A DNA stretch of 64,000 nt from a virus. The position numbers and the translations under genes were made by a program. This document shows positions 1-64,000 of the stretch, piece by piece. The stretch spans positions 10,466 through 74,465 of IMG/VR virus record IMGVR_UViG_3300010430_000022. One strand, written 5' to 3'. The notes beneath the pieces are model-generated. The model saw only the letters and a program-made list of their open reading frames with translations. It searched no databases and was not told where the DNA came from. How positions within the stretch are numbered: position 1 is the stretch's first letter; every line of letters starts with the position of its first letter.

Positions 1-2
1 AC

Positions 3-728
3 GTCCTCTTCAATGAGAAGGCGGTAGACAACGCCAGCGTTGCAGCCGGACAGGTTCGCGTCTCAGAGTTCGTTCCGAACGGGGCAGCCGTGGGATCGTC
101 TTGGCAAGAGAACGATCTTACCGCCACTGTGGTGCCCGCCGCATGGCGAACCGGCGGCGCGTTCGCAAACCTGTTCAGTCCGTACGCGGCCTTCAATGGC
201 TACGTGGAGACGAGCACTCCAGGTGCGCCCGAGTTCTATGCTTGGCGCCACCACACCGTTAACGCAGTCGCGACGTCCACCTTCTGGACGTGGAACGGCA
301 ACGCCGCGCTTATGACAGTCGTCAATAGCGATGTGACGTCCGAGGTTCAGATTGCGAGCGGGCCAAACACCACGGGTGAGCACATCTACACCGAAGGCGA
401 CTTCGACGTCACGCTAGAGAACGCAGCCGTTGAGCCTGGAAAGGTTCTCTTCGACTTTCAGGCGCACTCTCCGCTCGACGCCAGTTCGCCAACGAACAAG
501 CAGGGCCGGCTCTACTACTCAATCGGTGGCTCGGACTGGGCCGTGGCTACGCTGAGCACGGATGCGCCTACTGTCGTATCTGGCGGGGACGCTGCTCCGA
601 CGATCAGCGCCAACCTGCTTCAGGGAATCGTAGTTGGCTCCTCGAAGTTCCGCGCGACCTGGGACGCCATTGCTGACGGCTTCACGGACGCGGGCGAGCA
701 GGTCGAACTCATGCTGAACGTCTTCTAG
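3..728 (+). CDS. Virion structural protein, 5'-truncated by the window edge
   Basis: Frame open from position 3. C-terminus (RLYY...WDAIADG...LMLNVF) resembles the C-terminus of 939..2399. Confidence 0.6.
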   Translation, partial: VLFNEKAVDNASVAAGQVRVSEFVPNGAAVGSSWQENDLTATVVPAAWRTGGAFANLFSPYAAFNGYVETSTPGAPEFYAWRHHTVNAVATSTFWTWNGNAALMTVVNSDVTSEVQIASGPNTTGEHIYTEGDFDVTLENAAVEPGKVLFDFQAHSPLDASSPTNKQGRLYYSIGGSDWAVATLSTDAPTVVSGGDAAPTISANLLQGIVVGSSKFRATWDAIADGFTDAGEQVELMLNVF

Positions 729-736
729 GAGCGCTC

Positions 737-934
737 ATGGCAACCACAGAAATTACCTACGAGCATCCACCTGGTAGTGGCTCTGAGGGCTGCAAGCGAA
801 TCTTCGATGACGCTTACGTTCTTCAGTCAGATCGGGGCCCTCTTCGTGCAGACGAGGTAGTGGTGGGAGACTGTCTCCAGACGACACCTCGTTACAAGAC
901 GCTGGTGCTCGCCGTCGCACCTGTGATGGAGTAA
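737..934 (+). CDS. Small protein resembling an N-terminal Hint/intein fragment
   Basis: AGGAG RBS; 'SDRGPLRADEVVVGDCL' resembles the intein N-terminal 'T.RG...I.EL.VGD.V' pattern. Confidence 0.5.
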   Translation: MATTEITYEHPPGSGSEGCKRIFDDAYVLQSDRGPLRADEVVVGDCLQTTPRYKTLVLAVAPVME

Positions 935-938
935 ACCC

Positions 939-2399
939 ATGCCAATTCCTGAGCTTCTAGTCGGAAACGTGTTCATCTCGGGCGCTCCACAGATTTCGGA
1001 GCTTGTCGGCGGCACATCGCTAAACGCTATTGGTTCCCTGTTGAGCGAGGCTGCTGCTGATACAGGTAGACCGAGCACCACTTGGGGCGACCCGACGAAC
1101 CGTTGTATCGAATATCGCGGTGACATCTACGCGCTGTTCTACTTCGGCTCGAACACTTGTCGGATCCATCGCTACAACCGACCTGCCGGAACATGGGGCG
1201 TGGCCGCCGGAACGGGTTGCGTGTCTGGCAATCAGACTGGTCTGTATATCGCCAACACCGGCTCAACGCAGCGGATCTTCTCGGTCAGCCGCAATCTCGG
1301 CGGGAGGTTTCAGATCGCCTGGGCAGACCTGGGAACGGTTGCGTGGACGCACACGGACACTGGTACTTCCGAAGGCGGAACAGGGGTATCCCCGCCGTGC
1401 TTGTTCAACAACAAGCTCTACCAGCTTCATGATGGCGGGGCTTGGGAAGTAGATCCTGTTTCGCTCACAGCGGCGCAGGTGACCCAGGTCTGGGACACGC
1501 AGACGACAAACATCAGCGGTGATCTGTGTGTCTTCGACGACCGACTGTTCGCCCTTATCGCTGAGTCCGGGGGAACACGACAAGACTTCTCCCTCTGGGA
1601 GTTCACTGGAGGTGGCTGGACTCTGAATCTGGAGATCACAACCGACGGTCGAATCAATGGCTACTCTCAAGTGGATGAGGGGCAGGTCTGCTTGTTCAAG
1701 GATCCAGGGGCGAACAAGCTGATTGCTATCTGCAACGGATCGAACAATGGCGCCAATACGGGTGCAGGCTCAATGGCGTTCGAGTTGACGCCCTCGGGTT
1801 TGACCTTCACGCCGAATGAGATCACCAGCACCGTGATCCCAGCCGCGTTCCGTCCAGGCGTCCGGGGAGCAAGCAACGACGCCACCGAAGATCGGTGGTA
1901 CGGCTACTCGAACAATGACGTTCCCGGCTCACCGGAGTTCTTCCTGTTCTTCGCTCAAGGTCCCGCACCAGGCACCGCCTACACCGTCTACCAGTGGGTG
2001 GATACAAGCACGGTCATGACGTCGCTCGGCGCCGGACCAAGCAAGATATTCACGATTCCGCACGGGAAGTTCGGAGGCGGGGCCAGGATCAACATCGCCA
2101 GCGGAAATCAGTGCGCAATCGAGTCAGGCACCGCCGTTCTAGGCGCCTACAGGATCAACTATCGCGTCTATGGGGCGGTTGCCTCTCAGAGTGTCAGGCT
2201 CTACTACGACGAGGAGCAGGAGTCTCCCGTGACACAGGCGACGATCATCGCGCAAACCGGTGGATCCGGGATTACAGCCAACGCTGTGACTGGGGTCACT
2301 GGAGACGATGGTGTAACCCTGTTCACGGTGGATTGGGATCTCGCAGCAGACGGCGTAGCGAACGGTGACGCTGTCCACATCATGCTCGACATTTCCTAG
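939..2399 (+). CDS. Putative beta-rich/propeller virion protein
   Basis: 486 aa, G/T/S/W-rich, in the structural gene cluster. Confidence 0.55.
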   Translation: MPIPELLVGNVFISGAPQISELVGGTSLNAIGSLLSEAAADTGRPSTTWGDPTNRCIEYRGDIYALFYFGSNTCRIHRYNRPAGTWGVAAGTGCVSGNQTGLYIANTGSTQRIFSVSRNLGGRFQIAWADLGTVAWTHTDTGTSEGGTGVSPPCLFNNKLYQLHDGGAWEVDPVSLTAAQVTQVWDTQTTNISGDLCVFDDRLFALIAESGGTRQDFSLWEFTGGGWTLNLEITTDGRINGYSQVDEGQVCLFKDPGANKLIAICNGSNNGANTGAGSMAFELTPSGLTFTPNEITSTVIPAAFRPGVRGASNDATEDRWYGYSNNDVPGSPEFFLFFAQGPAPGTAYTVYQWVDTSTVMTSLGAGPSKIFTIPHGKFGGGARINIASGNQCAIESGTAVLGAYRINYRVYGAVASQSVRLYYDEEQESPVTQATIIAQTGGSGITANAVTGVTGDDGVTLFTVDWDLAADGVANGDAVHIMLDIS

Positions 2400-2415
2400 C
2401 TAAGGGTCTTTAGTC

Positions 2416-3606
2416 TTGTCCAAGCCCAGCGCAATCTTCTCAGGTTCCGCATCTGCACTGCGAGTGCGATCTCCGAGTGGGATCGCTGCGGTCGCGGCAC
2501 AGGCGCTCAGGGCTCGCGCACCCAGTGCGGTGAGCACACCTACTGCTGGATCACTTGGCATTCTCGTCCCTACCATCAGCAACAAAGTCTCTACGTTCGC
2601 AACGGACTTTGCTGCTAGCTCTTCCACAGTCTCCAACGGGATTCAGTTCTTCACCGAGACTCTCGGCGGTGTTGCTTCCACAAGTAACAAGACCGGGATC
2701 TTTGATTTCACCATTCCACCTTCGTCTGTATTAGGACCAGGCGCCGATGGCTTCCTAGAGAACCCGGTCACAGCCTCGCTTGGACCTGGCACTGACGCAC
2801 CAGTTGATTTCATCCCGAGCGCCTCGCTCGGGCCCGGCACCGATGGTGAGATCGGGTTCTATCTCTTCAATACCAGTGGTACTCCGTTTCGGTTTGTCCG
2901 TGACGTAGCCATTGAAGTTTCGCAAGGCGCTCCATTTCGCTATACGCGCGGCGCCGGACTGGTCGCCCGAGTGGGTTCGCCTTTCCGTTGGGTGCGAGGA
3001 GCCCCGTTCCCGTTGTTCGGATTTAGTGGGACCACAGGCGGTCAAGTCCCACCACCGGACCCCGTGCGCGGATTTGGAGGCGTCTCTGGCGATCTCGCCT
3101 TCCTTGCCCCGCCTCCAAACATCTACGGCGGTCTCACCGGCGACATCGCGGCAGTAGGGCCTCAGAGAGGCTTTGGGGGCCTGACGGGGGGCTCTGTCGC
3201 TTTCACCGGTGTTGCTCCGGCGGTGCGACTCACTGCCGTAGGTGTTGCTCCTAGCGTCATTGAGCTTGCGTGGGTCATCATCGGCGGCGCTCAGACTGGA
3301 TTTCGGATCGAGCGCTCTCCTAACGGACAGGGTATGTGGACGGTGATCGGGTCCGTTCCTGCCGATTTCGTCCTCTTCCTCGATCTAAACGCGACCCCAC
3401 TCGTGGTTTTCGACTACCGGGTGATCGCCTTCAACCCCGCAGAAGACGCTCCGCCCTCGAATATCGCCTACGCCTACTCCCCAGCACCGGGTGGCCCACC
3501 GCCTTCTTCTACGCCCTTGCCCTCGCGTAACCTAGAATTTCTGAGCCCGGGTGCCTACGGACTCGAAAGAGACGTGGATGGAAACGTCGGGGGTAGTAAG
3601 TTCTAA
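2416..3606 (+). CDS. Virion protein with C-terminal fibronectin type III domain
   Basis: 'LTAVGVAPSVIELAW...GFRIERS...W...F.D...DYRVIAFN...SN' is an FN3 pattern; internal ASLGPGTD repeats. Confidence 0.65.
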   Translation: MSKPSAIFSGSASALRVRSPSGIAAVAAQALRARAPSAVSTPTAGSLGILVPTISNKVSTFATDFAASSSTVSNGIQFFTETLGGVASTSNKTGIFDFTIPPSSVLGPGADGFLENPVTASLGPGTDAPVDFIPSASLGPGTDGEIGFYLFNTSGTPFRFVRDVAIEVSQGAPFRYTRGAGLVARVGSPFRWVRGAPFPLFGFSGTTGGQVPPPDPVRGFGGVSGDLAFLAPPPNIYGGLTGDIAAVGPQRGFGGLTGGSVAFTGVAPAVRLTAVGVAPSVIELAWVIIGGAQTGFRIERSPNGQGMWTVIGSVPADFVLFLDLNATPLVVFDYRVIAFNPAEDAPPSNIAYAYSPAPGGPPPSSTPLPSRNLEFLSPGAYGLERDVDGNVGGSKF

Positions 3607-3625
3607 TGGGTGAGGAGATCTACTC

Positions 3626-4627
3626 ATGGCCTTCGTTTACGCTGACCGAGTCAAAGAACAATCGTCATCCGTTGGACTTGCGTCGATGGTGCTCTCCGGC
3701 ACTCTGCCCGGGTTCCAGGATTTTGCCACCGGAATTGGTGACGCCAACCAGACTTACTACACCATCGTCAACACGGCGGATAACACCTGGGAGGTAGGAA
3801 CCGGGACCTATACGCTCGCTGGCACGTCTCTGAGTCGCGACACCGTCTTCGCCTCCTCTAACGCCAATAGCCCTGTAAGCTTCGCTGCTGGCACCAAGAC
3901 GATCATCGCAACGGTAGCGGCCCAATTCTTTGGGGCCGCTCTCACGGCCTCCACTCATGCCGTACTGAACCACTCGGGCGTGCTTGGCGTTCCCGGCCCC
4001 GAGACCTTCACTGCCGGCGATCACGATGTGGTGGATCACACTGGGCTCCCGTTCCAGCTTCTCGATGAGCCTGCTCATAACGCCATTGACCACACCATTG
4101 GTCAGGTCAAGAACCTGCTTGACGAACCTACCCACGACGCTCTCGATCACACTGGATTGAACGGCGTTAACGCTTTCGACGCCGCAGCCCATGGACTAGA
4201 GAACCACGCCGGTATCCTGGGTGTCCCGGCTGCTGAAACCTTCACCTCGCCGGTTCATACAGCAACAGATCATGCCTTGATCCCCGGTGTCTTTGCGCAG
4301 GCTACACACGCTGTGGAGGATCACACGGGAATTATGGGTGTCGGCGTCACCAACTACGCCTTCCAGATCAGCGCGGAGCTTGGGGGCGGCGCGGTCCACG
4401 CTCTTGGTCGTATTTACGACTTTCCAATGGGCATCGGCACTGTCAAATTTGCCGTCTGCGGGTTTGCTACCCACAACGACAACAGCGTCTTTCCAGATGA
4501 TGGGGCGCTCATCACTAACACTCAGATCAACTTTCCGGTGGCCGGGACCGTTCGCGTCACCTTCAACACCGCAGGTCCCGGACTGTATGAGTCTTCCTTG
4601 CTCTTTTCCTGCACCGCCTACAGCTAA
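3626..4627 (+). CDS. Tail-fibre-like protein with His-rich repeats (paralog of 8473..9558)
   Basis: N-terminal 'ADRVKE...WEVGTGTY...LSRDTV..SSN..V.F.AGTK' domain typical of phage fibres; repeated H...DHTG units. Confidence 0.65.
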   Translation: MAFVYADRVKEQSSSVGLASMVLSGTLPGFQDFATGIGDANQTYYTIVNTADNTWEVGTGTYTLAGTSLSRDTVFASSNANSPVSFAAGTKTIIATVAAQFFGAALTASTHAVLNHSGVLGVPGPETFTAGDHDVVDHTGLPFQLLDEPAHNAIDHTIGQVKNLLDEPTHDALDHTGLNGVNAFDAAAHGLENHAGILGVPAAETFTSPVHTATDHALIPGVFAQATHAVEDHTGIMGVGVTNYAFQISAELGGGAVHALGRIYDFPMGIGTVKFAVCGFATHNDNSVFPDDGALITNTQINFPVAGTVRVTFNTAGPGLYESSLLFSCTAYS

Positions 4628-4640
4628 GAAGGGTTGATTC

Positions 4641-6599
4641 GTGCCAGGCGAGTTTTCGATCTCCGAATTTCCAATCAGCGACTCCGTTACCGGAGGCGCT
4701 ACCAGTGGTCCTGCGTTCGTCTTCAGTCCGGAGAACGTGAAGTACCGCTATGGGGAGCGTTATGCCTCGGAGTCGTCGAACCGCAAGTTCCTGGGTATCC
4801 CTCTTGGAACATACCTAGGGTTTACTCCGAGCTTCAGCAACGACATTCTGACCCTCTCAGCCGACGCTGAGTTCGGCTACTGCTTCGCCCGCATCGCCTC
4901 TCAAGACGATCCCCTCTACATCTTGGATGTCATCATCCAAGACGACGGGATTCTTGACTTCACGAACCACAACAGCTTCCCCGTCAACGTGGTGCTCAAG
5001 GTCAATGGCAAGTTGGGATTTCCTCATTCTGCTGAGATCGTGACGCAGTCTGCTGCGCCTACTTATCCGACCGAGATCCTTCTGGGCGTTGTTACTGCTC
5101 CCAACACCATCGATGTTTCCGAGCCCTTCAATCGCGACACACCGTACGCCTACTCCGGAGCGCCTTTCGGCTACGGCTTCATGAAGAGCAATGCGGTTGA
5201 GGATCTTCTCGCGGCGATCTCCCTCAACACTGAAGTAGCGGCTGCTCGAACTGACTTGACCGGATTCACCCATCCGGATCTCAACGCCAGAATCGAGGCG
5301 GATGGCGCCCCCTCTGCTGTGGCTGATCGTCTTGGTAAGGAGATGCGGACGATCCTGGCAGACGATTTCGTTGTGGCGGCTCCGACCGATACGCTCAACG
5401 TCAGTCGAGCCTTCTCACGGTTCCATCGGAACATCTCTGGGATCACCCCGATCCAAGACTTCGATGGATTCGCCTCTGAGACACGAGTAGGCGCCATTAC
5501 GTCAGGGACGGTGCAGGATCCGCCACCTGTCGGAGCTTTCACCGATCCAGAGCGCAACGTGTGCGCGATCATTGACGCTACGTCTGAGGCTCGTCTGACC
5601 GATTCGACGCGTCAGGTCGCCTATGGACGTCTCGTTCATGACGAGATCATCCTTTCGGGGACAGACATTACCTTCAACGCCGCCTCGACGACCGTGAACG
5701 GATCGGGCACCCTCTTCACGATGCAGGTTCAGATCGGGGACATCCTTCAAGACCCGATTAGTGGTGACTACTTCGAGGTTGCCGGCATTACCTCGGACGT
5801 GGCGCTTGATCTCTCGGTTCCCTTTCCGAACGCTACTACGCCTCCAGCTACTCCTCCTGGTCTGCGGCGCCGATTTACGCTCAACGCCAGGACACGATCA
5901 GGTCCGGACACCGACGCGTTGTTCACCATGCCGGCGTCTACGGTTCGCGTCTACTTCAATGCCTGGTTCTCGGTCGAAGTTGCGCAATATGACTACTCGA
6001 CCGACCTCTTGCGTGCGTTCGAGGAAGATCCGGTTATCAGCGCGACCACCGGCGCGGCAGGTAAGGCCCTACTGATGTCTGGCCTGTCAGAGGGTAAGGC
6101 AGGCGCTATCTTCGCAACGCAACAGCTTGGGTTGCAGATTGGCTCGCCGCACATCTACTCAGTTGATTTCAATGGTGCTGCTAGTGGTGGCGTTGGCGTC
6201 GCCAACATCACTCAAAGAGGCCCTACCGGTGCAACAGGTGCTCCTGGCGGCGCCGGTGTCCCAGGCCCTCCAGGTGCGCAGGGTCCACAAGGCCAAGGCT
6301 TCGACGCATTCTCCTCGTCTAATCTGTTTAGGGAATCTCAGGTCTTTGACCACGGCGCACTGGGCTCCGGGGTGCAGTATTCATTCTCGGCGACCATGGA
6401 TGGCGCGGAGCCCCTTTTCCTGACGGGCGGAAACTCGGAATGGTTTTCGCCATGGAGGTTCGATTCCGATGACCACTGGCAGATCGATGACATCGTGGTC
6501 GTGAGCGGAAATAACGTGCGGATGGACCTTCGTGTTCCAACCGGTGGATCAGTGGCCGCACATGTTCGGTTTTTCTTGAACGCGGCGACGACGAACTAA
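4641..6599 (+). CDS. Fibre/baseplate protein with short collagen segment (paralog 1 of 3)
   Basis: Shares G.P.G.YLGF.PS and 'A.RLG' blocks with 6602 and 9562; Gly-X-Y run GPTGATGAPGGAGVPGPPGAQGPQGQG. Confidence 0.65.
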   Translation: MPGEFSISEFPISDSVTGGATSGPAFVFSPENVKYRYGERYASESSNRKFLGIPLGTYLGFTPSFSNDILTLSADAEFGYCFARIASQDDPLYILDVIIQDDGILDFTNHNSFPVNVVLKVNGKLGFPHSAEIVTQSAAPTYPTEILLGVVTAPNTIDVSEPFNRDTPYAYSGAPFGYGFMKSNAVEDLLAAISLNTEVAAARTDLTGFTHPDLNARIEADGAPSAVADRLGKEMRTILADDFVVAAPTDTLNVSRAFSRFHRNISGITPIQDFDGFASETRVGAITSGTVQDPPPVGAFTDPERNVCAIIDATSEARLTDSTRQVAYGRLVHDEIILSGTDITFNAASTTVNGSGTLFTMQVQIGDILQDPISGDYFEVAGITSDVALDLSVPFPNATTPPATPPGLRRRFTLNARTRSGPDTDALFTMPASTVRVYFNAWFSVEVAQYDYSTDLLRAFEEDPVISATTGAAGKALLMSGLSEGKAGAIFATQQLGLQIGSPHIYSVDFNGAASGGVGVANITQRGPTGATGAPGGAGVPGPPGAQGPQGQGFDAFSSSNLFRESQVFDHGALGSGVQYSFSATMDGAEPLFLTGGNSEWFSPWRFDSDDHWQIDDIVVVSGNNVRMDLRVPTGGSVAAHVRFFLNAATTN

Positions 6600-6601
6600 G
6601 C

Positions 6602-8464
6602 ATGGCAGTCTTTCCACTACAGGTCTTCACTCAGAACGGCGCGCAGGCGGGCTTCAACGAAGACTACAAATCGTCCCCTCTGGGTGTTCGATACGCCGGG
6701 CAACCAAAGGGTGCCTATCTTGGGTTCACCCCATCCGTCCTCGGCTCGGAGCTTACGCTCGACGTTGACCCAACCTTCGGCTATTCCTTAGTCAAGGTGG
6801 GCTCAGACGTCAATCCGAGTGGTATGGATGTCTTCGTCACAGATCCGGTGGTCCTAGACTTCGTAGGTCAACCTAGCATTGACTTCCCGATGAACGTGAT
6901 GGTGCGGGTCTCCTACTATGACGACGGTTCGGTTCCGACAACCGCAGAGGTGTTTTCTCGAAGTGCCACCGTGGCGGTGTCAGCAAACGAGGTGCTGCTC
7001 TGTGTTGTCGACGGCCCTGCTGCTGCGCTCACCTTTGCGGCTGATCCAACGCTAGAAGAGCGTGACGTTCCGCTGGCTTATGGGCACGTCAACTTTGGGT
7101 TCATGCCCGGTGGTTCGATTGAGAACCTTCAAGCGGCTGCGGACATCGTTAACGAAGTGATCGCTGCCCGTACCGGTCTCGATAGCACGGTCTACGCGGA
7201 TCTAGCTGCGCGAATTGCAGGGGACTACAGCGCTGAGAAGATGGCCGAGCGACTCGCGCTAACCTTCCGTGCGTTGCGAAGCAACGACTACGTCGTCGCA
7301 GCAGGAGAAAGTAGCGTCAAGGTCTCTGGTTCATTCTCTGAAGTCGACCGCGCACACGAACCGATGCTCACTCTCGATGGAGACGGAGGCGAAACCACTG
7401 AGGGGGCGATTGCCGATCCAAACGATATCTCCCGCAACGTGGTCTTGGTTGTGGACGCGTCGACAGGTTATCGACCCATTGATGATGAGACAGAGCGCAG
7501 AACCATCTTCGGAAGAATCTCAGGACCCAATCAAAAGGTGGTTGGGGGAGAGTGGCAATTCCTAAATGCGTCCAAGGACGTCGCAGCGATTGATGAGAAC
7601 GGTCAAGCGACCATCGAAATGGAGGCAGGAGACGCCATTCTCGGACCTGACGGGATCTACTACGAGGTCGAGACGGTTCTCACCAACAACAGCATTGAGC
7701 TTCGAACCGCGTTCCAAGGATCTTCCGATACCGTTTCGTCAGCGCAGATCAGGCGATGGGAGCTTGCACTCAAGAAGATCGTTGGAGGTGTAGAGATAGA
7801 CGCGGAACTCCTGGCTAGCACCACGATCAGGTTCTTCTTTCCAGCCTTCCTCTCTATGGAGCAAAGCAACGCCGACTGGCGCATGGCGATGCATACATCG
7901 GCTGAGCGAAAACCTCTTCCTAGCGCGACTACTGCAATTCCAGGTCTGGTTCGTCTCGCCGAGACCGGTGCTCTTCTCGGGGCAGTGAACATTCAGAACG
8001 CGGGGGTCCCGCTTGGCGGTGGACCGTTCCATACCCTCAACTTCAACGCCGCTAACGCTTCGGTTGTCGCTGTACCAGGCAGTCCGCAAGAGGTTCAGGT
8101 TGTTGAGATCGGTCAAGTAGGCGCACCTGGTGCGGCAGGCGCAAGCGGCGGGCCTGGTAACCCAGGTGGTCCTGGTCCAGGCTTCAGCACTCTCAATCCA
8201 TTCGAGATTAGTACCGAGCTTCCAGGTACACCAGGAATGATCGTCATGTGGTCTTTCACGAGGGATATGGGCCACAATGTTCGCTATATTCACGGCGGCA
8301 TTGCTAAGTGGCGGGATGCTGGCTTCTTCTCTACCCCTGGTGACCGCCTCGACGTCTCTGACGTAGTGATCGCTAGTCCAACGGAAGGTCGCATCGAGGG
8401 CAGCATGGGTGGTGCCTTTGGTGACGTCTTCGTTACCCCATTTCTTAGTTCTGCTGGTGATTAG
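6602..8464 (+). CDS. Fibre/baseplate protein with short collagen segment (paralog 2 of 3)
   Basis: GQPKGAYLGFTPS; GPDGIYYEV; Gly-X-Y run near the C-terminus. Confidence 0.65.
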   Translation: MAVFPLQVFTQNGAQAGFNEDYKSSPLGVRYAGQPKGAYLGFTPSVLGSELTLDVDPTFGYSLVKVGSDVNPSGMDVFVTDPVVLDFVGQPSIDFPMNVMVRVSYYDDGSVPTTAEVFSRSATVAVSANEVLLCVVDGPAAALTFAADPTLEERDVPLAYGHVNFGFMPGGSIENLQAAADIVNEVIAARTGLDSTVYADLAARIAGDYSAEKMAERLALTFRALRSNDYVVAAGESSVKVSGSFSEVDRAHEPMLTLDGDGGETTEGAIADPNDISRNVVLVVDASTGYRPIDDETERRTIFGRISGPNQKVVGGEWQFLNASKDVAAIDENGQATIEMEAGDAILGPDGIYYEVETVLTNNSIELRTAFQGSSDTVSSAQIRRWELALKKIVGGVEIDAELLASTTIRFFFPAFLSMEQSNADWRMAMHTSAERKPLPSATTAIPGLVRLAETGALLGAVNIQNAGVPLGGGPFHTLNFNAANASVVAVPGSPQEVQVVEIGQVGAPGAAGASGGPGNPGGPGPGFSTLNPFEISTELPGTPGMIVMWSFTRDMGHNVRYIHGGIAKWRDAGFFSTPGDRLDVSDVVIASPTEGRIEGSMGGAFGDVFVTPFLSSAGD

Positions 8465-8472
8465 GAGGAAAC

Positions 8473-9558
8473 ATGCCCCTTGTGTTCGGTGACAGGGTCA
8501 AAGAGACCTCTACCTCGGTCGGGCTTAGTAGCTTCGTTCTTGACGGAGCCACATCTGGGTTCCAATCGTTCGCCATCGGGATTGGCAACGGTAATCAGTG
8601 CTTCTACACCATCGAGAACGACACCGACGCCTCTTGGGAAGTCGGTATCGGGACCGTTAGTGGGACGAGCATTTCGCGTGACTCGGTCCTCAGTTCCTCG
8701 AATGGCGGCTCTCCTGTCAATTTCGCAGCCGGCACTAAGCAGGTCTTTGCTACTGAGGCGGCCCAACACTTCAACAACACGCTCGATGTGGCGAACCACA
8801 ACATTCTGGACCATACGGGCATTACGGGTGTTCCGGCTGCCGAGGTCTTCACAGGCGTCGTTCACCAGACACAAGACCACGCTGGAATCCTTGGTGTTCC
8901 GGCTGCTGAGGCTTACACGCAAGCGGCCCACGATGCTGACGATCACACTGGCGCCTCGTTGATCGCACCACCATCTACTGTTGAGGCGCAAGCTGGCGTC
9001 TCGACCACAGCGCGGCTGTGGACCGCCGAGCGGGTGAAGGACTCCATTGACGCCCTTGGCTCTGGCGCCGAGTCCTACGACCAGGCCGCTCACGACGCTG
9101 ATGACCACACCGGAGCAACACTGATTGCCCCACCCTCTCAGGTTGAGGCTGAAACCGGTACTTCCACAACCGCACGACTGTGGACTGCGCTACGCGTGGC
9201 TCAGGCCATCGCGGCACAAACCGGGCTTCAGGTCGTGGCGTCCCATGTCGTTCTGACGAACACCATCACCATCGCAACTGGCTTTCTCCCAAGATTGGCC
9301 ATCTTTGCGGGACGATACAACGGTCTTACAGCTACACCTACCATCGGATACGCCATTGGCGCTGGTGGAGGTAATCAGGGTTGTACCGTGGCCGGTGGGC
9401 TCGAATCGGTCCCTGGGTTTATCGCTGCGGACTCTGGTGGCGATGCGGTCGTTGACGAAGCGCACGAAGTTGTTCAATTCGACGCTACGCAGGTTCAAGC
9501 GACGCAGACCACAGGTACTACAACCTGGACCGGCATCGTTTTCGTGCTGGGGGGTTAA
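8473..9558 (+). CDS. Tail-fibre-like protein with His-rich repeats (paralog of 3626..4627)
   Basis: AGGAGG RBS; GDRVKETSTS N-domain; duplicated 'QAAHDADDHTGA.LIAPPS.VEA..G.STTARLWTA.RV'. Confidence 0.65.
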   Translation: MPLVFGDRVKETSTSVGLSSFVLDGATSGFQSFAIGIGNGNQCFYTIENDTDASWEVGIGTVSGTSISRDSVLSSSNGGSPVNFAAGTKQVFATEAAQHFNNTLDVANHNILDHTGITGVPAAEVFTGVVHQTQDHAGILGVPAAEAYTQAAHDADDHTGASLIAPPSTVEAQAGVSTTARLWTAERVKDSIDALGSGAESYDQAAHDADDHTGATLIAPPSQVEAETGTSTTARLWTALRVAQAIAAQTGLQVVASHVVLTNTITIATGFLPRLAIFAGRYNGLTATPTIGYAIGAGGGNQGCTVAGGLESVPGFIAADSGGDAVVDEAHEVVQFDATQVQATQTTGTTTWTGIVFVLGG

Positions 9559-9561
9559 TCT

Positions 9562-11493
9562 GTGGCCGGTGTCTTTCCTACTTCTGCGAGTCCCACCGCC
9601 TCAACGCCAGCGGTAGCTACACCTCCACCAGGTGTCGGAACCTTCCCTTCTATTGCGCTCTCGAATGAGTTCGTAAAGGTGCGGTGGTTTGAGCAGAACG
9701 TAGCTGAGGCAGTCAATCAACGCTGGATCGGTATGCCTCGGGGCGTCTATCTAGGGTTCATTCCGTCAACTACTCCTGGTTCCCGCGTTATCACGCTGGC
9801 TGTCGATCCAGAGCAGAACTTCTCACTACTGAAAGTGCCCTCTCGCGACGAGACGGTCATGGTCGACGTATTCACAGGTGAAAACATCGATCTCGACTTC
9901 ACGGCACACAACGCTTGGCCTGTTTATGTACTCGCCTCGTCGTCCTACAAGATCGGATCACCGACGCAAGGCAAGATCTTCACTCGGGCCTCGAACGCGA
10001 ACACGATTGACGAGATCGTAATCTGTCAGGTGAACAAGGTCGGCGACGACCTGGTCATTGACATCACGGAGCCTACGAATCGACAAGAACCTGTGGCGTT
10101 CCAGGGGCAGCCTTACGGCTATATGCCTAATGGTTCCATCGATGATCTTGCGACAACGAATGCCACCGTGGCTGAGGTCATTGACGCGCGTTCGTCGACC
10201 TATACAGGTCCACACAGCGATCTCAAAGCACGTCTCGACTCAGATATGGGTGGGGCAGAAATAGCTGACCGCCTGGGTCTACGCCTCGTTCACTTGCTCT
10301 CGAACGTGCATCAAGACCGCAGTGGGACGTCCCTGAATGTATCCGGATCCTTCACGGAGACGGGTCGTGAGACAGCACCGCTCATTACCATTTCCGATAG
10401 TGGCACTGAGTTGGTCGAGGGGGCGATCACAGACGGCACTAGAGGCGTCTGCTTCCTTATCAACAGTACCACTGGACAGCGTCTTATCGACGAGGTGACT
10501 CGCGAGCCGGTCTACGGTCAACTTACCTTCTCAACCGCCAGTATTGGAGGCGGTAAGGAAGTTCACTTCGTCAACGCCTCGACCAGCGTCAACGGAAACG
10601 GAACCAACCCCTTTGGTGCCCCACTCGTGGAAGGTGACATCGTTGAGGGACCGGATGGGTTGTTCTACGAAGTCGATACCATCGACGATCCAGACAACGC
10701 TATCCTTGGCGCAGCCTATCGCGGGCTCAACGACTTCATCTCGAACCCAGTGTTTCGACGCTGGCAGACCTTTCTGTTCACGGTGTCAGGCGGTGTCTTC
10801 AATCTCACCACTTCGACCAGCATTCAGTTCATCTTCCCGTCGTTCTTCCGTATCGATCAGGCGGTCTTCGATGGGCTTCTGCTTATCAAGCGAGACGGAG
10901 AACGTCCGCAACTTCCTGTCGCGACCGACGCAGCGGAGGGTAAAGCCCTCCTAGCTGTTGATGGTGGATTGGTCGGATCGTTCCGCACCATCAAGAACGC
11001 CGGATCTTCCATCGGCTCTGACATCCACACTCTAAACTTCACTGTCGGTGGCGCGACAAACGCGGGGTCCGGTGTTGCTGCTGTATCTGTGGGCGGAGCA
11101 CAAGGCCCTGCTGGAGCAGGCGCTAATCAAGGGCCTGACGGCCCAACTGGTGCCGCAGGATTTGGCTTCAGCCTCCAGAACACTTTTGAAGTTGGACCAG
11201 AATCCTCCGACACCAGCGGTCTTGGCGGTTCACCAGCTAGTGTGTCTTACACACACGACTGGACGGCCCCATCGTCAACACCTACCTTGGCTCCGGGATC
11301 ACCACGATCCTATGCTCATGTCACCGGCGGCTGGAGCATTATCAACGGTTTTTGGCCGGGAGGCTTTGAGCGGATTCACATCGACTCCTTGACGATTGAT
11401 GGTGCGAACAACACTCGAATCATCTATCGCGTGGAGCCCGCTCCTAACTTGAGCAACACGACCATTCAGTGTTATATGGGGGCGTCGCAGTGA
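9562..11493 (+). CDS. Fibre/baseplate protein with short collagen segment (paralog 3 of 3)
   Basis: GMPRGVYLGFIPS; GPDGLFYEV; Gly-X-Y segment. Confidence 0.65.
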   Translation: MAGVFPTSASPTASTPAVATPPPGVGTFPSIALSNEFVKVRWFEQNVAEAVNQRWIGMPRGVYLGFIPSTTPGSRVITLAVDPEQNFSLLKVPSRDETVMVDVFTGENIDLDFTAHNAWPVYVLASSSYKIGSPTQGKIFTRASNANTIDEIVICQVNKVGDDLVIDITEPTNRQEPVAFQGQPYGYMPNGSIDDLATTNATVAEVIDARSSTYTGPHSDLKARLDSDMGGAEIADRLGLRLVHLLSNVHQDRSGTSLNVSGSFTETGRETAPLITISDSGTELVEGAITDGTRGVCFLINSTTGQRLIDEVTREPVYGQLTFSTASIGGGKEVHFVNASTSVNGNGTNPFGAPLVEGDIVEGPDGLFYEVDTIDDPDNAILGAAYRGLNDFISNPVFRRWQTFLFTVSGGVFNLTTSTSIQFIFPSFFRIDQAVFDGLLLIKRDGERPQLPVATDAAEGKALLAVDGGLVGSFRTIKNAGSSIGSDIHTLNFTVGGATNAGSGVAAVSVGGAQGPAGAGANQGPDGPTGAAGFGFSLQNTFEVGPESSDTSGLGGSPASVSYTHDWTAPSSTPTLAPGSPRSYAHVTGGWSIINGFWPGGFERIHIDSLTIDGANNTRIIYRVEPAPNLSNTTIQCYMGASQ

Positions 11494-12089
11494 GACACTA
11501 CTTTGGCTACGACATCAATGGCACTCTTCTCTCTGTTGAGGCTTACGGCCCCATCGGCTGGCCTGCTGATTACTGCATGGAAGACCCCGAGTGCCTCGCT
11601 GACTCGGTTGTCTCACTGCGCGAGAGTCGTGCCAGAAATTCCCCGGGTATCATCAATTGGGTACTCTATGACTGCCCCTGCGACCCAGGGCAGGGCGTTC
11701 TTCTGAAAGACTGCACCTGCGTCAACTCGACGTTTGGTGTGAGCTACGTGGACGTGCTGGGCAAGGCCATGCATCCCAAGCCGATGCAGACGGTCTACGT
11801 CGACACCACTGTGGTCAAGGCAGGTGACATCATCACCAAATCCCCTGGAACTCAGATGATCCTCAAGATCACCGGTCAGGGCGTGCCGGACGGCACGATA
11901 GCTAGGTGTGCGCAGAAGGGGTCGGTTGATCTCACGCTTGACGATGAGTGGGAGATGGTCTTTGAGCGCGGTGTTAGTACAACCAAGACGCTCACTGCCC
12001 CTGCGCAGGGGTCGCGCGGCATTGTTTCTATCTCGGGCACCTTGATCCGACCGATAACGTTCGCTGTTCGAGGGTTCGAGATGGCCTAA
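11490..12089 (+). CDS. Hypothetical Cys-containing protein (fibre-associated?)
   Basis: GTG overlaps the upstream TGA (GTGA coupling). Confidence 0.5.
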   Translation: MRHYFGYDINGTLLSVEAYGPIGWPADYCMEDPECLADSVVSLRESRARNSPGIINWVLYDCPCDPGQGVLLKDCTCVNSTFGVSYVDVLGKAMHPKPMQTVYVDTTVVKAGDIITKSPGTQMILKITGQGVPDGTIARCAQKGSVDLTLDDEWEMVFERGVSTTKTLTAPAQGSRGIVSISGTLIRPITFAVRGFEMA

Positions 12090-12091
12090 GT

Positions 12092-12916
12092 ATGAGCAAT
12101 ATCGACGACACGCTATCGTTGCCTGATGAAGTCGAAGTTCGGCTGTTGTCTCCTAACATGATGGTCTTGCGGAACGTCATTCCGGCGTGGCGCGACGAAC
12201 TCATTCAGATCACCCAGAAACTCTCGTGCTGGAAGCACTCTGGGCAGATCCTTCCCAATGGAACGCAGAGCTACAAAGGTACGCATCGGACAAGTCGTAG
12301 TCTTATGCTCTCTTCGTCGCACCTAGATTACGGCGCGTGCTTTCGGCGTTTCGAGGAGGGGGTCTACAAGGCTTTCCTCACGGGTGTATCCGCCTACAAG
12401 CAATACAACCGGTTCCTGGACGTCACTCACGACTCAGGCTTCGAGATGCTGAGATACGAGGAGGGTCAGCACTTCGGGATGCATACCGATGCTATTTTGG
12501 GCCGACATGAGGGTTTACGGCAGCTTAGTGCTCTGATCTACCTCAATGACGACTATGAGGGCGGTGAGACCTACTTCCCGCGTCAACAGATCAAGTTCAA
12601 GGCCAAGGCGGGGGACCTCCTGCTCTTCCCATCAACTTTCTGCTACCCTCACGAAGCTCTACCGGTGACCAAAGGCGTAAAGTATGCCATCGTGACCTGG
12701 TTCATAGCCTATCCAAAGGTCCAAGAAGACTCTGTCGAGGAAGAACAACATGGTGAAGCAGAAGTTGACGGTGATTCTGGTCGGGCTGCTCCTGATGACG
12801 GGATGCGCCTGCACGAATCCCCCGGAAGCGGATCTCCTACGGGAGAACCGGAAGCATCTGATCGAGAGCATTCGACCAGCGCTGGTCGACTCGTTGAACA
12901 GGGCTCAGAAGCCTGA
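12092..12916 (+). CDS. 2OG-Fe(II) oxygenase, prolyl-4-hydroxylase-like
   Basis: H-T-D...'RQLSALIYLNDDYEGGETYF'...H..LPVTKGVKYAI motifs. Confidence 0.9.
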   Translation: MSNIDDTLSLPDEVEVRLLSPNMMVLRNVIPAWRDELIQITQKLSCWKHSGQILPNGTQSYKGTHRTSRSLMLSSSHLDYGACFRRFEEGVYKAFLTGVSAYKQYNRFLDVTHDSGFEMLRYEEGQHFGMHTDAILGRHEGLRQLSALIYLNDDYEGGETYFPRQQIKFKAKAGDLLLFPSTFCYPHEALPVTKGVKYAIVTWFIAYPKVQEDSVEEEQHGEAEVDGDSGRAAPDDGMRLHESPGSGSPTGEPEASDREHSTSAGRLVEQGSEA

Positions 12917-13058
12917 CGGCACGCCTCTCTACATCGACGCGTTCAGGACCAAGAAGGTCGAGCTTCTAGACGAGATCATTCGTCAGAGCGCACGCGTCGC
13001 ACCCACCGATGAGGATCAGGGCGAGTACGCAGCAGAGCCGCTCCCCTGGAAGGAGTAA
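12750..13058 (+). CDS. Predicted lipoprotein
   Basis: MVKQK + hydrophobic stretch + lipobox-like LMTG-C; GAGGAAG upstream; overlaps the oxygenase tail. Confidence 0.6.
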   Translation: MVKQKLTVILVGLLLMTGCACTNPPEADLLRENRKHLIESIRPALVDSLNRAQKPDGTPLYIDAFRTKKVELLDEIIRQSARVAPTDEDQGEYAAEPLPWKE

Positions 13059-13061
13059 AGC

Positions 13062-13547
13062 ATGGCCCTCGATGCCAAGAAGGTACTTGCTGATCTCAAG
13101 GCGGCTGCGAAGCCTGAGCTTGAGAAGCGAGCCGAGGAGCTTCGCTCCACGTTTCTGACGAACGTCGACGAGTTCGTCGATTCGTCCCGAGTCAAGGTGC
13201 TCGACGATCTCATCGCCGAAGCAGCCGAGCACGAGATCTCAGCCGTCATGGCCGACGATCCGGATATCGCACGCCAATACGCAGAGGCCGCCGAGGACAC
13301 GCTCAGGCAGGTCTCTGTGATCCTCGTCGCTGAGAAGGTCGTGGCTGAGAAGCAGATCGCAGCCATGATCCAGGCCGCTCTGCTCACCGTCTGGGACGGC
13401 TTCAAGTCCGTCGCGACCGGCATGCTCGGCGTCGCCGTCAAAGGCGTCATGACGGGGCTGCTCGGCCCGGCTGGAGGTGCTATTGCCGACGCGGCCGGGT
13501 CCTTTCTCGGAGACGCTGTCGAAGGTGACGACACCAAGCCAGCCTGA
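13062..13547 (+). CDS. Hypothetical helical protein with Gly-zipper-like C-terminus
   Basis: AGGAG RBS; GMLGVAVKGVMTGLLGPAGGAIA. Confidence 0.6.
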   Translation: MALDAKKVLADLKAAAKPELEKRAEELRSTFLTNVDEFVDSSRVKVLDDLIAEAAEHEISAVMADDPDIARQYAEAAEDTLRQVSVILVAEKVVAEKQIAAMIQAALLTVWDGFKSVATGMLGVAVKGVMTGLLGPAGGAIADAAGSFLGDAVEGDDTKPA

Positions 13548-13575
13548 TCCCATCGCAGGACACAAGGAGAGAATC

Positions 13576-13914
13576 ATGGCCAAGTTCACAGCAGCAGAGA
13601 TCCAGGAGCACGCCGAGAAGGCGATGGAGGCGTTTGAGGACGGCTTCCAGTGGTCTGACGTCTTCACCCTCGTCCCTGAGGTCATGGAGATCGTCGAGAG
13701 CGTCAAGGAGATGACTGGTCCTGAGAAGGAAGAGTCGGCTCTGGCGATCATCGACTACGTGATCGACGAGACCGACACCCCCTGGATCCCGGACAACCTG
13801 ACCGATCCCCTTCTCAAGAAGGGCGCCCGGTTCATGATCCCCATGCTCATCAAGGCAACGAAGGGCGGGCTCAAGCTCAACCTTCCGTCTGGCGAAGAGA
13901 CCGCCGACGCCTAA
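13576..13914 (+). CDS. Hypothetical acidic protein
   Basis: AAGGAGA RBS before ATG 13576. Confidence 0.6.
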   Translation: MAKFTAAEIQEHAEKAMEAFEDGFQWSDVFTLVPEVMEIVESVKEMTGPEKEESALAIIDYVIDETDTPWIPDNLTDPLLKKGARFMIPMLIKATKGGLKLNLPSGEETADA

Positions 13915-13946
13915 GTTCGAGAGCCTCCGCCCAATAAGGCTCCGTT

Positions 13947-13973
13947 GAAGGCTCCGGGTAACCGGGGCCTTCT
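13947..13973 (+). terminator. Stem-loop / possible terminator
   Basis: GAAGGCTCCGG-GTAA-CCGGGGCCTTC after the operon; no clear U-tract. Confidence 0.45.
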
Positions 13974-13990
13974 GCGTGTACAATCCTTCC

Positions 13991-14440
13991 ATGACCTTGC
14001 GACGTAGATCCTTGCTTATCTTCGAGATGGATGACCGTCTTCGAAGACAGCAACGTAACGCTGCCGCCAATCCAGGTGACGTAGACGCACAACGTGCTTT
14101 TGCGCAGAGTCGCAGGCGAGGTGCTACCACAGAGGTAAACAAGAAGCGTCCCATGCTTGGTCGAGGTCATACGGCTCGAACAGAACTACCTGACGGGGTA
14201 ACGCTCTACTCCTCTTCGGTGCGACACGATGGTTGGTGGGGTGTTCATCACGGGCATCAGGAGCCTGACTCAAAGGATGTCTCAGATCACGGTCACGATC
14301 ACGCACACAAGCTTGAATACGGCAAACAGGGCAATATCACTAAGGACGAGCCACCTCATCCCGATAAGGTGCGCGAGTTCCACGAGAAATACGTCGACCG
14401 CTTTCTAAACGGTCAAGCAAGTAGCAATCATGGATCTTGA
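13991..14440 (+). CDS. His-rich basic protein with propeptide-like N-terminus
   Basis: MTLRRRSLLIFEM; TACAAT 6 nt upstream. Confidence 0.6.
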   Translation: MTLRRRSLLIFEMDDRLRRQQRNAAANPGDVDAQRAFAQSRRRGATTEVNKKRPMLGRGHTARTELPDGVTLYSSSVRHDGWWGVHHGHQEPDSKDVSDHGHDHAHKLEYGKQGNITKDEPPHPDKVREFHEKYVDRFLNGQASSNHGS

Positions 14441-14672
14441 GCGTACCCCGTTGCTGCTCGAACGGCGCGGCCGTACCCGCCACGCGAGGCACAAGGCCGC
14501 CGATATCCTTCGGTCTCGCAGCGGTAGAACCAAGAAGCGCAAGAACCGTGGAAGGCTTTCGCGCCTGATTGCTCGTGAAATGGACACTCCACAGCGCTCT
14601 CCTCTCACTGGGCTAGCAATGGGTAACTTCACCGGAGGTATGCCTGGCGGCGGGATCATCAAGCACGCATGA
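14430..14672 (+). CDS. Small basic protein with LERTPLLLE N-terminus
   Basis: MDLERTPLLLER; Arg/Lys-rich. Confidence 0.6.
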   Translation: MDLERTPLLLERRGRTRHARHKAADILRSRSGRTKKRKNRGRLSRLIAREMDTPQRSPLTGLAMGNFTGGMPGGGIIKHA

Positions 14673-15025
14673 TCCGCCAGACGCTTCTAGTTGAGACCTT
14701 GGTCACCAGGACGATCACCCGTAGGGGCCCGGTGTTCATGTATCGCCGCCCCCAGGGCCCACCTGTCACTAGCGATGATTCGATTGATCGGTGGCTGCAC
14801 AAGACCACTCAAGCCTTTGACTTCTCGCCGATGTTCAATGGGGATCAATATCAGTCGAGGATCGTCGCAGAGCGCTATCTAGCACACCTCAAGAAGGAAT
14901 CTGCCCGAGAAGGCATGGACTGGGGAGAGGTTGCTAGTCGCCTCAAGCAGATCAGTCCTCACCTCCGCCGTGGCTTCCAGACCTTCTTCTCGTTCTTTGA
15001 TGCGTCTGTTCGCACAAGCGGCTAA
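14669..15025 (+). CDS. Hypothetical protein with propeptide-like N-terminus
   Basis: MIRQTLLVET; ATGA coupling. Confidence 0.55.
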   Translation: MIRQTLLVETLVTRTITRRGPVFMYRRPQGPPVTSDDSIDRWLHKTTQAFDFSPMFNGDQYQSRIVAERYLAHLKKESAREGMDWGEVASRLKQISPHLRRGFQTFFSFFDASVRTSG

Positions 15026-15714
15026 TGCTCGACGCTGAGACCCTTATCACCACGCTCGCCGGGCCACGTCCCATCAGCGATTTCATTGATAAGGGTCCAG
15101 TCCGAATCTTCACCTGGAATGGTGAACGGGTCACTGTCGGAGAGGTCGAGGTCAAGGACTCGACGCGTCTGGTCATTCCGTTCCGCGTAGAACTCGATGA
15201 CGGCTCAAAGCTTGTGCTCTGCACCGAGACACTGGTCTTGCTCAGGAACGGGGCCCCTAGGTTCCCAGAGCAGCTTGTCTCTGAGACTTCGTTGCTCCCC
15301 CTCTACACGAAGAGCGATTCGTCGGGCTATCCGGTCTACCAAGAACCTGGCGAGTGGCACCGAGCAGCCTTGACGCCCAGCGACCGCAATCGTTGGCGAC
15401 GCGTCAGCCGCATGGTGGCTGAATGGAAACTGGGACGAAGATGCGCGCCAGGAGACGTAGTTTCCTACGTTTCAAAGGACCGAATGGACTGTTCTCCTGA
15501 GAACTTGAAGTTCCATCGGAAAGAACGAAAGAAGACCGAGAAAAAGGTCGGGTTTGCCGAACCGCTCTTCGAAGCGCAGCGGTTTCTCGACAGGTACAAT
15601 CACAAGGTAGTCCGCACCTACCTTGACACTAGCCGTAGTTTGCTGTCGATTAGAGGTTTAGGAACGGCTAACCTATCGGTTGGCGGAGTCTTCGTCTCCG
15701 TAGACCCGGAGTAA
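15025..15714 (+). CDS. Free-standing, degenerate intein (Hint + HNH-like) protein
   Basis: LDAETLITT..G.RPI; FRVELDDGSKL; RMVAEWKLGR...GDVV...SPENL; YNHKVV; NLSVGGVFV. Lacks N-terminal C/S and C-terminal HN. Confidence 0.65.
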   Translation: MLDAETLITTLAGPRPISDFIDKGPVRIFTWNGERVTVGEVEVKDSTRLVIPFRVELDDGSKLVLCTETLVLLRNGAPRFPEQLVSETSLLPLYTKSDSSGYPVYQEPGEWHRAALTPSDRNRWRRVSRMVAEWKLGRRCAPGDVVSYVSKDRMDCSPENLKFHRKERKKTEKKVGFAEPLFEAQRFLDRYNHKVVRTYLDTSRSLLSIRGLGTANLSVGGVFVSVDPE

Positions 15715-15717
15715 CCT

Positions 15718-18126
15718 GTGGCAATTCGAGATCGAGCACTTACCGCTCTCCGTCGCGTGTTTGGTGACGACAGAGATGAGCGGGAGCGCGCAGAGAGTCC
15801 TAGCGCCGACGCTCTACGTCACGCACCCTCCTCCACCTACGCCATCTGGGGGCGTGAGGATATTGGCGGGCTTCTCTCGGTCTCCCAGAACCTCATGGAT
15901 CGCTACGCGGACTACGAGGCAATGAATGACTACCCAGACATTCGTTGCTTCACCGGAGACATGAAGGTCTACGTTGTTGCCGACAACAACGTCATCGTGC
16001 CGACTCCGATCAAGACGATCTGCGAGAGCACCGAAACCTTCGAGATCCTTGCCTACGACAAGAAGAAGAAGTGTTTGGTCCCGGTTACGGCTGAGCACCC
16101 TCGGATTTCAGGACGTAACGCCCCCATTCTTCGTCTCGAACTCAGCAACGGCGAAGTTCTCCGCGTTACCCCCAACCACAAAATCTTCTGCGTCGAGCCT
16201 CGTCCGGGCTACGTCGAGGCGAAAGACCTGAAGAAGGGCGCCTTCATTGTTGGTGCTCGTGCCGGCTTCGAGACTGAAGCCAAGAGCATGCTCACCGTCA
16301 AGACGGCTGGTGGTGTGTGGCTGAGCGAAGACCCAGTTCCGGACAGCTTCGCCCCCGAGGTCTATGACATCACGACCTCGACTCACAACCTCTTGGTCAA
16401 CGGCGTCATTTGCCACAACTCGGCGTTCCACTACTTCGCCAACGACGCAACGCAGCCCAACATGGACAACGGGCGTGTCTGCTGGCTCCAGAGCCCAGAC
16501 CAAGCGGTCGTGGACATGGGCGACACGCTCATCAAGCGCCGCCTCCGGCTTGAAGACGATCTGTTCTCCATCGCCTACTCGCTCTGCCAGTACGGGAACG
16601 ACTTCGAAGAGGTGCTGGTCACTGAGAACGGCGTGGTCGGCCTCAACAACTTGGCAGCGCCCACCATGCGCCGAGTGGAGAAGCTCAACGGTAGCCTGAT
16701 CGGCTACGTACAGGACGTCACAGGTCGCTTTACAGCCAACCAGGACGAATTGCGTCGGATGCTGGCGGGTGCGCTGACCATTCCCAAGCACGTCGCACTC
16801 TTCGAGGACTGGCAGGTCTGCCACTTCCGTTCGCGCTCAACGACTAGACGCTCACCCTATGGGGTGTCTGTTGGCGAAGGTGCGCGATGGATTTGGAAGC
16901 GTCTCGTCATGCTCGAAGACGCGGTCATGATCTACAAGCTGACCCGTTCGCCGGCTCGTTACGCCTTCTACGTGGACGTCACGGACGTTCCACCGAACCG
17001 TGTCGAGTCTTTCTTGAAGCGCGCCAAGCGCGACCTCAAGAAGAAGAAGATGGTCAACCCCAACAACAACTTCCTCGACATGCGCTACAACCCGCTCAGC
17101 AACGATGAGGACTTCTTCATTGCTGTTCGCGACGGTCGTGCGCTCTCCCGTGTTGAAGTGCTCTCGGGCCCCGACTACCAGAACACAGACGACGTCGAGT
17201 ATTTCCAGCGCAAGCTGCACGGCGCCCTCATGGTGCCTCGCGCCTACATGGGCCAAGACGCGCCAATTCAGGGTCGTGCAATTCTGTCCAACGAGGACGT
17301 TCGAGCCGCACGCGTCAGCCTTCAGATCCAAAAGGAACTGAAGAACGGCATCGAGAGCATCGTTCGCACCGATCTCGCAGCCCGAGGTCACGGTGCCCCG
17401 TGGAACGTAGATCTCGACGTCATGATGACCGTGCCCTCCAACATCTACGAGTTGGCAGCCATGGAGGTGAAGAACGCTCGCGCTGACTTTGCTGCCAGGA
17501 TCCAGCCCTACGTCTCTATGCGCTGGCTGCTAGAGAATGTCTTCAAGCTCTCTGACGACGAGATCCGTGAGGTCGAGAAGCAGCGTCGACGCGAGGCCAA
17601 TCTCGCCGATGCCATGGGTATGGACCCGTCCTTCTCCGCCTTTACGGGCGGGCGTCCTCCCGATCAGGATCCTGAGATGGACCCAGGAGCGGCAGGAGGA
17701 GACCCAGGAGCGGCAGCGCCTCCAGGTGGCGGTCTACAAGAGGTTCCTGGTGCTGGTGGAGCCGGACTACAGGAAGTTCCTGGTGGTGGGCTGCAAGAAG
17801 TCCCTGGAGCAGGGCTGCAAGAGGTCCCAGGTAACGGTCTCGAAGAAGTGCGTCCGGGTAGGAATGCCTCTCGTAATGAGTGGCGTGCTTACGACCGTCG
17901 TCGACGTCTTGAAGAGAATCGTTACCGCGAGTCGCGTCAAAACCACCAGAAGTTGGTGGATATGATCGGAAATCTCCAACAAAATGATGCGGGTTTTGCG
18001 CGCCGTTTGGACGAGACAACTTCCTTCTTGAAAGAGTTCAAGCAAGCGACCATGAAACGCGTCAATGGTCGATTGGTGGGCACTCCTTCAGCAGGAGCGG
18101 GTAGACCACAGGCTCGCGGTCACTAG
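15718..18126 (+). CDS. Portal protein (T4 gp20-like) containing an intein
   Basis: 'WKRLVMLEDAVMIYKLTRSPARYAFYVDV', 'EDFFIAVRDG', 'DDVEYFQRKL..AL.VP' are gp20-family motifs. Confidence 0.92.
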   Translation: MAIRDRALTALRRVFGDDRDERERAESPSADALRHAPSSTYAIWGREDIGGLLSVSQNLMDRYADYEAMNDYPDIRCFTGDMKVYVVADNNVIVPTPIKTICESTETFEILAYDKKKKCLVPVTAEHPRISGRNAPILRLELSNGEVLRVTPNHKIFCVEPRPGYVEAKDLKKGAFIVGARAGFETEAKSMLTVKTAGGVWLSEDPVPDSFAPEVYDITTSTHNLLVNGVICHNSAFHYFANDATQPNMDNGRVCWLQSPDQAVVDMGDTLIKRRLRLEDDLFSIAYSLCQYGNDFEEVLVTENGVVGLNNLAAPTMRRVEKLNGSLIGYVQDVTGRFTANQDELRRMLAGALTIPKHVALFEDWQVCHFRSRSTTRRSPYGVSVGEGARWIWKRLVMLEDAVMIYKLTRSPARYAFYVDVTDVPPNRVESFLKRAKRDLKKKKMVNPNNNFLDMRYNPLSNDEDFFIAVRDGRALSRVEVLSGPDYQNTDDVEYFQRKLHGALMVPRAYMGQDAPIQGRAILSNEDVRAARVSLQIQKELKNGIESIVRTDLAARGHGAPWNVDLDVMMTVPSNIYELAAMEVKNARADFAARIQPYVSMRWLLENVFKLSDDEIREVEKQRRREANLADAMGMDPSFSAFTGGRPPDQDPEMDPGAAGGDPGAAAPPGGGLQEVPGAGGAGLQEVPGGGLQEVPGAGLQEVPGNGLEEVRPGRNASRNEWRAYDRRRRLEENRYRESRQNHQKLVDMIGNLQQNDAGFARRLDETTSFLKEFKQATMKRVNGRLVGTPSAGAGRPQARGH
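15946..16419 (+). mobile_element. Mini-intein (158 aa, no homing endonuclease) in the portal
   Basis: R|CFTGD ... LRVTPNHKI ... VYDIT.STHNLLVNGVICHN|S. Confidence 0.92.
17725..17850 (+). repeat. Tandem GLQEVPG peptide repeats in the portal C-terminus
   Basis: GGLQEVPGAG GAGLQEVPGG GLQEVPGA GLQEVPGN GLEEV. Confidence 0.8.
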
Positions 18127-18244
18127 AGTTTCCGGCTGGAAACTCCGGGAAACTTCAAAGAAAGTTCGATCTTCCTGTCACAGGTAGTTGACGGGTATAG
18201 ATATAGATTCTAAACCTAGGTATATCGAAGGTCATAGGAAACCC

Positions 18245-19081
18245 ATGCCCGTTGTTCTCAAAAACGCAGTCGTCGACCAACTCCGCGCATCACGTTACGC
18301 GGACGATGCCATGTCGCGTCTCCGGGAGAACTCCTGGGAAGTGCAGCGCGGTGCGCTGGTGCGCATGGTCGAGTCGACTGAGTGGCGCTTCGGTCCTGCT
18401 GAGTTGATCGCCACCTTCGACCACCACGTCCTGGCCAAGTCGCCTAGCGGAGACATTGTTCAGGTCGAGTGGTCTACTGGTGATGAGGGTCAGATCTATC
18501 TGGGCCGCGCCGTTGTTCACGAGTCCACCACACCTGTGTCGGACCTGGGCTACGAAGTCATGGAGACCGCTCGCTCCGCTGTCGACAAGATCCTCGACGA
18601 GGACTACACAGCAGCCGGCCCCATGATCGCGTGCATCACTGAGGCGCTTGACGTCGGCGGTGATCTTCAGCGCCAGATCGGCAACGAGGTGACTGTTCAG
18701 TCGCTCAGCCGCCGCGCCTGGTGGCACGACGTTGTTGGCCTCAACGAGGACACCGTCGAGAAGCTCCCAGAGGTGAATGTCGAAGACATTCAAAAGTCGG
18801 CTACCGACCTCCTTGCCTTCTTGAAGGAGCAAGCGTCCACGCTCTCAATTACTGCTCGTCAACTCGACGGCGGTAACGCAGGGCCAGAGATCGAATCTCT
18901 GGCTTCGGACGTCGTTGAGGATGTTCACCGAGCAATCTCGGCGCTGATGAACCTCGACCGTCGCCGTACGGCCGAGGTGACCAAGATTTACGAAGCGGTC
19001 ATGTCTGCGACGCCGCAGCTTCTCAGTGGGATCGCTTTCCTCTCACAGTTGTCCGAAGCCTCGGACGAGAACGTCAGCTAG
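18245..19081 (+). CDS. Head-assembly region protein
   Basis: Between portal and protease; AGGA before ATG 18245. Confidence 0.55.
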   Translation: MPVVLKNAVVDQLRASRYADDAMSRLRENSWEVQRGALVRMVESTEWRFGPAELIATFDHHVLAKSPSGDIVQVEWSTGDEGQIYLGRAVVHESTTPVSDLGYEVMETARSAVDKILDEDYTAAGPMIACITEALDVGGDLQRQIGNEVTVQSLSRRAWWHDVVGLNEDTVEKLPEVNVEDIQKSATDLLAFLKEQASTLSITARQLDGGNAGPEIESLASDVVEDVHRAISALMNLDRRRTAEVTKIYEAVMSATPQLLSGIAFLSQLSEASDENVS

Positions 19082-19110
19082 CCAGGTCGGAAGGCCCGAG
19101 GAGATTTCAC

Positions 19111-20262
19111 ATGATGCTTCCAGCTACAGGTCCGACGACCTCCCTTATGGAAGACCTCCAGTCCCTCAACATGGTTGAGTCGAGTGGACCTTCTACAAAG
19201 GTCAAGCAGGTCAAGCAGTCTGACCCCGAAGGCGGAGACTACGCCGGCAAGCCTGGCAACAAGACCCCTGATCCGGGCGGTGACGTCGACCTGGAAACTG
19301 GTGACGCGGCTGCCGGTCACTACACCTACGTCCCCGGACGTGGTGACGAGAACGTCGGTCCCGACGGCAAGTACGGCAAGAGCCGTGGCGGCGCCAAGAA
19401 CGAGGACTACGAGGACTCTTCGGGCAAGATGGTTCCGAGCTTCATGATTCCTCCCGCCGTCTCCGCTGACGAGATCGCCGAGGAGCAGGAGGCTCTGGCC
19501 GAGCAGGCTCGCGCTGGCCAACTGAACCGTGCTTGGGACGTCATCAACGCCTACTTCAGCGAGGACGACGACGGTCTCAACGAGGATGGCCTGCGCGGCG
19601 TCATCAACGCCATGGGCCACGCGATCAACGTCGCCGTCGAAGACATCGCCATGCTTCAGGGTGAGAACGTTCGCCTGACCGAGGCGGTCAACGACCTGAA
19701 CCGGATCCTCAAGGAGTCCGAGCTTCACGAGGCAGCAATGCCCCCTGAGATGATGGCCAAGTACCAGGCCATGCAGGCCAAGGGCGACGACGACGACGAG
19801 GAAGAGGACGACGACGACGACGAAGACGACGAGAAGGGTTCGAAGCAGGCAGCTTCCTACCGCTCCCGTTCCAACCTTCACGAGGACGCTAGCCTCAACT
19901 CGATCCTCGACGAGGTTGCCTCCATTGGCGGCAGCCCTCGCCAGCAGGCGATCAGCGCCCAGAGCAAGCTGATCGAAGCCTTCGAGAGCGTGCTGGAGTC
20001 GGCCTCTGAAGTCGTCGACCGTGTTGTGGACGTGATCCGTGACGACGAAGGTCTCGCTGAGGACGAGGAGATCGAGCTTCCCGAAGACGACGCGCGCCTC
20101 AAGGTCGCGAACTACTTCTACGGGATCGCCGAGGACGCCCAGGGCTACCTCAACCGCCTGGCAGATGGCGACGTCGCCTTCCGCGTGGCCGAGGAAGACC
20201 TGAGCCGCTTGCACGCTGACATCCAGAACGGCATCGACGCGATGCACAAGATCCCCGCGTAA
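19111..20262 (+). CDS. Acidic prohead core/scaffold-like protein
   Basis: GAGGAG RBS; very D/E-rich, many L-x-E sites; located before the protease. Confidence 0.6.
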   Translation: MMLPATGPTTSLMEDLQSLNMVESSGPSTKVKQVKQSDPEGGDYAGKPGNKTPDPGGDVDLETGDAAAGHYTYVPGRGDENVGPDGKYGKSRGGAKNEDYEDSSGKMVPSFMIPPAVSADEIAEEQEALAEQARAGQLNRAWDVINAYFSEDDDGLNEDGLRGVINAMGHAINVAVEDIAMLQGENVRLTEAVNDLNRILKESELHEAAMPPEMMAKYQAMQAKGDDDDEEEDDDDDEDDEKGSKQAASYRSRSNLHEDASLNSILDEVASIGGSPRQQAISAQSKLIEAFESVLESASEVVDRVVDVIRDDEGLAEDEEIELPEDDARLKVANYFYGIAEDAQGYLNRLADGDVAFRVAEEDLSRLHADIQNGIDAMHKIPA

Positions 20263-20317
20263 GGAGACGTAGTCGAGGAACGGTTTCGGTAACCCACGAC
20301 TAAGTCTGGAGACTTTC

Positions 20318-22189
20318 ATGACGACCAACACAATGAGCCCACAGGTAGAGCAGCGTTTCCGTGCAAACGCCAGCGCTACCCGTCGGCCTCTGGTCGACAA
20401 CATGTTGGTGGAGTCTGAGGGCTTCACCAAGATGACCGTCCTGGCCGAAGACTCTCAGAGCAAGGGCGCTCTGATTGTCGAAGGTCTGGTCGGTATCTGT
20501 GGAAAGGCGACGAAGAATCGTCGTCTCTACACAGAGTCGATCATGAAGCGAGAGATCAAGCGTCTTCAGGAACGGATCGATTCTCGGTCCCTCCTGGCTG
20601 CTGTGGATCACCCCACAGACGGCAAGTCGCGTATCCGTGAGGCTGGCGCCATCTGCGTTGGTCTCCGGTGCGAGGCCGACGGTCGGATCATCGGCAAGTA
20701 CGAAATCGTCGAAGACTCGACCGGTGGTAAGGATCTCGCCGCATTCCTGCGTGCAGGTGCCTCCATTGGTATGTCCTCCCGTGGCCTGGGTTCGACCTCG
20801 GTCAACATGGAAGGCGTCCACGTTGTTGGCGAGGACTTCAAGCTCCACGGCTTCGACTTCGTCGCTGATCCCGCTTGCGAGACGGCCTATCCCACACTGG
20901 TGTCTGAGGACGTCGACGCGGCACAGGTCGACGAGAACCAGCTTCGCGCAACCTTCGGCAACCTTGTCGAGCAGATCGAAGATCGCGCTCGCCAGGCTGG
21001 TGCCGAGATCGCTGAAGAAGAGGTTCGGGCTCAGGTCGAAGAGGAGTTCAAGTCGGCACTCGATGAGGCCGGTGGCAAGCTCCGTGAAGACATCAAGCTC
21101 CAGGTGGAGTCCGAGATCCGCGAACAGCTTCGCGAAGACTTCTCGGTCAAGCTCCTAAAGGCCCTCCAAGAGCAGCGGACTCAGATCGAGTCTGTTGTGC
21201 GCTCAGAGCTTCTCTCCGACCCCAAGGTCGGTGCCGCCAAGCGCTTCATGGAAGACCTCGCTCAGAAGCTCGTGCCCTTCGCACCGGCGCCCGACCAGCA
21301 AGTCGTCATGGACGATTACGAGGCCAAGCTGGCTTCGCTGCGTGAGGACGTCGAGAAGAACGAGGCTGCGGTCGGCGCCAAGGACAGCGTCATCAACGAG
21401 ATGGCCGAGCGCGTTGAGGTCGCCGAACAGGCCGCTCGCTCGCTGGGCTACAAGCTCTACATCGAGCGCTGCCTTGAGGGTCGCGAGAACGCTGCTCACC
21501 TCCGTGAGATGATCGGCACCCCTGACGGCAGCGAGAGCGCCGACGATCTCCGTGATCGCGTCAGCGCAGTTCTGAACCAGGTCTCCGAGGCAGAGGATCA
21601 GGCCCAAGCGCAAGCTCAGTCCAAGATCAAGCTCAAGGAGCACAAGGCCGATCTGGCCCGCAGGAAGGCAGAGGTCGCAACCGAAGACTTCGACCGTTTC
21701 CGCTCTGAGATGGAAGGACGCTTCGAACGTCTCTCCACTCGCATGGGATCGCAAATCCGCGAGAAGGATCGTGCGCTCTCCGAGGCTCTCGGCCATATCG
21801 AGAACCTAGAGAGCACAGTGGGCCAGTCCCGTCGTCAGCTTCAAGAAGCTGACCTTCGCGCATACGCGGCCCGACGCGTTATCGGCCACCCCCGCGCAAA
21901 CGACATTCTCTCCCTCGTTGAGAGTGGACGAGTGACCTCGAAGGACCAAGTCCAGCAACTTGCCGAGCAGTGGGACAACACTGCAAGCGAGCCTGGCGGG
22001 GTCAGTGAGCGCATTCGTCGTTCACTTGGGCGAGGCCGTGAGGCCCCCACTGAGGACGACCAACAGCGGTTTACTCAACTAATGGAAGACCAGCAGACCA
22101 TTCCCGGTCTTGAGGGCTTCGACACCACCATGGGAGAACTCCGCGCGCTGTCGGGGATCGATCATGACTCTTTCAATGGCAGATTCTAA
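20318..22189 (+). CDS. Prohead protease (T4 gp21-like) fused to a coiled-coil scaffold
   Basis: 'KNRRLY', 'DHP', 'IGMSSRGLGS', 'DFKLHGFDFVADPA'; long E/A/R-rich helical C-terminus. Confidence 0.92.
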   Translation: MTTNTMSPQVEQRFRANASATRRPLVDNMLVESEGFTKMTVLAEDSQSKGALIVEGLVGICGKATKNRRLYTESIMKREIKRLQERIDSRSLLAAVDHPTDGKSRIREAGAICVGLRCEADGRIIGKYEIVEDSTGGKDLAAFLRAGASIGMSSRGLGSTSVNMEGVHVVGEDFKLHGFDFVADPACETAYPTLVSEDVDAAQVDENQLRATFGNLVEQIEDRARQAGAEIAEEEVRAQVEEEFKSALDEAGGKLREDIKLQVESEIREQLREDFSVKLLKALQEQRTQIESVVRSELLSDPKVGAAKRFMEDLAQKLVPFAPAPDQQVVMDDYEAKLASLREDVEKNEAAVGAKDSVINEMAERVEVAEQAARSLGYKLYIERCLEGRENAAHLREMIGTPDGSESADDLRDRVSAVLNQVSEAEDQAQAQAQSKIKLKEHKADLARRKAEVATEDFDRFRSEMEGRFERLSTRMGSQIREKDRALSEALGHIENLESTVGQSRRQLQEADLRAYAARRVIGHPRANDILSLVESGRVTSKDQVQQLAEQWDNTASEPGGVSERIRRSLGRGREAPTEDDQQRFTQLMEDQQTIPGLEGFDTTMGELRALSGIDHDSFNGRF

Positions 22190-22201
22190 GGAGGGACACC
22201 C

Positions 22202-23647
22202 ATGTTCCAGGCACGTTCAATGATTGCCGAGAGTGCAGAAGGGTGCGCCCTCGCCGATCACGGTATGGTTCGACAGTACGTCAACAAGTGGGCTCCCCTG
22301 CTTGAAGGCATCGAGTCCGAACTCGACAAGTTCACCCCTCGTGGGCAGGCCCAGTATGTGAAGTCCGTCGCGGCCTTCATGCTGGAGAACCAGGCTCGAC
22401 ACCTCAAGCGGCTCTCTGAGGAGACTCGGGCGCTGTCGGTCGGCCCGTTCTTGAAGTTCGTCTTTCCCGTCATCCGACGCGCCGCCGTGCGGTTGGTTGC
22501 GACGCAGATTGCGTCCGTCCAGCCCATGACCGGTCCCATCGGTGGCGTGGCCTTCTACAGGCCACGTTATGCGACGGACAAGGGTCAGGTCGTCGCCGGC
22601 CAGGAGATGAACAAGACGTTCAACAAGTGGTACTCGTCGAACTTCATCGACGGCGAAGGCATTGGCACCGGCAACGGCACCAACACCGTCTTCTCCTCGA
22701 ACCTGAAGTTCCCTCGGGTTCTCTCCGGCACCCTCCGGGTCCTGGTTCGCACGGCTGGCACGACCCAGACGGGCACCCTGGTCGGAACTGACAACGGCGC
22801 TGGCGGTCTGACCGCTGTTGCTGGCGGGCCTCTCGCTGGCGGCACGATCAACTACCAGGCTGGTCAGCTTCAGGTCAACTTCGCCGCCGCTCCGGCGACG
22901 ACCGACGAAGTGCTCATTGAGTACAAGTACGACAACGAACTGAACCCCCGGATCCCCGAAGTCCAGTTGGACATCGCGATCCAGGAGATCCGTGCGGAGT
23001 CGCGCAAGCTCAAGAGCCTGGCGTCCGTCGAGGCTGCGGACGACCTCCGCGCCCTCTGGGGACGTGACATCGACGCCGACCTCGTTGCTCACATGAGTGA
23101 CGAAATGACGGCGGAGATCGACCGCGAGATCGCCGGCACGGCGCTGAACGCAGTCGAGGGTCTGGCCATGCTGGACTGGGACCGTGCGACTCCTTCGGGC
23201 GTCTCCGATCCTGAGCACCTCCAGTCGCTCGTGATCCGCATGTCCGAGGCGAGCCACATCGTTCACCGTCGCACCCAGCGTGCGCCGACGAACTGGTGCA
23301 TCACCTCGTCCGAGGTCGCTGCCCTCCTGGAGACCATGCCCGGATTCGCTTCCGTGGACGATGGTCACGTCTACCAGGGAGGCATCATGAAGGGAGGTGT
23401 CCTCAACAGGAAGTGGGTTATCTACGTTGATCCCCTCTTCCCGCAGGACGAGATCCTCATGGGTTACCAGGGTCCTTCGATCCTGGACACCGGCATGATC
23501 TACTCGCCCTACGTGCCGATGGAGATCACGCCTAACTTCGTTGACCCCAACGACTTCAGCCTCCGTCGCGCGATCCGCACGCGTCACAAGATCACCCTGA
23601 TCCGGCCGGAGTTCTTCTCGAAGGTCAAGATCTCGAACCTCAACTAG
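22202..23647 (+). CDS. Major capsid protein (T4 gp23-like)
   Basis: 'KWAPLLEG', 'LENQ', 'VQPMTGPIG', 'AESRKLK', 'EIDREI', 'YSPYVP', 'DPNDFS'. Confidence 0.95.
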   Translation: MFQARSMIAESAEGCALADHGMVRQYVNKWAPLLEGIESELDKFTPRGQAQYVKSVAAFMLENQARHLKRLSEETRALSVGPFLKFVFPVIRRAAVRLVATQIASVQPMTGPIGGVAFYRPRYATDKGQVVAGQEMNKTFNKWYSSNFIDGEGIGTGNGTNTVFSSNLKFPRVLSGTLRVLVRTAGTTQTGTLVGTDNGAGGLTAVAGGPLAGGTINYQAGQLQVNFAAAPATTDEVLIEYKYDNELNPRIPEVQLDIAIQEIRAESRKLKSLASVEAADDLRALWGRDIDADLVAHMSDEMTAEIDREIAGTALNAVEGLAMLDWDRATPSGVSDPEHLQSLVIRMSEASHIVHRRTQRAPTNWCITSSEVAALLETMPGFASVDDGHVYQGGIMKGGVLNRKWVIYVDPLFPQDEILMGYQGPSILDTGMIYSPYVPMEITPNFVDPNDFSLRRAIRTRHKITLIRPEFFSKVKISNLN

Positions 23648-23673
23648 GTTCGAACTCCCTTCGGCTTTGAAAG

Positions 23674-23706
23674 AGGGCGGCGGCAGATGCCGCCGCCCTT
23701 TTTCTA
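23674..23706 (+). terminator. Intrinsic terminator after the capsid gene
   Basis: AGGGCGGCGGC-AGAT-GCCGCCGCCCT followed by TTTT. Confidence 0.85.
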
Positions 23707-23746
23707 TGTCTAGACGTCCTTCCTTCGAGCTAACCGTGAGGTAACC

Positions 23747-24580
23747 GTGAGCACTCTCTTCGAACGAATCGGCCTCGCAGAAGGACGAGGACGAAACTTC
23801 CGGATTGCTGATCGCAGAGGTGACGCGGCGCGAGCAGACTGGTATTCCGATGACTCGGAGAGTCGTCGGAAGCGTAGTCAACGTCGTGCAATCGCCAAAT
23901 TCCTCAAGCCAGCAGAGGATTGGGCTGACAAGGAATCAGACAGTCTTGGGCACAACAAGAGGCAGCGAGAAGAGCACGCCCGCTATCACACCACGCTAGC
24001 TCTCAACCCCAGTCTGAAGGATGACGCAAGCTTCCATCAGGACCACAAGGACCGTCTCTATAAGCATCAAGAGACGGCGCAGCGGAATCGCCCTGTCCGA
24101 TCTAAGGATCAGAAGAAGCGTGGTGGTGTCGGAGCGCAATGGGACACCGTCGTCGGCGGTAAGCGCGCCAAGCGCTTTGAGGCTACGGAGTCGATGTTCG
24201 ACCGTGTTTTCACCGAGGGCGTAAAGAAGCTCCAACGTGCTGGTCAGGGCCTTGTAGCCTCTGGCACTGTGAGGAATGTCGCAAACCCTCGCTCTGGTCC
24301 GGACTACCCTTACACGCGCCCAGATCCAGATGAGGCCCGAACGGCGAAGGCGCTCTATAAGGCGCACTCTTCTGACGAGCGCGAGACAGCCAGCATCCGA
24401 GGCACTTCACGCAAAGAGGCGATGAAGAAAGCGACCGACAAGACTAAGGCTGAGTTGGAGGACGATCCTCAGGACAGGTGGCGAGACGCCAACTGGAAGC
24501 CTAAGCGTCGCCCTCGTGTCAGCAGGCAAGAGCGCAAGGCTTACCACGACACGCGTGGTGGTGACCGAGAGACCCACTAA
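23747..24580 (+). CDS. Basic putative internal virion protein
   Basis: MSTLFERIGLAE and internal SMFDRVFTE motifs. Confidence 0.6.
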   Translation: MSTLFERIGLAEGRGRNFRIADRRGDAARADWYSDDSESRRKRSQRRAIAKFLKPAEDWADKESDSLGHNKRQREEHARYHTTLALNPSLKDDASFHQDHKDRLYKHQETAQRNRPVRSKDQKKRGGVGAQWDTVVGGKRAKRFEATESMFDRVFTEGVKKLQRAGQGLVASGTVRNVANPRSGPDYPYTRPDPDEARTAKALYKAHSSDERETASIRGTSRKEAMKKATDKTKAELEDDPQDRWRDANWKPKRRPRVSRQERKAYHDTRGGDRETH

Positions 24581-24591
24581 GGAGAAGCCGC

Positions 24592-26280
24592 GTGTATCAA
24601 GCACATACGCTACTGATCCTCGAAGACCTACTTGGGTCTCGGACCTTTCGTCGACTCATCGAGGGCAAAGACCCTGCGCCTGATCCCGAGCGCCAGTCGC
24701 GCCCGGTCATTCCTCCACATCTCCGCACGAGCCATGAGGAGGACACGCACCCAGCGATGAAGCTGCCGGGCCACAAGTTCCCTCAAGCAGTGCATGACGT
24801 CGCGCACTCCATCAAGAAGGCTGGTGGACGCGCGATGATGGTCGGCGGCTACGTCCGCGATACGCTGGAGAAGCATTTCCATGGAGGGGACGAGCCCTCC
24901 AAGGACTACGACATGGAAGTCCATGGGATGCACCCAGATCACCTGGATAAGCACTTGGACTCCATCGGACGAGTGGACAGAGTCGGCAAGGCTTTCGGGG
25001 TGATGAAGCTCACACACAAGAAGCACGACTTTGACATCTCGATCCCCCGCCGAGACAACAAGGTCGGTAAGGGGCACAAGGGCTTCATGCCCGAGCCTGA
25101 TCCGCACATGACCATTGGCGAGGCTGGTCATCGTCGGGACTTCACCATGAACTCGGTGGCGATGGACCCACACACTGGGCATGTCTACGACCCGCACCAC
25201 GGCATCAAGGACATCAAGAGTCGGACGCTACGGGCTACAGACCCCAAAGCGTTTGCTGAGGATCCTCTGCGTATTCTGCGTGGCGCTCAGTTTGCCGCCC
25301 GCAAGAAGATGACGGTTCACCCACACACCATGAAGCTGATGCAGAACGCCGGGCACGAGCTAAAGGATCTGCCTCGTGAGCGTGTTGGTGTCGAGTGGAA
25401 GAAGCTTCTCATGAAGGGCAAGCACCCTGAGCACGGCCTAAAGGTCTTGCACGACTCGGGTGCGCTGAAGCATCTTCACCCTGAGCTTCATGCACTGACA
25501 GACCACCAACACGATCCGCACGATCACACGAAGGGCACTTCGTTTGAGCACACAGGTCGGGCACTGAGCCATGTTGTGCATGCGACTAAGGGGCTGCCCG
25601 ATGACTCTCGCGAATCGATCCACCACGCCACGCTGATGCATAACGTAGGGCGACCGGCAGGTACGGATGACCACGCTTCGGCTGGCTCAGCTATCTCTCG
25701 TTCTACTGGCAAGAGCCAGTTTGATCTGGAGAAGAACGTCGCCACCAAGACTCATAAGCTCGTAGGCGAGCACGGTGCTCCTCACGAGATTCACGAGGCA
25801 CACAAGCGCGGCGAGAACACAGACGCGCACATTCGCCATCTCGCTCACCGCCTAGGACCGTCGAAGCCAACGGCCCACGACGGCTCGTCTATTGGTGATC
25901 TTCTACACGTCGCTCACGCGTCACATGTGGCAGATGGTAGTGGTGACCCTCACCACGCTGGTGACTTCTTGCGCAAGCGTGCCAAGGCACTTGGGGTTCA
26001 CGACGGGCCTCAAGAGCGGCTTGTTACCGGCAAGCACCTGAAGGCAGATGGTGTCAAAGGCGGACGTCGTATGGGAAGAGCCTTGGACCACGCCCACCAG
26101 AGGCAGTTGGATGGTGATGTCACTACTCACGAGGAGGCGAAGAAGGCTGCACTCGATCACCTCGCACACCTCGAACGTGAAGAGGGGCCTGAACAAGGGA
26201 AGAAGCAGAAGGTCAATCGTCGTAAGAAGCCTCCATTGGCGGAGAACTACTCGCTCTACGCACGCGTCTTTAGTGCTTAG
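24592..26280 (+). CDS. cca: CCA-adding tRNA nucleotidyltransferase (class II), His-rich
   Basis: 'VGGYVRD', 'DYDME', 'RRDFTMNS', 'DPHHG..D', 'EDPLRILRGAQFAAR', 'ERV..EWKKLL'. Confidence 0.9.
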   Translation: MYQAHTLLILEDLLGSRTFRRLIEGKDPAPDPERQSRPVIPPHLRTSHEEDTHPAMKLPGHKFPQAVHDVAHSIKKAGGRAMMVGGYVRDTLEKHFHGGDEPSKDYDMEVHGMHPDHLDKHLDSIGRVDRVGKAFGVMKLTHKKHDFDISIPRRDNKVGKGHKGFMPEPDPHMTIGEAGHRRDFTMNSVAMDPHTGHVYDPHHGIKDIKSRTLRATDPKAFAEDPLRILRGAQFAARKKMTVHPHTMKLMQNAGHELKDLPRERVGVEWKKLLMKGKHPEHGLKVLHDSGALKHLHPELHALTDHQHDPHDHTKGTSFEHTGRALSHVVHATKGLPDDSRESIHHATLMHNVGRPAGTDDHASAGSAISRSTGKSQFDLEKNVATKTHKLVGEHGAPHEIHEAHKRGENTDAHIRHLAHRLGPSKPTAHDGSSIGDLLHVAHASHVADGSGDPHHAGDFLRKRAKALGVHDGPQERLVTGKHLKADGVKGGRRMGRALDHAHQRQLDGDVTTHEEAKKAALDHLAHLEREEGPEQGKKQKVNRRKKPPLAENYSLYARVFSA

Positions 26281-26469
26281 ACGGAGGCGCTCTGCACTTG
26301 ATGTACGCCTCGGCAACCTCGTGGTAAGTTGTAGGGTAACCACGGGGAGATCGCGCTATGATGCGCCCGTAAGCCTAGCCTTGTTGATTCTGGTCCCACC
26401 GAAGGGAGGTGCGGAGGAAACGGCGGCTTGCGGAGGTCGTCGTTTCTTTCGTTCTCGTAAGGTCCCCTC

Positions 26470-27141
26470 ATGAGCCATATCCCTAGCCTGCACGACCGGA
26501 TCTTTGAGGGATTCTCCGACGACGTCAAGCACGCACTGGCCGTCGGAATGCAGACACCCGAACGATTCGGTGGTCCACCCGAGAAGCCCAAGGAGCGTAA
26601 GAAGCCCAAGCCGACTCTGAAGAAGCCGACTCTGAAGAAGCGGCTCAAGAGGTTTGCTACGGACGCCGGCCGAGTCATGTTCCCTCGCAGCGAGGACGTG
26701 ACCCTCTTCGACCAAGTTTTCACGGAGTCCGACAAGAAAAAGCTAGGTTTCGTAGGAAGCGTCAAGAAGATCGCCAAGGACGCCCACGAGTATGCGGATG
26801 TTTCAGATCCCACACACCCTTGGAATAAGATCCTCGTCACAGCGAAGAAGTGGTCTGACCAGGGCGGCGCGCTCGCCGGGAAAGATCAGGCGAAACCTCA
26901 AGCCAAACTTGAGAAAAAGGCTGGGTGGGGGTCTGAAGCCCTGAAACGTAAGAGTTCTTCGAAGGACAAGAAAAGCTCTAAATCAAAACACCCCATGAAG
27001 GTGCTCAGGAAGAGCATGCGGGATGCTCAACGCGACCGCGACCGCGTCAGCCGTGGGGCTCAGGCGCCTCAGGGTGTTGGTCGCTCGAACCTAGGGGCCC
27101 CCGCAAAGACCACCTCGAAGCAACCTTCTGCCAAGAGGTAG
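26470..27141 (+). CDS. Lys-rich putative internal protein
   Basis: SLHDRIFE and TLFDQVFTE motifs. Confidence 0.55.
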   Translation: MSHIPSLHDRIFEGFSDDVKHALAVGMQTPERFGGPPEKPKERKKPKPTLKKPTLKKRLKRFATDAGRVMFPRSEDVTLFDQVFTESDKKKLGFVGSVKKIAKDAHEYADVSDPTHPWNKILVTAKKWSDQGGALAGKDQAKPQAKLEKKAGWGSEALKRKSSSKDKKSSKSKHPMKVLRKSMRDAQRDRDRVSRGAQAPQGVGRSNLGAPAKTTSKQPSAKR

Positions 27142-27267
27142 CGGATCTTATTCCGATACCCCATAATCCACTTACTTTGGTGGCACTACTACTGATCCAA
27201 TTCGGGTTCGTAACCTCTTTCCTCGCATGTAGAATGAGGTAACCATCCGACTCGGCGGAGAGACCTC

Positions 27268-27636
27268 ATGGCGACAGGCAGCAAAACAGTCAAGTTTCAG
27301 GGCAGCTTCTCGGTGCATGACGCATCGAACGTCGCCTCTCCCAACAAGCCGATCAAGGATCTCACGCTCACCGTGGCGCAGGTTCAGTCGTCGGACCCGA
27401 TGTGCATCGCTGGTGCTTCGGTGGACTTCCAAGTTCCGTTCGGTGCGATCACCGGCGCAAAGCGGATCTACATCAAGACTGACCAGTCGGTCACGATTAA
27501 GTTCAACCAGGACACTGATCTCGGGTTCTCCTGGAAGGGCGAAGGTGTGGTTCCTTCTGAGGACGGGATCACTGCGCTCTACATCACTACAGGTCCGAAC
27601 GACACCAACGTCGAGATCGTTATCGCAGGAGACTAG
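27268..27636 (+). CDS. Hypothetical beta-rich virion protein
   Basis: GGAG RBS; tightly coupled three-gene set. Confidence 0.55.
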   Translation: MATGSKTVKFQGSFSVHDASNVASPNKPIKDLTLTVAQVQSSDPMCIAGASVDFQVPFGAITGAKRIYIKTDQSVTIKFNQDTDLGFSWKGEGVVPSEDGITALYITTGPNDTNVEIVIAGD

Positions 27637-27638
27637 CC

Positions 27639-28004
27639 ATGGGCCCCACTCTCTACGTTGAACGCGAAACTATGCCCTCCGTCATTCCTGGCGAAGAGGT
27701 CATGGTCATTGCACGCAACAAGGGGTCGGAGAACGCGACGCCCAAGTTCTACATTGTGGGGCTGGCTCCTGGAACGACCTATGAGACGCGCACCGGTCAG
27801 GGTCCCATGGTCGACACGTTCCCGGCGACGCCCGGTTCGACCCTTGGTCGTGGTCAACGCCAGCACGTCGATTTTGGCGCGGCTGTCGCCGCCGATCACA
27901 ACATCTACGTGCTGCGCTGCCTCACCGGGCGCCTTGCGGTGACCGTCGTGTCGCCGCATGAGGTTCAGATGCAGTTCCGCACCAGGGGGCGTGCAAGCGC
28001 ATGA
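27639..28004 (+). CDS. Hypothetical protein
   Basis: C-terminal 'LTGRLAVTVVSP' is shared with 28001..28684 ('FSGRLAVDLRSP'). Confidence 0.55.
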   Translation: MGPTLYVERETMPSVIPGEEVMVIARNKGSENATPKFYIVGLAPGTTYETRTGQGPMVDTFPATPGSTLGRGQRQHVDFGAAVAADHNIYVLRCLTGRLAVTVVSPHEVQMQFRTRGRASA

Positions 28005-28684
28005 CCGACCACCTTCATCCTCAGCGTGAGACCTACCCGCTCGTCAACACAGACGACACGTTGGTCGCTGTATTCCGGCACCACATCGTGCCGGGCTCTC
28101 CGCCGGTTCTCTTTATGGAGGGCCTTGCGGCAACCGAAGCGCTCGTGAAGTGCAGTCGAACCCTCGACGACCGCTCTGGTCTTGTCGTGGTCGACTTCAG
28201 CAACGGTGCGCTCGCTACCATCACGATCATCGTGGACGGTGGGGCGCCGACGGTGCTCACCGAGGGCACGGAATTCGACGCTGTGATCTCTAACGAGGAG
28301 ACGGCCCTTCAGATCGCAGCCGCAATCAACACGGCGGCTGTCGGATTGACCGCCACCACCGAGACGGGTTCGCCGAACGTCTACATCACCCCAGACGCAA
28401 GCATCCGGACTTGGAGCGCTACCTCCAGCGACGCTACGGCGTGGACCGAGTCCATCCTAGCTACACCAGGCACGTTGATCTCGGTAGGGCGCCAGGAGCG
28501 CACTGAGTTGGAGCTTCCCACTGGGACATCTGACGGCACCTTCCAGGTCGCGTTCCTTACGCTCTTCTCGGGCAGGCTCGCAGTGGACCTGCGCTCGCCC
28601 GTCGAGTGCCGCACTTACTTCCGCCAGCCGGCAACGCTGAGCGGCAACACTGGTCACCCTGGCGGGTGGCCTACCACTCCGTAG
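28001..28684 (+). CDS. Hypothetical virion protein (paralog of 27639 with an insertion)
   Basis: 'ETALQIAAAINTA' is typical of sheath/flagellin-like inserted domains. Confidence 0.55.
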   Translation: MTDHLHPQRETYPLVNTDDTLVAVFRHHIVPGSPPVLFMEGLAATEALVKCSRTLDDRSGLVVVDFSNGALATITIIVDGGAPTVLTEGTEFDAVISNEETALQIAAAINTAAVGLTATTETGSPNVYITPDASIRTWSATSSDATAWTESILATPGTLISVGRQERTELELPTGTSDGTFQVAFLTLFSGRLAVDLRSPVECRTYFRQPATLSGNTGHPGGWPTTP

Positions 28685-28699
28685 GTCTAGGGGAACGGC

Positions 28700-29533
28700 G
28701 TGACAATGGCGACTGAGTTTCAAACGTGGAAGAAGGCTGTAGAGATCCCTACGGATCGTCTCGTCTTCACTGACTGGAACTGTAACGAGATGAGCCAGGA
28801 GAAGCTGGCTCATCTCCAAGCAGAGATCGAGAACGATGAGGATCCAGAGGATCCTCATTTCGACGAGCCACTTCAGGTGATTCCGATTGCGGAGTCCGAA
28901 GGAAAGTTCCTCGTCGTAGGTGGTGAGCACCGCACCAAGATCGCTCGCTCGCTAGAGATGCCAGCAGTCCCATGCGTGATCCGCAACGATCTGTCGAAGA
29001 TGTCCAGGAAGGATCTGATCCTCTGGTCGGTTCGTCGCAACAACCTTCGTGGTCGAATCAACGCAACCAAGTATGCCGAGATGGAAGCCGAACTGGTTAA
29101 CCACCACGGCATGACCTCTGAGGCAGCGCGGCGGTCCATGCTGATCGACGGTGACCTGGCCAAGGCGCTTCGGGCGACTCTGGCAGTCCGGGCGAACGAG
29201 AACAACGAGTCAGACGATGGGCACGACGGTAAGCGCCAGTTCGGCGACGACGTGGCAGACGCTCGTGAGGATCGACGCTCCAAGGAGGAGCTTCTCTCGG
29301 CGCTCAAGATGGCCGAGCAGGACGTGCTCCTCGACTCTGCCGATACCGTCAAGCATGGCTACCTGTTCTTCGCTCAGGGCAAGAACGGTCAGATGCATCT
29401 GGTCGTCGACGAATCCCTGGAGCTACACGCACTCATCAAGCAGATGGTTTCCACCTGCAAAGGCAATGACGCGAAGGTCGACGACTTCTTGACCAACGCG
29501 ATTAGCGCTCAACTGACCTCGGAGACAAAGTGA
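28700..29533 (+). CDS. ParB/Srx-like N-terminal domain protein
   Basis: 'WNCNEMS', 'FDEPLQV', 'VVGGEHR..IA', 'N.LRG'. Confidence 0.8.
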   Translation: MTMATEFQTWKKAVEIPTDRLVFTDWNCNEMSQEKLAHLQAEIENDEDPEDPHFDEPLQVIPIAESEGKFLVVGGEHRTKIARSLEMPAVPCVIRNDLSKMSRKDLILWSVRRNNLRGRINATKYAEMEAELVNHHGMTSEAARRSMLIDGDLAKALRATLAVRANENNESDDGHDGKRQFGDDVADAREDRRSKEELLSALKMAEQDVLLDSADTVKHGYLFFAQGKNGQMHLVVDESLELHALIKQMVSTCKGNDAKVDDFLTNAISAQLTSETK

Positions 29534-32500
29534 TGCAGGCACAGATGAACAGAACCCGTGCTACTCACAGCCGCCCCTCGATGAACATGTGGGAGTGGTT
29601 CGACATGTGGGCCCTCTATGAGGAGGTCACGCGTCGCTTCGGTTCGAGGAACCTGTTCGAGGATGAGGACGAGGAGGATTACTCGGACGAGGAGAAAGCG
29701 AAGCATCACGACTTCTACGTGAAGCACTTCAATGAGGTGCTCCACAACCACAACAGGATGTCTGCCAAGGACAGCAAGGATCGCTTGGCGCAGGTTGGTC
29801 AGTGGGCGTCGGAGCCATCGTCGAAGGTCGACATCAGGGCCGGACTGCGTCCACGACAAGGACGAACCGAGCGGGGCAGGGTCGTCCCTGTGGGCAAGGA
29901 CCCAGTAACCAAGAAGAAGCAATTCGTGAGCAGCGAAGCACCTGGCTTCGGCGAGAAGGCTCGCGACTTTCGTAAGCGTCGGAGCGAGTGGCACAAGGGT
30001 CTTCGCGCTGATGGTCACGATCTGAAGTCTGCTCACTCGGCCGCCCAGATCGTGACCGCAGTGAGCGGTAGTAAGCACGGTCACATTCTGCTCAGGGCCG
30101 CGAAGTCTCTCGCAGGCGACCCGCACAAGTCACCTGAGCGTCACAGAGGCATTTCGAGCACGACGGCTAAGAGCGTGCCTGGTGGTGGCAAGACCTCGCC
30201 TGATGAAGATAAGCACTTCATCGGTGCCACGCTGATGACGCGCCACGGAGAAGCGCAGTCGGCGCACACCAACGAAGAGACCAAGCGGCTCCACGCTCGG
30301 CTCAAGGCACGTCGCGATCACGCTGCTTCGAAGGTCGAACCACTGGAGCCACGCGGAGAGGAAGAAAGCGAAGAAGCCTGGGGGAAGCGTGCTAGCGCCC
30401 ACGACTCCAAGGTCAATAAGGCTGAAAGTGATATCGAATCAAACGATAAGCACGGCTATGCCTCTATCTCGACCGATACGAATCACACAGAAGACCAGGT
30501 GAAGGCGCACCGCCAGCGCATCTACGGTAAGCGCGCTGGAGCACACCTCTCGCCGATTCGCGACCTGGCTAGACAGGCTATGGCTCACATCGAGCCTAAG
30601 AAGGACAAGGACGGGAACATCACTGGCCCCGGCGGCAAGCTGAGTCATGAGTGGGTTGCACGAGCAGCGAAGCAACTTGCGATTCAGCGTCGTAGCTCTC
30701 ACGAGACAAGCAAGAAGGCGGACTCTTTCAGGAAGGCCGTCGACACCGGTCATCGTTTGGGCGGAGATGACGAAGACCAGGCGAAGGGGATGGCAGGGAT
30801 CTCTCAGTCCTCCGGCAAGCTTGCCACTCGCGTGAAGACAGGTGAAACGGTCAATCCCAAGTGGCACCACCCTGCCTCAAAACGAGCCAAGGATACTGGC
30901 ATCACCATGCGGGGGCGCGATGGTAGCCCGAGTGCCGAAGCGCACGAAGCAGCTAACAAGGCTCTAGGAGTAACAAGAAAGAGAGCAAGCATCGATATTG
31001 GAACGGCGATCAAGACGCTTACCGACAAGGGCCACGACCCCAAGTCGATTGCCCGGTTGCTCCAACACCCACACGGACAAGTGATGCGGAGGCTGGCCGG
31101 CTTCTCACCTACTGGTGCCGAGAGAGGCGGCGGCGCGTCAGGCAAACGTGCTGGTGCGCGAGAGAAGCGCGATCAACAACCCGTCAAGTCTGCGATGCGC
31201 GCAGAGCGCGAGGCCAAGATCGCCAAGGGCAAGTCTCCTACTGAGGCCGTCAAGGCCGACCTTCACCGTCTCTATCCGAAGCGAGACGAGGTTGGAGAGG
31301 GGCAAGACGACGAGAATCCGACAGGATCCTTCGCAGGCCGCATCCACAAGATGTATCACGGCGAAAAGGACGCAAAGGGAAACTGGATCTCCCAGCCGAT
31401 GCCTCACAAGAAGGATGTGCAGGCCGATGAGGAGCAGCCAGACAAGCTAGGCGTACGCATTACACCTGGCACGGCACGCGCTGGCTTCACCGCTGGCAGA
31501 AACATTTCAGGTGCGAGTCCTCTCGAACACCCTGGCAAGTTCGACGAAGAGGCCGCTCACAAGCAGCACGACGGAGACGAGAAGAAGATCGAGCACGCTC
31601 GTCGATCTCACGAGACGCGCCTGGACCGTTTCCACGACAGGATGGCAGACAACCACGACGGTGTTCACAAGGCCATGGATAAGATCCTCGCGAACGTGAA
31701 GGATCGAAACCACCACCTGACTGTTCAGCATCGTGAACATCACGACGCACTCAAGCTCGCCAAAAACACAAACAACGAAAGGGATGTAGAGGAGCTAACG
31801 GCTCATGGCAAGAAGATGAACATCATGGATGACATCATCGATCACCACATGAACCACGCTCAGCACGATCCTGACGTGAAGAAGGCTTTGGGCGGCTCTC
31901 TCGCTCGTGTTCGCTCAGGACTCACCAACATCCAGGCTCGTCTGCGAAAGCATGGTGAGCACTCTATGGCGGCTCGAATCCTTCGTGGGGGCGCATCGCA
32001 GAAGGCTCGTGGTGGTGAAGAGCGCGGTAAAGGTCGCCCAGGTGACCCACTTTCGCGTCAGCGCGTTCGCGTTCCCGGCAGCGAGTCTGGTGCCGGTGGT
32101 GACATCGAGTCTCCAACAAAGCACAAGCCTGAGCAGTACATCGAGCCGACTACACAAACCAGAAAGGTCAAAATGCGCACAGCGCGCGGCGAGCCTGCTG
32201 GTACCGCAAACAGGCCCGTGCCTTCCGTGGCGACGCGAATCCTCGACAAGAGAGCGCAGGCCGCTCGCACCGCCAGCGCTATGGCGAAGCATGCTGCGTC
32301 GAAGGCTGCTAAGGAAGCCGCGAAGAGTCGTGAGGACGCCCAGGAGCGGGCAACTATGCAGCGACCTGGTGGCGCAGGTGGCCCAATTGGACCAAAGCCG
32401 ATTCCTGGCGCCGATAAAGAGGCGGAGAGGCGACGAGCGCGCGGCGACGCTGCTATGGCGGCCAAGAAGTCTCTCGCTGATAAGGTTGCTGCTGCACCGT

Positions 32501-32949
32501 CTTCGAAGACGGGCAAAGTGGGAACACCAGAGACAAGCTCAACGAGTCCTGCAACCCAGGCTCGATACCGCACCTACCCTTCAAAGTCGACCCCAACAAG
32601 TCGCGCTCAGATCACACCAACAACCAGTGATTCACCTCGGATTCAGGCGCCCTCCAGGCCGGAACCCGGAACACCAGGTGGTCGTAGGCCCGAGGGCGAG
32701 AAGAAGCTGGTTCGCGCCCGCCCAACGGGCAGAAAGGGCGAGTTCTACGTACAGCCCGCCTCGTCGCCGCGCAGCGCGCCTGGGCGTCTCGCTCGAAGGA
32801 AGAAAAAGAAGGAGAAGACTGAGGGAGAGAAGAAGATGGACGCGCTCTTCAGGAAGCCTGACAACAGGGAAGAGTCTCTCTTCGTTCGTACGCGCCTCGT
32901 TATCAACGAGTCATCGTCGCTCCTCAATCGGACCCCTCTCTCCGTTTAG
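29530..32949 (+). CDS. Large His/Lys/Arg-rich low-complexity protein (putative internal head protein)
   Basis: 1139 aa; C-terminal ESLFVRTRLVINE..SLLNRTPL motif. Confidence 0.65.
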   Translation: MMQAQMNRTRATHSRPSMNMWEWFDMWALYEEVTRRFGSRNLFEDEDEEDYSDEEKAKHHDFYVKHFNEVLHNHNRMSAKDSKDRLAQVGQWASEPSSKVDIRAGLRPRQGRTERGRVVPVGKDPVTKKKQFVSSEAPGFGEKARDFRKRRSEWHKGLRADGHDLKSAHSAAQIVTAVSGSKHGHILLRAAKSLAGDPHKSPERHRGISSTTAKSVPGGGKTSPDEDKHFIGATLMTRHGEAQSAHTNEETKRLHARLKARRDHAASKVEPLEPRGEEESEEAWGKRASAHDSKVNKAESDIESNDKHGYASISTDTNHTEDQVKAHRQRIYGKRAGAHLSPIRDLARQAMAHIEPKKDKDGNITGPGGKLSHEWVARAAKQLAIQRRSSHETSKKADSFRKAVDTGHRLGGDDEDQAKGMAGISQSSGKLATRVKTGETVNPKWHHPASKRAKDTGITMRGRDGSPSAEAHEAANKALGVTRKRASIDIGTAIKTLTDKGHDPKSIARLLQHPHGQVMRRLAGFSPTGAERGGGASGKRAGAREKRDQQPVKSAMRAEREAKIAKGKSPTEAVKADLHRLYPKRDEVGEGQDDENPTGSFAGRIHKMYHGEKDAKGNWISQPMPHKKDVQADEEQPDKLGVRITPGTARAGFTAGRNISGASPLEHPGKFDEEAAHKQHDGDEKKIEHARRSHETRLDRFHDRMADNHDGVHKAMDKILANVKDRNHHLTVQHREHHDALKLAKNTNNERDVEELTAHGKKMNIMDDIIDHHMNHAQHDPDVKKALGGSLARVRSGLTNIQARLRKHGEHSMAARILRGGASQKARGGEERGKGRPGDPLSRQRVRVPGSESGAGGDIESPTKHKPEQYIEPTTQTRKVKMRTARGEPAGTANRPVPSVATRILDKRAQAARTASAMAKHAASKAAKEAAKSREDAQERATMQRPGGAGGPIGPKPIPGADKEAERRRARGDAAMAAKKSLADKVAAAPSSKTGKVGTPETSSTSPATQARYRTYPSKSTPTSRAQITPTTSDSPRIQAPSRPEPGTPGGRRPEGEKKLVRARPTGRKGEFYVQPASSPRSAPGRLARRKKKKEKTEGEKKMDALFRKPDNREESLFVRTRLVINESSSLLNRTPLSV

Positions 32950-32958
32950 GAGCGAACT

Positions 32959-33336
32959 ATGGGCTATCTGACCGATAACATTCCGCTTGGAGAGAACTCT
33001 GCGTTCTGCCAAGACCTGTATGTCTATCGGATCATCGTTCAGCCTGGCTCACTCTCTGACTCTGCGCTTTCATCCATCGTCAAAGACGAGATTCCTGACG
33101 TTGAGGAATGGCAATACTCTGGGCGACGTCGTTGTCCAATTGTTCCCAACCGAGGCAAGGCTAAGGGTATCCGGCGGGTGATCCATCCGGCTGGTTACGC
33201 ACAGAACTCGCGCCGTGTTCGACCTTTCACTGAAGAGGTGACATACGCATTTCACACGAACGACCAGCGAAGTCAGATCGCTGCTCGTTTCGACGTGGAG
33301 CGCATCAGCTATAGGCTCGAAGATGAGCCGTCCTAA
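32959..33336 (+). CDS. Hypothetical protein
   Basis: AGGAG RBS. Confidence 0.55.
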   Translation: MGYLTDNIPLGENSAFCQDLYVYRIIVQPGSLSDSALSSIVKDEIPDVEEWQYSGRRRCPIVPNRGKAKGIRRVIHPAGYAQNSRRVRPFTEEVTYAFHTNDQRSQIAARFDVERISYRLEDEPS

Positions 33337-33425
33337 CCAGTGAGCTTGCTGTGATTCCATCACGGTTTGGCGTAAACTAGCTAGGATCAAGAGATTTGAG
33401 CCTTTAGGCTCTTGGGAGCAAAATC

Positions 33426-36008
33426 ATGGCGCAGGGATTCGACGAAATTCTCGGCCTTTACCAGGCATCCGTGAGGAAGAGCCCTGCCTTGATGATGGAG
33501 ACGATCAACGTCGATTCCAATCGTGGTGTCACATCGCGCGGCAACTCTCCATACGACAAGTATGCGTCCCCTGCGACTCGGGCTAAAGTCCTTGAGTCTC
33601 GGATGCAGGAGATCGAGGCTTTTGCGCGCAGCCGCAGTCTCTCTGCGTCAGCTATCTACGCTCTTGCGGAAGCCGCGATGCGCACTGGAAAGATCCCTGA
33701 TCTCGGTCAGTTCGGTCTGGCTGGTGACGACGCGGTCGCAACCAAGCAGTTCCTCATCTCCAACGTCCTGAACATCGCTGGTCTGGAATGGACTGACTAC
33801 AAGGGCGATCCGGTTGTCGAGGACGACGAAGAGCCTGAGCACCACGGCGCGCACGTCGTGGGCGATGAGCCGATGCGCATAGCCCAGGAGCAGGAGCCTC
33901 CTAAGAAGCGTCGGCGCCCGAAGACTACTGCTGGCGGCTACCAGATGGCCGACACAAGCAATGATCCTGCACGATTCATGGCTGAGGGCGCCGAGGGTAT
34001 GCAGTCCAGTGGACAGAAGCTCGGCTCCCACTGGGCGAAGCACACTCCAAATCGCGTCGGATCAGCAGGCGCCAAGCGTGAGCGCCGGGCTGCCCACAAG
34101 GCAGGACGTCGTGCCGGGCAGGCTGACGCCGAGCAGGGCATGTCTGACTACGAGCAGGATAAGGAGGAGCGCGAGGAGCATCTTGAAGTCGATCCGACTC
34201 GCTTCATGGCTGAGGCTCCCGAGGACTACTGGCAGCGCTCTCGCACAGATCGCAAGAAGTCACAGGCCAACTACGACGAGCGCGTGAAGCGCCGCGCTTC
34301 TCAGTTGGGGGGCACCGGCGAAACCGGCTCTCCTGAGGTTCAGGAACAGAAGGCCAAGTCGAGGGCTGCTACCGCTGCGCGCGAAGCTGCGAAGGCTGCA
34401 AAGGCGAAGAAGTTCGGTATCGACCGGAAGCCCAAGATGGATAGCGTCGAATTCGATCCCATGACCTTCATGGGTGAGGGTGTGAAGCCAAAGCCGCAGG
34501 CCGGCTTCACCGAGAAGCAGGTCCGCAAGTTCACCGGCAGGAACCGCAAGGGTGCGCGCCGTCGCGAAGTTGGCGATGGTTACGGCCGATACGGTCGCCC
34601 GGTTGCTGGTGGCGGTCGCGGAAAGAAGGGCGTCCAAGGTGGCTGGGGACCAACCGACGAGCGGAAGGAGCCTCAAGACGTTGACGTTCAGGCTGACTCT
34701 GTTTTTGTCGATCCCTCCCGCTTCATGGCTGAAGGAGATGATCCCTACGACCGAATCGTGACCGCTGCTGGACATAGACGGCGGCCACACGAGCTTCAAG
34801 GCGAGGAGTTGAAGCGCGCCAAGGCAGAGAGTCAGCGTCGTCGTGAGTCTCCCGAACGTCGGGAGCAGGTGAAGCAGTGGAAGAAGTCTCGTAAGGATCG
34901 AGAGTCCCGCAAGGCGGCACGAGCAAAGGAAATGGGCGTCGAGCGCAAGCCGCAGATGAACAGTCTTGAGTTCGATCCCTTTCAGTTCATGGCTGAGGAG
35001 AAGGACACTGTCGGTGGACCTTCGAACGCGACCCTCTCGCCCAACCGCATGTCCGATGGTGGCGACACGCCCCACAAGCTCCAGGACTACGAGCGGAATG
35101 ACCTTCTCTCGAAAGAGGTCATGGCGAAGCTGAGGAAGATTGCCGGAGACGGCGTCTACGGCTACTCCCGTGAGGATCTCTTCCGGCTCGCCCGCGAGCG
35201 CGGTCTGCTCGGGACCGAGGAGGCTGTCGAAGAGGCCGCCCATCTTGGTGCTGCCGGAAACGACCGTAGCGCCGGCAGCGCTGGTCTCGGCAACTACCCC
35301 GGCCCCACCACAGTTCCCTGGGAAGAGGACGAGAAGGAGAAGCGACGTCGGAAGCAGGAAGAAGACGCTCGTTCTGAGGTCGACAAAATCCTTGGGATTG
35401 AGCAAGGTGATCCGCGTGGCGACTCCTGGCCCAAGCTTGGTGGCGAGATGGCTCGCCTCATGGGTGTTCAGGAAAGCGTAGGCACTCCGGTCCATACCTA
35501 CATGACCCAAGAGGAGGTTGCGGCCGAGGAGAAGGCTCTTCGCGAGCGTTCTGAGACCGACAAGATCCTTGGGATCATGCCTGGTGACCCCCGTGGCGAC
35601 GCCTGGCCCAAGCTCGGCGGTGAGATGGCGCGTCTCATGAATCTGGAGGATCAAGGCGTTTTCCGGGCCCCGCGTGGCATCAACATGGACGAGCCGGCCG
35701 AAGATCAGATCGACGAGATGACCACTTCGGGCGGTCTAGGTGGCTTCATTGGTGGAGGCATGATGGGCGGCGGCATGATGGGCCGCACCTGCGCTATGCC
35801 CTCCTACGACGCGTCCTATCAGCTTCCGGAGGATCCGGACGAGCGCGTCAAGGCCCTCAACAAGCTGCTCAACAAGGGCAAGAAGAAGGGCAAGAAGGTT
35901 CAGGAGAGCGAGGAGATCTACGAGCCGGCACCGAACTCAACTGAGGTCCCGACTGTTCGTGACGAAGCCTACGACGCTCATCCTTCGCGCTTCATGAAGC
36001 GCCGCTAG
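33426..36008 (+). CDS. Putative internal head polyprotein with repeated DPxxFMAE motifs
   Basis: DPARFMAE, DPTRFMAE, DPMTFMGE, DPSRFMAE, DPFQFMAE, HPSRFMK. Confidence 0.65.
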   Translation: MAQGFDEILGLYQASVRKSPALMMETINVDSNRGVTSRGNSPYDKYASPATRAKVLESRMQEIEAFARSRSLSASAIYALAEAAMRTGKIPDLGQFGLAGDDAVATKQFLISNVLNIAGLEWTDYKGDPVVEDDEEPEHHGAHVVGDEPMRIAQEQEPPKKRRRPKTTAGGYQMADTSNDPARFMAEGAEGMQSSGQKLGSHWAKHTPNRVGSAGAKRERRAAHKAGRRAGQADAEQGMSDYEQDKEEREEHLEVDPTRFMAEAPEDYWQRSRTDRKKSQANYDERVKRRASQLGGTGETGSPEVQEQKAKSRAATAAREAAKAAKAKKFGIDRKPKMDSVEFDPMTFMGEGVKPKPQAGFTEKQVRKFTGRNRKGARRREVGDGYGRYGRPVAGGGRGKKGVQGGWGPTDERKEPQDVDVQADSVFVDPSRFMAEGDDPYDRIVTAAGHRRRPHELQGEELKRAKAESQRRRESPERREQVKQWKKSRKDRESRKAARAKEMGVERKPQMNSLEFDPFQFMAEEKDTVGGPSNATLSPNRMSDGGDTPHKLQDYERNDLLSKEVMAKLRKIAGDGVYGYSREDLFRLARERGLLGTEEAVEEAAHLGAAGNDRSAGSAGLGNYPGPTTVPWEEDEKEKRRRKQEEDARSEVDKILGIEQGDPRGDSWPKLGGEMARLMGVQESVGTPVHTYMTQEEVAAEEKALRERSETDKILGIMPGDPRGDAWPKLGGEMARLMNLEDQGVFRAPRGINMDEPAEDQIDEMTTSGGLGGFIGGGMMGGGMMGRTCAMPSYDASYQLPEDPDERVKALNKLLNKGKKKGKKVQESEEIYEPAPNSTEVPTVRDEAYDAHPSRFMKRR
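35370..35639 (+). repeat. Intragenic ~93-bp duplication
   Basis: 35370-35462 vs 35547-35639, encoding RSE.DKILGI..GDPRGD.WPKLGGEMARLM. Confidence 0.85.
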
Positions 36009-36016
36009 AGGTCTAC

Positions 36017-36301
36017 GTGACGCTCGAACGCACCAACCTCATCATGGAGACCGGCCCCTACGGGGGCGGGGGCGGTGGTCGTTCGGCTGGTGGATTCGCT
36101 ACGCCTGTTTCGGGCCGGCGGTTCAATACCTGGCCGTTCGTCCCCAACGCTAAGCTTCTGATGCAGAAGGATCAGGAGGCTCAGCGCCGCCGCGAACGTC
36201 TTCGCGAATTGGCGTTAGGATGGTTCATGCACGGTGGCATGGGGACCGCCGGCTCGACGAACGGTGCGTCTAGTGGCTCAGCCCCAGGATCAATCTTCTA
36301 G
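36017..36301 (+). CDS. Small protein with LERTNLIME N-terminus
   Basis: GAGG RBS; MTLERTNLIMET. Confidence 0.55.
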   Translation: MTLERTNLIMETGPYGGGGGGRSAGGFATPVSGRRFNTWPFVPNAKLLMQKDQEAQRRRERLRELALGWFMHGGMGTAGSTNGASSGSAPGSIF

Positions 36302-36542
36302 CGACAGCACGAAATGGTGCAGGTGCGAACAGCGCCCACCAATGCCTGGCTCAGATCTTTGCCTCCCGTGCTCAAAGAAAGATCTCGAATCCCCTCAAGA
36401 GTGTGGTGCTGAGGGTCCGATAGAGGATCAAAGAGATCGCCTTGGGGCTCTACGGGCCCTAGTCTGGTCACTGATACTTAGCTGCCTGGCGTTCGTGCTA
36501 GGAATCGGTATCTTCGTGGGCTGGATTATCTGGGGCAAGTGA
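36234..36542 (+). CDS. Small membrane protein with Cys motif (start uncertain)
   Basis: CRC...CLPC followed by a C-terminal TM helix. Confidence 0.4.
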   Translation: MAWGPPARRTVRLVAQPQDQSSSDSTKWCRCEQRPPMPGSDLCLPCSKKDLESPQECGAEGPIEDQRDRLGALRALVWSLILSCLAFVLGIGIFVGWIIWGK

Positions 36543-36576
36543 AGCGACAGCCCGCGGGGCGAGGTGAGGTGAAATC

Positions 36577-37128
36577 GTGGCCAAAAACATGGCTGATCTA
36601 GGGTGCAAGTCGACTATCTACATCACACCACCGAAGATTGCGGACCCGGTACGGTCCTACTTTGCTTCGGGTGTGATTCCGCTCGATCCGGCGACGGAAC
36701 CGAACAACCCGTTGAAGGCAACGAACTTCTGCACGGGCCCTGGCTCGAATGGTGGCTCTCTTGGAGATGGGCTTACCGTCTCTTGGTCAGACCACGGTGG
36801 CGTCTTCGTCAATCCTCCCTACGGCAAAGGCATGAAGGATTGGTGCGCCAAGATCCACGAGGAGACGGTCGCCGGAACTGAGATTCTGGCCCTCCTTCCC
36901 TGCGGTGCTCGGTTCGCCACCAAGTATTGGCAAGACCACATCTTCAATTCCGGACTGGACGTCACACTGTTCGTGCGTGGACGGGTACAGTTCCTTCGTC
37001 CGGACGGCTCGGGGACGCAGGGCTCAAACCCCTACGACTCGCAACTGCTTGGGTTCAATGTGGACATCGACAAGTTCGTCAAGTGCTTCGGCCACCTTGG
37101 GTCGGTCGTGAAGATGGAAGTTGCATGA
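36577..37128 (+). CDS. Phage DNA N6-adenine methyltransferase (Dam-like)
   Basis: 'TPP', 'LDPA', 'DGL..SW...VFVNPPYG', 'FVRGRVQF'. Confidence 0.88.
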   Translation: MAKNMADLGCKSTIYITPPKIADPVRSYFASGVIPLDPATEPNNPLKATNFCTGPGSNGGSLGDGLTVSWSDHGGVFVNPPYGKGMKDWCAKIHEETVAGTEILALLPCGARFATKYWQDHIFNSGLDVTLFVRGRVQFLRPDGSGTQGSNPYDSQLLGFNVDIDKFVKCFGHLGSVVKMEVA

Positions 37129-37388
37129 GCGGATTCCAGATCGGTGTTCTGATCTGGCTCGTCTTTCTCACTATCCGGAGCTTCACGGCGCAGGCCAGAA
37201 CCGCGAAGGTCGTTGACCTACTGGTGGAGATGGACGTTCTGAAGCGCGTTGAGACGCCGACGAAGAAGACTAGCTCTACGACGACTTATGTGCCGCCAGA
37301 CCGATCTGATCCCGACAACAACCCGTTCCTGAAGGCGGGAATCGAAGCAATCAGGCAGAGCAAGAAGAAAGGCAGCCAGGATGGGTGA
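37125..37388 (+). CDS. Small membrane protein
   Basis: ATGA coupling; N-terminal TM segment MSGFQIGVLIWLVFL. Confidence 0.5.
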   Translation: MSGFQIGVLIWLVFLTIRSFTAQARTAKVVDLLVEMDVLKRVETPTKKTSSTTTYVPPDRSDPDNNPFLKAGIEAIRQSKKKGSQDG

Positions 37389-38193
37389 GCAGCCGAACAA
37401 GATCCTGTTCCTGATCGGAGGGAACGCGGGCCACGGGAAGGACACCTTCGCGGACTACTTGAAGGAGGTCACAACACTCTGGACGGGGACCTACTCAACC
37501 GCCTACGCCTATGGGATCAAGAAGATCGTTCACGAGACCTACGGAACCCCGTGGGAGATCCTGAACGGGAACAAGGACGTCAAGGAGTCCTCCTTCATCT
37601 ATCTGGGGGGCCAGAAGACCGAAGTCACGGTTCGTCGTGCGCTCCAGAACATCGGCCAGTTCCACAGGGAGACTTTCGGTCCGACCTGCTGGGCAGCCGC
37701 GACGCTTACGCGCTGCAAGCAGTCCAACGAGCGTGTCTGCATCGTGACCGATGCCCGTCACCCAGCCGAAGAGATCCACTGGATCGGCGACGAGGCGGCC
37801 TCGGCTGGCTTCGTGGTGGTCCCAGTGAAGATTCGTAGGGAATCGGTCCCGGTCAACCCAGACCACCCCTCAGAGAGCCTCATTCTGGCTGAGCCGGATG
37901 GCTCCTTCTCGTTCATCATCAAGAACGACAGCACGCTGGAGGATCTGCGGCGCGCTGCTGAGCAAGTCGCCTGCGCTGCTGTGCTTCTCCAGAAAGCTGG
38001 TAAGAAGAAGCTCCCTGGGAAGCTCATGGCCTTCGGAGTCCGCGCTGAGCCGGGACACATGCCCTACGAGCCTACGCTCTCTGCTGAGAGCGCCGACCTG
38101 CTCGCCAACAGGATGACGGATGAGACTGGGATACACCACACGGCCGAGCTACTCAAGTTCGACCTCCTGACGGGGGTTGCGAGTGGTCACTAG
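37381..38193 (+). CDS. Deoxynucleoside monophosphate kinase
   Basis: 'GNAGHGKDT', 'RRALQNIG', 'VTDARH..E', 'HPSE', 'IKNDSTLEDL'. Confidence 0.88.
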   Translation: MGEQPNKILFLIGGNAGHGKDTFADYLKEVTTLWTGTYSTAYAYGIKKIVHETYGTPWEILNGNKDVKESSFIYLGGQKTEVTVRRALQNIGQFHRETFGPTCWAAATLTRCKQSNERVCIVTDARHPAEEIHWIGDEAASAGFVVVPVKIRRESVPVNPDHPSESLILAEPDGSFSFIIKNDSTLEDLRRAAEQVACAAVLLQKAGKKKLPGKLMAFGVRAEPGHMPYEPTLSAESADLLANRMTDETGIHHTAELLKFDLLTGVASGH

Positions 38194-38237
38194 AACTCAG
38201 CCGCACCCCGCGGGCTCCTCTTCCAAGGACAGAACCA

Positions 38238-39098
38238 ATGTTTGATCGCTTCACCGACCGCGCACGCAAGGTCATGGGCTTGGCTCGTACCGAGGCTCAG
38301 ACGTTCAACCACCAGTACATCGGGACCGAGCACATCCTGCTTGGTCTGATCGAAGAGGGCTCTGGGATCGCTGCCAACGTGCTTCGCAATCTCGATGTCG
38401 GGTCGCTGGTAGTGCGTCACGAAGTCGAGAAGATGCTCCAGGATGGCCCGACCATGGTCACTATGGGTCAGCTTCCGTTCACTCCGCGTGCAAAGCGACT
38501 GCTGGAGCTAGCTGGCGGTGCAGCGAACGAAATGCACCACGGCTACATCGGCACTGAGCACCTTCTCCTAGGAGTCCTTCTCGAAGACGAAGGCACAGCC
38601 GCTAAGGCGCTGAAGAACCTCGGGCTGAACTCGGACAACGTTCGCGCCGAGGTCATGGAGTTGCTCGGCCCCCTGGCAAACAGGCCCATTACGGAGGCGA
38701 CGACTAACGATGTAGGGTTCGACGACTACCAAGCGTTCACGCGCACGACCGCCGTCTACCCCGGCTGCGACGAGCAGGGCTTCCACAGCGCCTCTTACTG
38801 CACCTTCGGCCTTACCGGCGAGGCCGGCGAGGTCGCCGAGAAGATGAAGAAGCGCTACCGCCTGGGCGGCCCCAATGCTTTCCTTCCCGGCTCGGTTGTG
38901 GACTACAAGGGCAACCCTGAGACCTACGAGGAGTTCGTGGAGGGCGTTAAGAAGGAACTCGGAGACGTGCTTTGGTACGTCGCGGGCCTCGCTGCTGAAC
39001 TCGGAATCTCGCTCTCTGACGTTGCTGACGCCAACATCGTGAAGCTCTCGTCGCGCAAAGAACGCGGTGTGCTCAAGGGCAAGGGCGACGATAGGTAA
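38238..39098 (+). CDS. Clp N-terminal domain fused to MazG-like NTP pyrophosphohydrolase
   Basis: MFDRFTDRARKV...IGTEHILLGL x2; then 'GLTGEAGEVAEKMKK', 'KELGDVLWY', 'N..KL.SR..RG...G.GD.R'. Confidence 0.9.
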   Translation: MFDRFTDRARKVMGLARTEAQTFNHQYIGTEHILLGLIEEGSGIAANVLRNLDVGSLVVRHEVEKMLQDGPTMVTMGQLPFTPRAKRLLELAGGAANEMHHGYIGTEHLLLGVLLEDEGTAAKALKNLGLNSDNVRAEVMELLGPLANRPITEATTNDVGFDDYQAFTRTTAVYPGCDEQGFHSASYCTFGLTGEAGEVAEKMKKRYRLGGPNAFLPGSVVDYKGNPETYEEFVEGVKKELGDVLWYVAGLAAELGISLSDVADANIVKLSSRKERGVLKGKGDDR

Positions 39099-39429
39099 CC
39101 GCGCGCTCACGCGCCGTGTCTGTCAAGTCCTAAGACCGAATAATCGGTAAGTCTCGGTCTATTCGTTGCATTCGACCGCTACTGCAAGACCTACGTCGTG
39201 TCACACGAATAGGTCTCGCAGTCCCCGAGCGCGATGCGCTATGGTGGCTAACCTGGGTCGCACAGACGAAGCCTCGAATGGTATGTAACGTCTACTGGTC
39301 CAGTAAAAGAAACACGAGTTGTTGGGCGCGAGGTGAGCAGGGGCTTGGGACGTATTACGGCTGAACGCCGATACCCCACAGACCTCTCTCCGGTGAATAC
39401 GTACCCACAGCTTACAAGGAGGTAACTAC

Positions 39430-41874
39430 GTGGCAGGCTCCGCTACCCGCTCGGCATCTGACGATCTTTCCAAGTCCATTGCGTTCTTCAGTGGCGCTGA
39501 GATGCCTGCTCGGGTGTGGAATCGAAAGTACCGGTTGCGCGACAAGGTCGACAACTACCTGGAGGAGTCGCCCCTTCAGACCTTCTGCCGCATGGCCGAC
39601 GCCGTTCACGCCCCGACCGACTCGTCGATGCGGCAGAACCTCGTCGAGAGGCGCTTCATTCCCGCCGGCCGGATCCTCTTCGCCCTCGGAAACCCCTACT
39701 TCAGCGCAACCCTAAAGAACTGCTATGTACTGGGCCTGGAGGGAGACTCGTTGGAGTCAATCTCCGAGCTTCGTGGGCAGATGGCACGCACTTACGCCAT
39801 GGGCGGGGGTGTCGGGATCGATCTCTCGGCTCTGCGTCCTGCTGGCGCTCCTGTGAAGAACTGCGCAATCACGTCCTCGGGCGCTGCGAGCTTCGCTGAC
39901 GGCTTCTCGCACCTGACAGGTGAGATTGGTCAGAATGGTCGTCGCGGCGCGCTCATGATCTCTCTGAGCGTCGACCACCCCGACATTCAGCGCTTCGTGC
40001 AGGCCAAGAACGACTTCAACCACGACCTCGCGACCAAGATCCGTGAGAAGCTCCCCCGCAAGCTATACAAGCAACTGAACGAAGAGGTCATCGAGCCTCG
40101 TCGTGCGTGCGGTAACGCCAACATGAGCGTTCGCATCACCGACCGCTTCATGAAGGCTGTGAAGGACGGCAAGCACCACATCACGCGCTTCATCATGGAC
40201 GACGGGCAGGAGATCACCGAGGTCTTCGACGCCAAGAAGCTGTTCCGTGACATCGTAATGGGTGCTTGGAGCCACGGCTGCCCTGGCTGCCTGTTCTGGG
40301 ACACCATGGCGCGCGAGGACAACCGCAATTACCTCGCACCTAGGTGGCACATTGTTACCACCAACCCATGCGGAGAGCAGCCTCTCAGCGATGGCGGGTC
40401 GTGCAACCTCGGAGCGGTCAATCTCGCTCGGTTCACCAAGCACCCTTACACAGACCGTGCTGAGTTCGACTGGGATGGCTTCAAGCAAGCGATCCGTGAC
40501 GGTGTTTGCTTCCTCGATGAGGTCAACACTATCGAACTCGAAGAAAACCGCGCTCCGATCTCGAAGCAGGCCGAGGTCACCGAAGGTCTGCGCCAGGTCG
40601 GGCTGGGTGTCATGGGCTATGGCGATCTGTTGCTTCAGCACCAGATCAAGTACGGCTCGGACGAGGCGCTGGCCTTCACCGACAAGCTGTTCCGCTGCCT
40701 CCGCGACACGGCCTATCACGAATCGATCATGCTCGCGAAGGAGAAGGGTCCGTTCCCTGCCTTCAACTGGGAGCAGATCAAGCGCTCGCCGTTCATCGAC
40801 CGTCTGCCTGGTGAACTGAAGAAGCTGATGGCGAAGCACGGTCTTCGCAACAGCAACGTCCTGAGCATCGCACCCACTGGCACTATCGCCATCATGGGTG
40901 AGACCACTGGTGGGATCGAGCCGGAGTTCGCTTACCAACTTACCCGTGCGGCTCAACTCGGTACCGGCAAGCGGACCAAGTTCACCTTCCTCACGCCTAC
41001 CGCACAGCGGATCGCCAAGGCGCTCGGTAAGAGCGTGCCTCAGGGTGAGATCGAAGGCGCGGTCGACATGTCGTGGCTGCCCGAGTGGGCCGTGGCTAGT
41101 CACCAGATCGATCCCAAGCGTCGAGTTCTGGTGCAAGGCACCATTCAGCAGTACATCGACACGGCGATCTCGTCGACGGTGAACCTGCCGGAGACGGCCA
41201 CAGTCGAGGACGTGATGGACATCTACTGGACTGCTTACGAGGCAGGCTGCAAGGGTGTCACCGTCTACCGTGAAGGGTCGCGTGAGGGCATTCTTCAGAC
41301 GCTCCAAGAAGCAGAGCGCCTTGAGTATCCCATCGAGCCTCCGCTCCAGATCAAGTCCAAGCGGCTGTCGTTCAAGGGGCAGAACGGACTTCAGCGCATC
41401 CTCATCAACGTAGGCGACTACCGTCCTGGTGTGCCATGCGAGGTCTCGGTCATCCACGGCAAGTCCGGAACTGAGGTCGCGTCCTACGCGTCTGCACTCG
41501 GGATCGTCATCTCCATCGCTCTCCAGAACGGCGTCCACCCGATCAAGCTCGCTCGGGCGATGGAAGGCATCAGCGCTGGCTGGGCAACACGTCTTCCTCT
41601 TGACGGCAAGGGCAACAAGCCCACGACCGTTCAGAGCGTGCCCGACAGCGTGGCTGCCGCGCTGCGGAAGTTCTACGGCAACGGGATCTACGAGAAGGGC
41701 CTCGCCGGCAAGCCGATCAACGGCGAGACCAACAAGACCGGCTGGGAACTCACGGCTGAGGAGCGCAACCGGGCTCAGAACTGCCCGAAGTGCGGCAAGC
41801 AGACCTACATTCCAGACTCCTCATGCTGGAAGTGCATCAATCCGGCCTGCGACGTCGATGGGATCTGTGGCTAA
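39430..41874 (+). CDS. nrdJ: Class II (B12-dependent) ribonucleotide reductase with TSCPD-like C-domain
   Basis: AAGGAGGT RBS; 'PAGRIL', 'TNPCGEQPL', 'SCNLG', 'IAPTGT', 'GCKGVTVYR', C-terminal CPKC. Confidence 0.92.
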   Translation: MAGSATRSASDDLSKSIAFFSGAEMPARVWNRKYRLRDKVDNYLEESPLQTFCRMADAVHAPTDSSMRQNLVERRFIPAGRILFALGNPYFSATLKNCYVLGLEGDSLESISELRGQMARTYAMGGGVGIDLSALRPAGAPVKNCAITSSGAASFADGFSHLTGEIGQNGRRGALMISLSVDHPDIQRFVQAKNDFNHDLATKIREKLPRKLYKQLNEEVIEPRRACGNANMSVRITDRFMKAVKDGKHHITRFIMDDGQEITEVFDAKKLFRDIVMGAWSHGCPGCLFWDTMAREDNRNYLAPRWHIVTTNPCGEQPLSDGGSCNLGAVNLARFTKHPYTDRAEFDWDGFKQAIRDGVCFLDEVNTIELEENRAPISKQAEVTEGLRQVGLGVMGYGDLLLQHQIKYGSDEALAFTDKLFRCLRDTAYHESIMLAKEKGPFPAFNWEQIKRSPFIDRLPGELKKLMAKHGLRNSNVLSIAPTGTIAIMGETTGGIEPEFAYQLTRAAQLGTGKRTKFTFLTPTAQRIAKALGKSVPQGEIEGAVDMSWLPEWAVASHQIDPKRRVLVQGTIQQYIDTAISSTVNLPETATVEDVMDIYWTAYEAGCKGVTVYREGSREGILQTLQEAERLEYPIEPPLQIKSKRLSFKGQNGLQRILINVGDYRPGVPCEVSVIHGKSGTEVASYASALGIVISIALQNGVHPIKLARAMEGISAGWATRLPLDGKGNKPTTVQSVPDSVAAALRKFYGNGIYEKGLAGKPINGETNKTGWELTAEERNRAQNCPKCGKQTYIPDSSCWKCINPACDVDGICG

Positions 41875-41962
41875 GGGAAGCTAACCCGAGTCAAACAGGT
41901 TGGTAACCCAGCCCTCGTGATAGGATCGCCAGATACGGTAAGCCTGTTACGAGGGTCGTCTT

Positions 41963-42568
41963 TTGAGGTTTTCATCGCTCCGACTCCTGCCTCTGGCGTT
42001 GCTCCTCTTGGTAGGAGTGGCGCTCGCTCAAGGCGCACCGTCCCCTACCCCACAAGTCCCCGGTAACACGGTTCCGGCTTGGGTCTTCTATTGGGTACTC
42101 GGTCTAGTCACCGCAGGAGCCGTAGTCTGGACGGGCGTCACTAAGATCCTTTGGGATCGAGGTAGCGAGGCCCAGAAGGCGACCATTGCGGCCCAACAAA
42201 GGGCTAGTGTTCTCACTGACGAGGAGAAGGGCTGGCTCCGACAGCTTTACCACTGGCACAAAGCGGTCGACGACGATCAGGTCCCGCTTTGGTATATCCC
42301 TCGCTCTTGGCTAGAGCACATCAAGGGACTCAAGGACGACCACGCCGCCGTGAAGGGTCTCCTTACCAAGCTCGTCGAGTGGAACGAAGAAATCATCTCT
42401 GACCTCCGTGAGCAACTCAAGGAAAGCCGAGGGTTGCAAGCTCAACAGCAGACAAAGATGTTGAAGCTGGCGGTTCGAGTTCAACGCGCCGTCGAGGCCC
42501 TTGCCGGCATGGAGACGCCTCCCGCCATTGAGACGGATCTCGACGATGACGACGAGGAGACTTCGTGA
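41963..42568 (+). CDS. Membrane protein with signal peptide/TM and coiled coil
   Basis: Two hydrophobic segments; 'W...D.D.VPLWYIPRS'. Confidence 0.55.
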   Translation: MRFSSLRLLPLALLLLVGVALAQGAPSPTPQVPGNTVPAWVFYWVLGLVTAGAVVWTGVTKILWDRGSEAQKATIAAQQRASVLTDEEKGWLRQLYHWHKAVDDDQVPLWYIPRSWLEHIKGLKDDHAAVKGLLTKLVEWNEEIISDLREQLKESRGLQAQQQTKMLKLAVRVQRAVEALAGMETPPAIETDLDDDDEETS

Positions 42569-42858
42569 CAGCGATGAGACCAGCACCGAAGCCGGTGAGT
42601 AGCCAAGAAGTGGAGGAGCCCGTGCTCGACGATGTCATTCAACGGATCGATCAGTCCCTACCGATCATCCACAAACGGATTGCAGACGGTGAACCCGAGA
42701 AGCCTACGACAAGGCTGTCTCGGGAGCAGGCTGTTCGTGCGCAGGCCGTCTTTCAGGACATGAAGGACAATCCCATCCTCAATGAGGAGGGAGATGACAT
42801 CTGCCTCAAGAAAAAGAAGAAGAAACGGGTGCGACGCGTCAATGGACATTTGGGGTAG
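42565..42858 (+). CDS. Hypothetical protein
   Basis: GTGA coupling; GAGGAG RBS. Confidence 0.45.
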   Translation: MTAMRPAPKPVSSQEVEEPVLDDVIQRIDQSLPIIHKRIADGEPEKPTTRLSREQAVRAQAVFQDMKDNPILNEEGDDICLKKKKKKRVRRVNGHLG

Positions 42859-42937
42859 CACAACCAACCCCGTATGCTCCTGTAAGGTAAAATAAGTGCT
42901 TCTCCGCAGGAGAAGAAAGATCGTTAGGTAGTCGTTC

Positions 42938-43606
42938 ATGGCAACGAACGTCGACAAATTCGTAGAGCCGAGTGAGATCCCGGGATCCGTCGCCGTTCCG
43001 GTCGGCGGCGTCATCATGTGGATGAACACTGCCGCTGCTTCTATGAATCCGACCCCTCCCGCAGGCTTCGAGTTCTGTGATGGAACAGCGGTCGTAACGG
43101 TCGGCTCTCCTCTCCTTGGCGAGATCAAGCCCAACTTGATGATTACCAGTGCTGGTGGCGCGAAGGGTGTGGCGCGCGGCGCCGATGTAAACACCGCTCC
43201 TTACGGTGTCGGCACCCCTCTTGTCCAAGGGGGCAATGATCTTCACAACCACACCGCAAATTCCGTTAGCAACCACAACCATGGAATGAAGAACCACTCT
43301 CATTCCATGCAGAACCATACTCACGCTAGCGGAGGGGGAGGAAACCACACCCACTCCACAAGTGATGCAGTCCAGCCGACTGGTGGTGGCGCCACTTACC
43401 AGGGCGGCATCTTTGCGCACTTCCACACCATTTCGAGTAGTGGCTCCCACACTCATTTTGGATCGGGCACGCCAAGCTCCGCCAGCACTGGTAGTCCAAA
43501 CGACAACACCTCTGACGGCGCAGGCAGTCACGGTCACTCGATCAACAACAACACGGTCTTCCCTGTATTCCACACAGAGATCGCGTTCATCGTGAGAGTG
43601 CTCTAG
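42938..43606 (+). CDS. Tail-collar / short-fibre-like protein with HxH repeats
   Basis: 'VPVGGVIMW...PAGFEFCDG', repeated H-x-H, terminal 'AFIVRV'. Confidence 0.8.
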   Translation: MATNVDKFVEPSEIPGSVAVPVGGVIMWMNTAAASMNPTPPAGFEFCDGTAVVTVGSPLLGEIKPNLMITSAGGAKGVARGADVNTAPYGVGTPLVQGGNDLHNHTANSVSNHNHGMKNHSHSMQNHTHASGGGGNHTHSTSDAVQPTGGGATYQGGIFAHFHTISSSGSHTHFGSGTPSSASTGSPNDNTSDGAGSHGHSINNNTVFPVFHTEIAFIVRVL

Positions 43607-44091
43607 TGCCGTCAACGCACTCATACACTCCTGGTGAACTACCGGCGATGTATTCCCCTTGGGGATACGCATGGCTGCGCGAGCGATTGCTTGCTGCCGG
43701 ACGAACGAACCCAACTGTCTACGAAGACGCCGCCGTTCCCGGCAACGTCGTTTTGTGGATAGGTGAGGCGAACGTCTCCAAGAACCAACTCGCTTTTGAG
43801 TGTCAGGCACCGGTCGCCGAGTTGGCCGCGAACCAGTCGGACATGAACGTCCCGCCTATGTCCACACAGATGGTGACAATCACCGGTCCCATTGGGGCTC
43901 TCGTTAAGGTCCGTTTCGAAGGAATTGCCTTCGTCTCGGAGACCGAGTTCACGATCCCCGGCAACAGCAATTACGATTTCCAGGTCGGACCGTGTCCGGC
44001 CGGGCAACGTCTTGTTATCCCTCAGATGCTCGATTTCTACGTTGAGGACGGTTCGTGCTCACCCGTAGCGGTCATGGTTACTTTCAAATGA
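43606..44091 (+). CDS. Hypothetical protein
   Basis: Coupled to the upstream gene. Confidence 0.5.
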   Translation: MPSTHSYTPGELPAMYSPWGYAWLRERLLAAGRTNPTVYEDAAVPGNVVLWIGEANVSKNQLAFECQAPVAELAANQSDMNVPPMSTQMVTITGPIGALVKVRFEGIAFVSETEFTIPGNSNYDFQVGPCPAGQRLVIPQMLDFYVEDGSCSPVAVMVTFK

Positions 44092-44223
44092 ACGGGAGCG
44101 GCACAGCAACAGCGTTAAGGGCTAGGGAGATTGGTCCCATTTACCCCGTATCACCGTTTGACTTTGCGTTTCCACAGGCTTAGACTCTGGGGAGTTAGAT
44201 AGATCTCCCCTGGGAGGAAGAAC

Positions 44224-44769
44224 ATGTCAGTCCTTCGTCAGCAATTCGCTCAGACTCTCGTGGCAAGCGTTCCCGACGCTACCACGCTGGAGTTCGATCT
44301 CTTCGGCCCGGAGTCGCCCCTCGCGCCTCCCTACGCAGAGAACACCGATCACGTCACCGAGCCCCGTCAAGTTCGTCAGAACGAGGCAGGCTGGGTCGTC
44401 ATCGATGGTCTCTCCAACCTCGCTGTCCCGACTGTCACCTTCGACGTCGAGATCTGGCAGCGTGGTGCAGCTTCCGCTCAGCGGAACTTGCAGGCACCTC
44501 TCTTCCCCTCGGGCGCGGCTCCTGCTGCTGACCCCAGCCTGAAGCGCGCAGTCGCTACGGGTTTGGTCGGCGACTCGACTCTGCTTCCGAGCATTCTCGG
44601 TGGCGGCCTCGGCGGTGTCGACACCAAGGACGTGCCGGCTCTGCACCTGCGCGCCGACGAGTTCGTGAAGCTTCGCATCACGAACGGTTCGGGTGGTCTG
44701 CTCGCCGACACGTTCCTCGCCAAGTATGACCTTGGTGGCAGCCCCGGCGACACCCACCGGTTGGCCTAA
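44224..44769 (+). CDS. Hypothetical (possible virion) protein
   Basis: GGAGG RBS; strong codon bias. Confidence 0.6.
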   Translation: MSVLRQQFAQTLVASVPDATTLEFDLFGPESPLAPPYAENTDHVTEPRQVRQNEAGWVVIDGLSNLAVPTVTFDVEIWQRGAASAQRNLQAPLFPSGAAPAADPSLKRAVATGLVGDSTLLPSILGGGLGGVDTKDVPALHLRADEFVKLRITNGSGGLLADTFLAKYDLGGSPGDTHRLA

Positions 44770-44801
44770 CGGTCCGCTAGAAAGACACAGGAGAATTCAA
44801 C

Positions 44802-45257
44802 ATGCTTGGTCGCAAGACTCTCGCTGCGGACGCCACGCTTGCCGCAGCCCCCACCGACTTCGACACCAACCAGCTTGCTGCTGGCGAACTCGAACTCGGT
44901 TTCACGGTCGAGGAAGACGAGATGCTCGTCGACCTCGAATCGCGCCTCGTTTGGGCGAACTCGGTTGCCGAGGCAACCTCGTTCACCTACTACATCGACG
45001 GCGCCGCGTCGCCTGATCTGGCAGCAGCCGGTCTCGTGCTGGAGACCCCGGCTGCTGGTGTCCTCACCACGAGCTACATGCGGACGACGCTGCGGCTCGA
45101 CAAGGGCTACCACACTGTCGCGGTCCGCGCACTCGCGGCCACTGGTGCGGTGACTATCGGTGGCGCAACGATGCCCAGCGAAGTGGTTGCTCGCCGCCAG
45201 AGCCACCCGGCTACGCTGGGTCACGGCGTCGACTCTAAGGCGCAGTTGATCCAGTAG
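44802..45257 (+). CDS. Hypothetical (possible virion) protein
   Basis: AGGAG RBS; followed by a terminator. Confidence 0.6.
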   Translation: MLGRKTLAADATLAAAPTDFDTNQLAAGELELGFTVEEDEMLVDLESRLVWANSVAEATSFTYYIDGAASPDLAAAGLVLETPAAGVLTTSYMRTTLRLDKGYHTVAVRALAATGAVTIGGATMPSEVVARRQSHPATLGHGVDSKAQLIQ

Positions 45258-45290
45258 GGTCACTGACCAGAGGGTCATCTAACTTCAAGG

Positions 45291-45320
45291 AAAGAGCCTG
45301 GCAACTGCCAGGCTTTTTCT
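45291..45320 (+). terminator. Intrinsic terminator
   Basis: AGCCTGGCA-AC-TGCCAGGCT followed by TTTT. Confidence 0.85.
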
Positions 45321-45379
45321 ATGTACTGCGGTAAGATAGGGACTCAACTCCAGAACCCGGATTGATAGGGGTAAAGACC

Positions 45380-45676
45380 ATGGCTTCTCAACTCTCAGTC
45401 ACGTTTGCTGCTGGCGCCAACCGCGAGTTCGCGCTGCGTAAGCTTCAGACCATCGTCGACGGTGCTGTTGCGCCTCTCACCACCATTCGCGCCCTGGAGC
45501 ACGGCGATCACGCTGATCTGGACTTCCCGGACGAGGTCGCGTCGGAGCAGGTTCTCGCTTGCTTCGAGGCCGCCGTCAACATGGCTGGGCTGCCTGAGTC
45601 TGGCTACGTCGCCGGCTCCGCACTGCTCACCGGCGACGTCCTGAGCGGTTCCCGCCAGCGCGTCTACTCGGTCTAG
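45380..45676 (+). CDS. Small protein (paralog of 45690)
   Basis: Ends SGSRQRVYSV. Confidence 0.6.
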   Translation: MASQLSVTFAAGANREFALRKLQTIVDGAVAPLTTIRALEHGDHADLDFPDEVASEQVLACFEAAVNMAGLPESGYVAGSALLTGDVLSGSRQRVYSV

Positions 45677-45689
45677 GTAGGAGAACAGC

Positions 45690-45983
45690 ATGACTACCCT
45701 AATCACCGTCACCATCGATCCGGCACAGCGCCGTAACGCTCGTCTGGAACTCCAGAACCGTGTTGAGGGTTGCGTCACCCTGCTGGACGACCCCGTTGTG
45801 ATCCGCAACGTCGACGAGAGCACCCTGGAGTTGCAGCTTCCGGAGGCGCTCCCTGCCGAGGAGCTTAGCTCGATCATCCGAACTCTGGCCAATCTCGTGC
45901 GTCGTCCCGAGTCCGGGATCCTCAGCAACGTGGTCGTCAGCCCCGAAGACGTCTCTGGCGCTCAGCGACAGTACTCGGTCTAG
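45690..45983 (+). CDS. Small protein (paralog of 45380)
   Basis: AGGAG RBS; ends SGAQRQYSV. Confidence 0.6.
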   Translation: MTTLITVTIDPAQRRNARLELQNRVEGCVTLLDDPVVIRNVDESTLELQLPEALPAEELSSIIRTLANLVRRPESGILSNVVVSPEDVSGAQRQYSV

Positions 45984-46009
45984 TACAACCACCCCGGATT
46001 CCGAGTGCG

Positions 46010-46043
46010 GCAAGCCCAGGAATGTTTCCTGGGCTTGCTTCTT
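46010..46043 (+). terminator. Intrinsic terminator
   Basis: GCAAGCCCAGGAA-TGT-TTCCTGGGCTTGC followed by TTCTT. Confidence 0.75.
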
Positions 46044-46134
46044 GTACGCCTTCGCACAACTTGCGAGCATGCTGGTAGACGAGTCGTAGCGTTCGTGTGC
46101 TTCATGCGGTAAAACAGGCGGATCGGGGTCGGGT

Positions 46135-48360
46135 ATGGGTGCATCCCCTCTAAAAGTCGAGACTTACGAGCTACGCTCCGGGGATGCGCTTCAGCAGCTA
46201 CGGCTGCTTCCTGACGCGTCTGTCCAGACATGCCTGACGAGTCCGCCCTACTTCGCGTTGCGCAAATACAACACGGCGCCGCAAGTTTGGGGAGGGGACG
46301 CAAACTGTACCCACGAGTGGGGTCCTGAGATCCCTGGTGACTCCCGTGGAGGATCGGGCCCCAGAGCCAAGGGGAAGCGCTCAGGCGACGCCAAGTCTTC
46401 ATACGGTAGGAACGCCACCCGAGGCCGTTTCTGTAGCTCCTGCGACGCCTGGGAGGGCGAGCTAGGGCTTGAGCCGACTCCCGACCTGTTCGTCAAGCAT
46501 TTGGTGTTGATCTGCCGCGAGATCAGACGCGTTCTGCGCGATGACGGCACCTTCTTCTTGAACATTGCCGACACCTTCTTCGGTGGCTCTCCGAAAGGGA
46601 TCAAGGATCCCTGGGGACTCAAGAAGAAGGATCTCTGCGGTGTCCCGCAGCGACTTGTTCTCGCCCTTCAAGAGGACGGCTGGTATTGGCGAACGGATGG
46701 TGTCTGGTCTAAGGCCGGAGGAAACTGCCCGCGATGCCATTTCCGGATCGAGAAGGGCTCCACCAAACCTGAGTCAGTCCGTGATCGCTTCACACGCTCC
46801 CACGAGTATCTCTACCTGCTCGCCAAGAAGCCGAAGTACTACTTCGACGTTGAGGCAGTCAAGGCAGAGCACACCACCTCCTGCCGGCGAGACGTCTTCC
46901 ACATCTCCTCACAGAACTTCCGTGGCGCTCACTACGCGACGATGCCGGAGAACCTGGCCAAGGTAGGGATCCTGGGGGGAACCTCAGAGCATGGTGCGTG
47001 CGCCAAGTGTCATGCTCCCTACAAGCGGATCACCCAGAAGGGTGAAGTTGACCGCAAGAAGCAGAAGGAGATGGGCAGCGACGCCAGTGGTGACTACAAG
47101 GGCGAGAACCTAAAGGACTACGATGGGGCTGGTGCTGAGAAGGCCAGCGATCTCAAGCGTAGGATCCTGGCAGGCGCTAAGAAGATCACGACTGTTGGGT
47201 GGGCTCAGACCTGCAAGTGCGTTGATCCAGGCGATCCTGTTCCGTGCTTGGTGCTTGATCCGTTCTCTGGTGCCGCCACAACCGGAGCAGTGGCTCTTGG
47301 ATACGGTCGGACCTACCTTGGACTGGAGCTTCTGGAAGAGAACAACACTGAGATCGCGCAGCCACGTCTAGACGCTGTTCTCGAATCGCTCAAGGCGCCA
47401 GTTGAGATCGACTACCTTCCTCTGACGTCGGGGATCTACCAAGGTAACTCCGAGATCCTGCTGCATCGCGTTCAGCCTGGCTCTGTTCGATTGATCCTGA
47501 CGGACCCGCCCTACAACGTGTCCCGAGAGAACAACTTCCACACCATGGGTCGAGGTGGCATCGACTTCTCGTGGGACGGCAACTTCGACCAGGAGCTTTG
47601 GGTTCGCCTCGCCGACAAGGCGCTCATGGTCGGCGGCAACCTCGTGATCTGGAACGACTGGAAGGTGCTGGGCCTGATTGCCCACCTTCTGCTCGATCTG
47701 GGATACGAGGTGAAGCGAAACCTCGTCTGGTACAAGACGAACCCCTTCCCTCGGAACATCCAGTCCAGTCCGGTTCAGCGCACCGAGATTGGACTCTGGG
47801 CAGTCAAGCGGACGAAGAAATCCACCAAGTGGCGTCACAACCTTCGTCCGCATCAGCACTACGAAGACCTGGTGTTCCGCTACCCGATCCCGTCTTCAAA
47901 GAAGGGCCGCCCTCGACACGAGACCAAGAAGCCAGACGACATGTTCCGGGAGATCATCCAGATCTTCTCCGACCCTGGTGATCTGATTCTCGACCCCTTC
48001 TCTGGTGGTGGGACCACAGCCTTCGCGGCCGAGGCCGAGGGCCGGCGCCATATCTCCTTCGAGCTAGAGCCGAAGTGGTATCAGGAGGCGTGCCTCCATT
48101 GGGAAGAAGGGAAATCTGCAAATCCCCTCAAGTTCCCAATGACACCTGTCGAAAAGGCTAGAGCGGCACAGAAGGAATATCGCGAGATCTGCAAGAAGCT
48201 TCGGGTTCACCCGGTGACGTTCGAGGAGATCCCCAAGAAGAAGCGTGTCGTGAAACCCGACATGGGTGTCGAGAAAACCGTCTTACATCAAGTCCTGCGC
48301 CCACCGGCTGATGCAGGTCCACGAGACTACAAGCACATCGCGAAGTTGAAGGAAATCTAA
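46135..48360 (+). CDS. Tandem double beta-class N4C/N6A DNA methyltransferase
   Basis: TSPPY...LDPFSGAATT, then TDPPY...LDPFSGGGTT. Confidence 0.9.
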   Translation: MGASPLKVETYELRSGDALQQLRLLPDASVQTCLTSPPYFALRKYNTAPQVWGGDANCTHEWGPEIPGDSRGGSGPRAKGKRSGDAKSSYGRNATRGRFCSSCDAWEGELGLEPTPDLFVKHLVLICREIRRVLRDDGTFFLNIADTFFGGSPKGIKDPWGLKKKDLCGVPQRLVLALQEDGWYWRTDGVWSKAGGNCPRCHFRIEKGSTKPESVRDRFTRSHEYLYLLAKKPKYYFDVEAVKAEHTTSCRRDVFHISSQNFRGAHYATMPENLAKVGILGGTSEHGACAKCHAPYKRITQKGEVDRKKQKEMGSDASGDYKGENLKDYDGAGAEKASDLKRRILAGAKKITTVGWAQTCKCVDPGDPVPCLVLDPFSGAATTGAVALGYGRTYLGLELLEENNTEIAQPRLDAVLESLKAPVEIDYLPLTSGIYQGNSEILLHRVQPGSVRLILTDPPYNVSRENNFHTMGRGGIDFSWDGNFDQELWVRLADKALMVGGNLVIWNDWKVLGLIAHLLLDLGYEVKRNLVWYKTNPFPRNIQSSPVQRTEIGLWAVKRTKKSTKWRHNLRPHQHYEDLVFRYPIPSSKKGRPRHETKKPDDMFREIIQIFSDPGDLILDPFSGGGTTAFAAEAEGRRHISFELEPKWYQEACLHWEEGKSANPLKFPMTPVEKARAAQKEYREICKKLRVHPVTFEEIPKKKRVVKPDMGVEKTVLHQVLRPPADAGPRDYKHIAKLKEI

Positions 48361-48737
48361 TGGGATCGAATCGGGAAGACCTAGAAGCACGCCTCGACAG
48401 GGCCAAGACAAAGATCAAGCCGCAGCACTGCGCTGACTGCGGTGGTCTGAACGCTCACGTCCCCATGGCTTGCGTTCTGAATATGAACACCCATGTTCTC
48501 GATACCTATCGCCTTCAGCTTCCGCCGGTCTGCGACGACTGCGCGAAGGCACGCGGTATCTCGCGACGCGGAGTGCTTGCCCCCAAAGCTGAAATGCAGA
48601 ACGCCTCTGAAGCGCTCAACGCACTGGTAGAGAAGATCCCAGCCTGGTCAAAAACGTTGCTGGAGAAGCAACTAGTAGAACTCGTGTCGCAAGGCATGCC
48701 CGAGCAAGAAGCCAAAGACTTCTTGGGGGTCAAATGA
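48360..48737 (+). CDS. Zn-ribbon hypothetical protein
   Basis: CADC...CDDC. Confidence 0.55.
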   Translation: MGSNREDLEARLDRAKTKIKPQHCADCGGLNAHVPMACVLNMNTHVLDTYRLQLPPVCDDCAKARGISRRGVLAPKAEMQNASEALNALVEKIPAWSKTLLEKQLVELVSQGMPEQEAKDFLGVK

Positions 48738-49420
48738 GCGATCCGAGGTTCATCGTTATCTCCGGCCTGATCGGTGTTGGTAAGAGCACGCTCTGTAAGA
48801 AGCTGGCAGAGCTTCTCGACTACGAACCGATCTTCGAGCCCGTCGAGGACAACCCCTACCTGGAGAAGTTCTACAAGGACCCCAACAAGTGGGCCTACCC
48901 GATGCAGGAGTTCCTCAAGCATCGGCGCTTCGCGGCCTATCAGTACGCCGCCTGGGGGATCAAGCACGGAGCCTTCAAGGGTGTGGTCCTCGACAGGTCT
49001 ATCCACGAAGACACCGTCTTTGCAGAGATCAACGCCAAGATCGGTACCATCGACGCTCTCAACTGGAAGACCTATCTCCAGGGCTTCAACGACTTCCAGA
49101 CGTTCCTGCCTGAGCCAGACGTTTACATCTATCTCGACGCCAGCCCAGAGACCTGTCACGCTCGGATCCTGGAGCGCGCTCGGCCGGCAGAGCAGCAGAC
49201 CGGCTTCGAGGGTGATCCCGAAGACGCGCCGAAGGGAATCCCTCTCGACTACCTCCGGACCTTGCACCAGGGCTACCAGGACTGGCTGAAAGAGATCGCG
49301 CCTCGGATCCCCACAGTCAAGCTCGACTGGACGCGCTTCAAGACCACTGAGGACGCTTGGAAGTGGGTCAACGGTCAGATCGACGAGCGCAGTCGCTTCA
49401 CACGGAGCTTGGTGGTCTAG
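48734..49420 (+). CDS. Deoxynucleoside kinase
   Basis: 'GLIGVGKST', 'EPVEDNPYLEKFY.D', 'DRSIHED.VFA', 'RI.ERAR..E', 'YL..L'. Confidence 0.92.
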   Translation: MSDPRFIVISGLIGVGKSTLCKKLAELLDYEPIFEPVEDNPYLEKFYKDPNKWAYPMQEFLKHRRFAAYQYAAWGIKHGAFKGVVLDRSIHEDTVFAEINAKIGTIDALNWKTYLQGFNDFQTFLPEPDVYIYLDASPETCHARILERARPAEQQTGFEGDPEDAPKGIPLDYLRTLHQGYQDWLKEIAPRIPTVKLDWTRFKTTEDAWKWVNGQIDERSRFTRSLVV

Positions 49421-49977
49421 TAGCCACGCTTTGGCAACGCCCTAATCGTTCCGGTTAGGGGCAGGTGTCCGTGTTTGATCTTGCCTCCGACCTTACGAGG
49501 CACCGCAACACGATCTCCACGCTGCTGGGCCAGCAGATCGTTGCTCTGCACCGGCTTAGCTCCCGGCGCGTGCGAGATCGTGATGTGTGGGTGCTCCTTC
49601 TTCGTGAGGTGTTCGACACCTGAGACGCGAACAGCGTGGATCCCCATCTTCTCATCGTCAGCATGATGCGTCGCGTGGAGGTTCACTGTCTTCTTATGTT
49701 CCGGTGTGTTGTGGAACCGGTCGAGATCCTCTTGGGATGGGTCGTAGTTCAGCGTGACGTGATCGGCGGTTCGCGACTTGTACTTCGACGGGAAGTGCTG
49801 CGCCAACGCCTTCTTAGAGCCGTGGCTCAGTTCAAGCGCAAGATAGTGGCTGTCTGGGGAGTAGGGCGTTCCGCTAGCCGGCGCCGACTGTCGGTCAGAC
49901 TTCGTTCGACGCTCACGGGGCGTAGGCGTTCCGGTCCCAAAGCCTTCGATCAAGAGAGGTGTTCGGCGAAGATTCAT
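49417..49977 (-). CDS. 2H phosphoesterase (tRNA-ligase cyclic-phosphodiesterase-like), His-rich
   Basis: Two H-x-T motifs: 'DHVTL' and 'PHITIS...KPVQSNDLL'; N-terminus MNLRRTPLLIE. Confidence 0.8.
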   Translation of the reverse strand: MNLRRTPLLIEGFGTGTPTPRERRTKSDRQSAPASGTPYSPDSHYLALELSHGSKKALAQHFPSKYKSRTADHVTLNYDPSQEDLDRFHNTPEHKKTVNLHATHHADDEKMGIHAVRVSGVEHLTKKEHPHITISHAPGAKPVQSNDLLAQQRGDRVAVPRKVGGKIKHGHLPLTGTIRALPKRGY

Positions 49978-50642
49978 GAGGTTTTTGGCATCGATCCGGC
50001 AGATCCCCAGTGCTCGTCGTCGACGTGATGCAGCGTGTGCTTCACTCCGAGGTCACTGAGAACCTTCCTGAAGTGTTCAATGTGCTCGGGACGGTCGTCC
50101 CACATGTGAACGTGTTTGAGATGTGGGTGCTCTGAATGGAAACGCTTGAGCATGTGCCCCTTCCACTCAGCAGTCTTCATAGGCTTCTTCTTACCGTCCT
50201 GCGGAGGCTTCAGGAAGAGGTCGTGACCGTGCTTGTGTCCCCTCACCCCGAGCTTGTGCAGGGTATGAGACACAGCGTCTTGCATATCCGGCTTGGCGAC
50301 GCGTCCGGTCATGACCACGACTCTGCTATGCGGAGATGCTTTAGCGGCGTGATAGTTCTTGAGCGTGTGCTCGATTGGGTGCGTCTCGAACGGGTGACGA
50401 AGCGTCTTGTGGTCCCCCCACCAGTCACCAGGCTTGCTGCCTCGTGGATTCGTCCTGCTACGTGAGTGGTAGCGATAGAGATCCTTGTTCTGCGATGTTG
50501 GCTCAGGCGTCCTGGCCAGGGTGCCGTCCATGTCGAAGATGTGGAGGTGTTTCGCATTGCGAGACTCAATGAGGAGCGCAACCTCCTCTGCTCGGATGGC
50601 CTCAAGAATCGGGCTGATTGCTCGAATGGTGCGACTTCTCAT
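49974..50642 (-). CDS. HAD phosphatase (RNA-repair / Pnkp 3'-phosphatase-like), His-rich
   Basis: 'IFDMDGTLARTP', 'WW', 'MTGR', 'LFLKP', 'WK', 'WDDRPEH'. Confidence 0.85.
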   Translation of the reverse strand: MRSRTIRAISPILEAIRAEEVALLIESRNAKHLHIFDMDGTLARTPEPTSQNKDLYRYHSRSRTNPRGSKPGDWWGDHKTLRHPFETHPIEHTLKNYHAAKASPHSRVVVMTGRVAKPDMQDAVSHTLHKLGVRGHKHGHDLFLKPPQDGKKKPMKTAEWKGHMLKRFHSEHPHLKHVHMWDDRPEHIEHFRKVLSDLGVKHTLHHVDDEHWGSAGSMPKTS

Positions 50643-50930
50643 CTATCCCTTATGCCCCGATCCTGGCAGCTTGGCACGTTTCACTACGCGGCCCTTGATC
50701 TTCGACTTCAACTGTCGCCTCTTCTCGGGTGGAACGAAGATCAACTTTCCCTTACGGAAGATGTATTGGGGATGCTTCTTCGACCACCTTTTCCGCTCCT
50801 GTTGCCAGAGCCATTTAGCTGCTCGCTTAGCCCCAAAGGTGGCAGAGGGCCGTTTCTTGGACATCCGCTCCTTCGACGATTGGCGACGGACCTGTAGTGC
50901 CTCGCACAGAAGTGGTGTCCGGGTAAGCAT
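50643..50930 (-). CDS. Small very basic protein with LTRTPLLCE N-terminus
   Basis: MLTRTPLLCEA; TAGACT 6 nt upstream. Confidence 0.6.
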   Translation of the reverse strand: MLTRTPLLCEALQVRRQSSKERMSKKRPSATFGAKRAAKWLWQQERKRWSKKHPQYIFRKGKLIFVPPEKRRQLKSKIKGRVVKRAKLPGSGHKG

Positions 50931-50992
50931 GGACCCAGTCTACCTAACTACTTAGGTGCCAGCGACCATGTCTTTCGGCTAGAATCGGGAGG

Positions 50993-52261
50993 ATGACGCA
51001 AGGTAAACCGAAGATGAGTCGTGCGGCGCTACGATGCGGCTCTGTAGCTGTGAGTGTGCTCAAGCCGGGCACTAAACGCTATGAGCGGTGGTTGGCCAGG
51101 CGAAACCGCCGCCGGGCTGCGACCATGCGGAAGAAGCAAGAAGAGGACACCATGTTCGAGGAGCGAGAAGCTGACAAGACCGGGGCGCTCACCTGCGGCG
51201 TCTTCCTCCCGCTCCCCTATGACCTCGCCAAGGACTTCCCGGATAAGAGCGAGCACGACGACTCGGTGCCGCACTACACACTGCTCTTCGTGGGCCCTTG
51301 CACCCCTGCGCAGTTCAAGACGCTTGTCATGGTCATTCGAGGTGTTGCGGTCAAGTTGAAGCCATTCCCTATGGACCTTGCCTCCTACGGCGAGTTCATG
51401 AACAAGGAGGGAATGAAGATCTCCAACATGGGGCCTAGCTTGATCGCTCGATTCCGAATGGCGGCTCTTCACGGCATACTCCGACGCGCCGTCGAGTCGC
51501 TGGCTAAAGGGGTCACGGTGAAGCACACCTACGGACCTGGAGAGTCGAAGTCGATCCCATACGAAGCCCAGTTCAAGCCTCACGCGACCCTGGCTTACCT
51601 TCCGCGCATGATGCCCTACCGAGGCCCGAAGCCAACTGGTAGTTGGAACGTCACTGAGCTTGAGGTCTGGGGCCACGAGAAGGTCCGGATCCCGCTCGGC
51701 AAGACCCTAGCGCGCCAGCCTATTGGCCTGACGCGTGATCCCATCAAGTTCGATTACCCCATGGCCGTCCCTGAGGTCTCGACTGGCAAAGGCAAGGGCA
51801 AGCCCAAGCTGGAGGACAGGATTCCTGGTGGTCTGGCCGATAATTCCGGCCCCGACGATTTCGACCCCAAGCAACTCGCGAAGGGCGTCAAGGTCGAGTT
51901 GGAGCACACCAGCAGCCGCGCCATTGCTACAGAGATCGCCATGGATCATCTGAAGGAGGACCCTCGCTACTACTCCAAGTTGGAGAAGATCCATACCGAA
52001 AGCACGTCGTCGGGCAACATCGCTGCGCCAAACGTGAAGAAGTGGGGAGAGGCGTTCTTGCGCGAACCGCTGCACCTGCGAGCACGCAGCGGAGATCCAT
52101 TCCTCCAGGGAGAGGATGTGGTCGGCGGCTCCATGGGTGCCATGGGTAAGGGGGTCGGTGGCTCCAGTGGGGATATCGGTCTCGACGGATCTCTGCCCTA
52201 CCTAGAGGTGCAGAAGCAGATCGACAAGAAGCTGCGCCGGAAGAAGCTCAAGGGCCTGTAG
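50993..52261 (+). CDS. 2H phosphoesterase fused to a DUF5661-like domain
   Basis: 'PHYTL' and 'PHATL'; 'QLAKGVKVELEHT...IAMDHL.EDPRYYSKL'. Confidence 0.75.
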   Translation: MTQGKPKMSRAALRCGSVAVSVLKPGTKRYERWLARRNRRRAATMRKKQEEDTMFEEREADKTGALTCGVFLPLPYDLAKDFPDKSEHDDSVPHYTLLFVGPCTPAQFKTLVMVIRGVAVKLKPFPMDLASYGEFMNKEGMKISNMGPSLIARFRMAALHGILRRAVESLAKGVTVKHTYGPGESKSIPYEAQFKPHATLAYLPRMMPYRGPKPTGSWNVTELEVWGHEKVRIPLGKTLARQPIGLTRDPIKFDYPMAVPEVSTGKGKGKPKLEDRIPGGLADNSGPDDFDPKQLAKGVKVELEHTSSRAIATEIAMDHLKEDPRYYSKLEKIHTESTSSGNIAAPNVKKWGEAFLREPLHLRARSGDPFLQGEDVVGGSMGAMGKGVGGSSGDIGLDGSLPYLEVQKQIDKKLRRKKLKGL

Positions 52262-52578
52262 TGCTAGAGCGTACCCCCCTGCTCCTTGAACGAGACAAGA
52301 AGCTCGCCTTCCACGGCGGTTCACTCAACCGACACACCCCGCGGGAGAGAGCCTGGCTCCCAAAGCGCTATCGTGCGAAGCACAAGGATGGGCATTTCCG
52401 TCGGAACCCTAAGGGGAAGCTCAAGAAGCGCGCCGGTGATCCTTTGCGGGATGAGCCGCTTCGCCACGACATCGAGAAGCGCGCCAGAAACCGCCACAGG
52501 CACTCTCACGTTCACTCCGACGTCTCCCTAGACCTTATGCGGACTGAACTTCTGCTGGATCACGACAAGAAGACGTGA
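52261..52578 (+). CDS. Small basic His-rich protein with LERTPLLLE N-terminus
   Basis: MLERTPLLLER ... LMRTELLLD. Confidence 0.6.
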   Translation: MLERTPLLLERDKKLAFHGGSLNRHTPRERAWLPKRYRAKHKDGHFRRNPKGKLKKRAGDPLRDEPLRHDIEKRARNRHRHSHVHSDVSLDLMRTELLLDHDKKT

Positions 52579-52786
52579 CCGAAAAAGAGCTTTCCGCCGG
52601 GCCGGTGGAAAAAAGGAAAGCCAGACTCTAACGCTGAGATTGCTAGCGCAGTCTCGACGGTTAAGTCTGACGACGCACTTGCTTTAGGCGCAGACGAGTA
52701 GATTCTCAGTTCTTCGCGACAGCCGATGCCCCCTGCTTGGTAAATGAACCTGAACACAGGTAAGCCCAAGCGCAGGAGGTGGTGCA

Positions 52787-54529
52787 ATGGCTAACAAGGC
52801 AGTTTTCGGTAGCGCACAGCGTGGCCGCAAGGTCCCCGAGACCGACACCAAGAACAAGGCCGGTGGCGTCGCGTACGCATTCGGTCCCCAGCACGCCCTG
52901 GCGCAGCTTGCCTGCACCGGAACCTTCAACGACACGTTCTACGGCAAGGCCGTCGACCAACTGGAGGGCATCCGCAAGGCCGCCGACCAGTGCTCGCCGG
53001 AGTTCATCGCTAAGTGTGCCGTCTACGCCCGTGAGCGTGGCTACATGAAGGACATGCCGGCCGCTCTGGCCGTCATCCTGTCCAAGGCCGATCCGGTTCT
53101 GTTGGACAAGGTCTTCGACCGGACCATCGACAACGGCAAGCAACTTCGGAACTTCGTCCAGTTCATCCGTTCGGGCGCCTTCGGGCGTAAGAGCTTCGGC
53201 TCCGGCCCGAAGCGGCTGATCGCACGCTGGTTCAACCAGCGCTCGGACGAGGCGATCTTCCGCGCTTCCGTCGGGAACTCCCCGTCGCTCGGTGACGTCC
53301 TCAAGCTGGCTCGCGTTTCGGGTAAGGCCGTTTCGCCACAGCGTCGTGCTCTCTACGGTTACCTGATCGGTTGTCGCGCTGCGGCTCTTGGTGAGGAACT
53401 GGAGCAGGTCACCAAGACCGAGGACGGCAAGACTCGTCGCACCAACCGCTTCAATCCAGCCGATCTCCCTGAGATCGTCAAGGGCTACGAGGCGTGGAAG
53501 CGCGGCGAGCGGACCGGCGAGGTCCCGAACGTCGACTTCCGGATGCTGACCGGCCTCCCGCTCACGCGTGAGGACTGGGTGCAGATCGCGAAGCGTGGTC
53601 GCTGGCACCAGACTCGGATGAACCTGAACACCTATGCTCGTCATGGCGTGTTCGAGATCACCGGCATGGAGGCAGTGATCGCCGGCAAGCTGAAGGATGA
53701 GGACCAGATCCGCAAGGCGAAGGTCTTCCCCTACCAGCTTCTCGCGGCCTACCTGAACACGGGTCCGGAGAACACCACTCCTGGCTACGGTGGCTACGGC
53801 TGGCGGCGTGCTCAGGTGACGGCGAAGCCTCAGGTCACGGTCCCCCAGAGGGTCCGCCTGGCGCTTCAGGACGCGCTGGAAGTCGCAACCGAGAACGTTC
53901 CTGCCTACGATGGCCGCGTTGCGGTCGTTGTGGACACGTCGGGCTCGATGCAGTCTTCGGTCACTGGTATTCGTCAGGGTGCTACCTCGAAGGTCACCTG
54001 TGTGGACGTTGCGGCCCTCGTGGCAGCGACGGTCATGCGGAAGAACCCTCTCGCGGTCGTCGTCCCAGTCGACACCCAGGTTCACCGGTCAGACATGCTG
54101 AACCCTCGGGACAGCATCATGACCAACGCGGACAAGCTCCGTCGCCTCGGCGGCGGTGGGACGGACCTCGGTGCCGCCATGCGGTTCATCGAGACCTCCA
54201 AGGCCGCGCCAGACCTCATCATCATGGTGAGTGACAACGAGTCGTGGTTCAACCCAGGTGGCGCGCGTCGCTACTACCAGGGGACGTCGGTGCAAGAGTC
54301 GTGGCAGCGGATCCGTTCGCGGAACCCCAACGCCAAGATGGTCTGCATCGACATCCAGGTTACGCAGAACACGCAAGCGCTCGACGGACACGGTGTCATG
54401 AACATCGGTGGGTTCTCAGACACGATCTGGAACACCATTTCACGGTTCGTCTCGAACGAGGGTCCCGAGACCTGGGTCGAAGAGATCAACTCTGTTGATC
54501 TCGACGCGCCCAAGCGGGTCAGGGGCTAG
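52787..54529 (+). CDS. rsr: Ro60/Rsr TROVE-domain RNA-binding protein with vWA domain
   Basis: AGGAGGT RBS; 'N.AGG.AY', 'TGTFNDTFY', 'MKDMPA', 'RMNLNT..RHG', 'FPYQL', vWA 'DTSGSM', 'GGGTD', 'SDNESW', 'IGGFSD'. Confidence 0.93.
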   Translation: MANKAVFGSAQRGRKVPETDTKNKAGGVAYAFGPQHALAQLACTGTFNDTFYGKAVDQLEGIRKAADQCSPEFIAKCAVYARERGYMKDMPAALAVILSKADPVLLDKVFDRTIDNGKQLRNFVQFIRSGAFGRKSFGSGPKRLIARWFNQRSDEAIFRASVGNSPSLGDVLKLARVSGKAVSPQRRALYGYLIGCRAAALGEELEQVTKTEDGKTRRTNRFNPADLPEIVKGYEAWKRGERTGEVPNVDFRMLTGLPLTREDWVQIAKRGRWHQTRMNLNTYARHGVFEITGMEAVIAGKLKDEDQIRKAKVFPYQLLAAYLNTGPENTTPGYGGYGWRRAQVTAKPQVTVPQRVRLALQDALEVATENVPAYDGRVAVVVDTSGSMQSSVTGIRQGATSKVTCVDVAALVAATVMRKNPLAVVVPVDTQVHRSDMLNPRDSIMTNADKLRRLGGGGTDLGAAMRFIETSKAAPDLIIMVSDNESWFNPGGARRYYQGTSVQESWQRIRSRNPNAKMVCIDIQVTQNTQALDGHGVMNIGGFSDTIWNTISRFVSNEGPETWVEEINSVDLDAPKRVRG

Positions 54530-54540
54530 CTAGAACAAGT

Positions 54541-54576
54541 AAGAGGCGGGGATCAGGTGACTGGTCTCCGCCTCTT
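54541..54576 (+). terminator. Stem-loop after rsr
   Basis: AAGAGGCGGGGATCAG...CTGGTCTCCGCCTCTT. Confidence 0.6.
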
Positions 54577-54591
54577 GCGTTTGAGGTATGT

Positions 54592-54774
54592 ATGCGGAAG
54601 AAGAACTATAAGCTGTTGGCAGAGCGGGCGATCCGCCTCAGCTATCATCATCCGATACCCGTCAAGTGCCCCTCCTGTGGTGCGCTGGGACGGCACGCTG
54701 ATAAGGAGACGCTCTGGTGCATTCTCTGCGCCGAAGCCCTTGAGGCGCTCCAGAAACCAAACACAGGGGCCTGA
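54592..54774 (+). CDS. Small Zn-finger protein
   Basis: GAGG RBS; CPSC...CILC. Confidence 0.45.
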   Translation: MRKKNYKLLAERAIRLSYHHPIPVKCPSCGALGRHADKETLWCILCAEALEALQKPNTGA

Positions 54775-54840
54775 ATGCCTGTTGGTGCTACTTCTTATGC
54801 AAAGAAACCACCTCAGCATCGACGATTCTCGTCAGGCCCT
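54766..54840 (+). ncRNA. Y-RNA-like element A (minimal)
   Basis: GGGCCTGAATGC...TACTTC...TTCTCGTCAGGCCC with paired ends. Confidence 0.65.
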
Positions 54841-55022
54841 CTTTTCTCTCGCACACAGCCGCACGCGACTGGTATGAGAGACTGAGGCACCTAGCCTCAC
54901 CGCTTCTTTGACAATTCGCTTGCCTTCTAACGAAGCAGGGTCCCCTAGAGATTCGCACTTGTGCGGTCTCTGAGATGGGGGCAAAAGGCCGGGTGGGAGT
55001 CCCGGGTCCTGCTACTAACGAA

Positions 55023-55160
55023 GGTCCCAAATGCCTGTAGGAAGTACATCCACTCCAACAACGTGGACGTAGCTCAATTGGCAGAGCGCCGGGTTAATAG
55101 CCCGGAGGATGTGGGTTCGAATCCCACCGTCAAATTCTTTCTGCGCTACTCGTTGGGGCC
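55023..55160 (+). ncRNA. Y-RNA-like element B containing a near-complete tRNA module (AAT loop)
   Basis: GGTCCCAAATGCC..TACATC [tRNA-like] ..CTACTCGTTGGGGCC. Confidence 0.75.
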
Positions 55161-55171
55161 TATTACACAAA

Positions 55172-55280
55172 CGTTTGAAGGGAGTTGCTGGGGTAGGTAG
55201 AGCCTATCTTTCGATGTTGAGTTTCAAGGACTCCGGTCCCTCTTCTGTCGGCCCCAGCCGCTCCCTGATCTCTTCTAAAC
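55172..55280 (+). ncRNA. Unassigned long-hairpin RNA
   Basis: GTTTGAAG/CTTCTAAAC and GGAGTTGCTGGGG/CCCCAGCCGCTCC pairing; lies between two Y-like RNAs. Confidence 0.4.
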
Positions 55281-55284
55281 AAAC

Positions 55285-55410
55285 GATCCGAATGCTTGTT
55301 GGGGATTACATCAACCATACGAGCGGGGCAGTAGTTGTCGCACGCCGAAAGGCGTGAGTGGGAGCATCACCCACCCGGTAAAACTTCTCTCTGGCGCTAC
55401 TCGTCGGATC
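55285..55410 (+). ncRNA. Y-RNA-like element C (tRNA-like module, GNRA-capped anticodon arm)
   Basis: GATCCGAATGC..TACATC..CACGCC-GAAA-GGCGTG..CTACTCGTCGGATC. Confidence 0.75.
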
Positions 55411-55420
55411 ACTCATCTAA

Positions 55421-55835
55421 GGGGACGACATGGCTTCGACTGGCTGTGGAAATCTCAAGTGCGTGTCGAGGTTGATCGAATGGCCTCGTTAAAAGTCGAT
55501 CACAACGCTAACTGCCAACGCAACTAGCACCCCAGAGTGGCTCTCGGACGATGCCCTCGCCAGCTTCATGGCTGACGTGGACGCGCCCGTGGCCGCACTC
55601 GTCTAGCACGAGACTCTCTCGACCTGATCCCCCGCCCATGGGGTGACGTGTTCGAGCCACAAGATGGGCTTTAGCCGGACCTGATCCTCGTCGGGAAAGG
55701 CCAAGAACAAACAGAGGAAGCCGAGTTCCCATCATTGCTCACCACAAGGGGACGGGTACATAACCGGGTGAGATACACACGTAGATCTTGAGCCAGAAGT
55801 AGTTCAGGACCCGAGTTCGATTCTCGGCGTCTCCA
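55421..55835 (+). ncRNA. ssrA: tmRNA
   Basis: 5' GGGGACGAC..GGCTTCGAC; 3' GAGTTCGATTCTC..CGTCTCCA with G3:U; pk1-like region, TAACT then tag ORF 55514-55606. Confidence 0.93.
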
Positions 55836-55892
55836 AAGCCGCTAAACAGGGAGCGGTTCCCGGCTTGCCATAGCCGGGGAGAATCCCTGCTT

Positions 55893-56028
55893 GAAGAAGG
55901 ACAACACTCCAGCACATCACGGTCTTCAACCGGTTGTCGACGCTTGCTGGGTGTGCCTGCCGGTTGCAGGCGACCCGCCTCGAACGGGTCGTGGTCCCCC
56001 ACGCGAGGTTCGATTCCTCCCTTCTTCG
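55893..56028 (+). ncRNA. 8/4-fold tRNA-like RNA with an extra arm
   Basis: GAAGAAGG/CCTTCTTC acceptor; GAGG-TTCGATT-CCTC T arm; anticodon arm with TCG loop. Confidence 0.55.
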
Positions 56029-56080
56029 TGTTGGTTGTGTACAGACCAACGTGGGCGTCTGGGTAGCTCCCAGATGTCAA

Positions 56081-56141
56081 GAAAGAGTGCTGTGGTGGCA
56101 GGCGCGCAAGCGTCGTGAGGTTCGACTCCTCGACTCTTCCT
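56081..56141 (+). ncRNA. Mini tRNA mimic without an anticodon
   Basis: AAGAGT/ACTCTT stem; GGCGC-GCAA-GCGTC; GAGG-TTCGACT-CCTC. Confidence 0.5.
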
Positions 56142-56176
56142 CTCTAGAGAATGCCAGGCACCAGCATTGAAGGGCC

Positions 56177-56273
56177 ACCGGCGAGACCAGACGTCGCCTT
56201 GATTGGGCTGCCTCCTCCCCCTTGGCCGCCCTCCGGAAATCGAGGAGCGCGGGTGCGACTCCCGTCGCCGGCA
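56177..56273 (+). ncRNA. Degenerate tRNA-like RNA
   Basis: CCGGCG/CGCCGG stem; T arm GCGGG-TGCGACT-CCCGT; irregular middle. Confidence 0.3.
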
Positions 56274-56308
56274 TCAAACACGTCGCCTCACGTTGGTATA
56301 ACCAGCGC

Positions 56309-56890
56309 GTGGGGAGACCGATCCAAAGCGAGTTCAAGTGTGAGTTCTGTCGCAAGCCCGTCGTGGCCACAGGCGGGAGACAACGCACCTGCTTAGGGAA
56401 ATCCTGCAAGCTCAAGCTCCGCAGCAAACGTCGCAAGAAGAAGCGACGCGTCGAGCGCAAAGAGTCGCCCAAGACATGCGTCTGGTGTCTTGGTCCAATT
56501 ACATCGATAGGCAAGCGAAAGTATCACCCTGAGTGTCGAGCAGAGAAGAACCGCGAGCGTGTTCGTCTCTACCATGCGACGCACGAGCCAAACTCCGATC
56601 CGGAGCCGCGCACGTTCAAGACATTCGTGACTTGTGTGATCTGCAAGAAGCGCGAGCGACGATCTGGGGCTCGGCAAGTGACCTGCTCCAACGACGTCTG
56701 CAAGCGCGCGAGAGCGCAGCAGAACAAGAAGCGTCGCCGAGAGATGGCGAAGCACATGGAAACGCTTCGAGAGGCTCTACGAGAGAAGAAAGAAGCGGCG
56801 TTCCACGCCTATAAGGGACCGAAGCGAGACGTTCGTGCAGGTCTCGTCATTGAGGCACACGACCGCTTGATCCATCGAATCACGCATTAG
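56309..56890 (+). CDS. Basic multi-Zn-finger protein
   Basis: Three CxxC...C/H..C modules; TGGTATAAC promoter-like element 6 nt before GTG. Confidence 0.65.
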   Translation: MGRPIQSEFKCEFCRKPVVATGGRQRTCLGKSCKLKLRSKRRKKKRRVERKESPKTCVWCLGPITSIGKRKYHPECRAEKNRERVRLYHATHEPNSDPEPRTFKTFVTCVICKKRERRSGARQVTCSNDVCKRARAQQNKKRRREMAKHMETLREALREKKEAAFHAYKGPKRDVRAGLVIEAHDRLIHRITH

Positions 56891-56904
56891 CCAAAGGAGA
56901 GGTT

Positions 56905-57426
56905 ATGGCAGCGTTGTCCAAGGAAGAACGAGAAACCCGCGTCAAGTGCATGAAGCGCTTCGGCATCTGGCTCAAGGGGCAGGGCAAGACCCAACGTTGG
57001 GCCGGCGAGACCCTCGGGATCTATCACGGCTACGTGAGCAACCTCATCACCGGCAAGCAAGTGGCTAGTGAGGAGGTCTGTCGAGGCGCCGACAAGCTGA
57101 TGGGCCCAAAGAAGAAGGCGAAGCGGAAGACCAAGAAGCCGGCGGAGAGTCCCATTGAGACCCTTCTTGTGATGAAGACCTGTCGGACCTGCGATCAGTG
57201 GGTCAAGAAGTCGCATCGTTGTGAGAGGCCGAAGCAGCCCGCGGGGCGTCCCAAGCGAGCGGTCGAGCGGAACAGATACATCGCTCGCCGCGCGCCGACC
57301 GTGGTCGAGATCGAGGCTGCCTGCGCCGTGGTGGTATCCTGGATCAGGAACATGCCGCCAGAAGAAGTAACACCGGACGATGTTGTCCACGTCACTAGGG
57401 GGCTGATAGCTGGATTCACCAGCTAG
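56905..57426 (+). CDS. XRE-like HTH DNA-binding protein
   Basis: AAGGAGAGG RBS; 'KTQRWAGETLGIYHGYVSNLITGK'. Confidence 0.7.
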   Translation: MAALSKEERETRVKCMKRFGIWLKGQGKTQRWAGETLGIYHGYVSNLITGKQVASEEVCRGADKLMGPKKKAKRKTKKPAESPIETLLVMKTCRTCDQWVKKSHRCERPKQPAGRPKRAVERNRYIARRAPTVVEIEAACAVVVSWIRNMPPEEVTPDDVVHVTRGLIAGFTS

Positions 57427-57485
57427 AGAAAGAGAGGGCTATCACCAAGAACTCGACGCGAAAGACCTGGCCAGATCCGACTGAG

Positions 57486-57701
57486 TTGAGCGACAAGCGC
57501 TGCAAGCGCTGCGAACAGCCGCTCAAACTCAAGCACCTCCTTCGAGCGAAGGAGAATCACCACCGCCCTCCAGACTTCTGCTACCCCTGTCTCCGTCAGA
57601 CACAGGGGAAGAAGACGTCGCGAGAGCGAAAGATCGAGCTAGCGAAGAAGCGTGCTCGGGAACGTGAGGCCCTCAAGAAGGGTCTAGGTGGTGCCGGCTA
57701 G
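57486..57701 (+). CDS. Small Zn-finger basic protein
   Basis: CKRC...CYPC. Confidence 0.5.
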   Translation: MSDKRCKRCEQPLKLKHLLRAKENHHRPPDFCYPCLRQTQGKKTSRERKIELAKKRAREREALKKGLGGAG

Positions 57702-57752
57702 CTGACGCCACCAATATGGGTCGCGTAGGTAAGAGCCTCCTCGATCCAACCT

Positions 57753-57818
57753 GCCGCTACTCTAGAGAACACTGGCTTTGTACGCTTCGTGTTGAGGGTG
57801 CAAATCCCTTTGGCGGCT
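57753..57818 (+). pseudogene. Degenerate tRNA-Thr(TGT)-like
   Basis: GCCGCTA/TGGCGGC acceptor; GAGGG-TGCAAAT-CCCTT; weak D and anticodon arms. Confidence 0.4.
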
Positions 57819-57882
57819 TTCGCTCTGCTATCCACGGACTTTGGTTGGTGTTAGACTGGCTAGATAGCCCAGGAGACGTCGC

Positions 57883-58233
57883 ATGGCACTCTACACCGCA
57901 CAAACGCTTCTCGTCCTCGAAGGTCTCTATGGCGTCGACTATGTCGACCGTATCCTCGATGAGGGGCTCAGTGATATGGCTCGCAAAGCGAAGCGTGCGC
58001 TAGGCACGAGAGCCGGGGCGGCTCTCGCAACTGGCGCACTCGCACTGGGCAGTGCAGGCGCCATCGGTGGTGGAACGGCTATCAGCTACAAGCGCCACAA
58101 GGATCAACAGGCAGACAACAGAAGGGCTCAGGAGATACAGAAGTCTGGACGCGCTGCTCTGAAGCGAGACAAACGGGCAGGCCAGCAGCGTCTTCGTGAT
58201 CTAGGCTACGTCGTCGACGCGCCGAGACGGTAG
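57883..58233 (+). CDS. Putative internal protein with propeptide and hydrophobic segment
   Basis: AGGAG RBS; MALYTAQTLLVLEG resembles the CCA enzyme N-terminus MYQAHTLLILED. Confidence 0.6.
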   Translation: MALYTAQTLLVLEGLYGVDYVDRILDEGLSDMARKAKRALGTRAGAALATGALALGSAGAIGGGTAISYKRHKDQQADNRRAQEIQKSGRAALKRDKRAGQQRLRDLGYVVDAPRR

Positions 58234-58531
58234 TGCGAGTTACGCAATTTTGAGCATGCGACTAGACATTGCCACATCGTGGCGCTACGCTTAGTTTCCA
58301 GTAGGAGCGACATCTTCAGTGACGTCAACCACCCACATTCAACCCGAACGCTTGCAGCGCCTATCCGGCGCTCGCGGTCAGGGTTCGTCTGTGGAGGGTC
58401 TGCTCCACTCCTTTGGCCGCATTGCCGAATCCAAGCCGATGGATACCTGCGCGTATCCCCGACTTGGATGGTCGGCGAATACGCACAGGCGTTCGCGGCT
58501 CTAGAGGAACCTCACAACAGGAACTTCAAGA

Positions 58532-58569
58532 AAGCCGCAGCGCCAACGCGCTCGCGGCTTCTTTCGTTT
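58532..58569 (+). terminator. Terminator/attenuator upstream of the tRNA array
   Basis: AAGCCGC-AGCGC-CAAC-GCGCT-C-GCGGCTT followed by CTTTCGTTT. Confidence 0.65.
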
Positions 58570-58687
58570 GCATAACTCTACTCAGGACACGAAGAAAGGA
58601 AAAAAACGACGACAGTGACAGGCCGGTGAGGCTTCCTTGTATATGGGGGCAGATCACAACTGACACAGGAGTGAACGAAACACATAA

Positions 58688-58768
58688 CCGTCTGGGGTCC
58701 ACCAAGTGGTGGTGCCGCGCTGTAAACGCGGTCTTTCGAGCAACGTGGTGCGATTCCACGCAGGCGGA
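58688..58768 (+). tRNA. tRNA-Tyr(GTA)
   Basis: CCGCG-CTGTAAA-CGCGG; long variable arm. Confidence 0.75.
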
Positions 58769-58776
58769 TTACACAT

Positions 58777-58844
58777 AGGTCGCGATCTAGGATCGGGCTG
58801 GATTCCAAATCCGGCCTTGCAGGGTGCGATCCCCTGGCGGCCTG
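58777..58844 (+). tRNA. tRNA-Trp(CCA), reduced D arm
   Basis: CTGGA-TTCCAAA-TCCGG. Confidence 0.7.
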
Positions 58845-58959
58845 ACTGAAAGAAGATGAGCCTCGGCTCTACATCTCGGTGTCGAACACTCGTGTCGGCA
58901 TCTAGCCCTGTAGGACGAAGCGATTCAGACGTCACTTGCCCTTTCACAATTCGGTGCTT

Positions 58960-59042
58960 GCCAGTCTGGCGGAACAGCAGACGCGCTACTTTCAAAAGGT
59001 AGTGTCCTTCGGGGCGTCCGGGTGCAAATCCCGGGACTGGCA
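58960..59042 (+). tRNA. tRNA-Leu(CAA)
   Basis: CTACT-TTCAAAA-GGTAG; long variable arm. Confidence 0.88.
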
Positions 59043-59047
59043 TTAAC

Positions 59048-59116
59048 TCGGCTGAATGCCAGCTACGACTACATCTTCCAAATATGACATGTCGTGGCGA
59101 CTCACTCGTCAGTCGA
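59048..59116 (+). ncRNA. Y-RNA-like element D (minimal; TTCCAAA loop)
   Basis: TCGGCTGAATGCC..CTACATC..CACTCGTCAGTCGA. Confidence 0.7.
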
Positions 59117-59122
59117 ACACAC

Positions 59123-59196
59123 GCTGCCGTAGCCCAACTAGCAGAGGCGTCTGGTTCAGAACCAGAAGGTTGGAGGTGCAAATCCTCTCGGCAGCA
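59123..59196 (+). tRNA. tRNA-Leu(CAG), short variable loop
   Basis: TCTGG-TTCAGAA-CCAGA. Confidence 0.8.
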
Positions 59197-59200
59197 AAGA

Positions 59201-59272
59201 GCAGGAGGACGGTGGTGCAATTCCACCCGACTGGCGGAAGTCGGTCTGTAGTTCAGTAAGAAGAACACCTGC
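59201..59272 (+). ncRNA. Circularly permuted tRNA-like RNA
   Basis: GCAGG - T arm GGTGG-TGCAATT-CCACC - closed acceptor CGACT/AGTCG - D arm - CCTGC. Confidence 0.6.
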
Positions 59273-59276
59273 GTTT

Positions 59277-59360
59277 GCCACTGTGATGGAACTAGCAGAC
59301 ATGCCTGCCTCAGAAGCAGGTGCCTTAACGGGCGTGGGGGTGCAAATCCCTTCGGTGGCA
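59277..59360 (+). tRNA. tRNA-Leu(CAG)
   Basis: CCTGC-CTCAGAA-GCAGG; long variable arm. Confidence 0.88.
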
Positions 59361-59361
59361 T

Positions 59362-59434
59362 AGCGGAATAGAGCAGTAGTAGCTCGCGAGTTTCATAAGC
59401 TTTGAGGACGTCGGTGCGAATCCGGCTTCCGCTA
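59362..59434 (+). tRNA. tRNA-Met(CAT)
   Basis: AGCGGAA/TTCCGCT; loop TTCATAA. Confidence 0.8.
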
Positions 59435-59444
59435 AAACAACCAC

Positions 59445-59527
59445 GGTCCCGTGGTGGAACAGCAGACACGCAACATTGAGGGTGTTGTGCTCGAAAGAGC
59501 GTGCAGGTGCAAATCCTGTCGGGACCA
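59445..59527 (+). tRNA. tRNA-Leu(GAG)
   Basis: CAACA-TTGAGGG-TGTTG; long variable arm. Confidence 0.88.
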
Positions 59528-59529
59528 TC

Positions 59530-59612
59530 GACCGAATGCCAGTTGTGACTACATCAACTGAAAACTGATGCTGGGGGAACCCAGCGCTCGTCACGGCATA
59601 CACTCGTCGGTC
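59530..59612 (+). ncRNA. Y-RNA-like element E (CTGAAAA loop)
   Basis: GACCGAATGCC..CTACATC..CACTCGTCGGTC. Confidence 0.72.
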
Positions 59613-59624
59613 ACAATTCAACGA

Positions 59625-59697
59625 CGCGTCCTAGAGCAACGGTAGCTCGCGAGCCTCATAAGCTCTGAGGATTCTGGTTCGATTCCAGAGGACGCTA
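59625..59697 (+). tRNA. tRNA-Met(CAT), unpaired C1
   Basis: Loop CTCATAA; canonical GG and TTC. Confidence 0.85.
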
Positions 59698-59698
59698 T

Positions 59699-59773
59699 CG
59701 CGGAGTGGAGCAGTCAGGTAGCTCGGTGGGCTCATAACCCGCAGGTCACGAGGTTCGAATCCCGTCTCCGCTA
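59699..59773 (+). tRNA. Initiator tRNA-fMet(CAT)
   Basis: C1 mismatch; GGG/CCC anticodon stem. Confidence 0.88.
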
Positions 59774-59891
59774 TACAAGCCTGTGAAGACCACCTTGCGC
59801 AGGCAGGGGCTAATCTCACCAGTGGTGGTCACGAACGAGATTCTGGATCTGGTTTTGGTAGCCGTGCGGCTACGAGGGCGCAGATCCGCAC

Positions 59892-59962
59892 GGGGCCCTG
59901 GTGAAACAGGATCACACTTGTCTGGCAGACAAGAGTTAGGGGTGCGACTCCCCTGGGCTCCA
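59892..59962 (+). tRNA. tRNA-Ala(GGC)
   Basis: G3:U70; CTTGT-CTGGCAG-ACAAG. Confidence 0.88.
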
Positions 59963-59967
59963 TACAC

Positions 59968-60039
59968 GCTCCTGTAGCTTAGGCAGCAGAGCACATCCTT
60001 GGTACGGATGAGACCCCAGTGCAAGTCTGGGCAGGAGCT
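59968..60039 (+). tRNA. tRNA-Thr(GGT)
   Basis: CATCC-TTGGTAC-GGATG. Confidence 0.85.
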
Positions 60040-60106
60040 TGGGTCGGCCTCTAGGATCATGGGGCATGTCAAGGGGGTCAATGCCACCCCCGACCAGAAC
60101 ACACAT

Positions 60107-60179
60107 AGCGTGTGGGCCATACGAGTGCGGCACACCTTTCATACGGGTGAGATACCGGGTGCAAGTCCCGGACACGCTA
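60107..60179 (+). tRNA. tRNA with CAT anticodon (Met or Ile2)
   Basis: CACCT-TTCATAC-GGGTG. Confidence 0.75.
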
Positions 60180-60211
60180 TCAGACGAACCGGTTGATCGC
60201 CGGGGAGTCGG

Positions 60212-60317
60212 TGAGGATTAGTGGACTAACAACTACGTCGAAGCTGGACGCGGTAGGTCGGTTGACTCTGAATCAGCAGGTGCGGGTGAGGGCGGCAGCC
60301 CAATGCCCGCCCCTCAT
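60212..60317 (+). ncRNA. tRNA-Gln(CTG)-like RNA with D-arm and T-loop insertions
   Basis: GTTGA-CTCTGAA-TCAGC; T stem GCGGG/CCCGC enclosing an extra hairpin; TGAGG/CCTCA. Confidence 0.5.
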
Positions 60318-60318
60318 T

Positions 60319-60391
60319 GGATCCGAAGCTAAACGAGTGAAGCACCCGGTTCTTACCCGGGGGATACAGAGTGCAATTCTCTGCGGATCCA
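60319..60391 (+). tRNA. tRNA-Lys(CTT)
   Basis: CCCGG-TTCTTAC-CCGGG. Confidence 0.85.
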
Positions 60392-60406
60392 TCAGTTGAA
60401 CTATCT

Positions 60407-60479
60407 GGATCGGTAGCTCAGCCAGTAGAGCACGAGTCTGAAGAACTCGGAGTCGGGGGTGCAAATCCCTCCCGGTCCA
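60407..60479 (+). tRNA. tRNA-Phe(GAA)
   Basis: CGAGT-CTGAAGA-ACTCG. Confidence 0.88.
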
Positions 60480-60482
60480 TAC

Positions 60483-60555
60483 CAGGGATTAGTGTTTAAC
60501 AGCAGCACGAGGCATTTGGGATGCTTTAGTCGAGGTGCAACTCCTCGATCCCTGA
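60483..60555 (+). tRNA. tRNA-Pro(TGG)
   Basis: AGGCA-TTTGGGA-TGCTT. Confidence 0.85.
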
Positions 60556-60559
60556 TTAA

Positions 60560-60633
60560 CGGAGCGTGGCGCAGTCTAGTAGCGCGCTGGTCTGGGGGAC
60601 CAGAGGTCGCAGGTGCAAATCCTGTCGCTCCGA
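60560..60633 (+). tRNA. tRNA-Pro(GGG)
   Basis: CTGGT-CTGGGGG-ACCAG. Confidence 0.9.
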
Positions 60634-60689
60634 TTGGAACGCGAGCGGTCAGCCGAGGTGCTGATCGGCCCTAGTGGCTTCCAACGCAA

Positions 60690-60760
60690 GGATTCGTGGT
60701 GTAACAGAAGCATAGGACCCTGAAAAGGTCGCGGCAGGGGTGCAAATCCCTTCGAATCCA
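60690..60760 (+). tRNA. tRNA-Phe(GAA), second copy
   Basis: GACC-CTGAAAA-GGTC. Confidence 0.8.
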
Positions 60761-60890
60761 TTCGTCGAATGCCAGGTAGGACTACATCATTTGGTTCGAG
60801 TCCAATCTGCTCCTTCGGGAGTTAGCCCCGTGGCGGGGACATCGACCTCACGGTCGGTGGATTGATCGTCCGCCAACTCTCGTCGACGAA
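60761..60890 (+). ncRNA. Y-RNA-like element F (YrlA-type permuted tRNA module)
   Basis: TTCGTCGAATGCC..CTACATC; T arm TTGG-TTCGAGT-CCAA; TTCG-closed stem; D-like arm; ..CTCTCGTCGACGAA. Confidence 0.78.
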
Positions 60891-60893
60891 CAC

Positions 60894-60965
60894 CGGTCTA
60901 TGGTGAAACAGTTATCACGCGTCTCTGATAAGGACGAGTTCTAGGTGCGATTCCTGGTAGACCGA
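60894..60965 (+). tRNA. tRNA-Ile(GAT)
   Basis: CGTCT-CTGATAA-GGACG. Confidence 0.85.
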
Positions 60966-60969
60966 TTTT

Positions 60970-61043
60970 GGCCATGTAGCTCAGATAGTCAGAGTACCGC
61001 CCTGTCACGGCGGGGGTCGGGGGTGCGAAACCCCTCATGGTCG
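60970..61043 (+). tRNA. tRNA-Asp(GTC)
   Basis: CCGCC-CTGTCAC-GGCGG; G73. Confidence 0.88.
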
Positions 61044-61044
61044 T

Positions 61045-61098
61045 CGGGTGAATACGAAAGTGGTGAGAGCCCACGCAGGTGAGATCCCTGCCATCCGT
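61045..61098 (+). ncRNA. Truncated tRNA-like RNA
   Basis: CGGGTG/CATCCG stem plus GCAGG-TGAGATC-CCTGC T-like arm. Confidence 0.35.
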
Positions 61099-61102
61099 TT
61101 AT

Positions 61103-61175
61103 GGTCCTGGAGTTCGTGTAGCAGAATAGCCGCCTGTCGAGCGGAAGGTTGTGGGTGCAACTCCCATCAGGACCG
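61103..61175 (+). tRNA. tRNA-Asp(GTC), second copy
   Basis: CCGC-CTGTCGA-GCGG; G73. Confidence 0.8.
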
Positions 61176-61242
61176 TTTGGAAGCCCAGACCGGGCTAGTC
61201 TTTCTGGCTGGAACAGCCAGCCCCAAGACCGGTGAGGGAACC

Positions 61243-62082
61243 ATGGGAACGCTAGAAGAGGCCGCGAAGGTAATCGAGGAGGCAGACGCTCTCCTCATAA
61301 CGACCGGCGCAGGAATGGGAGTCGACTCAGGACTCCCCGACTTCAGAGGGAGCCAAGGCTTTTGGAAGGCTTATCCGCCCTACAAGAAGCTGAACGTGTC
61401 CTTCTCCGAAATGGCGAGCCCGGATTGGTTCAAGAAGGACCCTGAGTTCGCTTGGGGCTTCTACGGCCAGAGACGCAACCTCTACCGGGTGACGGAGCCG
61501 CACAACGGCTACGCGATCCTCAAGAGGTGGGCCGAGGAGAAGCCGAAGGGCTACTTCGCGGTCACGTCGAACGTCGACAACGCCTTCCAGAAGGCCGGCT
61601 TTGACGCGTCTCGAATCGCTGAGGTGCATGGGACCATCGAATGGAATCAGTGCATGACCTTCTGCGGCGCCAGGATCACTCCGGCAGGCCCAGAGGAGAT
61701 TGAGGTCGACACAGGGACAATGAGGGCCTCAGGGGCCCTACCAACGTGTCCTGGCTGCGGTGAGGTCACGAGGCCGAACATCATGATGTTCGGGGACCCC
61801 TACTTCGACAAGAAGCGTCAGGAGGAGCAACTCGAACGCTTCTACGCGTGGCTCAAGGAACTCAAGACAGGCGAGGCCGACCTCGTCGTAGTCGAGTGTG
61901 GAGCCGGGGTTGAGATCCCGACGATCAGAGACATCTCCGACCAGATCGGAATCGACGAATGTGGAGGAACCCTGGTGAGGGTGAACCCAGTCCACTCCCG
62001 AGCGCGGTGGGGCAGTCATGTCAGCCTGCACTTCGGGGCGCTTGAAGCCTTGGAAGGGATCGAGCAAGTGATCGCAGTTTGA
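61243..62082 (+). CDS. Sir2-family (sirtuin) NAD-dependent enzyme
   Basis: 'GAGMGVDSGLPDFRG', 'TSNVD', 'EVHG', Cys pairs, 'RPNIMMFGD', 'ECGAG..IPTIR', 'RVNP'. Confidence 0.92.
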   Translation: MGTLEEAAKVIEEADALLITTGAGMGVDSGLPDFRGSQGFWKAYPPYKKLNVSFSEMASPDWFKKDPEFAWGFYGQRRNLYRVTEPHNGYAILKRWAEEKPKGYFAVTSNVDNAFQKAGFDASRIAEVHGTIEWNQCMTFCGARITPAGPEEIEVDTGTMRASGALPTCPGCGEVTRPNIMMFGDPYFDKKRQEEQLERFYAWLKELKTGEADLVVVECGAGVEIPTIRDISDQIGIDECGGTLVRVNPVHSRARWGSHVSLHFGALEALEGIEQVIAV

Positions 62083-62149
62083 ACACACGCGGGTTAGCCC
62101 CGCATGAAGGTCTCTTCGCCGCCCTCGGGAGGCGTTGAGACTGAGCATT

Positions 62150-62223
62150 GGCCCTATCGTCTAGTCTAGTTAGGACGTCAGCCTCTCAAGCTGAAAACCC
62201 GGGTGCGAATCCCGGTAGGGTCA
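62150..62223 (+). tRNA. tRNA-Glu(CTC)
   Basis: TCAGC-CTCTCAA-GCTGA. Confidence 0.9.
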
Positions 62224-62231
62224 TCAGTTTT

Positions 62232-62303
62232 CCCTCTATAGCTTATGAAGTAGAGTTCCCGCCTGTCACGCGGAGGAACCGAGTGCAAGTCTCGGTAGAG
62301 GGG
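62232..62303 (+). tRNA. tRNA-Asp(GTC), third copy
   Basis: CCGC-CTGTCAC-GCGG. Confidence 0.8.
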
Positions 62304-62339
62304 TCTTGTGGGGAAGGGGTGAAAGCCCTGACCCTGCTT

Positions 62340-62411
62340 GCAGGTGTAGCTCAGTAGTAGAGCGTCACGTTGCCAACGTGAGGGCCGTCGGTGCGAATCC
62401 GATCACCTGCT
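62340..62411 (+). tRNA. tRNA-Gly(GCC)
   Basis: TCACG-TTGCCAA-CGTGA; U73. Confidence 0.9.
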
Positions 62412-62415
62412 TCAC

Positions 62416-62488
62416 GCGGTCGTAGTGTTTAACAGCAGCACGCGAGCTTGCCATGCTCGAAGTTGGGGTGCAACTCCCCACGACCGCT
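62416..62488 (+). tRNA. tRNA-Gly(GCC), second copy
   Basis: CGAGC-TTGCCAT-GCTCG. Confidence 0.88.
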
Positions 62489-62491
62489 TCT

Positions 62492-62563
62492 GCTTCCATA
62501 GTGTCAACAGCAGCACGACTGTTTCGTAATCAGTTAGTCTCGGTGCAACTCCGGGTGGAAGCT
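62492..62563 (+). tRNA. tRNA-Thr(CGT)
   Basis: ACTG(T)-TTCGTAA-(T)CAGT. Confidence 0.82.
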
Positions 62564-62693
62564 TTCAGCGAATGCTTTGGTAGGAGTACATCCTGACTGA
62601 TAATCAAGACGACTCGGGCGCAACTCCCGGGGCCCCCACTACGAGGGGGTGCGTAGTGCTAGTAAACCCTCTTGCCTACTACTCGTCGCTGAA
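62564..62693 (+). ncRNA. Y-RNA-like element G (permuted tRNA-Ile(GAT)-like module)
   Basis: TTCAGCGAATGC..TACATC; TGA-CTGATAA-TCA; T arm; GCCCCC/GGGGGT closed acceptor; ..CTACTCGTCGCTGAA. Confidence 0.78.
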
Positions 62694-62697
62694 CCAA

Positions 62698-62769
62698 GGA
62701 CCCGAAGCATAAGCAGTGATGCACTTGGCTCTTAACCTTGGGAATGGGGTGCAAGTCCCTGCGGGTCTA
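62698..62769 (+). tRNA. tRNA-Lys(CTT), second copy
   Basis: Loop CTCTTAA; GGACCCG/CGGGTCT. Confidence 0.75.
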
Positions 62770-63498
62770 TCCAGCCTTACGCTCAGACGTGTCGATTGAC
62801 TGGATCGAGTGCTTCAGGCCGTGAAGGGCGCTGTTGTCACTGTGCTCCTTCTCCCAGGGCGCCTTGAAGGCGCCCTCCTTATCGAGGGCCTTGAACGGCG
62901 TCGGGTGATCCTTCAGGCTGTGCAGCTTTTCAGCGAAACTGTCAGCTTCCTTCTTCATGCCACCGAGGCGCTTCGCGCTCTCGTCGTCCTTCGGGAAGTG
63001 AGCCCCGCGCTTACGGATCTGATCGAGGGGAGCGTGGAAGTGGGTCACCTTCACATGGTAGCCATGCTTGGCTGCGTGGTGCAGGTAAGGCTTCATCTGC
63101 CAAGCCGCCGTGTTCGTGTTGTCCACGATGACGTGCGGGTGACCAGCAGCCATGTGCTCCGCAGCTTGCTGCTGAGCATGGGCATGAGCCTCGCCGAGCT
63201 TGCTCGGATCAAACGAGGGAGTGCCGCCGGGCTTGTCCGGAGGACCGTAGAGTCCTGGGTGCTTGTCGGCTGAGACCACAGCAGCGCCCGAGTGGTGCTT
63301 TGCGATGTGAGTCGACTTGCCTGACCCAGGTGCGGCGACCATGAAGTGAAGCACCTTCTTTTGCGCAGGCGACGGCTCGTCTGCCTCAAGGAACGGTGAG
63401 TAGACCGCCTCCTGGAGGTTTCGGACATACTTGTCCCGTCGAATGGATTCAACGAGAGGAAGGGTGCGGGAGCGACGGATACGGTCGTGAAGGTTCAT
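62767..63498 (-). CDS. P-loop polynucleotide-kinase-like protein (AAA_33 / N4BP2-like), His-rich
   Basis: 'AAPGSGKST', 'VSAD', 'FDPSKLGEAH', 'VIVDNTN..WQMKPY'. Confidence 0.85.
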   Translation of the reverse strand: MNLHDRIRRSRTLPLVESIRRDKYVRNLQEAVYSPFLEADEPSPAQKKVLHFMVAAPGSGKSTHIAKHHSGAAVVSADKHPGLYGPPDKPGGTPSFDPSKLGEAHAHAQQQAAEHMAAGHPHVIVDNTNTAAWQMKPYLHHAAKHGYHVKVTHFHAPLDQIRKRGAHFPKDDESAKRLGGMKKEADSFAEKLHSLKDHPTPFKALDKEGAFKAPWEKEHSDNSALHGLKHSIQSIDTSERKAG

Positions 63499-63635
63499 TT
63501 GCTATTCCTCACCTCAAGAGCGATCTTGGTATGGTAACAGCTTACAAACCTCAGGGTAAACCACGTTGTTGGGGTCTCAACTCCATGGCGCTGCTCCTAT
63601 AATGCGCTTTAGAACCAGAACACGTAGGTAGGGTC

Positions 63636-64000
63636 ATGGACACACTTTCAGCCCTCGTCTCCTTTCTGGAGGCTTCGGATGTCGTCACGAACCTCACAGA
63701 GGACTCGTCCGTCACGGCGGCGAAGCGGTCACGCCGCACAATCGCGAAGATTGGCGCCCCTGCCACGTCGACGGCTGGCCTGAAGCCACCGTGGCTTCCA
63801 CAGCACTTCAAGGAGCGCTCTCTAGCAAAGAAGCAGAAGCGCATTTCGCGCTTCGCGTCCAGCTTCCACCGATCCTTGAGTCAGGCTCAAGACGTTGTCG
63901 CGAAGAAACACGGTATGCCCCTAGGTGAACCTTTGGGGACAGGAACGAGCGGTGCTGCTTTTGCGCACGGCACGCACAAGCGAACAGTGGTCAAGTTCGA
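63636..64000 (+). CDS. Partial ORF, probable protein-kinase-like fold
   Basis: Open to the window end: MDTLSALVSFLEAS...LGTGTSGAAFAHGTHKRTVVKF (Gly loop plus VxK). Confidence 0.5.
   Translation, partial: MDTLSALVSFLEASDVVTNLTEDSSVTAAKRSRRTIAKIGAPATSTAGLKPPWLPQHFKERSLAKKQKRISRFASSFHRSLSQAQDVVAKKHGMPLGEPLGTGTSGAAFAHGTHKRTVVKF

Follow-up and report, generated by a model that had tools for sequence, protein, structure and literature searches.

Capsid targeting and tRNA repair in described phages

In phage T4, IPI, IPII and IPIII, all internal proteins, and the Alt protein carry a capsid-targeting sequence (CTS) that gp21 removes (Mullaney and Black 1996; PMC9026906). Cleavage, marked here by a slash, occurs at FIAE/A in IPIII and IPII and at TITE/A in IPI, and Alt is processed at both ends (PMC9026906). 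In giant phages (phiKZ, 201phi2-1, and SPN3US with its gp245 protease), many head-internal and ejected proteins are cut after Glu by a T4-related prohead protease; most of the propeptides are long, at 111-254 aa, and P3 of the cleavage logo is different (PMC10052503). A short portable consensus tag has not been described among these propeptides. The proteins ejected by giant phages include enzymes, such as the virion RNA polymerase, and P3 in their cleavage logo is Ala or a small residue. Encapsulins offer an analogy of principle: a short terminal linear motif brings unrelated enzymes into an HK97-fold shell, although this peptide binds the shell directly and stays uncut, and there is no protease, DNA or delivery step. 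tRNA repair by T4 Pnkp and Rnl1 acts against the PrrC anticodon nuclease, and RNA-repair modules occur in jumbo phages (PMC7824862). These repair systems are produced after infection, and none has been reported to be packaged.

The window analysed here is a 64,000-nt stretch (positions 10,466 to 74,465 of IMGVR_UViG_3300010430_000022) from an uncultured T4-like phage. A class-1 peptide, RTPLLxE, lies at the ends of at least 12 mutually unrelated basic, Cys-free proteins, tRNA-repair enzymes included, and a second class of tag (class 2) reads S-L-[FYH]-D-R-[IV]-F-x-E. From sequence comparisons we consider it likely, with a probability of roughly 0.7, that both are T4-type capsid-targeting propeptides cut off by the prohead protease and that an RNA-repair kit is packaged with them. 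As in T4, the peptide is short and terminal (9-17 aa here, 10-19 aa in T4), ends in hydrophobic-x-Glu and is common to unrelated basic, Cys-free proteins (T4 IPI, IPII and IPIII have no Cys). Both phages possess a gp23 capsid protein and a gp20 portal as well as an S77 protease, and in both the cargo genes are scattered over the genome and evolve fast (PMC9026906). The class-2 form M-S-L-[FYH]-D-R-[IV]-[LF]-x-E shares the 10-residue layout of the T4 CTS MKTYQEFIAE (aromatic at 4, hydrophobic at 7 and 8, Glu at 10) with few identities. Class 1 has no sequence similarity to MKTYQEFIAE; its consensus, x-L-E/R-R-T-P-L-L-x-E, contains a Pro-bearing Arg-Thr-Pro-Leu core. Unlike T4, this phage has at least two interchangeable tag classes, found at both protein ends and within polyproteins; it marks at least 12-16 proteins, where T4 marks about four; its putative cargo has RNA-repair enzymes; and its protease continues into a fused, scaffold-like tail of ~430 aa. 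Its T4-type gp23, gp20 and S77 genes also set it apart from the phiKZ-type giant phages.

The head module contains the following genes:

15718..18126, + strand: T4 gp20-type portal with inserted intein (Pfam Portal_T4 7.9e-48, Intein_splicing 1.3e-10)
20318..22189, + strand: prohead protease, 623 aa (Pfam Peptidase_S77, PF03420, 6.4e-14)
22202..23647, + strand: gp23-type major capsid protein (Pfam Gp23 5.5e-55)

The initial annotation had credited the phage with a gp21-type protease, and this is borne out by an S77 domain with its His and Ser motifs, beside a gp23-type capsid protein and a gp20-type portal. The S77 (gp21) domain spans residues 44-193 (52.3 bits against a cut-off of 27); H98 and G-M-S153-S154-R-G-L-G-S are kept in T4-like and cyanophage gp21, and tblastn matched 2172 T4-like phage records. 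The remainder is a long acidic coiled C-terminal part, roughly 430 aa, that looks like a scaffold. The protease's own NMLVE33 aligns with T4-like ELLIE, and the capsid protein, aligned with T6 gp23 and three relatives, has conserved h-x-E sites at residues 8-10, 33-35, 60-62 and 70-72, within an N-terminal region of ~72 aa that is the counterpart of the T4 delta piece. These conserved sites in the protease N-terminus and the capsid protein suggest a T4-like specificity, and the protease is presumed to be the enzyme that cleaves after the tag Glu.

Terminal peptides on unrelated proteins

All ten N-terminal motifs cited in the initial annotation translate as given, with one amendment of position: in the protein read from 63498 on the minus strand the motif occupies residues 11-17, not the extreme N-terminus. 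Three tagged ORFs (24592, 36017 and 52261) have GTG start codons. The tags end in (L/I)-x-E in nine cases and V-x-E in one, and P1 is Glu in all ten. The pattern [RQH][TS]x0-1-hhh(h)-E, applied to the first 20 residues of each predicted protein, matched 10 of 76 proteins, compared with 0 of 20,587 internal positions. The proposed N-terminal enrichment over shuffled controls is present, with nine of the 76 proteins matching a T-based variant (shuffled proteins: mean 0.13, maximum 2). Even a neutral pattern, three hydrophobic residues followed by Glu, was observed nine times against 1.03 expected (P = 1.5e-6), and a six-frame scan of the window placed seven of eight motif matches at the starts of called genes. 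A single IMG/VR match to the tag pattern was rejected as a chance match. The tagged proteins of the window match different Pfam families or none. Those without an assigned enzyme function, together with one tag-like protein, are:

13991..14440, + strand: 149-aa basic Cys-free protein; class-1 tag MTLRRRSLLIFE at 13991-14026
14430..14672, + strand: 80-aa protein, pI 12.0; class-1 tag MDLERTPLLLE at 14430-14462
14669..15025, + strand: 118-aa conserved head-module protein; class-1 tag MIRQTLLVE at 14669-14695
23747..24580, + strand: 277-aa basic Cys-free protein; class-2 tag (V)STLFERIGLAE at 23747-23782
26470..27141, + strand: 223-aa basic Cys-free protein; class-2 tag MSHIPSLHDRIFE at 26470-26508
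29533..32949, + strand: 1138-aa basic Cys-free protein; C-terminal class-1 copy INE/SSSLLNRTPLSV, then stop, at 32911-32946
33426..36008, + strand: 860-aa polyprotein-like protein; five DPxxFM[AG]E sites, N-terminal SPALMME
36017..36301, + strand: 94-aa protein; class-1 tag (V)TLERTNLIME at 36017-36049
50643..50930, - strand: 95-aa protein, pI 12.0; class-1 tag MLTRTPLLCE at 50901-50930
52261..52578, + strand: 105-aa protein, 9.5% His; class-1 tag (V)LERTPLLLE at 52261-52290
57883..58233, + strand: 116-aa basic protein; class-1 tag MALYTAQTLLVLE at 57883-57921

Tag copies also occur at C-termini and inside proteins, and their order is mirror-symmetric: the Glu follows an N-terminal tag, and an x-x-E site precedes a C-terminal one (LAE/NYSLYARVFSA, LSE/SNSFYNRIFSS, INE/SSSLLNRTPLSV). 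The last of these, not on the earlier list, belongs to the 1138-aa protein, which ends in ...INESSSLLNRTPLSV (…LLNRTPLSV) before the stop. That protein has a conserved N-terminal MWEWFDMWALYEE and no match in Pfam, PHROG, PDB or Atlas; its ortholog in G003 has a different C-terminus, ..DESKTTLFSRLAGIV. Internal class-2 copies are found in the 277-aa protein (ATE/SMFDRVFTE/G) and in the 223-aa protein (SEDVTLFDQVFTE/S), whose orthologs begin MSHTTSLYGRVFVE and MNTPSLFDRVFTE. The 105-aa protein has a tag-like MRTELLLD close to its C-terminus. The 860-aa protein, whose orthologs retain PALMME or PALISE, is probably a further protease substrate.

Among the small proteins, homologs of the 13991 product in L044 and L036 read MMLYRSPLVLTE..SRTSLRLISE/MDDRLR. 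Orthologs of the 80-aa protein (G002, G001, L002 and L026) keep M-x-(L/P)-ERT(P/T)LLLE and diverge in the remainder, seven homologs of the 14669 product have invariant M1, I2, R3, L6, L7 and E9, and the G002 ortholog of the 94-aa protein has an identical tag. The AQTLLVLE tag of the 116-aa protein is also present on a CCA homolog (P0031). Tagged genes at 49417-50930, 52261, 57883 and 62767 lie outside the head module, on both strands, which weighs against the capsid-targeting reading, and no late promoter could be defined for the tagged genes.

Tagged RNA-repair enzymes and their relatives

Four types of predicted RNA-end-healing or tRNA-repair enzyme belong to the tagged set of putative cargo:

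24592..26280, + strand: CCA-adding-type nucleotidyltransferase, 562 aa, 63 His, 0 Cys (PolyA_pol, PF01743, 1.8e-15; PolyA_pol_RNAbd, PF12627, 4.7e-13); class-1 tag (V)YQAHTLLILE at 24592-24624, C-terminal class-2 copy LAE/NYSLYARVFSA at 26245-26277
49417..49977, - strand: 2H-phosphoesterase-like protein, 186 aa, 8.6% His, 0 Cys, HVTL and HITIS motifs; class-1 tag MNLRRTPLLIE at 49945-49977
49974..50642, - strand: HAD_SAK_1 phosphatase, 222 aa, 11.7% His, 0 Cys (Pfam HAD_SAK_1 1.4e-13); N-terminal leader MRSRTIRAISPILEAIRAEEVALLIE at 50565-50642, added to the earlier list
62767..63498, - strand: P-loop kinase (polynucleotide-kinase-like), 243 aa, 9.5% His, 0 Cys (Pfam AAA_33 1.3e-16); leader MNLHDRIRRSRTLPLVE at 63448-63498

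All four retain their catalytic motifs. In the CCA enzyme, GGYVRD aligns with the GGxVRD motif of class II CCA-adding enzymes; a Pfam search did not find the HD phosphohydrolase domain PF01966, which most surveyed homologs list, and LMHNVGRP stands where the homolog consensus has LMHDIAKP. The phosphatase scores 51.6 bits for PF10307 (cut-off 25.6), with its DxDxT motif as FDMDGT, and the 2H-phosphoesterase-like protein matches tRNA_lig_CPD (PF08302) at 2.2e-4 and 21.2 bits, below the 23-bit cut-off. The kinase (PF13671, 61.6 bits against 27) has a GSGKS Walker A and a conserved DNTNT, and we infer that its substrate is RNA 5′ ends. Its AF2 model predicts a high-confidence core (residues 49-165, pLDDT about 82-98), with the leader as a separate helix (12-37) joined to the core by a low-confidence linker. 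As in T4 and the jumbo phages, predicted kinase, phosphatase/cyclic phosphodiesterase and CCA-adding activities for healing broken tRNA ends accompany numerous tRNAs encoded by the phage (about 25 here) as well as proteins of the Ro60 and LigT types; unlike in those systems, the four enzymes bear a capsid-type tag and a cargo-type composition. An RNA ligase was not found within the 74-kb contig. Most of the phage tRNA genes lack an encoded CCA, which gives the CCA enzyme a normal task inside the cell, one that does not call for packaging.

The tag is retained in relatives while the linker behind it drifts. Conservation of the tag, compared with that of the next 30 residues, is 0.67 versus 0.14 for the CCA enzyme, 0.92 versus 0.34 for the kinase and 0.65 versus 0.20 for the HAD phosphatase, and distant homologs retain the peptide at 30-60% protein identity. 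Cargo genes diverge fast, being 43-56% identical between phages with 98% identical capsid proteins. EEVALLIE/SRNAKHLHIFDMDG of the phosphatase aligns with MLQRTPLLIE/AASHKVKHLHVFDMDG of a tagged homolog. Four HAD homologs (P0177, P0210, P0183 and P0180) begin ..RTPLL(I/V)E, with the DMDG motif 8-12 residues downstream, and further ones begin with the class-2 tag MSL(Y/F/H)DR(I/V)LxE. Kinase homologs P0128-P0130 are tagged and P0134 has the class-2 tag MNLFERLFE in its stead, whereas untagged kinase homologs, about 145 aa long, contain 3-5 Cys and have their P-loop at residue 7-9. The two classes are thus swapped on orthologous cargo (kinase, HAD families and the C-terminus of the 1138-aa protein), the behaviour expected of portable address labels. 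The initial annotation had considered the tag phage-specific; this did not hold, as variants such as LYRTPLxLxE occur on CCA enzymes and other proteins in many other metagenomic contigs.

Its description of most tagged proteins as basic and His-rich was half right: all ten are basic (pI 9.4-12.0), but only five are His-rich (8-11% His). The HAD phosphatase, outside the ten, has 11.7% His. The feature universal to the tagged set is the absence of Cys. The ten proteins, 1748 aa in all, contain one Cys where about 15 would be expected at the proteome frequency of 0.86%, and this sole Cys sits in a tag (LLCE), leaving none in the mature parts. Tagged homologs are also Cys-depleted (CCA p = 4.6e-8, kinase p = 0.0076, HAD p = 0.013, the homologs being phylogenetically non-independent). 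His-richness is limited to the enzymes of this narrow clade, whereas Cys depletion is general. In sister phages, whose capsid proteins are 92-98% identical to that of the window, two tagged CCA enzymes with a C-terminal tag have 11.2% and 12.4% His and no Cys, compared with 3.9% His, one Cys and no extensions in an untagged ortholog. This re-tuning of entire sequences (no Cys, many His) implies selection on the mature folded protein.

Alternative readings and biological meaning

In the proposed pathway, the tag would first bind a freshly translated protein to the prohead's acidic scaffolding core. Cleavage by the gp21-type serine protease (20318-22189) would follow, either behind the final Glu of an N-terminal tag or behind a Glu in front of a C-terminal one, and would free the mature protein within the shell. 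Basic Cys-free cargo would remain with the DNA and probably be ejected alongside it, and the virion would hold a ready-made tRNA repair kit, active before translation of any phage gene. The capsid-targeting propeptide proposed in the initial annotation is partly supported, and all computational tests able to contradict it came out favourably.

Most tag copies lie exactly at gene starts, and T4-type hypervariable regions shuffle cassettes, as might be expected of a nucleic-acid element (a promoter, translation signal or recombination joint) with an incidental peptide. This explanation is disfavoured and scarcely credible: codon choice at synonymous sites differs freely from copy to copy (CTT/CTG/CTC/TTG, ACC/ACA/ACG), which makes the peptide and not the DNA the conserved unit; the upstream DNA has no conservation; and copies also stand at C-termini and within proteins and persist in the distant homologs. 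It is quite improbable that the peptide is a signal for docking or degradation with no link to the capsid (a degron, an adaptor-binding motif or a hub-gathering peptide). Its readers could be the Clp_N-Clp_N-MazG protein (38238-39098), with its two Clp_N domains, or a host AAA+ protease, and its hub could be, for example, the vWA domain of a Ro60-like protein collecting repair enzymes; a Ro60/TROVE-vWA protein is encoded close to the tagged repair genes, several of the tagged genes being beyond the head module. However, such a signal is at odds with tags on the 1138-aa protein and on small basic proteins whose genes are immediately upstream of the portal or follow the capsid gene, and it leaves unexplained the invariant terminal Glu, the C-terminal order of cut site then tag, the purge of Cys and the match of class 2 to the T4 CTS layout.

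The tagged proteins might instead enter the prohead core and have no role elsewhere: as internal proteins they would aid assembly or condense DNA, would then be broken down, expelled or kept, and would not arrive in the host as working enzymes. Small members of 80, 95 and 105 aa (pI 10.9-12.0) do resemble DNA-binding internal proteins, the 860-aa and 277-aa proteins resemble polyproteins cleaved into pieces, and the T4 core is largely destroyed and lost from the head, with IPIII influencing head morphogenesis (PMC9026906). Yet four enzyme types retain catalytic motifs with no substrate inside a capsid, and the whole-sequence re-tuning points to selection on mature folded proteins, which makes a core-only role unlikely.

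Under the capsid-targeting reading, a further step can be proposed tentatively, at somewhat less than even odds: that this lineage packs and injects a tRNA-healing kit made up of a 5′-kinase, a 3′-phosphatase, a 2′,3′-cyclic phosphodiesterase and a CCA-adding enzyme. If so, the loss of all Cys and, in this clade, the exchange of many residues for His (8-12%) would be adaptations that help enzymes to survive in a DNA-packed extracellular capsid and an unfolded passage through the tail. Damaged host tRNAs could then be mended ahead of phage gene translation, whether the cause of the shutdown were nucleases acting at the anticodon or acceptor end, toxins that modify tRNA, or dormancy. Such delivery would resolve a catch-22: with translation already shut down, a gene for repair has no means of being expressed.

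Terminal peptides of two classes

All ten N-termini that the initial annotation had listed as sharing a leader are present as given, and the enrichment that it expected over shuffled controls was recovered. This class-1 tag is an RTPLLxE-type peptide ending in Glu. Its pattern occurs within the N-terminal 20 residues in 10 of 76 predicted proteins, versus none of 20,587 internal positions; in shuffled proteins, a closely related T-based pattern gave a mean of 0.13 matches (maximum, 2). A neutral pattern, in which Glu comes after three hydrophobic residues, was observed 9 times versus 1.03 expected (P = 1.5e-6). In a six-frame translation, seven of eight matches fall on the starts of called genes, and every RTPL tetrapeptide in frame within a called gene lies at a protein terminus. 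Two members were added: the leader of a HAD phosphatase, EEVALLIE followed by SRNAKHLHIFDMDG, which aligns with a homolog's MLQRTPLLIE followed by AASHKVKHLHVFDMDG, and the C-terminal end of an 1138-aa protein (...INESSSLLNRTPLSV*).

A second motif, S-[LT]-[LM]-[FHY]-[DE]-[RQ]-[IV]-F, was confirmed as a class-2 tag. It begins proteins 23747 and 26470, with Glu after it, recurs inside both with Glu flanks, and ends the CCA enzyme, where L-A-E precedes it. Homologs from other metagenomes carry it as MSLYDRVLVE, MSLFDRILAE, MSLHDRILTE or MNLFERLFE. The T4 internal proteins IPIII and IPII begin with MKTYQEFIAE, followed by A, and the class-2 tag resembles this leader in its equal length, its aromatic residue at position 4, its hydrophobic residues at 7 and 8, and its Glu at 10. 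In the T4 capsid targeting sequence (CTS), positions 4 and 7 serve targeting and positions 8 and 10 serve processing (PMC9026906). The two classes can replace one another on orthologs: a kinase homolog (P0134) carries class 2, and the C-terminus of the 1138-aa protein reads RTPLSV in the window and TLFSRLAGIV in its relative G003.

A T4-like head module and its protease

The window (64 kb; GC about 59%) belongs to a virus record that consists of one contig of 74,465 bp, and holds a T4-like head module:

15718-18126, gp20-type portal with an intein inside
18245-20262, two acidic scaffold-like proteins
20318-22189, 623-aa protein with a match to the S77 prohead protease family at residues 44-193
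22202-23647, gp23-type major capsid protein

That the phage encodes a gp21-type protease is borne out by the S77 domain, which aligns with T4-like and cyanophage gp21 and shares with them an invariant H98 and GMSSRGLGS motif. The protease's own NMLVE33 aligns with the T4-like ELLIE, a site that fits the gp21 logo (PMC9026906). In the capsid protein, h-x-E is conserved at 8-10, 33-35, 60-62 and 70-72 (R-L-[STN]-E), the last site lying near the maturation-site region of T6/T4 gp23. Together, these aligned sites make a T4-like specificity plausible for the window protease.

Searches with blastn matched no cultured relative, and in the phage collection INPHARED no capsid protein comes closer than 33% identity; the window phage thus appears to have no cultured relative. 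IMG/VR holds 12 related contigs with capsid-protein identities of 76-98%. Completeness estimates (CheckV-type) of 9-26% in four of them suggest that contigs of this size, the 74-kb contig included, are fragments of larger genomes.

The portal-gene intein is supported by an Intein_splicing match (1.3e-10). A stand-alone 229-aa ORF immediately 5′ of the portal gene has a weak HNH_3 match (region 15025-18126), and the portal of a relative (L026) is divided into several blocks. Window positions 1-12916 and the 10.4 kb upstream are taken up by a long run of acidic fibre-like paralogs (about 480-650 aa), interspersed with roughly 60-aa proteins and repeat proteins; none of these proteins is tagged.

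Tagged proteins and their relatives

The small tagged proteins (80-149 aa) and the tagged proteins of other contigs have no family in Pfam or PHROGs, and the 1138-aa protein has no match in a PDB sequence search or the ESM Atlas. The larger tagged members are enzymes or enzyme-like:

24592-26280, CCA-adding-type nucleotidyltransferase with PolyA_pol and the associated RNA-binding domain but without a detected HD domain
49417-49977, 2H-phosphoesterase-like protein, slightly below the Pfam cut-off, with both H-x-T/S motifs
49974-50642, HAD_SAK_1 phosphatase, from a family named after RNA-repair proteins
62767-63498, AAA_33 P-loop kinase

In an AF2 model of the kinase, the core is confident and the leader forms a separate helix (residues 12-37, pLDDT about 81-84) joined to it by a low-confidence linker, so that the leader is not simply disordered, although the model weighs neither for nor against its role as a tag. 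Untagged neighbours complete the RNA-repair surroundings; two further genes, the last listed, may be linked to host-defence conflicts:

51125-54529, LigT-like 2H protein with DUF5661, and Ro60/TROVE-vWA protein, both untagged
55421-55836 and 58959-62769, phage tmRNA (130 bits) and array of about 25 tRNA genes
38238-39098, two Clp_N domains fused to MazG
61177-62082, Sir2-family protein set between tRNA genes

A longer start (50993) of the LigT-like gene was considered as a tagged form and rejected, as it carries no tag. ARAGORN places a tRNA-Arg (53169-53249), which lacks Rfam confirmation, within the Ro60 gene, and no Y RNA was identified.

Most of the tagged proteins had been described as basic and His-rich. 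The former holds for all (pI 9.4-12.0). The latter holds for the tagged enzymes (24592-26280, 49417-50642 and 62767-63498), at 8.6-11.7% His versus a proteome mean of 2.6%, but this extreme enrichment is limited to the window's clade; LYRTPL-tagged homologs elsewhere have 3-4% His. One idea is that high His content would provide a pH-switchable charge inside the DNA-packed capsid. Cys is absent from all tagged proteins apart from a single residue, which sits within a tag; at the proteome's 0.86%, a total length of 1748 residues would be predicted to contain about 15. Head-region proteins 23747, 26470, 29533 and 33426 are likewise basic, contain at most one Cys, and have other Glu-terminated leaders. 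The last of these, an 860-aa protein (33426-36008), carries DPxxFM[AG]E five times at even spacing and has HPSRFMKRR as a terminal motif. Its sequence resembles that of a polyprotein processed behind every FMAE; these would be protease sites of a third kind, or a docking motif.

Orthologous tags are kept in relatives. Across seven homologs of a 118-aa family, M1, I2, R3, L6, L7 and E9 are invariant, and conservation in the tag versus the next 30 residues is 0.67 versus 0.14 for the CCA enzyme, 0.92 versus 0.34 for the kinase and 0.65 versus 0.20 for the HAD phosphatase. Two phages with 98% identical capsid proteins have cargo-type proteins of just 43-56% identity, and cargo content varies among near-identical phages (G000, which holds the window, and relatives G002 and G003; loci L001, L003, L017, L018, L023 and L024). 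These phages provide a natural experiment. G000 and G002 each encode a CCA enzyme that carries a tag at either end and lacks Cys, with His at 11.2% and 12.4%. In G003, which shares 92% capsid-protein identity with the window, the ortholog has one Cys, 3.9% His and neither tag nor C-terminal extension. G003 also lacks the three small tagged genes 5′ of the portal and has four additional genes between the capsid and CCA genes.

The tag had been proposed to be phage-specific, but it is not confined to the window phage. Class-1 variants are common to several different proteins on other contigs (three in L036, four in L044 and two in L039), and dozens of CCA enzymes in wider protein databases have a 100-130-aa N-terminal extension beginning ..LYRTPL(R/L/I)L(T/V/L)E, some with a C-terminal copy. 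LYRTPL-tagged CCA enzymes also occur on long contigs (48-91 kb); the metagenome loci that were analysed are short and carry no head genes. Cellular CCA homologs start about 22 residues ahead of GGxVRD and have 3-4 Cys. Tagged kinase homologs have about 240 aa and 0 Cys, versus about 145 aa and 3-5 Cys in untagged ones; HAD homologs carry either tag class 8-15 residues ahead of the catalytic DMDG. Cys depletion in tagged members gives p = 4.6e-8, 0.0076 and 0.013 for the CCA, kinase and HAD families in tests that ignore phylogenetic relatedness.

Within the LYRTPL lineage (L036, L039, L044), a roughly 45-aa leader, FNL(I/V)E-G-x-LYRTPLxLxE...SWDLGYHHAxRGK, is common to the CCA enzyme and several proteins without a Pfam match, and many CCA enzymes terminate in RE followed by SLNL(V/L). 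Beyond the relative already known, a degenerate DNA pattern for M-x-L-E-R-T-P-L-L-h-E matched in IMG/VR solely L026, a short, new contig. The sole IMG/VR match to G-x-L-Y-R-T-P-L-x-L-x-E, in G005, a T4-like contig of 40% GC that encodes S77 and gp23, was dismissed as chance because it requires AGC read as Ser within a non-coding terminator.

Probable capsid loading and its alternatives

The T4 model offers the best-supported reading of these sequences. The terminal peptide would bind the prohead core, and the S77 protease would cleave after Glu, freeing the mature protein within the shell. Basic, Cys-free cargo would then remain with the DNA and may be ejected with it. The only sensible site of action of the RNA-repair enzymes is the host cytoplasm, which makes delivery with the DNA a natural corollary. 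The sequences themselves establish the motif, where it sits, how it is conserved, the head machinery and the tie to composition; binding, cleavage, packaging and ejection are inferred from these. Most phage tRNA genes come without the 3′ CCA, so the CCA-adding enzyme would also have an ordinary intracellular role.

A shared nucleic-acid element, such as a DNA-level repeat or promoter, is effectively excluded as the source of the motif: the copies vary at synonymous sites and have unrelated upstream DNA, so that the conserved thing is the peptide. The T4 late promoter TATAAATA has one 1-mismatch match versus 2.4 expected, and upstream regions yielded nothing beyond generic extended -10-like TAnAAT strings. 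That the tagged proteins function in the prohead core only we consider unlikely. Less probable still is a degron or docking signal without capsid connection.

Parts of this system have precedents. The CTS is established in T4, as are leaders resembling it on variable basic proteins in T4 relatives (PMC9026906), and in giant phages many ejection proteins are cleaved after Glu (PMC10052503). RNA-repair modules are well known from phages, where their genes are expressed after infection (PMC7824862); our literature search found no report of packaged RNA-repair enzymes. Particular to the window phage are the RTPLLxE consensus, two interchangeable tag classes at both termini, an RNA-healing cargo of four enzymes, and tagged/untagged ortholog pairs that link the tag to a proteome-style change in composition. 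Such orthologs in near-identical phages are a clean system for asking what intracapsid life demands of a protein. The short, portable tags could serve as handles for loading foreign proteins into phage heads, a use to which the T4 CTS is already put (PMC10229621). If the T4 model is true, it would be evident straight from sequence which proteins an uncultured T4-like phage packages and possibly injects, the marks being a terminal tag, a Glu cut site and the absence of Cys. The T4 internal-protein system would then be a general, modular means of loading cargo, served by several address peptides that can stand in for one another, and virion-delivered activities, now comprising anti-restriction, ADP-ribosylation and RNA polymerases, would come to include RNA repair.

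What the first reader, a model, noticed from the sequence alone, without database searches (positions are those of the whole stretch)
24592..63498. Dispersed tRNA end-healing kit (CCA-adding, 2H CPDase, HAD phosphatase, polynucleotide kinase), apparently built for virion delivery
Seen: four enzymes at 24592, 49417-, 49974- and 62767- cover CCA addition, 2',3'-cyclic phosphodiesterase, 3'-phosphatase and 5'-kinase chemistry. All four carry Glu-terminated N-terminal extensions and are visibly His-enriched, unlike the phage's RNR, dNK and dNMP kinase. Established: these activities heal tRNA broken by anticodon nucleases or CCA-trimming toxins (T4 Pnkp/Rnl1, fungal Trl1). Inference: a pre-made repair kit injected with the DNA could restore translation even when host defence has already cut tRNAs. 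No RNA ligase is seen in this window.
Basis: partly seen in the sequence, partly recalled or inferred. Interest (0 to 1): 0.9.

Follow-up and report, generated by a model that had tools for sequence, protein, structure and literature searches.

The report
Histidine-rich tRNA-repair enzymes tagged for capsid
An uncultured T4-like giant phage from marine sediment puts the kind of short tag that phage T4 uses to load proteins into its head onto four histidine-rich RNA-end-repair enzymes, so it probably injects a ready-made tRNA repair kit with its DNA, though no packaging or activity has been measured.

Summary
The four ORFs are a class II CCA-type tRNA nucleotidyltransferase, a 2H phosphoesterase, a "Swiss-army-knife" HAD phosphatase and a polynucleotide-kinase-fold P-loop kinase. 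They have 8.6-11.7% His; the other genes have a median of 1.9%. Each starts with a 10-26 residue leader ending in hydrophobic-x-Glu (consensus R-T-P-L-L-x-E). The strict motif occurs 9 times in all six frames of the 74-kb contig, 8 of them directly after a start codon. Codons differ, so it is a peptide signal. The head module is T4-type: gp20 portal, gp21/S77 protease and gp23 capsid protein. T4-type proteases cut after Glu, and T4 uses a 10-residue leader to load proteins, including the injected enzyme Alt, into its head. Homologues of all four enzymes in other metagenomic phages carry such leaders. In the HAD, 2H and CCA families leader-bearing members are His-rich and leaderless ones are not. 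Capsid loading is therefore likely (about 0.65-0.7). Injection, tRNA repair and the purpose of the histidine are untested. No RNA ligase lies in the contig, which is only about 26% of the genome. This scan had already noted His-rich, tag-bearing enzymes in other uncultured T4-like phages. New here are the leader sequence and a coherent repair set.

The parts
24592..26280 (+). Class II CCA-type tRNA nucleotidyltransferase, 562 aa, 11.2% His. Leader is residues 1-11 (MYQAHTLLILE, 24592-24624), with a second site RRLIE ending at residue 24 (24663). The HD motif is degenerate (HN), and the C-terminus reads SLYARVFSA.
   Evidence: domains; the leader is conserved in P0028/P0032, so the GTG start at 24592 is real, although the database gene call starts at Met56; His replaces residues at about 50 non-conserved columns; HD to HN, distal Asp to Ser.
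49417..49977 (-). 2H phosphoesterase (cyclic phosphodiesterase type), 186 aa, 8.6% His. Leader MNLRRTPLLIE (49945-49977). Its start overlaps the stop of the HAD gene by 4 nt.
   Evidence: tRNA_lig_CPD E 2.2e-4, below cut-off; family; H73xT75 and H131xT133xS135 invariant; model pLDDT 82.5, leader disordered; 2H-fold matches at E about 1e-3, TM about 0.4.
49974..50642 (-). HAD_SAK_1 ('Swiss-army-knife' RNA-repair) phosphatase, 222 aa, 11.7% His. Two-part leader ...SPILE(14) and ...ALLIE(26) (50565-50642), followed directly by the catalytic FDMDGT motif.
   Evidence: 51.6 bits against cut-off 25.6; family; leader versus His correlation.
62767..63498 (-). P-loop polynucleotide-kinase-fold kinase, 243 aa, 9.5% His. 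Leader MNLHDRIRRSRTLPLVE(17), with further x-E sites at residues 30 and 38 (63385-63498), then the Walker A motif APGSGKS.
   Evidence: family; invariant G58, G60, K61, D78; model pLDDT 86, residues 1-42 disordered; top matches are C. thermocellum Pnkp, mammalian PNKP, fungal kinases and T4 Pnkp.
20318..22189 (+). Prohead protease of the T4 gp21 family (Peptidase_S77 domain at residues 44-193) with a long C-terminal extension. It has its own N-terminal site NMLVE(32).
   Evidence: phrog_207, E 4e-32; PF03420, E 6.4e-14.
22202..23647 (+). Major capsid protein of the T4 Gp23 family. The roughly 84-residue N-terminal propeptide region contains MIAE, PLLE, FMLE and RLSE sites.
   Evidence: (PF07068, E 5.5e-55).
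15718..18126 (+). T4 Gp20-type portal interrupted by a mini-intein. The C-terminal region has five G-L-(Q/E)-E-V repeats, which are cut-type sites.
   Evidence: (Portal_T4 E 7.9e-48; Intein_splicing E 1.3e-10).
19111..20262 (+). Acidic scaffold-like core protein candidate. Its N-terminus has SLME(14) and NMVE(23) sites.
   Evidence: (sequence) and position between portal and protease. No family hit; the role is inferred.
13976..15025 (+). Three small leader-bearing ORFs upstream of the portal: 13976-14440 (154 aa, 7.8% His, ..RRSLLIFE), 14430-14672 (80 aa, MDLERTPLLLE, very basic) and 14669-15025 (118 aa, MIRQTLLVE).
23747..24580 (+). Basic 277-aa protein between the MCP and the CCA gene, with a second leader style (STLFERIGLAEG; internal SMFDRVFTEG). 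Candidate internal head protein.
   Evidence: no family hit.
26470..27141 (+). Basic 223-aa protein after the CCA gene, with SLHDRIFEG and TLFDQVFTES motifs. Candidate internal head protein.
   Evidence: no family hit.
29530..32949 (+). 1139-aa ORF of unknown family, 5.2% His, net basic, ending ...SLLNRTPLSV. The tag-like motif is at the C-terminus.
   Evidence: no hit in Pfam, PHROGs or the Atlas.
33426..36008 (+). 860-aa polyprotein-like ORF with five DPxxFM(A/G)E sites 76-88 residues apart. Candidate core protein cut into pieces.
50643..50930 (-). 95-aa very basic protein (net charge +27 per 100 aa) with leader MLTRTPLLCE, directly upstream of the HAD gene. Conserved in the related phage L001.
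52261..52578 (+). 105-aa basic protein, 9.5% His, with the tag at both ends (MLERTPLLLERDKK... and ...LMRTELLLDHDKKT). Conserved in L001.
57883..58233 (+). 116-aa protein whose leader MALYTAQTLLVLEGLYG... resembles the CCA enzyme's leader. 0.9% His.
50993..54529 (+). Untagged RNA module, presumably made after infection: LigT-type 2H plus DUF5661 protein (50993-52261, 2.4% His) and Ro60/TROVE-vWA protein (52787-54529, 0.9% His). They serve as an internal control with normal His and no leader.
55421..62769 (+). tmRNA (55421-55836) and an array of about 25 tRNA genes (58959-62769).

Best explanation
The four enzymes are cargo of a T4-type phage head.

Proposed mechanism:
1. Each enzyme is made with a short N-terminal propeptide (consensus x-R-T-P-L-L-[I/L/V]-E, sometimes followed by further hydrophobic-x-Glu sites).
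2. The propeptide acts like the T4 capsid-targeting sequence and docks the protein to the scaffolding core of the assembling prohead.
3. The gp21-family protease encoded 2.4 kb upstream of the CCA gene removes it by cutting after Glu.
4. The mature enzymes stay inside the head with the DNA, alongside a set of small basic internal proteins that carry the same tag, and enter the next host with the genome.
5. In the host, the 2H enzyme opens 2',3'-cyclic phosphate ends, the HAD_SAK phosphatase removes the remaining phosphate, and the CCA enzyme rebuilds the tRNA 3' end. The CCA enzyme's own HD phosphohydrolase site is degenerate.
6. The kinase phosphorylates 5'-OH ends for a ligase not yet found.

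What is shown: the domains, the shared peptide tag, the T4-type protease, capsid and portal genes, the conservation of the tag in homologues, and the His enrichment with its link to tag status.

What is inferred: docking, cleavage, packaging, ejection, RNA substrates and timing.

The dispersed histidine coat is a real compositional adaptation of tagged folded enzymes. Its purpose is unknown. My best guess is a conditional positive charge that lets near-neutral enzymes pack with DNA yet let go of it in the cytoplasm.
For: Head module:
- It is T4-type: Portal_T4 E 7.9e-48, Peptidase_S77 E 6.4e-14 and Gp23 E 5.5e-55.

The tag:
- The strict tag motif occurs 9 times in six frames of 74 kb, 8 of them 4-11 residues after a start codon of an ORF of 75 codons or more.
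- Codons differ synonymously and the upstream DNA is not conserved.
- Leader length is mostly 9-17 residues and ends in L/I/V-x-E.
- The tag also heads small, very basic ORFs like T4 internal proteins, and motif copies occur at C-termini.
- AlphaFold models give confident cores and disordered leaders.

Literature:
- T4-type and giant-phage prohead proteases cut after Glu. Alt is cut at ITE-6 and LTE-619 (PMC5694885).
- gp21 has an LIE-9 site. The T4 CTS is 10 residues and suffices to package foreign enzymes and deliver them into the host (PMC9026906).

Homologues:
- CCA homologues carry LYRTPLxLxE or xQTLLVLE leaders.
- In the HAD family, leader-bearing members with three leader styles have 6.5-12.3% His and leaderless ones 2.2-4.5%.
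- The 2H family shows a similar trend, with one leaderless exception at 7.7%.
- The related phage L001 keeps the module and its tags.

This genome:
- Leader-positive genes have a median of 7.8% His and leader-negative genes 1.9% (p = 0.002).
- The untagged second 2H enzyme has 2.4% His.

Chemistry:
- HAD_SAK_1 is above the Pfam cut-off.
- The kinase model's top matches are RNA/DNA-repair polynucleotide kinases.
- Both 2H motifs are invariant.
- The HD dyad and the distal Asp are lost in the CCA enzyme.
Against: - There is no proteomic, cleavage or activity data, and the phage is uncultured.
- The tag consensus differs from the T4 CTS, and its receptor is unknown.
- Three of the four genes lie outside the head module. 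The 2H, HAD and kinase genes are on the minus strand within an RNA-metabolism region.
- His enrichment is not universal among tagged proteins: four small ones have 0.9-3.8%. The LYRTPL-leader CCA clade has only 2.6-4.4%, so the two traits are linked but separable.
- The 2H assignment is weak by Pfam and Foldseek, and 2H enzymes can also degrade nucleotide signals.
- No ligase is present in the 74 kb, so a full healing-and-sealing pathway is not shown.
- Leader-versus-His comparisons across homologues are not phylogenetically independent.
Confidence: 0.55

Rival explanations
1. The tagged proteins are packaged, but they serve mainly inside the head or as DNA-condensing internal proteins. Alternatively they are ejected but act on targets other than tRNA, such as phage or host mRNA ends or nucleotide immune signals. 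In that case the 2H enzyme might work like the phage phosphodiesterases that destroy cyclic-nucleotide alarm signals. The 'tRNA repair kit' reading would then be wrong even though virion delivery is right.
For: The 2H assignment is generic: Pfam is below cut-off, Foldseek E is about 1e-3, and a phage phosphodiesterase (9q2y) is among the hits. PMC7824862 notes that phage 2H enzymes may target cyclic phosphates as signals. No ligase was found. All tagged proteins are net cationic.
Against: Four chemistries that fit together (cyclic phosphodiesterase, phosphatase, CCA addition, 5' kinase) all carry the tag. The HAD belongs to a family defined by its RNA-repair context. The CCA enzyme has lost the very activities that the 2H and HAD enzymes supply. 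The genes sit beside a tRNA array, a tmRNA and Ro60.
Confidence: 0.17
2. The leader is not a capsid address. It is some other N-terminal signal, such as a propeptide keeping enzymes inactive until cut, a degradation or localisation tag, or a tag for another compartment. The enzymes would then work in the cell that made them, as in ordinary jumbo-phage RNA-repair systems.
For: RNA-repair sets are common in jumbo phages with no packaging reported (PMC7824862). Three of the four genes lie far from the head genes. The tag consensus is unlike the T4 CTS.
Against: The only protease seen is the prohead protease, and the leader ends in its family's cut motif. The same tag heads small basic proteins within and beside the head module. 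Cut-type sites of the same style also occur in the MCP propeptide, the portal tail and a polyprotein-like core protein. Distant HAD homologues in other T4-like phages carry leaders of the classic T4-CTS style.
Confidence: 0.15
3. The tag and the histidine enrichment are unrelated features of a phage lineage (for example metal binding or a habitat adaptation of a few horizontally acquired genes), and their co-occurrence is a by-product of shared ancestry.
For: Homologue comparisons are not phylogenetically independent. The LYRTPL-leader CCA clade is barely enriched. Some tagged small proteins have normal His content.
Against: The link recurs in three enzyme families, across leader styles and across GC contents from 28% to 60%. 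Within the genome, untagged enzymes, including a second 2H, have normal His content. His sits at about 50 scattered non-conserved positions rather than in a site or tract.
Confidence: 0.1

Closest known systems
Phage T4 capsid-targeting sequence system (internal proteins IPI-III and the injected ADP-ribosyltransferase Alt, processed by prohead protease gp21)
   Same: The portal, protease and capsid families are the same (gp20, gp21/S77, gp23). There is a short N-terminal leader of about 10 residues ending in hydrophobic-x-Glu, shared by unrelated proteins including small basic ones and enzymes. Motif copies also occur at C-termini, as with Alt. Propeptides contain multiple sites.
   Different: The leader consensus (R-T-P-L-L-x-E) is unlike the T4 CTS. 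The cargo here is RNA-end-repair enzymes rather than restriction inhibitors or an ADP-ribosyltransferase. The cargo enzymes carry a 9-12% histidine coat, which I did not find described for T4 in the papers I could search. Nothing has been shown experimentally.
Jumbo-phage RNA repair systems (tRNA arrays, RtcB or Rnl ligases, polynucleotide kinase, 2H phosphoesterase, 'Swiss-army-knife' HAD, Ro/TROVE) as surveyed in PMC7824862
   Same: The component families and the presumed purpose (reversing host attacks on tRNA) are the same. The same genome also has an untagged LigT-type 2H, Ro60, a tmRNA and about 25 tRNAs.
   Different: In that survey the enzymes are treated as ordinary intracellular gene products. 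Here four of them carry a head-loading tag and an unusual composition. No ligase has been found, though only 26% of the genome is in hand.
T4 Pnkp/Rnl1 and fungal/plant Trl1 healing-and-sealing pathways; the E. coli multifunctional CCA enzyme with an active HD domain
   Same: The end-healing chemistries match: 5' kinase, cyclic phosphodiesterase, phosphatase and CCA addition. The kinase fold is closest to Pnkp/PNKP-type kinases, and the 2H is weakly closest to Trl1/CNPase-type domains.
   Different: The activities are on four separate small proteins rather than fused. The HD domain of the CCA enzyme has lost its Asp residues. The sealing ligase is missing from the available sequence.
His-rich, CTS-tagged enzymes noted earlier by this scan in other uncultured T4-like phages (e1-5863038, e1-5863050, e1-5764374, e1-5652990, e1-5913338)
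   Same: The phenomenon is the same: unrelated enzymes with about 10% His and a Glu-terminated leader in phages with T4-type heads. I saw the same in loci L008-L010: HAD, DUF6267 and a HIGH nucleotidyltransferase.
   Different: Those leaders resemble the T4 CTS itself, whereas this one is a different consensus in a 59% GC sediment phage. Here the tagged set forms a coherent RNA 3'/5'-end repair pathway with firmer domain support.

Membership tests
T4-type capsid-targeted, gp21-processed head cargo | The phage encodes a gp21-family (S77) prohead protease with a gp23-type capsid protein and a gp20-type portal. | tested here: met
   PF03420 E 6.4e-14; PF07068 E 5.5e-55; PF07230 E 7.9e-48.
T4-type capsid-targeted, gp21-processed head cargo | A short N-terminal leader ending in hydrophobic-x-Glu, shared by otherwise unrelated proteins. 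| tested here: met
   8 of 9 motif hits in six frames lie right after start codons; synonymous codon variation; the leader is conserved in homologues.
T4-type capsid-targeted, gp21-processed head cargo | Sequence similarity of the leader to the T4 CTS itself. | tested here: not met
   The consensus x-R-T-P-L-L-x-E shares only the length and the terminal hydrophobic-x-Glu with the T4 leader as quoted. Distant HAD homologues in L008-L010 do carry T4-style leaders.
T4-type capsid-targeted, gp21-processed head cargo | Physical presence of the processed protein in virions and its ejection into the host. | not testable with these tools
Class II CCA-adding tRNA nucleotidyltransferase | PolyA_pol head domain with the catalytic DxD motif, plus the RNA-binding neck domain. 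| tested here: met
   (both domains above cut-off). D105, D107, the RRD motif and the EDxxR motif are invariant or conserved.
Class II CCA-adding tRNA nucleotidyltransferase | CCA-adding specificity, as opposed to A-adding or poly(A) polymerase. | tested here: inconclusive
   the best NCBIfam hit is the CCA addition/repair protein (152 bits), ahead of PcnB (108 bits). All hits are far below equivalog cut-offs.
Multifunctional CCA enzyme with active HD phosphohydrolase domain | An intact HD dyad and distal Asp. | tested here: not met
   HN instead of HD (D in 52 of 60 homologues) and Ser instead of the distal Asp (D in 50 of 56). No PF01966 hit.
2H phosphoesterase (cyclic phosphodiesterase) | Two HxT/Sx motifs on a 2H fold. 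| tested here: met
   H73xT75 and H131xT133 are invariant; the top matches are LigT-like, CNPase and a fungal 'RNA kinase' entry (6u05), though weak (E about 1e-3, TM 0.36-0.44). Pfam tRNA_lig_CPD is below cut-off.
HAD_SAK_1 (Swiss-army-knife RNA repair phosphatase) | Pfam model above the gathering score, and the HAD DxDGT nucleophile motif. | tested here: met
   51.6 bits against 25.6. D37, D39 and G40 are invariant.
Polynucleotide 5'-kinase (Pnkp/PNKP clade) | P-loop kinase fold closest to polynucleotide kinases, with Walker A and a conserved Asp. | tested here: met
   4jt2/4gp7 at E 4e-8, then 3zvn, 9drz and 2ia5. G58, G60, K61 and D78 are invariant; weak Pnkp hits. Substrate not tested.
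Complete healing-and-sealing tRNA repair system (T4 Pnkp+Rnl1, Trl1, RtcB-type) | An RNA ligase (RtcB, Rnl1 or Rnl2 type). | tested here: inconclusive
   no match in the 74-kb contig. The record is about 26% complete, so absence from the phage is not shown.

The most novel reading that the evidence does not exclude
Across T4-like phages, a dispersed histidine coat marks folded enzymes that are co-packed with DNA in the head and ejected into the host. It may act as a conditional polycation that binds DNA in the capsid and releases it in the cytoplasm. This phage uses that route to pre-load a tRNA 3'-end repair pathway (2H, then HAD, then CCA) plus a 5' kinase, so translation can be rescued from tRNA-cutting abortive-infection systems before any phage gene is expressed.
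Probability: 0.3. Interest if true: 0.85.

Novelty: new variant of a known kind. Interest (0 to 1): 0.68.

Why it matters
Host defences that cut tRNA act early and can stop a phage before it makes any protein. Repair enzymes delivered with the DNA would be a counter-defence that does not depend on translation. I found no report of that for RNA repair in the papers I could search.

The tag also gives a sequence-only way to predict the injected proteome of uncultured T4-like phages. The link between tag status and about 10% histidine holds in three enzyme families and over a wide GC range. It points to an unexplained physical requirement for proteins that travel inside a DNA-filled capsid, which could matter for engineering phage heads as protein-delivery vehicles.

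Tried and rejected
- Close relatives: megablast of 10 kb against phage records found nothing. The viral-contig scan with the CCA enzyme found no relatives. The HAD-family scan found only 27-29% identical relatives.
- Leader as a DNA/RNA element (promoter or repeat): rejected. Codons vary synonymously and the upstream DNA is unrelated.
- Shared 'TAGACTGG' upstream of two tagged genes: 2 hits against 1.3 expected, which is chance.
- Selective avoidance of internal protease sites: the site density is low (1.1 per 100 aa against 2.8 in leaderless CCA homologues, and zero in mature 2H and HAD). This is fully explained by lower Glu/Leu/Ile content, not by site-specific avoidance.
- His tracts or metal-site spacing: adjacent HH pairs are depleted and there is only a mild i+3 and i+5 excess, so no clear metal motif.
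- Ligases: RtcB, Rnl2-type and Rnl1-type families are absent from the contig, which is uninformative at 26% completeness.
- DUF6267: this tagged, His-rich neighbour of the HAD in L008/L009 is absent from this contig. It has no PDB sequence relative and falls in a PHROG of unknown function. Its 'ligase-like' label from earlier notes was not tested.
- PDB phmmer with the 2H, HAD and kinase proteins found nothing.
- The protein Atlas gave no usable hit for the 1139-aa ORF.
- Sequencing runs: only marine-sediment DNA runs hold part of the stretch, the best with 0.30 of the sampled words. No RNA holder is listed.
- Literature searches for His-rich packaged proteins or virion-borne RNA-repair enzymes returned no such report.

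Full report
WHAT THE SEQUENCE IS. The window is the last 64 kb of a single 74,465-bp IMG/VR virus record that is linear and about 26% complete by CheckV. The whole genome is therefore probably near 280 kb. GC content is about 59%. No phage record matches it at nucleotide level. The best capsid-protein match in the phage collection is a 595-kb uncultured phage at 33% identity. Parts of the sequence occur in marine-sediment metagenomes.

The head module is T4-type throughout:
- a Gp20-type portal interrupted by a mini-intein (15718-18126; Portal_T4 E 7.9e-48, Intein_splicing E 1.3e-10);
- a 623-aa protein with a Peptidase_S77 (gp21) domain (20318-22189; E 6.4e-14);
- a Gp23-type major capsid protein (22202-23647; E 5.5e-55).

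THE FOUR ENZYMES.
- P0001 (24592-26280, +) has the PolyA_pol head and RNA-binding domains above Pfam cut-offs. It matches the phage tRNA nucleotidyltransferase PHROG at E 1.3e-64, and is nearest the 'multifunctional CCA addition/repair protein' in NCBIfam, ahead of PcnB.
- P0003 (49974-50642, -) is a HAD_SAK_1 phosphatase (51.6 bits against a cut-off of 25.6) with the DMDGT nucleophile motif.
- P0004 (62767-63498, -) is an AAA_33 P-loop kinase. Its AlphaFold model (pLDDT 86) matches the kinase domains of C. thermocellum Pnkp (E 4e-8), mammalian PNKP, two fungal kinases (9drz, 9d8a) and T4 Pnkp best.
- P0002 (49417-49977, -) is the weakest call. Pfam tRNA_lig_CPD is at E 2.2e-4, below cut-off, and Foldseek matches to LigT-like, CNPase and a fungal 'RNA kinase' entry (6u05) have E about 1e-3 and TM about 0.4. 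Both HxT/Sx motifs are invariant in its family.

THE LEADER IS A REAL, SHARED PEPTIDE SIGNAL. I searched all six frames of the 74-kb contig for T-[PLI]-[LP]-[LIVMC]-[LIVMC]?-E. This gave 9 hits, of which 8 lie 4-11 residues after a start codon at the head of an ORF of 75 codons or more. The codons for T, P, L and E differ between copies and the upstream DNA is unrelated. The conservation is therefore at the peptide level, not a promoter or repeat.

Besides the four enzymes, the tag heads several other ORFs: 13976-14440, 14430-14672, 14669-15025, 50643-50930(-), 52261-52578 and 57883-58233. Most of these are small and strongly basic. A copy also sits at the C-terminus of ORF 52261 and of the 1139-aa ORF 29530-32949. 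A second leader style (S/N-L-F/H-D/E-R-I/V-F-x-E-G) is seen on the basic proteins flanking the capsid and CCA genes, and at the start of the kinase.

Cut-type sites of the same kind (hydrophobic-x-Glu) also occur elsewhere:
- the capsid propeptide has four;
- the portal tail has five G-L-(Q/E)-E-V repeats;
- an 860-aa ORF has five DPxxFM(A/G)E sites.

The database gene call for the CCA enzyme starts at Met56 (P0005). However, homologues P0028 and P0032 align through the leader, so the GTG start at 24592 is correct. In the two models the leaders are disordered while the cores have pLDDT above 90.

WHY THIS POINTS TO THE CAPSID. According to PMC5694885, T4 and giant-phage prohead proteases cut after Glu. 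The injected T4 enzyme Alt is cut at ITE-6 and at LTE-619, and propeptides often hold several sites. According to PMC9026906:
- the T4 capsid-targeting sequence is the first 10 residues of IPIII;
- targeting and processing determinants are separable;
- fusing it to foreign enzymes is enough to package them and deliver them into the host;
- gp21 itself has an LIE-9 site.

Here the leaders are mostly 9-17 residues, several end in L-I-E, and the protease belongs to the same family. The tag is shared by enzymes and by small basic proteins like T4 internal proteins, and the CCA gene lies just downstream of the capsid gene. This is circumstantial but coherent. I put capsid loading at about 0.65-0.7.

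THE TAG IS CONSERVED IN OTHER PHAGES. Among the closest metagenomic homologues of the CCA enzyme, 14-15 begin with LYRTPLxLxE or xQTLLVLE leaders. Some also carry motif pieces at the C-terminus. Leaders of the R-[TSEQR]-P-L-L-x-E type are found on 11 full-length HAD homologues and 7 2H homologues. Close kinase homologues have VFME, DLVE or MNLFERLFE leaders. A 10-kb contig of a sister phage (L001) keeps the order Ro60, small His-rich protein with the motif at both ends, LigT-DUF5661, 95-aa tagged protein, HAD, 2H, dNK, with all tags in place.

THE HISTIDINE ENRICHMENT AND ITS LINK TO THE TAG. His content is 11.2, 8.6, 11.7 and 9.5% in the four enzymes, against 0.9-4.0% in 14 untagged proteins of the same window. 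Those include RNR, dNK, dNMP kinase, a second (LigT-type) 2H enzyme and Ro60. Over 61 likely genes, leader-positive ones have a median of 7.8% and leader-negative ones 1.9% (Mann-Whitney p = 0.002).

In the CCA enzyme the excess is +9 percentage points over the homologue median. It is spread over about 50 non-conserved columns, where homologues have E, R, K, Y, D, L and others, and L, E, I, V and F are depleted. The histidines are dispersed: adjacent pairs are under-represented, with a mild excess at i+3 and i+5.

By family:
- HAD: members with any of three leader styles have 6.5-12.3% His. These include 27-29% identical homologues in low-GC T4-like contigs L008-L010, whose leaders look like the T4 CTS. 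The four leaderless members have 2.2-4.5%.
- 2H: tagged members have 5.0-10.3%. Leaderless P0146 and P0147 have 4.5% and 3.6%, though leaderless P0145 has 7.7%.
- CCA: every homologue with 5% His or more carries a leader variant, is N-terminally truncated, or (P0015) has an untypical N-terminus I could not classify. The LYRTPL-leader clade is only mildly enriched (2.6-4.4% against 2.5%).
- Kinase: P0004's 9.5% lies outside the range of 104 remote homologues, whose maximum is 6.7%.

The link is not absolute. Four small, very basic tagged proteins have 0.9-3.8% His. Those proteins carry +5 to +27 net charges per 100 residues at pH 7.5. The enzymes carry only +3 to +7, rising to +12 to +16 at pH 5.5. 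From this I infer, as a guess only, that histidine gives folded enzymes a conditional positive charge for life among packed DNA.

A protease-avoidance explanation is only partly supported. Potential cut sites are 2.5 times rarer than in leaderless homologues, and absent from mature 2H and HAD. That follows from composition alone and does not explain why histidine in particular is used.

PATHWAY LOGIC. The CCA enzyme's HD domain has lost its metal-binding Asp residues. It reads HN where 52 of 60 homologues have HD, and Ser where 50 of 56 have the distal Asp. Its His-rich relatives read HK, HK, HN and HH. In E. coli-type enzymes that domain supplies cyclic phosphodiesterase and phosphatase activity; this comes from my own knowledge and is reflected in the NCBIfam name. 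Separate 2H and HAD enzymes, whose genes overlap by 4 nt and stay adjacent in the sister phage, would supply just those steps before CCA addition.

This gives a ligase-free 3'-end repair route. The kinase implies a 5'-phosphate-dependent ligase that is not in the 74 kb, so it is either elsewhere in the roughly 74% of the genome not in hand, or supplied by the host.

In L008 and L009 the tagged HAD is followed by a tagged, His-rich DUF6267 protein and a tagged, His-rich HIGH-type nucleotidyltransferase. Earlier notes of this scan called a similar protein RNA-ligase-like. I could not test this, and DUF6267 is absent from this contig.

WHAT IS KNOWN ALREADY. Capsid-targeting leaders and injected enzymes are classical T4 biology. 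RNA-repair sets with tRNAs, PNK, 2H, 'Swiss-army-knife' HAD, Ro/TROVE and ligases have been catalogued in jumbo phages (PMC7824862). Full-text searches found no paper that reports RNA-repair enzymes as virion cargo or a histidine coat on packaged proteins. The library is incomplete, so this is weak negative evidence.

This scan had already noted His-rich, tag-bearing enzymes in several other uncultured T4-like phages. Those notes are unverified leads, but my own reading of L008-L010 agrees with them. New here are a different leader consensus, a high-GC sediment phage, and a tagged set that forms a coherent end-repair pathway with firmer domain support.

VERDICT. I file it as a new variant of a known kind: T4-type capsid targeting applied to an RNA-repair set, with an unexplained histidine signature. 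The main uncertainties are the lack of any experimental evidence, the weak 2H call, the missing ligase and the non-independence of the homologue comparisons.

Noticed in passing
window 15718-18126 (+): The T4-type portal gene carries a mini-intein at about residues 77-240 (Pfam Intein_splicing E 1.3e-10, CFTGD... and TPNHKIF blocks). Its C-terminal region has five G-L-(Q/E)-E-V-P-G repeats.
   Followed up: partly
window 52787-54529 (+), 60762-60892 (+), 55063-55135 (+): A Ro60/TROVE-vWA (Rsr-like) protein is encoded near a weak YrlA (Y RNA-like) match inside the tRNA array (26.8 bits, gathering score 69). A lone tRNA-like gene sits next to the tmRNA. This may be a phage Ro-Y RNA particle.
   Followed up: no
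window 55421-55836 (+): A full-length tmRNA gene (Rfam 130 bits) lies in a phage that also carries about 25 tRNA genes (58959-62769).
   Followed up: no
window 61048-62082 (+): A SIR2-family ORF (Pfam E 2e-21) is embedded in the tRNA array. Its 5' part overlaps a tRNA call at 61103-61175, so the true start is probably further downstream.
   Followed up: no
window 33426-36008 (+): An 860-aa ORF has five DPxxFM(A/G)E motifs 76-88 residues apart. It looks like a polyprotein cut by the head protease.
   Followed up: partly
window 29530-32949 (+): A 1139-aa basic ORF with 5.2% His has no family in Pfam, PHROGs or the Atlas and ends in the tag-like sequence SLLNRTPLSV. It is possibly a large cargo protein.
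   Followed up: partly
window 50993-52261 (+): A second, untagged 2H (LigT-type) domain is fused to DUF5661. His content is normal (2.4%). It is conserved, and longer (517 aa), in sister phage L001.
   Followed up: partly
L008 8092-10010; L009 3549-6081: In low-GC T4-like phage contigs, a tagged His-rich HAD is followed by a tagged His-rich DUF6267 protein (about 400 aa). In L009 a tagged His-rich HIGH-type nucleotidyltransferase follows as well. All have T4-CTS-style leaders.
   Followed up: partly
window 42938-43606 (+): A 222-aa ORF has 7.7% His but no RTPLL-type leader. It weakly matches a tail-fibre PHROG (E 1.9e-10). It is the only untagged gene with high His.
   Followed up: no
window 12092-12916 (+) and 38238-39098 (+): A 2OG-Fe(II) oxygenase (E 5e-18) lies just upstream of the head module. 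Elsewhere there is a Clp_N-MazG fusion protein.
   Followed up: no
contig upstream of the window and window 1-12089: A long run of paralogous proteins of about 480-650 aa alternates with tiny ORFs of about 60 aa and Pro/Gly-repeat proteins. It is probably a tail-fibre or adhesin array.
   Followed up: no

What the first reader, a model, noticed from the sequence alone, without database searches (positions are those of the whole stretch)
54766..62693. At least seven Y-RNA-like genes with one Ro-binding scaffold and interchangeable tRNA-mimic payloads
Seen: seven elements (54766, 55023, 55285, 59048, 59530, 60761, 62564) share [stem]-GAATGC-[stem2]-TACATC...[stem2']-(A/T)CTCGT-[stem']. The closing stems differ in sequence yet all pair, i.e. 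they co-vary. Inserts range from a bare hairpin to a linear tRNA-like module (B, C) to permuted T/acceptor/D modules (F, G). They start just after the Ro60/Rsr gene and are interleaved with tRNAs. Established: bacterial Y RNAs (YrlA) lie next to Rsr, have a GNCGAA-type Ro-binding helix and a tRNA-like domain; usually only one or two are present. Inference: an expanded modular RNP system in which one Rsr is loaded with different RNA adaptors or decoys.
Basis: partly seen in the sequence, partly recalled or inferred. Interest (0 to 1): 0.9.

Follow-up and report, generated by a model that had tools for sequence, protein, structure and literature searches.

The report
Seven Y-RNA genes beside phage Ro60
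An uncultured phage carries seven small RNA genes, scattered among its tRNA genes downstream of a Ro60 gene, that share the two-helix "handle" of bacterial Y RNAs but carry different interiors; this is an unusually large and varied example of a known RNA-protein system, not a new one.

Summary
Exactly seven elements, all on the + strand, share stem1-AAUGC-stem2-UACAUC...stem2'-CUCG-stem1'. A covariance model built only from other genomes' elements finds these seven and nothing else in the 74-kb record. Both stems co-vary strongly.

The handle is that of YrlA/YrlB-type Y RNAs:
- It matches the Rfam YrlA consensus and the published GNCGAAN0-1G motif.
- A model built from the seven retrieves true Rfam YrlA members.
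- All 226 matches in about 135 other Ro60 loci lie on the Ro60 strand.

No window element reaches Rfam's YrlA cutoff (F scores 26.8 bits against 69).

- Seven is high: the median is 2 per locus. It is not unique, because two other phage contigs and one large contig have seven or more. Earlier reports of this scan describe similar arrays of 4-10 in other phages.
- F and G broadly follow the usual YrlA order (T arm first).
- B and C are the unusual ones: tRNA-like bodies in native order, joined to the handle at the acceptor end.
- D, E, F and G abut tRNAs within 0-11 nt, which suggests release by tRNA processing.

Ro60 binding, expression and any adaptor or decoy role remain untested.

The parts
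52787..54529 (+). Ro60/Rsr-type gene (580 aa, TROVE plus Ro60 vWA domain), the presumed protein partner
   Evidence: Pfam vWA_Ro60 1.2e-10 and TROVE 1.3e-6. Distant hits to solved Rsr 2NVO, phage phiLo Ro60 9L5Y/9KOP and RO60 9NEN. 45% identical to the Myxococcus phage Mx1 TROVE protein.
54766..54841 (+). Y-A: short Y-like RNA. 9-bp stem 1, 10-bp stem 2, distal 5-bp hairpin plus ACCACCUC.
   Evidence: R1 62.3 bits. R2 45.1 bits. The handle is the MFE fold, z -3.3.
55022..55162 (+). Y-B: handle enclosing a complete tRNA-shaped module in native order (55063-55135, anticodon loop UUAAUAG, canonical D and T loops). The handle attaches at the acceptor end through an 18-nt 5' linker and a 2-nt 3' linker.
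   Evidence: R1 77.4 and R2 47.3 bits. Rfam tRNA 56.1 bits. The ARAGORN cloverleaf has G.A mismatches at 1-72 and 3-70.
55283..55413 (+). Y-C: handle enclosing a cloverleaf-like module in native order. It has a 4-bp D-like hairpin, a 6-bp 'anticodon' stem capped by a GAAA tetraloop, and a 5-bp T-like hairpin with loop AGCAUCA. It ends 7 nt before the tmRNA.
   Evidence: R1 70.7 and R2 43.6 bits. Constrained fold. No tRNA call by ARAGORN or Rfam.
55421..55836 (+). tmRNA gene (context). Its 5' processing site would define the 3' end of Y-C.
   Evidence: Rfam tmRNA 130.4 bits. ARAGORN.
59047..59118 (+). Y-D: minimal Y-like RNA. The handle closes a ~21-nt loop beginning UACAUCUUCC. It lies 3-4 nt from tRNA-Leu genes on both sides.
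   Evidence: R1 50.7 and R2 42.9 bits. The handle is the MFE fold, z -3.4. Feature map.
59527..59616 (+). Y-E: short Y-like RNA with one distal GC-rich hairpin (CUGGG-GGAA-CCCAG). It lies directly after tRNA-Leu(GAG) and 8 nt before tRNA-Met.
   Evidence: R1 56.1 and R2 48.6 bits. Folds. Feature map.
60760..60892 (+). Y-F: YrlA-like RNA. After the handle come a 4-bp closing stem, a T-arm with canonical loop UUCGAGU, then three more hairpins. tRNAs abut it on both sides (0-1 nt).
   Evidence: Rfam YrlA 26.8 bits, full-length alignment, below the cutoff of 69. R1 68.6 and R2 46.3 bits. Constrained fold. Feature map.
62563..62695 (+). Y-G: YrlA-like RNA. After the handle come a small hairpin with an anticodon-like loop CUGAUAA, a T-arm with the phage-type loop CGCAACU, a 6-bp hairpin and a 3' segment. 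tRNAs abut it on both sides (0-2 nt).
   Evidence: R1 61.8 and R2 46.4 bits. Constrained fold. Feature map.
58959..62769 (+). tRNA gene cluster (24 tRNAs by ARAGORN and Rfam) in which Y-D to Y-G are embedded. It is the presumed common precursor and the source of the processing sites.

Best explanation
These are seven genes for Y-RNA-like non-coding RNAs of the bacterial and phage YrlA/YrlB kind, belonging to the Ro60 gene at 52787-54529.

What the sequence shows:
- Each RNA is closed by the same two-helix handle. Stem 1 has 6-9 bp. It is followed by an asymmetric internal loop, 5' AAUGC(N) opposite 3' (N)nCUCG. Stem 2 has 8-10 bp, and CUACAUC follows it.
- Only the interior differs. A, D and E carry a loop or a single hairpin. 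F and G carry a T-arm-first multi-hairpin body. B and C carry a tRNA-shaped body in native order.

Inferred mechanism:
1. The RNAs are transcribed with the tRNA/tmRNA cluster. They are cut out by the enzymes that mature the neighbouring tRNAs: RNase P at the next tRNA or tmRNA 5' end, and tRNA 3'-end processing upstream. D, E, F and G lie 0-11 nt from tRNAs on both sides, and C lies 7 nt before the tmRNA.
2. The handle docks on the outer face of the Ro60 ring, as in solved and footprinted Ro60-Y RNA complexes.
3. The interior decides what else the particle touches. Hairpin types would act like YrlB, Yrn2 or phiLo Yrl and tether an exonuclease such as host PNPase. tRNA-like types would present a tRNA surface to tRNA-handling proteins. 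In F and G the acceptor/elbow side would be exposed. In B and C the anticodon arm and elbow would be exposed.

The record also encodes RNA-end-healing enzymes and more than 25 tRNAs. I therefore favour a role in turnover or quality control of tRNA and other structured RNA during infection.

My odds:
- Y-RNA-type handle RNAs that are real genes: about 0.9.
- They bind this Ro60: about 0.75.
- Adaptor/tether role of the interiors: about 0.45.
For: Shown here:
- Seven and only seven copies are present.
- Both helices co-vary strongly within the seven and across 140 elements. There, 92.5% of cells are paired against 37-56% when slid, 590 cells have changes on both sides, and the score is 0.72 against at most 0.11.
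- The Rfam YrlA model aligns F end to end. Its consensus 'cggCgaAUGC.uuggGgaaCUAc...AaAcUuGucGccg' is the same handle.
- The consensus of R2, built from 138 non-window elements, is 'GgCGAAUGCCuGgcGGGACUACAUC...CUUGUCGcC'. It contains the published Rsr-site motif GNCGAAN0-1G.
- R1, built from the window alone, finds 226 matches in about 135 Ro60 loci. All are on the Ro60 strand and most lie within 2 kb of the gene.
- Nine of these matches in 11 loci are Rfam YrlA above its cutoff. For example, L014:9041-9158 scores 39.4 bits with R1 and 85.5 bits with YrlA.
- The same interleaving with tRNAs occurs in another phage contig, L091, with 35 tRNAs and 7-8 elements abutting them.
- The elements abut tRNAs or the tmRNA.
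- RNA-healing genes are present: HAD_SAK_1, two 2H phosphoesterases and an AAA_33 kinase.

From the literature:
- YrlA RNAs lie within 4 kb of Ro60 on the same strand and mimic tRNA. Yrn2, tRNA-Asp and Yrn1 are made as one precursor (PMC4201824).
- Thermus phage phiLo Ro60 binds two phage Y-like RNAs and forms a complex with host PNPase (PMC12135203).
Against: - No element reaches the Rfam YrlA gathering score (best 26.8 against 69). Only F is reported at all.
- Only F matches GNCGAAN0-1G exactly. C, E and G keep CGAAUG, A and D have UGAAUG, and B has CAAAUG.
- D to G lie 4.5-8 kb from Ro60, beyond the 4-kb criterion of Chen 2014.
- No RNA data exist for this phage, so transcripts, mature ends and Ro60 binding are unverified.
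- No RNA ligase (RtcB or Rnl) and no PNPase was found in the 74-kb record. CheckV estimates the record as only 26% complete.
- R2's training set was selected with R1, so the two models are not fully independent.
Confidence: 0.75

Rival explanations
1. The identity is the same (Ro60-bound Y-like RNAs), but the tRNA-like interiors act mainly as decoys. They would soak up host tRNA-cleaving defence nucleases or other tRNA-binding factors, with Ro60 only stabilising them.
For: - B and G display anticodon-like 7-nt loops (UUAAUAG, CUGAUAA). B and F have canonical host-type elbows, whereas 22 of 24 of the phage's own tRNAs have a rewired T-loop UGCRAnU.
- The genome carries tRNA-end healing enzymes, which fits a conflict over tRNA.
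Against: - Three of the seven (A, D, E) have no tRNA-like part. C and its counterpart L091:8177-8312 cap the anticodon stem with a tetraloop, so they offer no anticodon loop to cut.
- Similar arrays sit beside Ro60 in large, apparently cellular contigs of 283-697 kb, where a phage-defence decoy role is not obvious.
Confidence: 0.2
2. The elements are not Ro60 partners. They are structured spacers of the tRNA operon (processing or stability signals) or a selfish repeat family that happens to lie near Ro60.
For: - D to G are embedded in the tRNA cluster 4.5-8 kb from Ro60.
- No binding or expression data exist.
- No Rfam family is reached at threshold.
Against: - The same handle lies next to Ro60 genes, always on the Ro60 strand, in about 80 independent loci. 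Many of these have no tRNA nearby, for example L067, L013 and L023.
- The handle equals the YrlA handle, and some matches are Rfam YrlA members.
- The copies share structure but not sequence, unlike young mobile repeats.
Confidence: 0.07
3. Y-B is simply a working tRNA-Ile(AAU) gene whose leader and trailer happen to pair. It should be counted as a tRNA and not as a Y RNA.
For: Rfam tRNA scores 56.1 bits. ARAGORN calls tRNA-Ile(aat) with perfect D, anticodon and T arms.
Against: - The flanks score as a full handle with the model built from other genomes (47.3 bits, E 6e-10).
- The acceptor stem has G.A mismatches at 1-72 and 3-70 and a U discriminator.
- The MFE fold pairs the acceptor 5' strand with the linker instead.
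- From general knowledge: an A34 anticodon needs deamination, which bacteria normally apply only to tRNA-Arg(ACG).
- A second phage contig has a handle-enclosed tRNA-like body whose anticodon loop is a tetraloop.
Confidence: 0.1

Closest known systems
YrlA (Y RNA-like A; Rfam RF02553; Chen et al. 2014, PMC4201824)
   Same: - The Ro60-docking handle is the same: CGAAUGC, a 7-10-bp second helix, CUAC, and a 3' strand A-CU(U/C)G-UCG.
- It is encoded on the Ro60 strand and has a tRNA-like interior. F and G start the interior with a T-arm, as YrlA does.
- A model built from the window elements retrieves Rfam-positive YrlA genes.
   Different: - No window element reaches the Rfam cutoff.
- F and G lack the near-invariant YrlA D-arm.
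- B and C have native tRNA order with the handle at the acceptor end, not the T-acceptor-D permuted order with the handle in place of the anticodon stem.
- D to G lie more than 4 kb from Ro60, inside a tRNA cluster.
- There are seven copies, against an average of about 1.3 reported per genome (355 in 276 genomes).
Short hairpin Y RNAs: Salmonella/M. smegmatis YrlB and D. radiodurans Yrn2 (PMC4201824)
   Same: - A, D and E are long hairpins with a small distal loop or hairpin and no tRNA-like domain. They accompany tRNA-like Y RNAs, as in all three characterised bacteria.
- Yrn2 is also co-transcribed with a tRNA.
   Different: - Rfam YrlB (RF02565) does not match the window.
- There are three such RNAs here and not one.
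- Binding has not been tested.
Thermus phage phiLo Ro60 with Yrl1 and Yrl2 (PMC12135203)
   Same: A phage-encoded Ro60 with phage-encoded Y-like RNAs carrying a CGAA-type motif near the gene. This is experimental precedent that such RNAs bind phage Ro60 and bridge to host PNPase.
   Different: - phiLo has two RNAs, both upstream of the gene, and no tRNA-like variety is reported.
- The window's Ro60 is only distantly similar in sequence to phiLo Ro60 (E 4e-5 over ~90 residues).
Myxococcus phage Mx1 (OR576727), the closest cultured relative
   Same: - Its Ro60 is 45% identical.
- It has two handle RNAs (45167-45297 and 45519-45627) embedded in its tRNA cluster next to a tmRNA, with T-arm-first interiors.
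   Different: - It has only two copies, 11 kb upstream of Ro60, and the 3' loop reads AUUUUGU.
- Both are unannotated. One is overlapped by a 'hypothetical protein' CDS.
Handle-RNA arrays in uncultured phage contigs
   Same: They have 6-8 handle RNAs with mixed short and tRNA-like interiors beside Ro60. In L091 they are wedged between tRNA genes exactly as here, and one has a native-order tRNA-like body.
   Different: - Ro60 is only about 42% identical, and no sequence is shared outside the handle.
- L092's copies are strictly tandem upstream of Ro60, not dispersed.

Membership tests
YrlA (Rfam RF02553) | Score at or above Rfam's gathering cutoff (69 bits) | tested here: not met
   No YrlA hit at the gathering threshold. 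F scores 26.8 bits, E 0.029 over 11.5 kb and 3.6e-4 locally. The other six are not reported.
YrlA (Rfam RF02553) | Ro60-binding handle: terminal helix, 5'-strand motif GNCGAAN0-1G, second helix | tested here: met
   - The F alignment to the YrlA consensus has high posterior probability over both handle strands.
- F matches the motif exactly. C, E and G keep CGAAUG. A and D (UGAAUG) and B (CAAAUG) each differ by one base.
- Both helices co-vary.
YrlA (Rfam RF02553) | tRNA-like domain in the order V, T-arm, acceptor-like hairpin, D-arm | tested here: inconclusive
   - F and G begin with a T-arm followed by hairpins, but no D-arm consensus is found.
- B and C have the order D, anticodon, T.
- A, D and E have no such domain.
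YrlA (Rfam RF02553) | Encoded within about 4 kb of Ro60 on the same strand | tested here: met
   All seven are on the Ro60 strand. A, B and C lie 0.2-0.9 kb downstream. D to G lie 4.5-8 kb downstream, outside the 4-kb criterion.
Y RNA in the functional sense | Bound and stabilised by Ro60/Rsr | not testable with these tools
   No RNA run holds this sequence. EMSA or RIP-seq is needed.
YrlB (Rfam RF02565) | Match to the Rfam model | tested here: not met
   No YrlB hit in the window at E <= 10. One weak hit (23.4 bits against 97) occurs in the jumbo-phage locus L006.
tRNA (Rfam RF00005), for the body of Y-B | Cloverleaf at or above the cutoff, with a fully paired acceptor stem | tested here: inconclusive
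   It scores 56.1 bits (cutoff 29), and the D, anticodon and T arms are perfect. Acceptor pairs 1-72 and 3-70 are G.A mismatches, and the body is enclosed by a Y handle.
Ro60/Rsr protein (for 52787-54529) | TROVE HEAT-repeat ring plus C-terminal vWA domain | tested here: met
   - Pfam vWA_Ro60 scores 42 bits (cutoff 27.7) and TROVE 28.3 bits (cutoff 23).
- Thousands of homologues carry PF05731 and PF25045.
- It hits solved Rsr and Ro60 structures.

The most novel reading that the evidence does not exclude
It is served by a family of up to 7-9 handle RNAs whose interiors are independently evolving 'display modules'. These include tRNA bodies mounted in at least two opposite orientations: the handle at the anticodon end in YrlA, F and G, and at the acceptor end in B, C and L091:8177. 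The phage would use this set to direct a single Ro60 ring to different RNA-handling partners, or to intercept different tRNA-targeting host factors, during infection.
Probability: 0.25. Interest if true: 0.8.

Novelty: new variant of a known kind. Interest (0 to 1): 0.55.

Why it matters
What bacterial Y RNAs do beyond tethering PNPase is still open, and so is the purpose of the YrlA tRNA mimic.

This phage places seven sequence-unrelated interiors on one conserved Ro60 handle, inside a tRNA operon and beside RNA-healing enzymes. The survey made here gives a concrete comparative data set:
- more than 200 handle RNAs beside Ro60 genes;
- a median of 2 per locus and up to 7-8;
- different interiors on the same handle in many of the arrays.

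It also gives two new design variants to test: native-order tRNA bodies attached by the acceptor end, some with the anticodon loop removed.

The survey also flags systematic annotation gaps. Rfam's YrlA model recognised only 9 of the matches in the 11 loci checked. In the cultured phage Mx1, one such RNA is annotated as a protein-coding gene.

Tried and rejected
- Megablast of 54500-62800 against GenBank phages: no match.
- Rfam at gathering threshold: only tRNAs and tmRNA, no Y family.
- MAFFT alignments of the seven misplace the 3' handle of the short elements. I used them only to seed model R1 with a hand-written structure.
- Exact-pattern scan of IMG/VR with the D/E/F 5' motif: one hit, inside a coding-looking stretch, taken as chance.
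The closest Ro60 relatives (P0001-P0030, 60-90% identity, some on contigs of 36-154 kb) could not be inspected. Conservation of each paralogue in close relatives is therefore untested.
- The search for related loci reached only Ro60 genes of at most 51% identity.
- Sequencing runs: no RNA holder is listed. Read laying was not used because only DNA contigs were on offer.
- Two Y-RNA reviews (PMC10870794, PMC6047535) are not held. The statement that large arrays are undescribed rests on Chen 2014, the phiLo paper and my own knowledge.
- R2 finds nothing in mycobacteriophage Myrna or Streptomyces phage NootNoot, whose Ro60 is only 22-24% identical. Their published YrlA RNAs presumably have a diverged handle. 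This does not show absence.
- A link between Y arrays and the rewired tRNA elbow is rejected. Other array-bearing loci have canonical T-loops.
- RtcB and Rnl-type ligases: none in the 74-kb record, which is only 26% complete.

Full report
**What is there**

The window is the last 64 kb of a 74,465-b IMG/VR virus record. CheckV rates the record as about 26% complete.

A 580-aa Ro60/Rsr-type protein is encoded at 52787-54529. Pfam finds a TROVE domain and the Ro60 vWA domain. The protein gives distant hits to solved Rsr, phage phiLo Ro60 and RO60 structures.

Downstream on the same strand lie a tmRNA (55421-55836) and at least 24 tRNA genes.

Read directly from the sequence, every copy has these parts:
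- a terminal helix of 6-9 bp that includes the GA of 'GAAUGC' paired with the UC after 'CUCG';
- an asymmetric internal loop, 5' AAUGC(N) opposite 3' (N)nCUCG;
- a second helix of 8-10 bp;
- then UAC-AUC (UAC-UUC in A) and a variable interior.

**Is it more than chance?**

A covariance model built from the seven (R1) scores them 50.7-77.4 bits. The next hit in 64 kb scores 11.9 bits. That test is circular, so I built a second model (R2) from 138 elements of other contigs only.

With filters off, R2 finds the same seven at 42.9-48.6 bits (E <= 8e-9). Nothing else scores better than E 0.2. The whole record also gives seven.

Covariation among the seven alone:
- 94.3% of cells are paired, against 19-49% when the partner column is slid.
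- 13 of 15 pairs carry changes on both sides.
- The covariation score is 0.867, against at most 0.17. No shuffle out of 500 reaches the observed value.

Outside a ~22-nt 5' motif the copies share no BLAST-detectable similarity. They are old, structurally constrained paralogues and not recent repeats. Forcing the handle costs 0-5 kcal/mol relative to the free minimum-energy fold.

**What family is it?**

At its curated threshold Rfam reports no Y-RNA family in the window. At a relaxed threshold YrlA (RF02553) aligns to F end to end, at 26.8 bits against a cutoff of 69.

That alignment is informative. The YrlA consensus 'cggCgaAUGC.uuggGgaaCUAc ... AaAcUuGucGccg' is the same handle. The penalties fall in the tRNA-like middle.

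The R2 consensus is 'GgCGAAUGCCuGgcGGGACUACAUC ... CUUGUCGcC'. It contains GNCGAAN0-1G, the motif that Chen et al. 2014 assign to the Rsr-binding site.

I then collected about 135 loci that encode Ro60 relatives, from metagenome and viral contigs. I scanned them with R1, which was built from the window alone:
- 226 matches had E < 0.1 (or E < 0.01 in the last batch).
- Every match is on the Ro60 strand.
- Most lie within about 2 kb of the gene.

On 140 of these elements the two helices are 92.5% paired, against 37-56% when slid. There are 590 cells with changes on both sides. The covariation score is 0.72, against at most 0.11.

In 11 of these loci Rfam calls nine of the R1 matches YrlA above threshold. 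For example, L014:9041-9158 scores 39.4 bits with R1 and 85.5 bits with YrlA. The window's elements therefore belong to the same handle family as bona fide YrlA RNAs, although none of them would be annotated by Rfam.

**How unusual is seven?**

With R1 at E < 1e-3, the 57 metagenome loci with any hit carry these numbers of copies:

| Copies per locus | 1 | 2 | 3 | 4 | 5 | 7 |
|---|---|---|---|---|---|---|
| Metagenome loci | 16 | 23 | 13 | 3 | 1 | 1 |

The 21 viral records have 1-4 copies, except three with 7, one of which is the window. These counts are lower bounds, because many contigs are short and R1 is biased toward the window's version of the handle.

- Chen 2014 reported 355 YrlA-like sequences in 254 bacteria and 22 phages.
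- The phiLo study reported two.
- The cultured relative Mx1 has two, both unannotated, in its tRNA cluster 11 kb from Ro60.

Seven is therefore the high tail, but it is not unique:
- L092, a 91-kb viral contig, has 6-7 in strict tandem just upstream of Ro60.
- L067, a 283-kb contig, has seven ~70-nt copies downstream of Ro60.
- L091, an 82-kb viral contig, has 7-8 wedged between its 35 tRNA genes.

Earlier reports of this scan describe comparable arrays of 4-10 in other phages. They agree with what I measured, but I treat them only as leads.

**The interiors**

- A, D and E are short (72-90 nt). The handle closes a loop or one small hairpin. This resembles the 'long hairpin' Y RNAs (YrlB, Yrn2) that accompany YrlA in all three characterised bacteria.
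- F has a 4-bp closing stem and a T-arm with the canonical loop UUCGAGU, followed by three hairpins.
- G has a small hairpin with the anticodon-like loop CUGAUAA, a T-arm with the phage-type loop CGCAACU, a 6-bp hairpin and a 3' segment.

T-arm-first is the normal YrlA order: V, T, acceptor-like hairpin, D, with the handle in place of the anticodon stem. Among the 68 long elements surveyed, wherever both a T-loop and a D-arm motif could be recognised the T-arm came first, with two exceptions.

The exceptions are the window's B and L091:8177-8310. A further element, L091:9733-9890, encloses a weak tRNA match at 9751-9813.

- B encloses a complete cloverleaf in native order (Rfam tRNA 56.1 bits). 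Its D, anticodon (loop UUAAUAG) and T arms are perfect. It has G.A mismatches at acceptor pairs 1-72 and 3-70. The handle joins at the acceptor end through an 18-nt 5' linker and a 2-nt 3' linker. The linker can alternatively pair with the acceptor 5' strand.
- C has the same order, but with a short D-like hairpin, a 6-bp 'anticodon' stem capped by GAAA, and a T-like hairpin.
- L091:8177-8312 likewise caps its anticodon stem with a tetraloop.

B and C thus represent a second mounting geometry. Ro60 would sit at the acceptor end, leaving the anticodon arm and elbow free. I did not find this geometry described in Chen 2014.

**How it most likely works**

Shown by the map:
- D lies 3-4 nt from tRNA-Leu genes on both sides.
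- E follows tRNA-Leu(GAG) directly and precedes tRNA-Met by 8-11 nt.
- F and G abut tRNAs within 0-2 nt on both sides.
- C ends 7 nt before the tmRNA.
- B is preceded by an unannotated tRNA-like element.

Inferred steps:
1. The RNAs are made within the tRNA/tmRNA precursors. They are released by RNase P at the downstream 5' ends and by tRNA 3' processing upstream. The D. radiodurans precursor containing Yrn2, tRNA-Asp and Yrn1 is a precedent.
2. The handle then docks on Ro60. Precedents are Ro60-Y RNA structures and footprints, and the phiLo Ro60-Yrl2 complex.
3. The interior selects the partner. For hairpin types this would be host PNPase, as in the Ro60-Y RNA-PNPase complexes. For tRNA-like types it would be tRNA-handling proteins. 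[quoted passage not shown]

The record also encodes a HAD_SAK_1 phosphatase, two 2H phosphoesterases, an AAA_33 kinase and Sir2. No RNA ligase was found in the 74 kb. This context fits tRNA or structured-RNA quality control or turnover during infection.

A decoy role against tRNA-cleaving host nucleases is a live rival. I weigh it lower for three reasons:
- Three of the seven have no tRNA-like part.
- C has no anticodon loop.
- Similar arrays sit in large, apparently cellular contigs.

**Limits**

- No expression or binding data exist.
Conservation of each paralogue is therefore unknown.
- R2's training set was chosen with R1.
- Copy numbers elsewhere are lower bounds.

**Verdict**

The elements are new, Rfam-invisible members of the YrlA/YrlB handle family beside a phage Ro60. 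The array is large and varied and includes a rare native-order tRNA mounting.

This is a new variant of a known kind. It is of real but moderate interest, mainly as comparative evidence and as a testable set of designs bearing on what Y-RNA interiors do.

Noticed in passing
window 58959-62769: 22 of 24 stand-alone tRNA genes have the T-loop UGCRAnU (G where the universal U55 sits) and D-loops without the GG pair (for example CAGCAG, AGUAGUA). Two tRNA-Met genes, the tmRNA and the tRNA-like body of Y-B keep the canonical UUCGAAU/GG elbow. Other Ro60 or Y-array loci have canonical T-loops, so this rewiring is specific to this phage. Another first-reader note on this genome records it as well.
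   Followed up: partly
window 54934-55017, 55179-55266, 55945-56028, 56081-56140, 57716-57825, 58689-58765, 58776-58845, 59197-59275: Further structured, T-arm-bearing segments that ARAGORN and Rfam do not call at threshold. 58689-58765 looks like a tRNA with anticodon loop CUGUAAA (Tyr) and a long variable arm. 58776-58845 folds as a cloverleaf with loop UUCCAAA (Trp). 54934-55017 has an acceptor-like stem, a long hairpin and a T-arm. 55179-55266 is a 7+8-bp closed domain with z -3.0. These may be non-canonical tRNAs or another class of tRNA-like RNA.
   Followed up: partly
L001/L002: Myxococcus phage Mx1 OR576727, 45167-45297 and 45519-45627: Two unannotated Y-like handle RNAs with T-arm-first interiors lie in the Mx1 tRNA cluster next to its tmRNA. 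The second is overlapped by the annotated 'hypothetical protein' WNM70101.1 (45524-45646), which is probably a mis-called ORF.
   Followed up: partly
alignment A5, stem 2 (columns 24 and 277): One position of the second handle helix is a G.U wobble in 94 of 134 elements, including four of the window's seven. The wobble is conserved as such and is not replaced by G-C. It may be a recognition feature for Ro60.
   Followed up: no
L067 11616-12303; L013, L014 and L023 arrays: A 283-kb contig has seven tandem ~70-nt short handle hairpins directly downstream of Ro60, with no tRNA nearby. Three related contigs show similar series of element lengths (about 67, 106, 137, 124-134 and 118 nt, the 118-nt element being Rfam YrlA). 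This suggests conserved, non-redundant paralogues in bacteria too.
   Followed up: partly
window 49417-52261 and 62767-63498: An RNA-end-healing gene set surrounds the locus: a tRNA-ligase-CPD-like 2H phosphoesterase (49417-49977, -), a HAD_SAK_1 phosphatase (49974-50642, -), a LigT-like 2H/DUF5661 protein (50993-52261, +) and an AAA_33 kinase (62767-63498, -). A Sir2 gene (61243-62082) sits inside the tRNA cluster. No RtcB or Rnl ligase was found in the 74-kb record.
   Followed up: partly
window 54541-54576 and 54592-54774: An inverted repeat AAGAGGCGG/CCGCCTCTT followed by GCGTTTG lies just after the Ro60 stop. It may be a terminator or attenuator. After it comes a 60-codon ORF with two CxxC pairs that overlaps the start of Y-A by 9 nt. 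Whether this ORF is real is unknown.
   Followed up: no
window 53169-53249: The ARAGORN 'tRNA-Arg(ccg)' lies inside the Ro60 coding sequence and has no Rfam tRNA hit. It is most likely a false positive.
   Followed up: no
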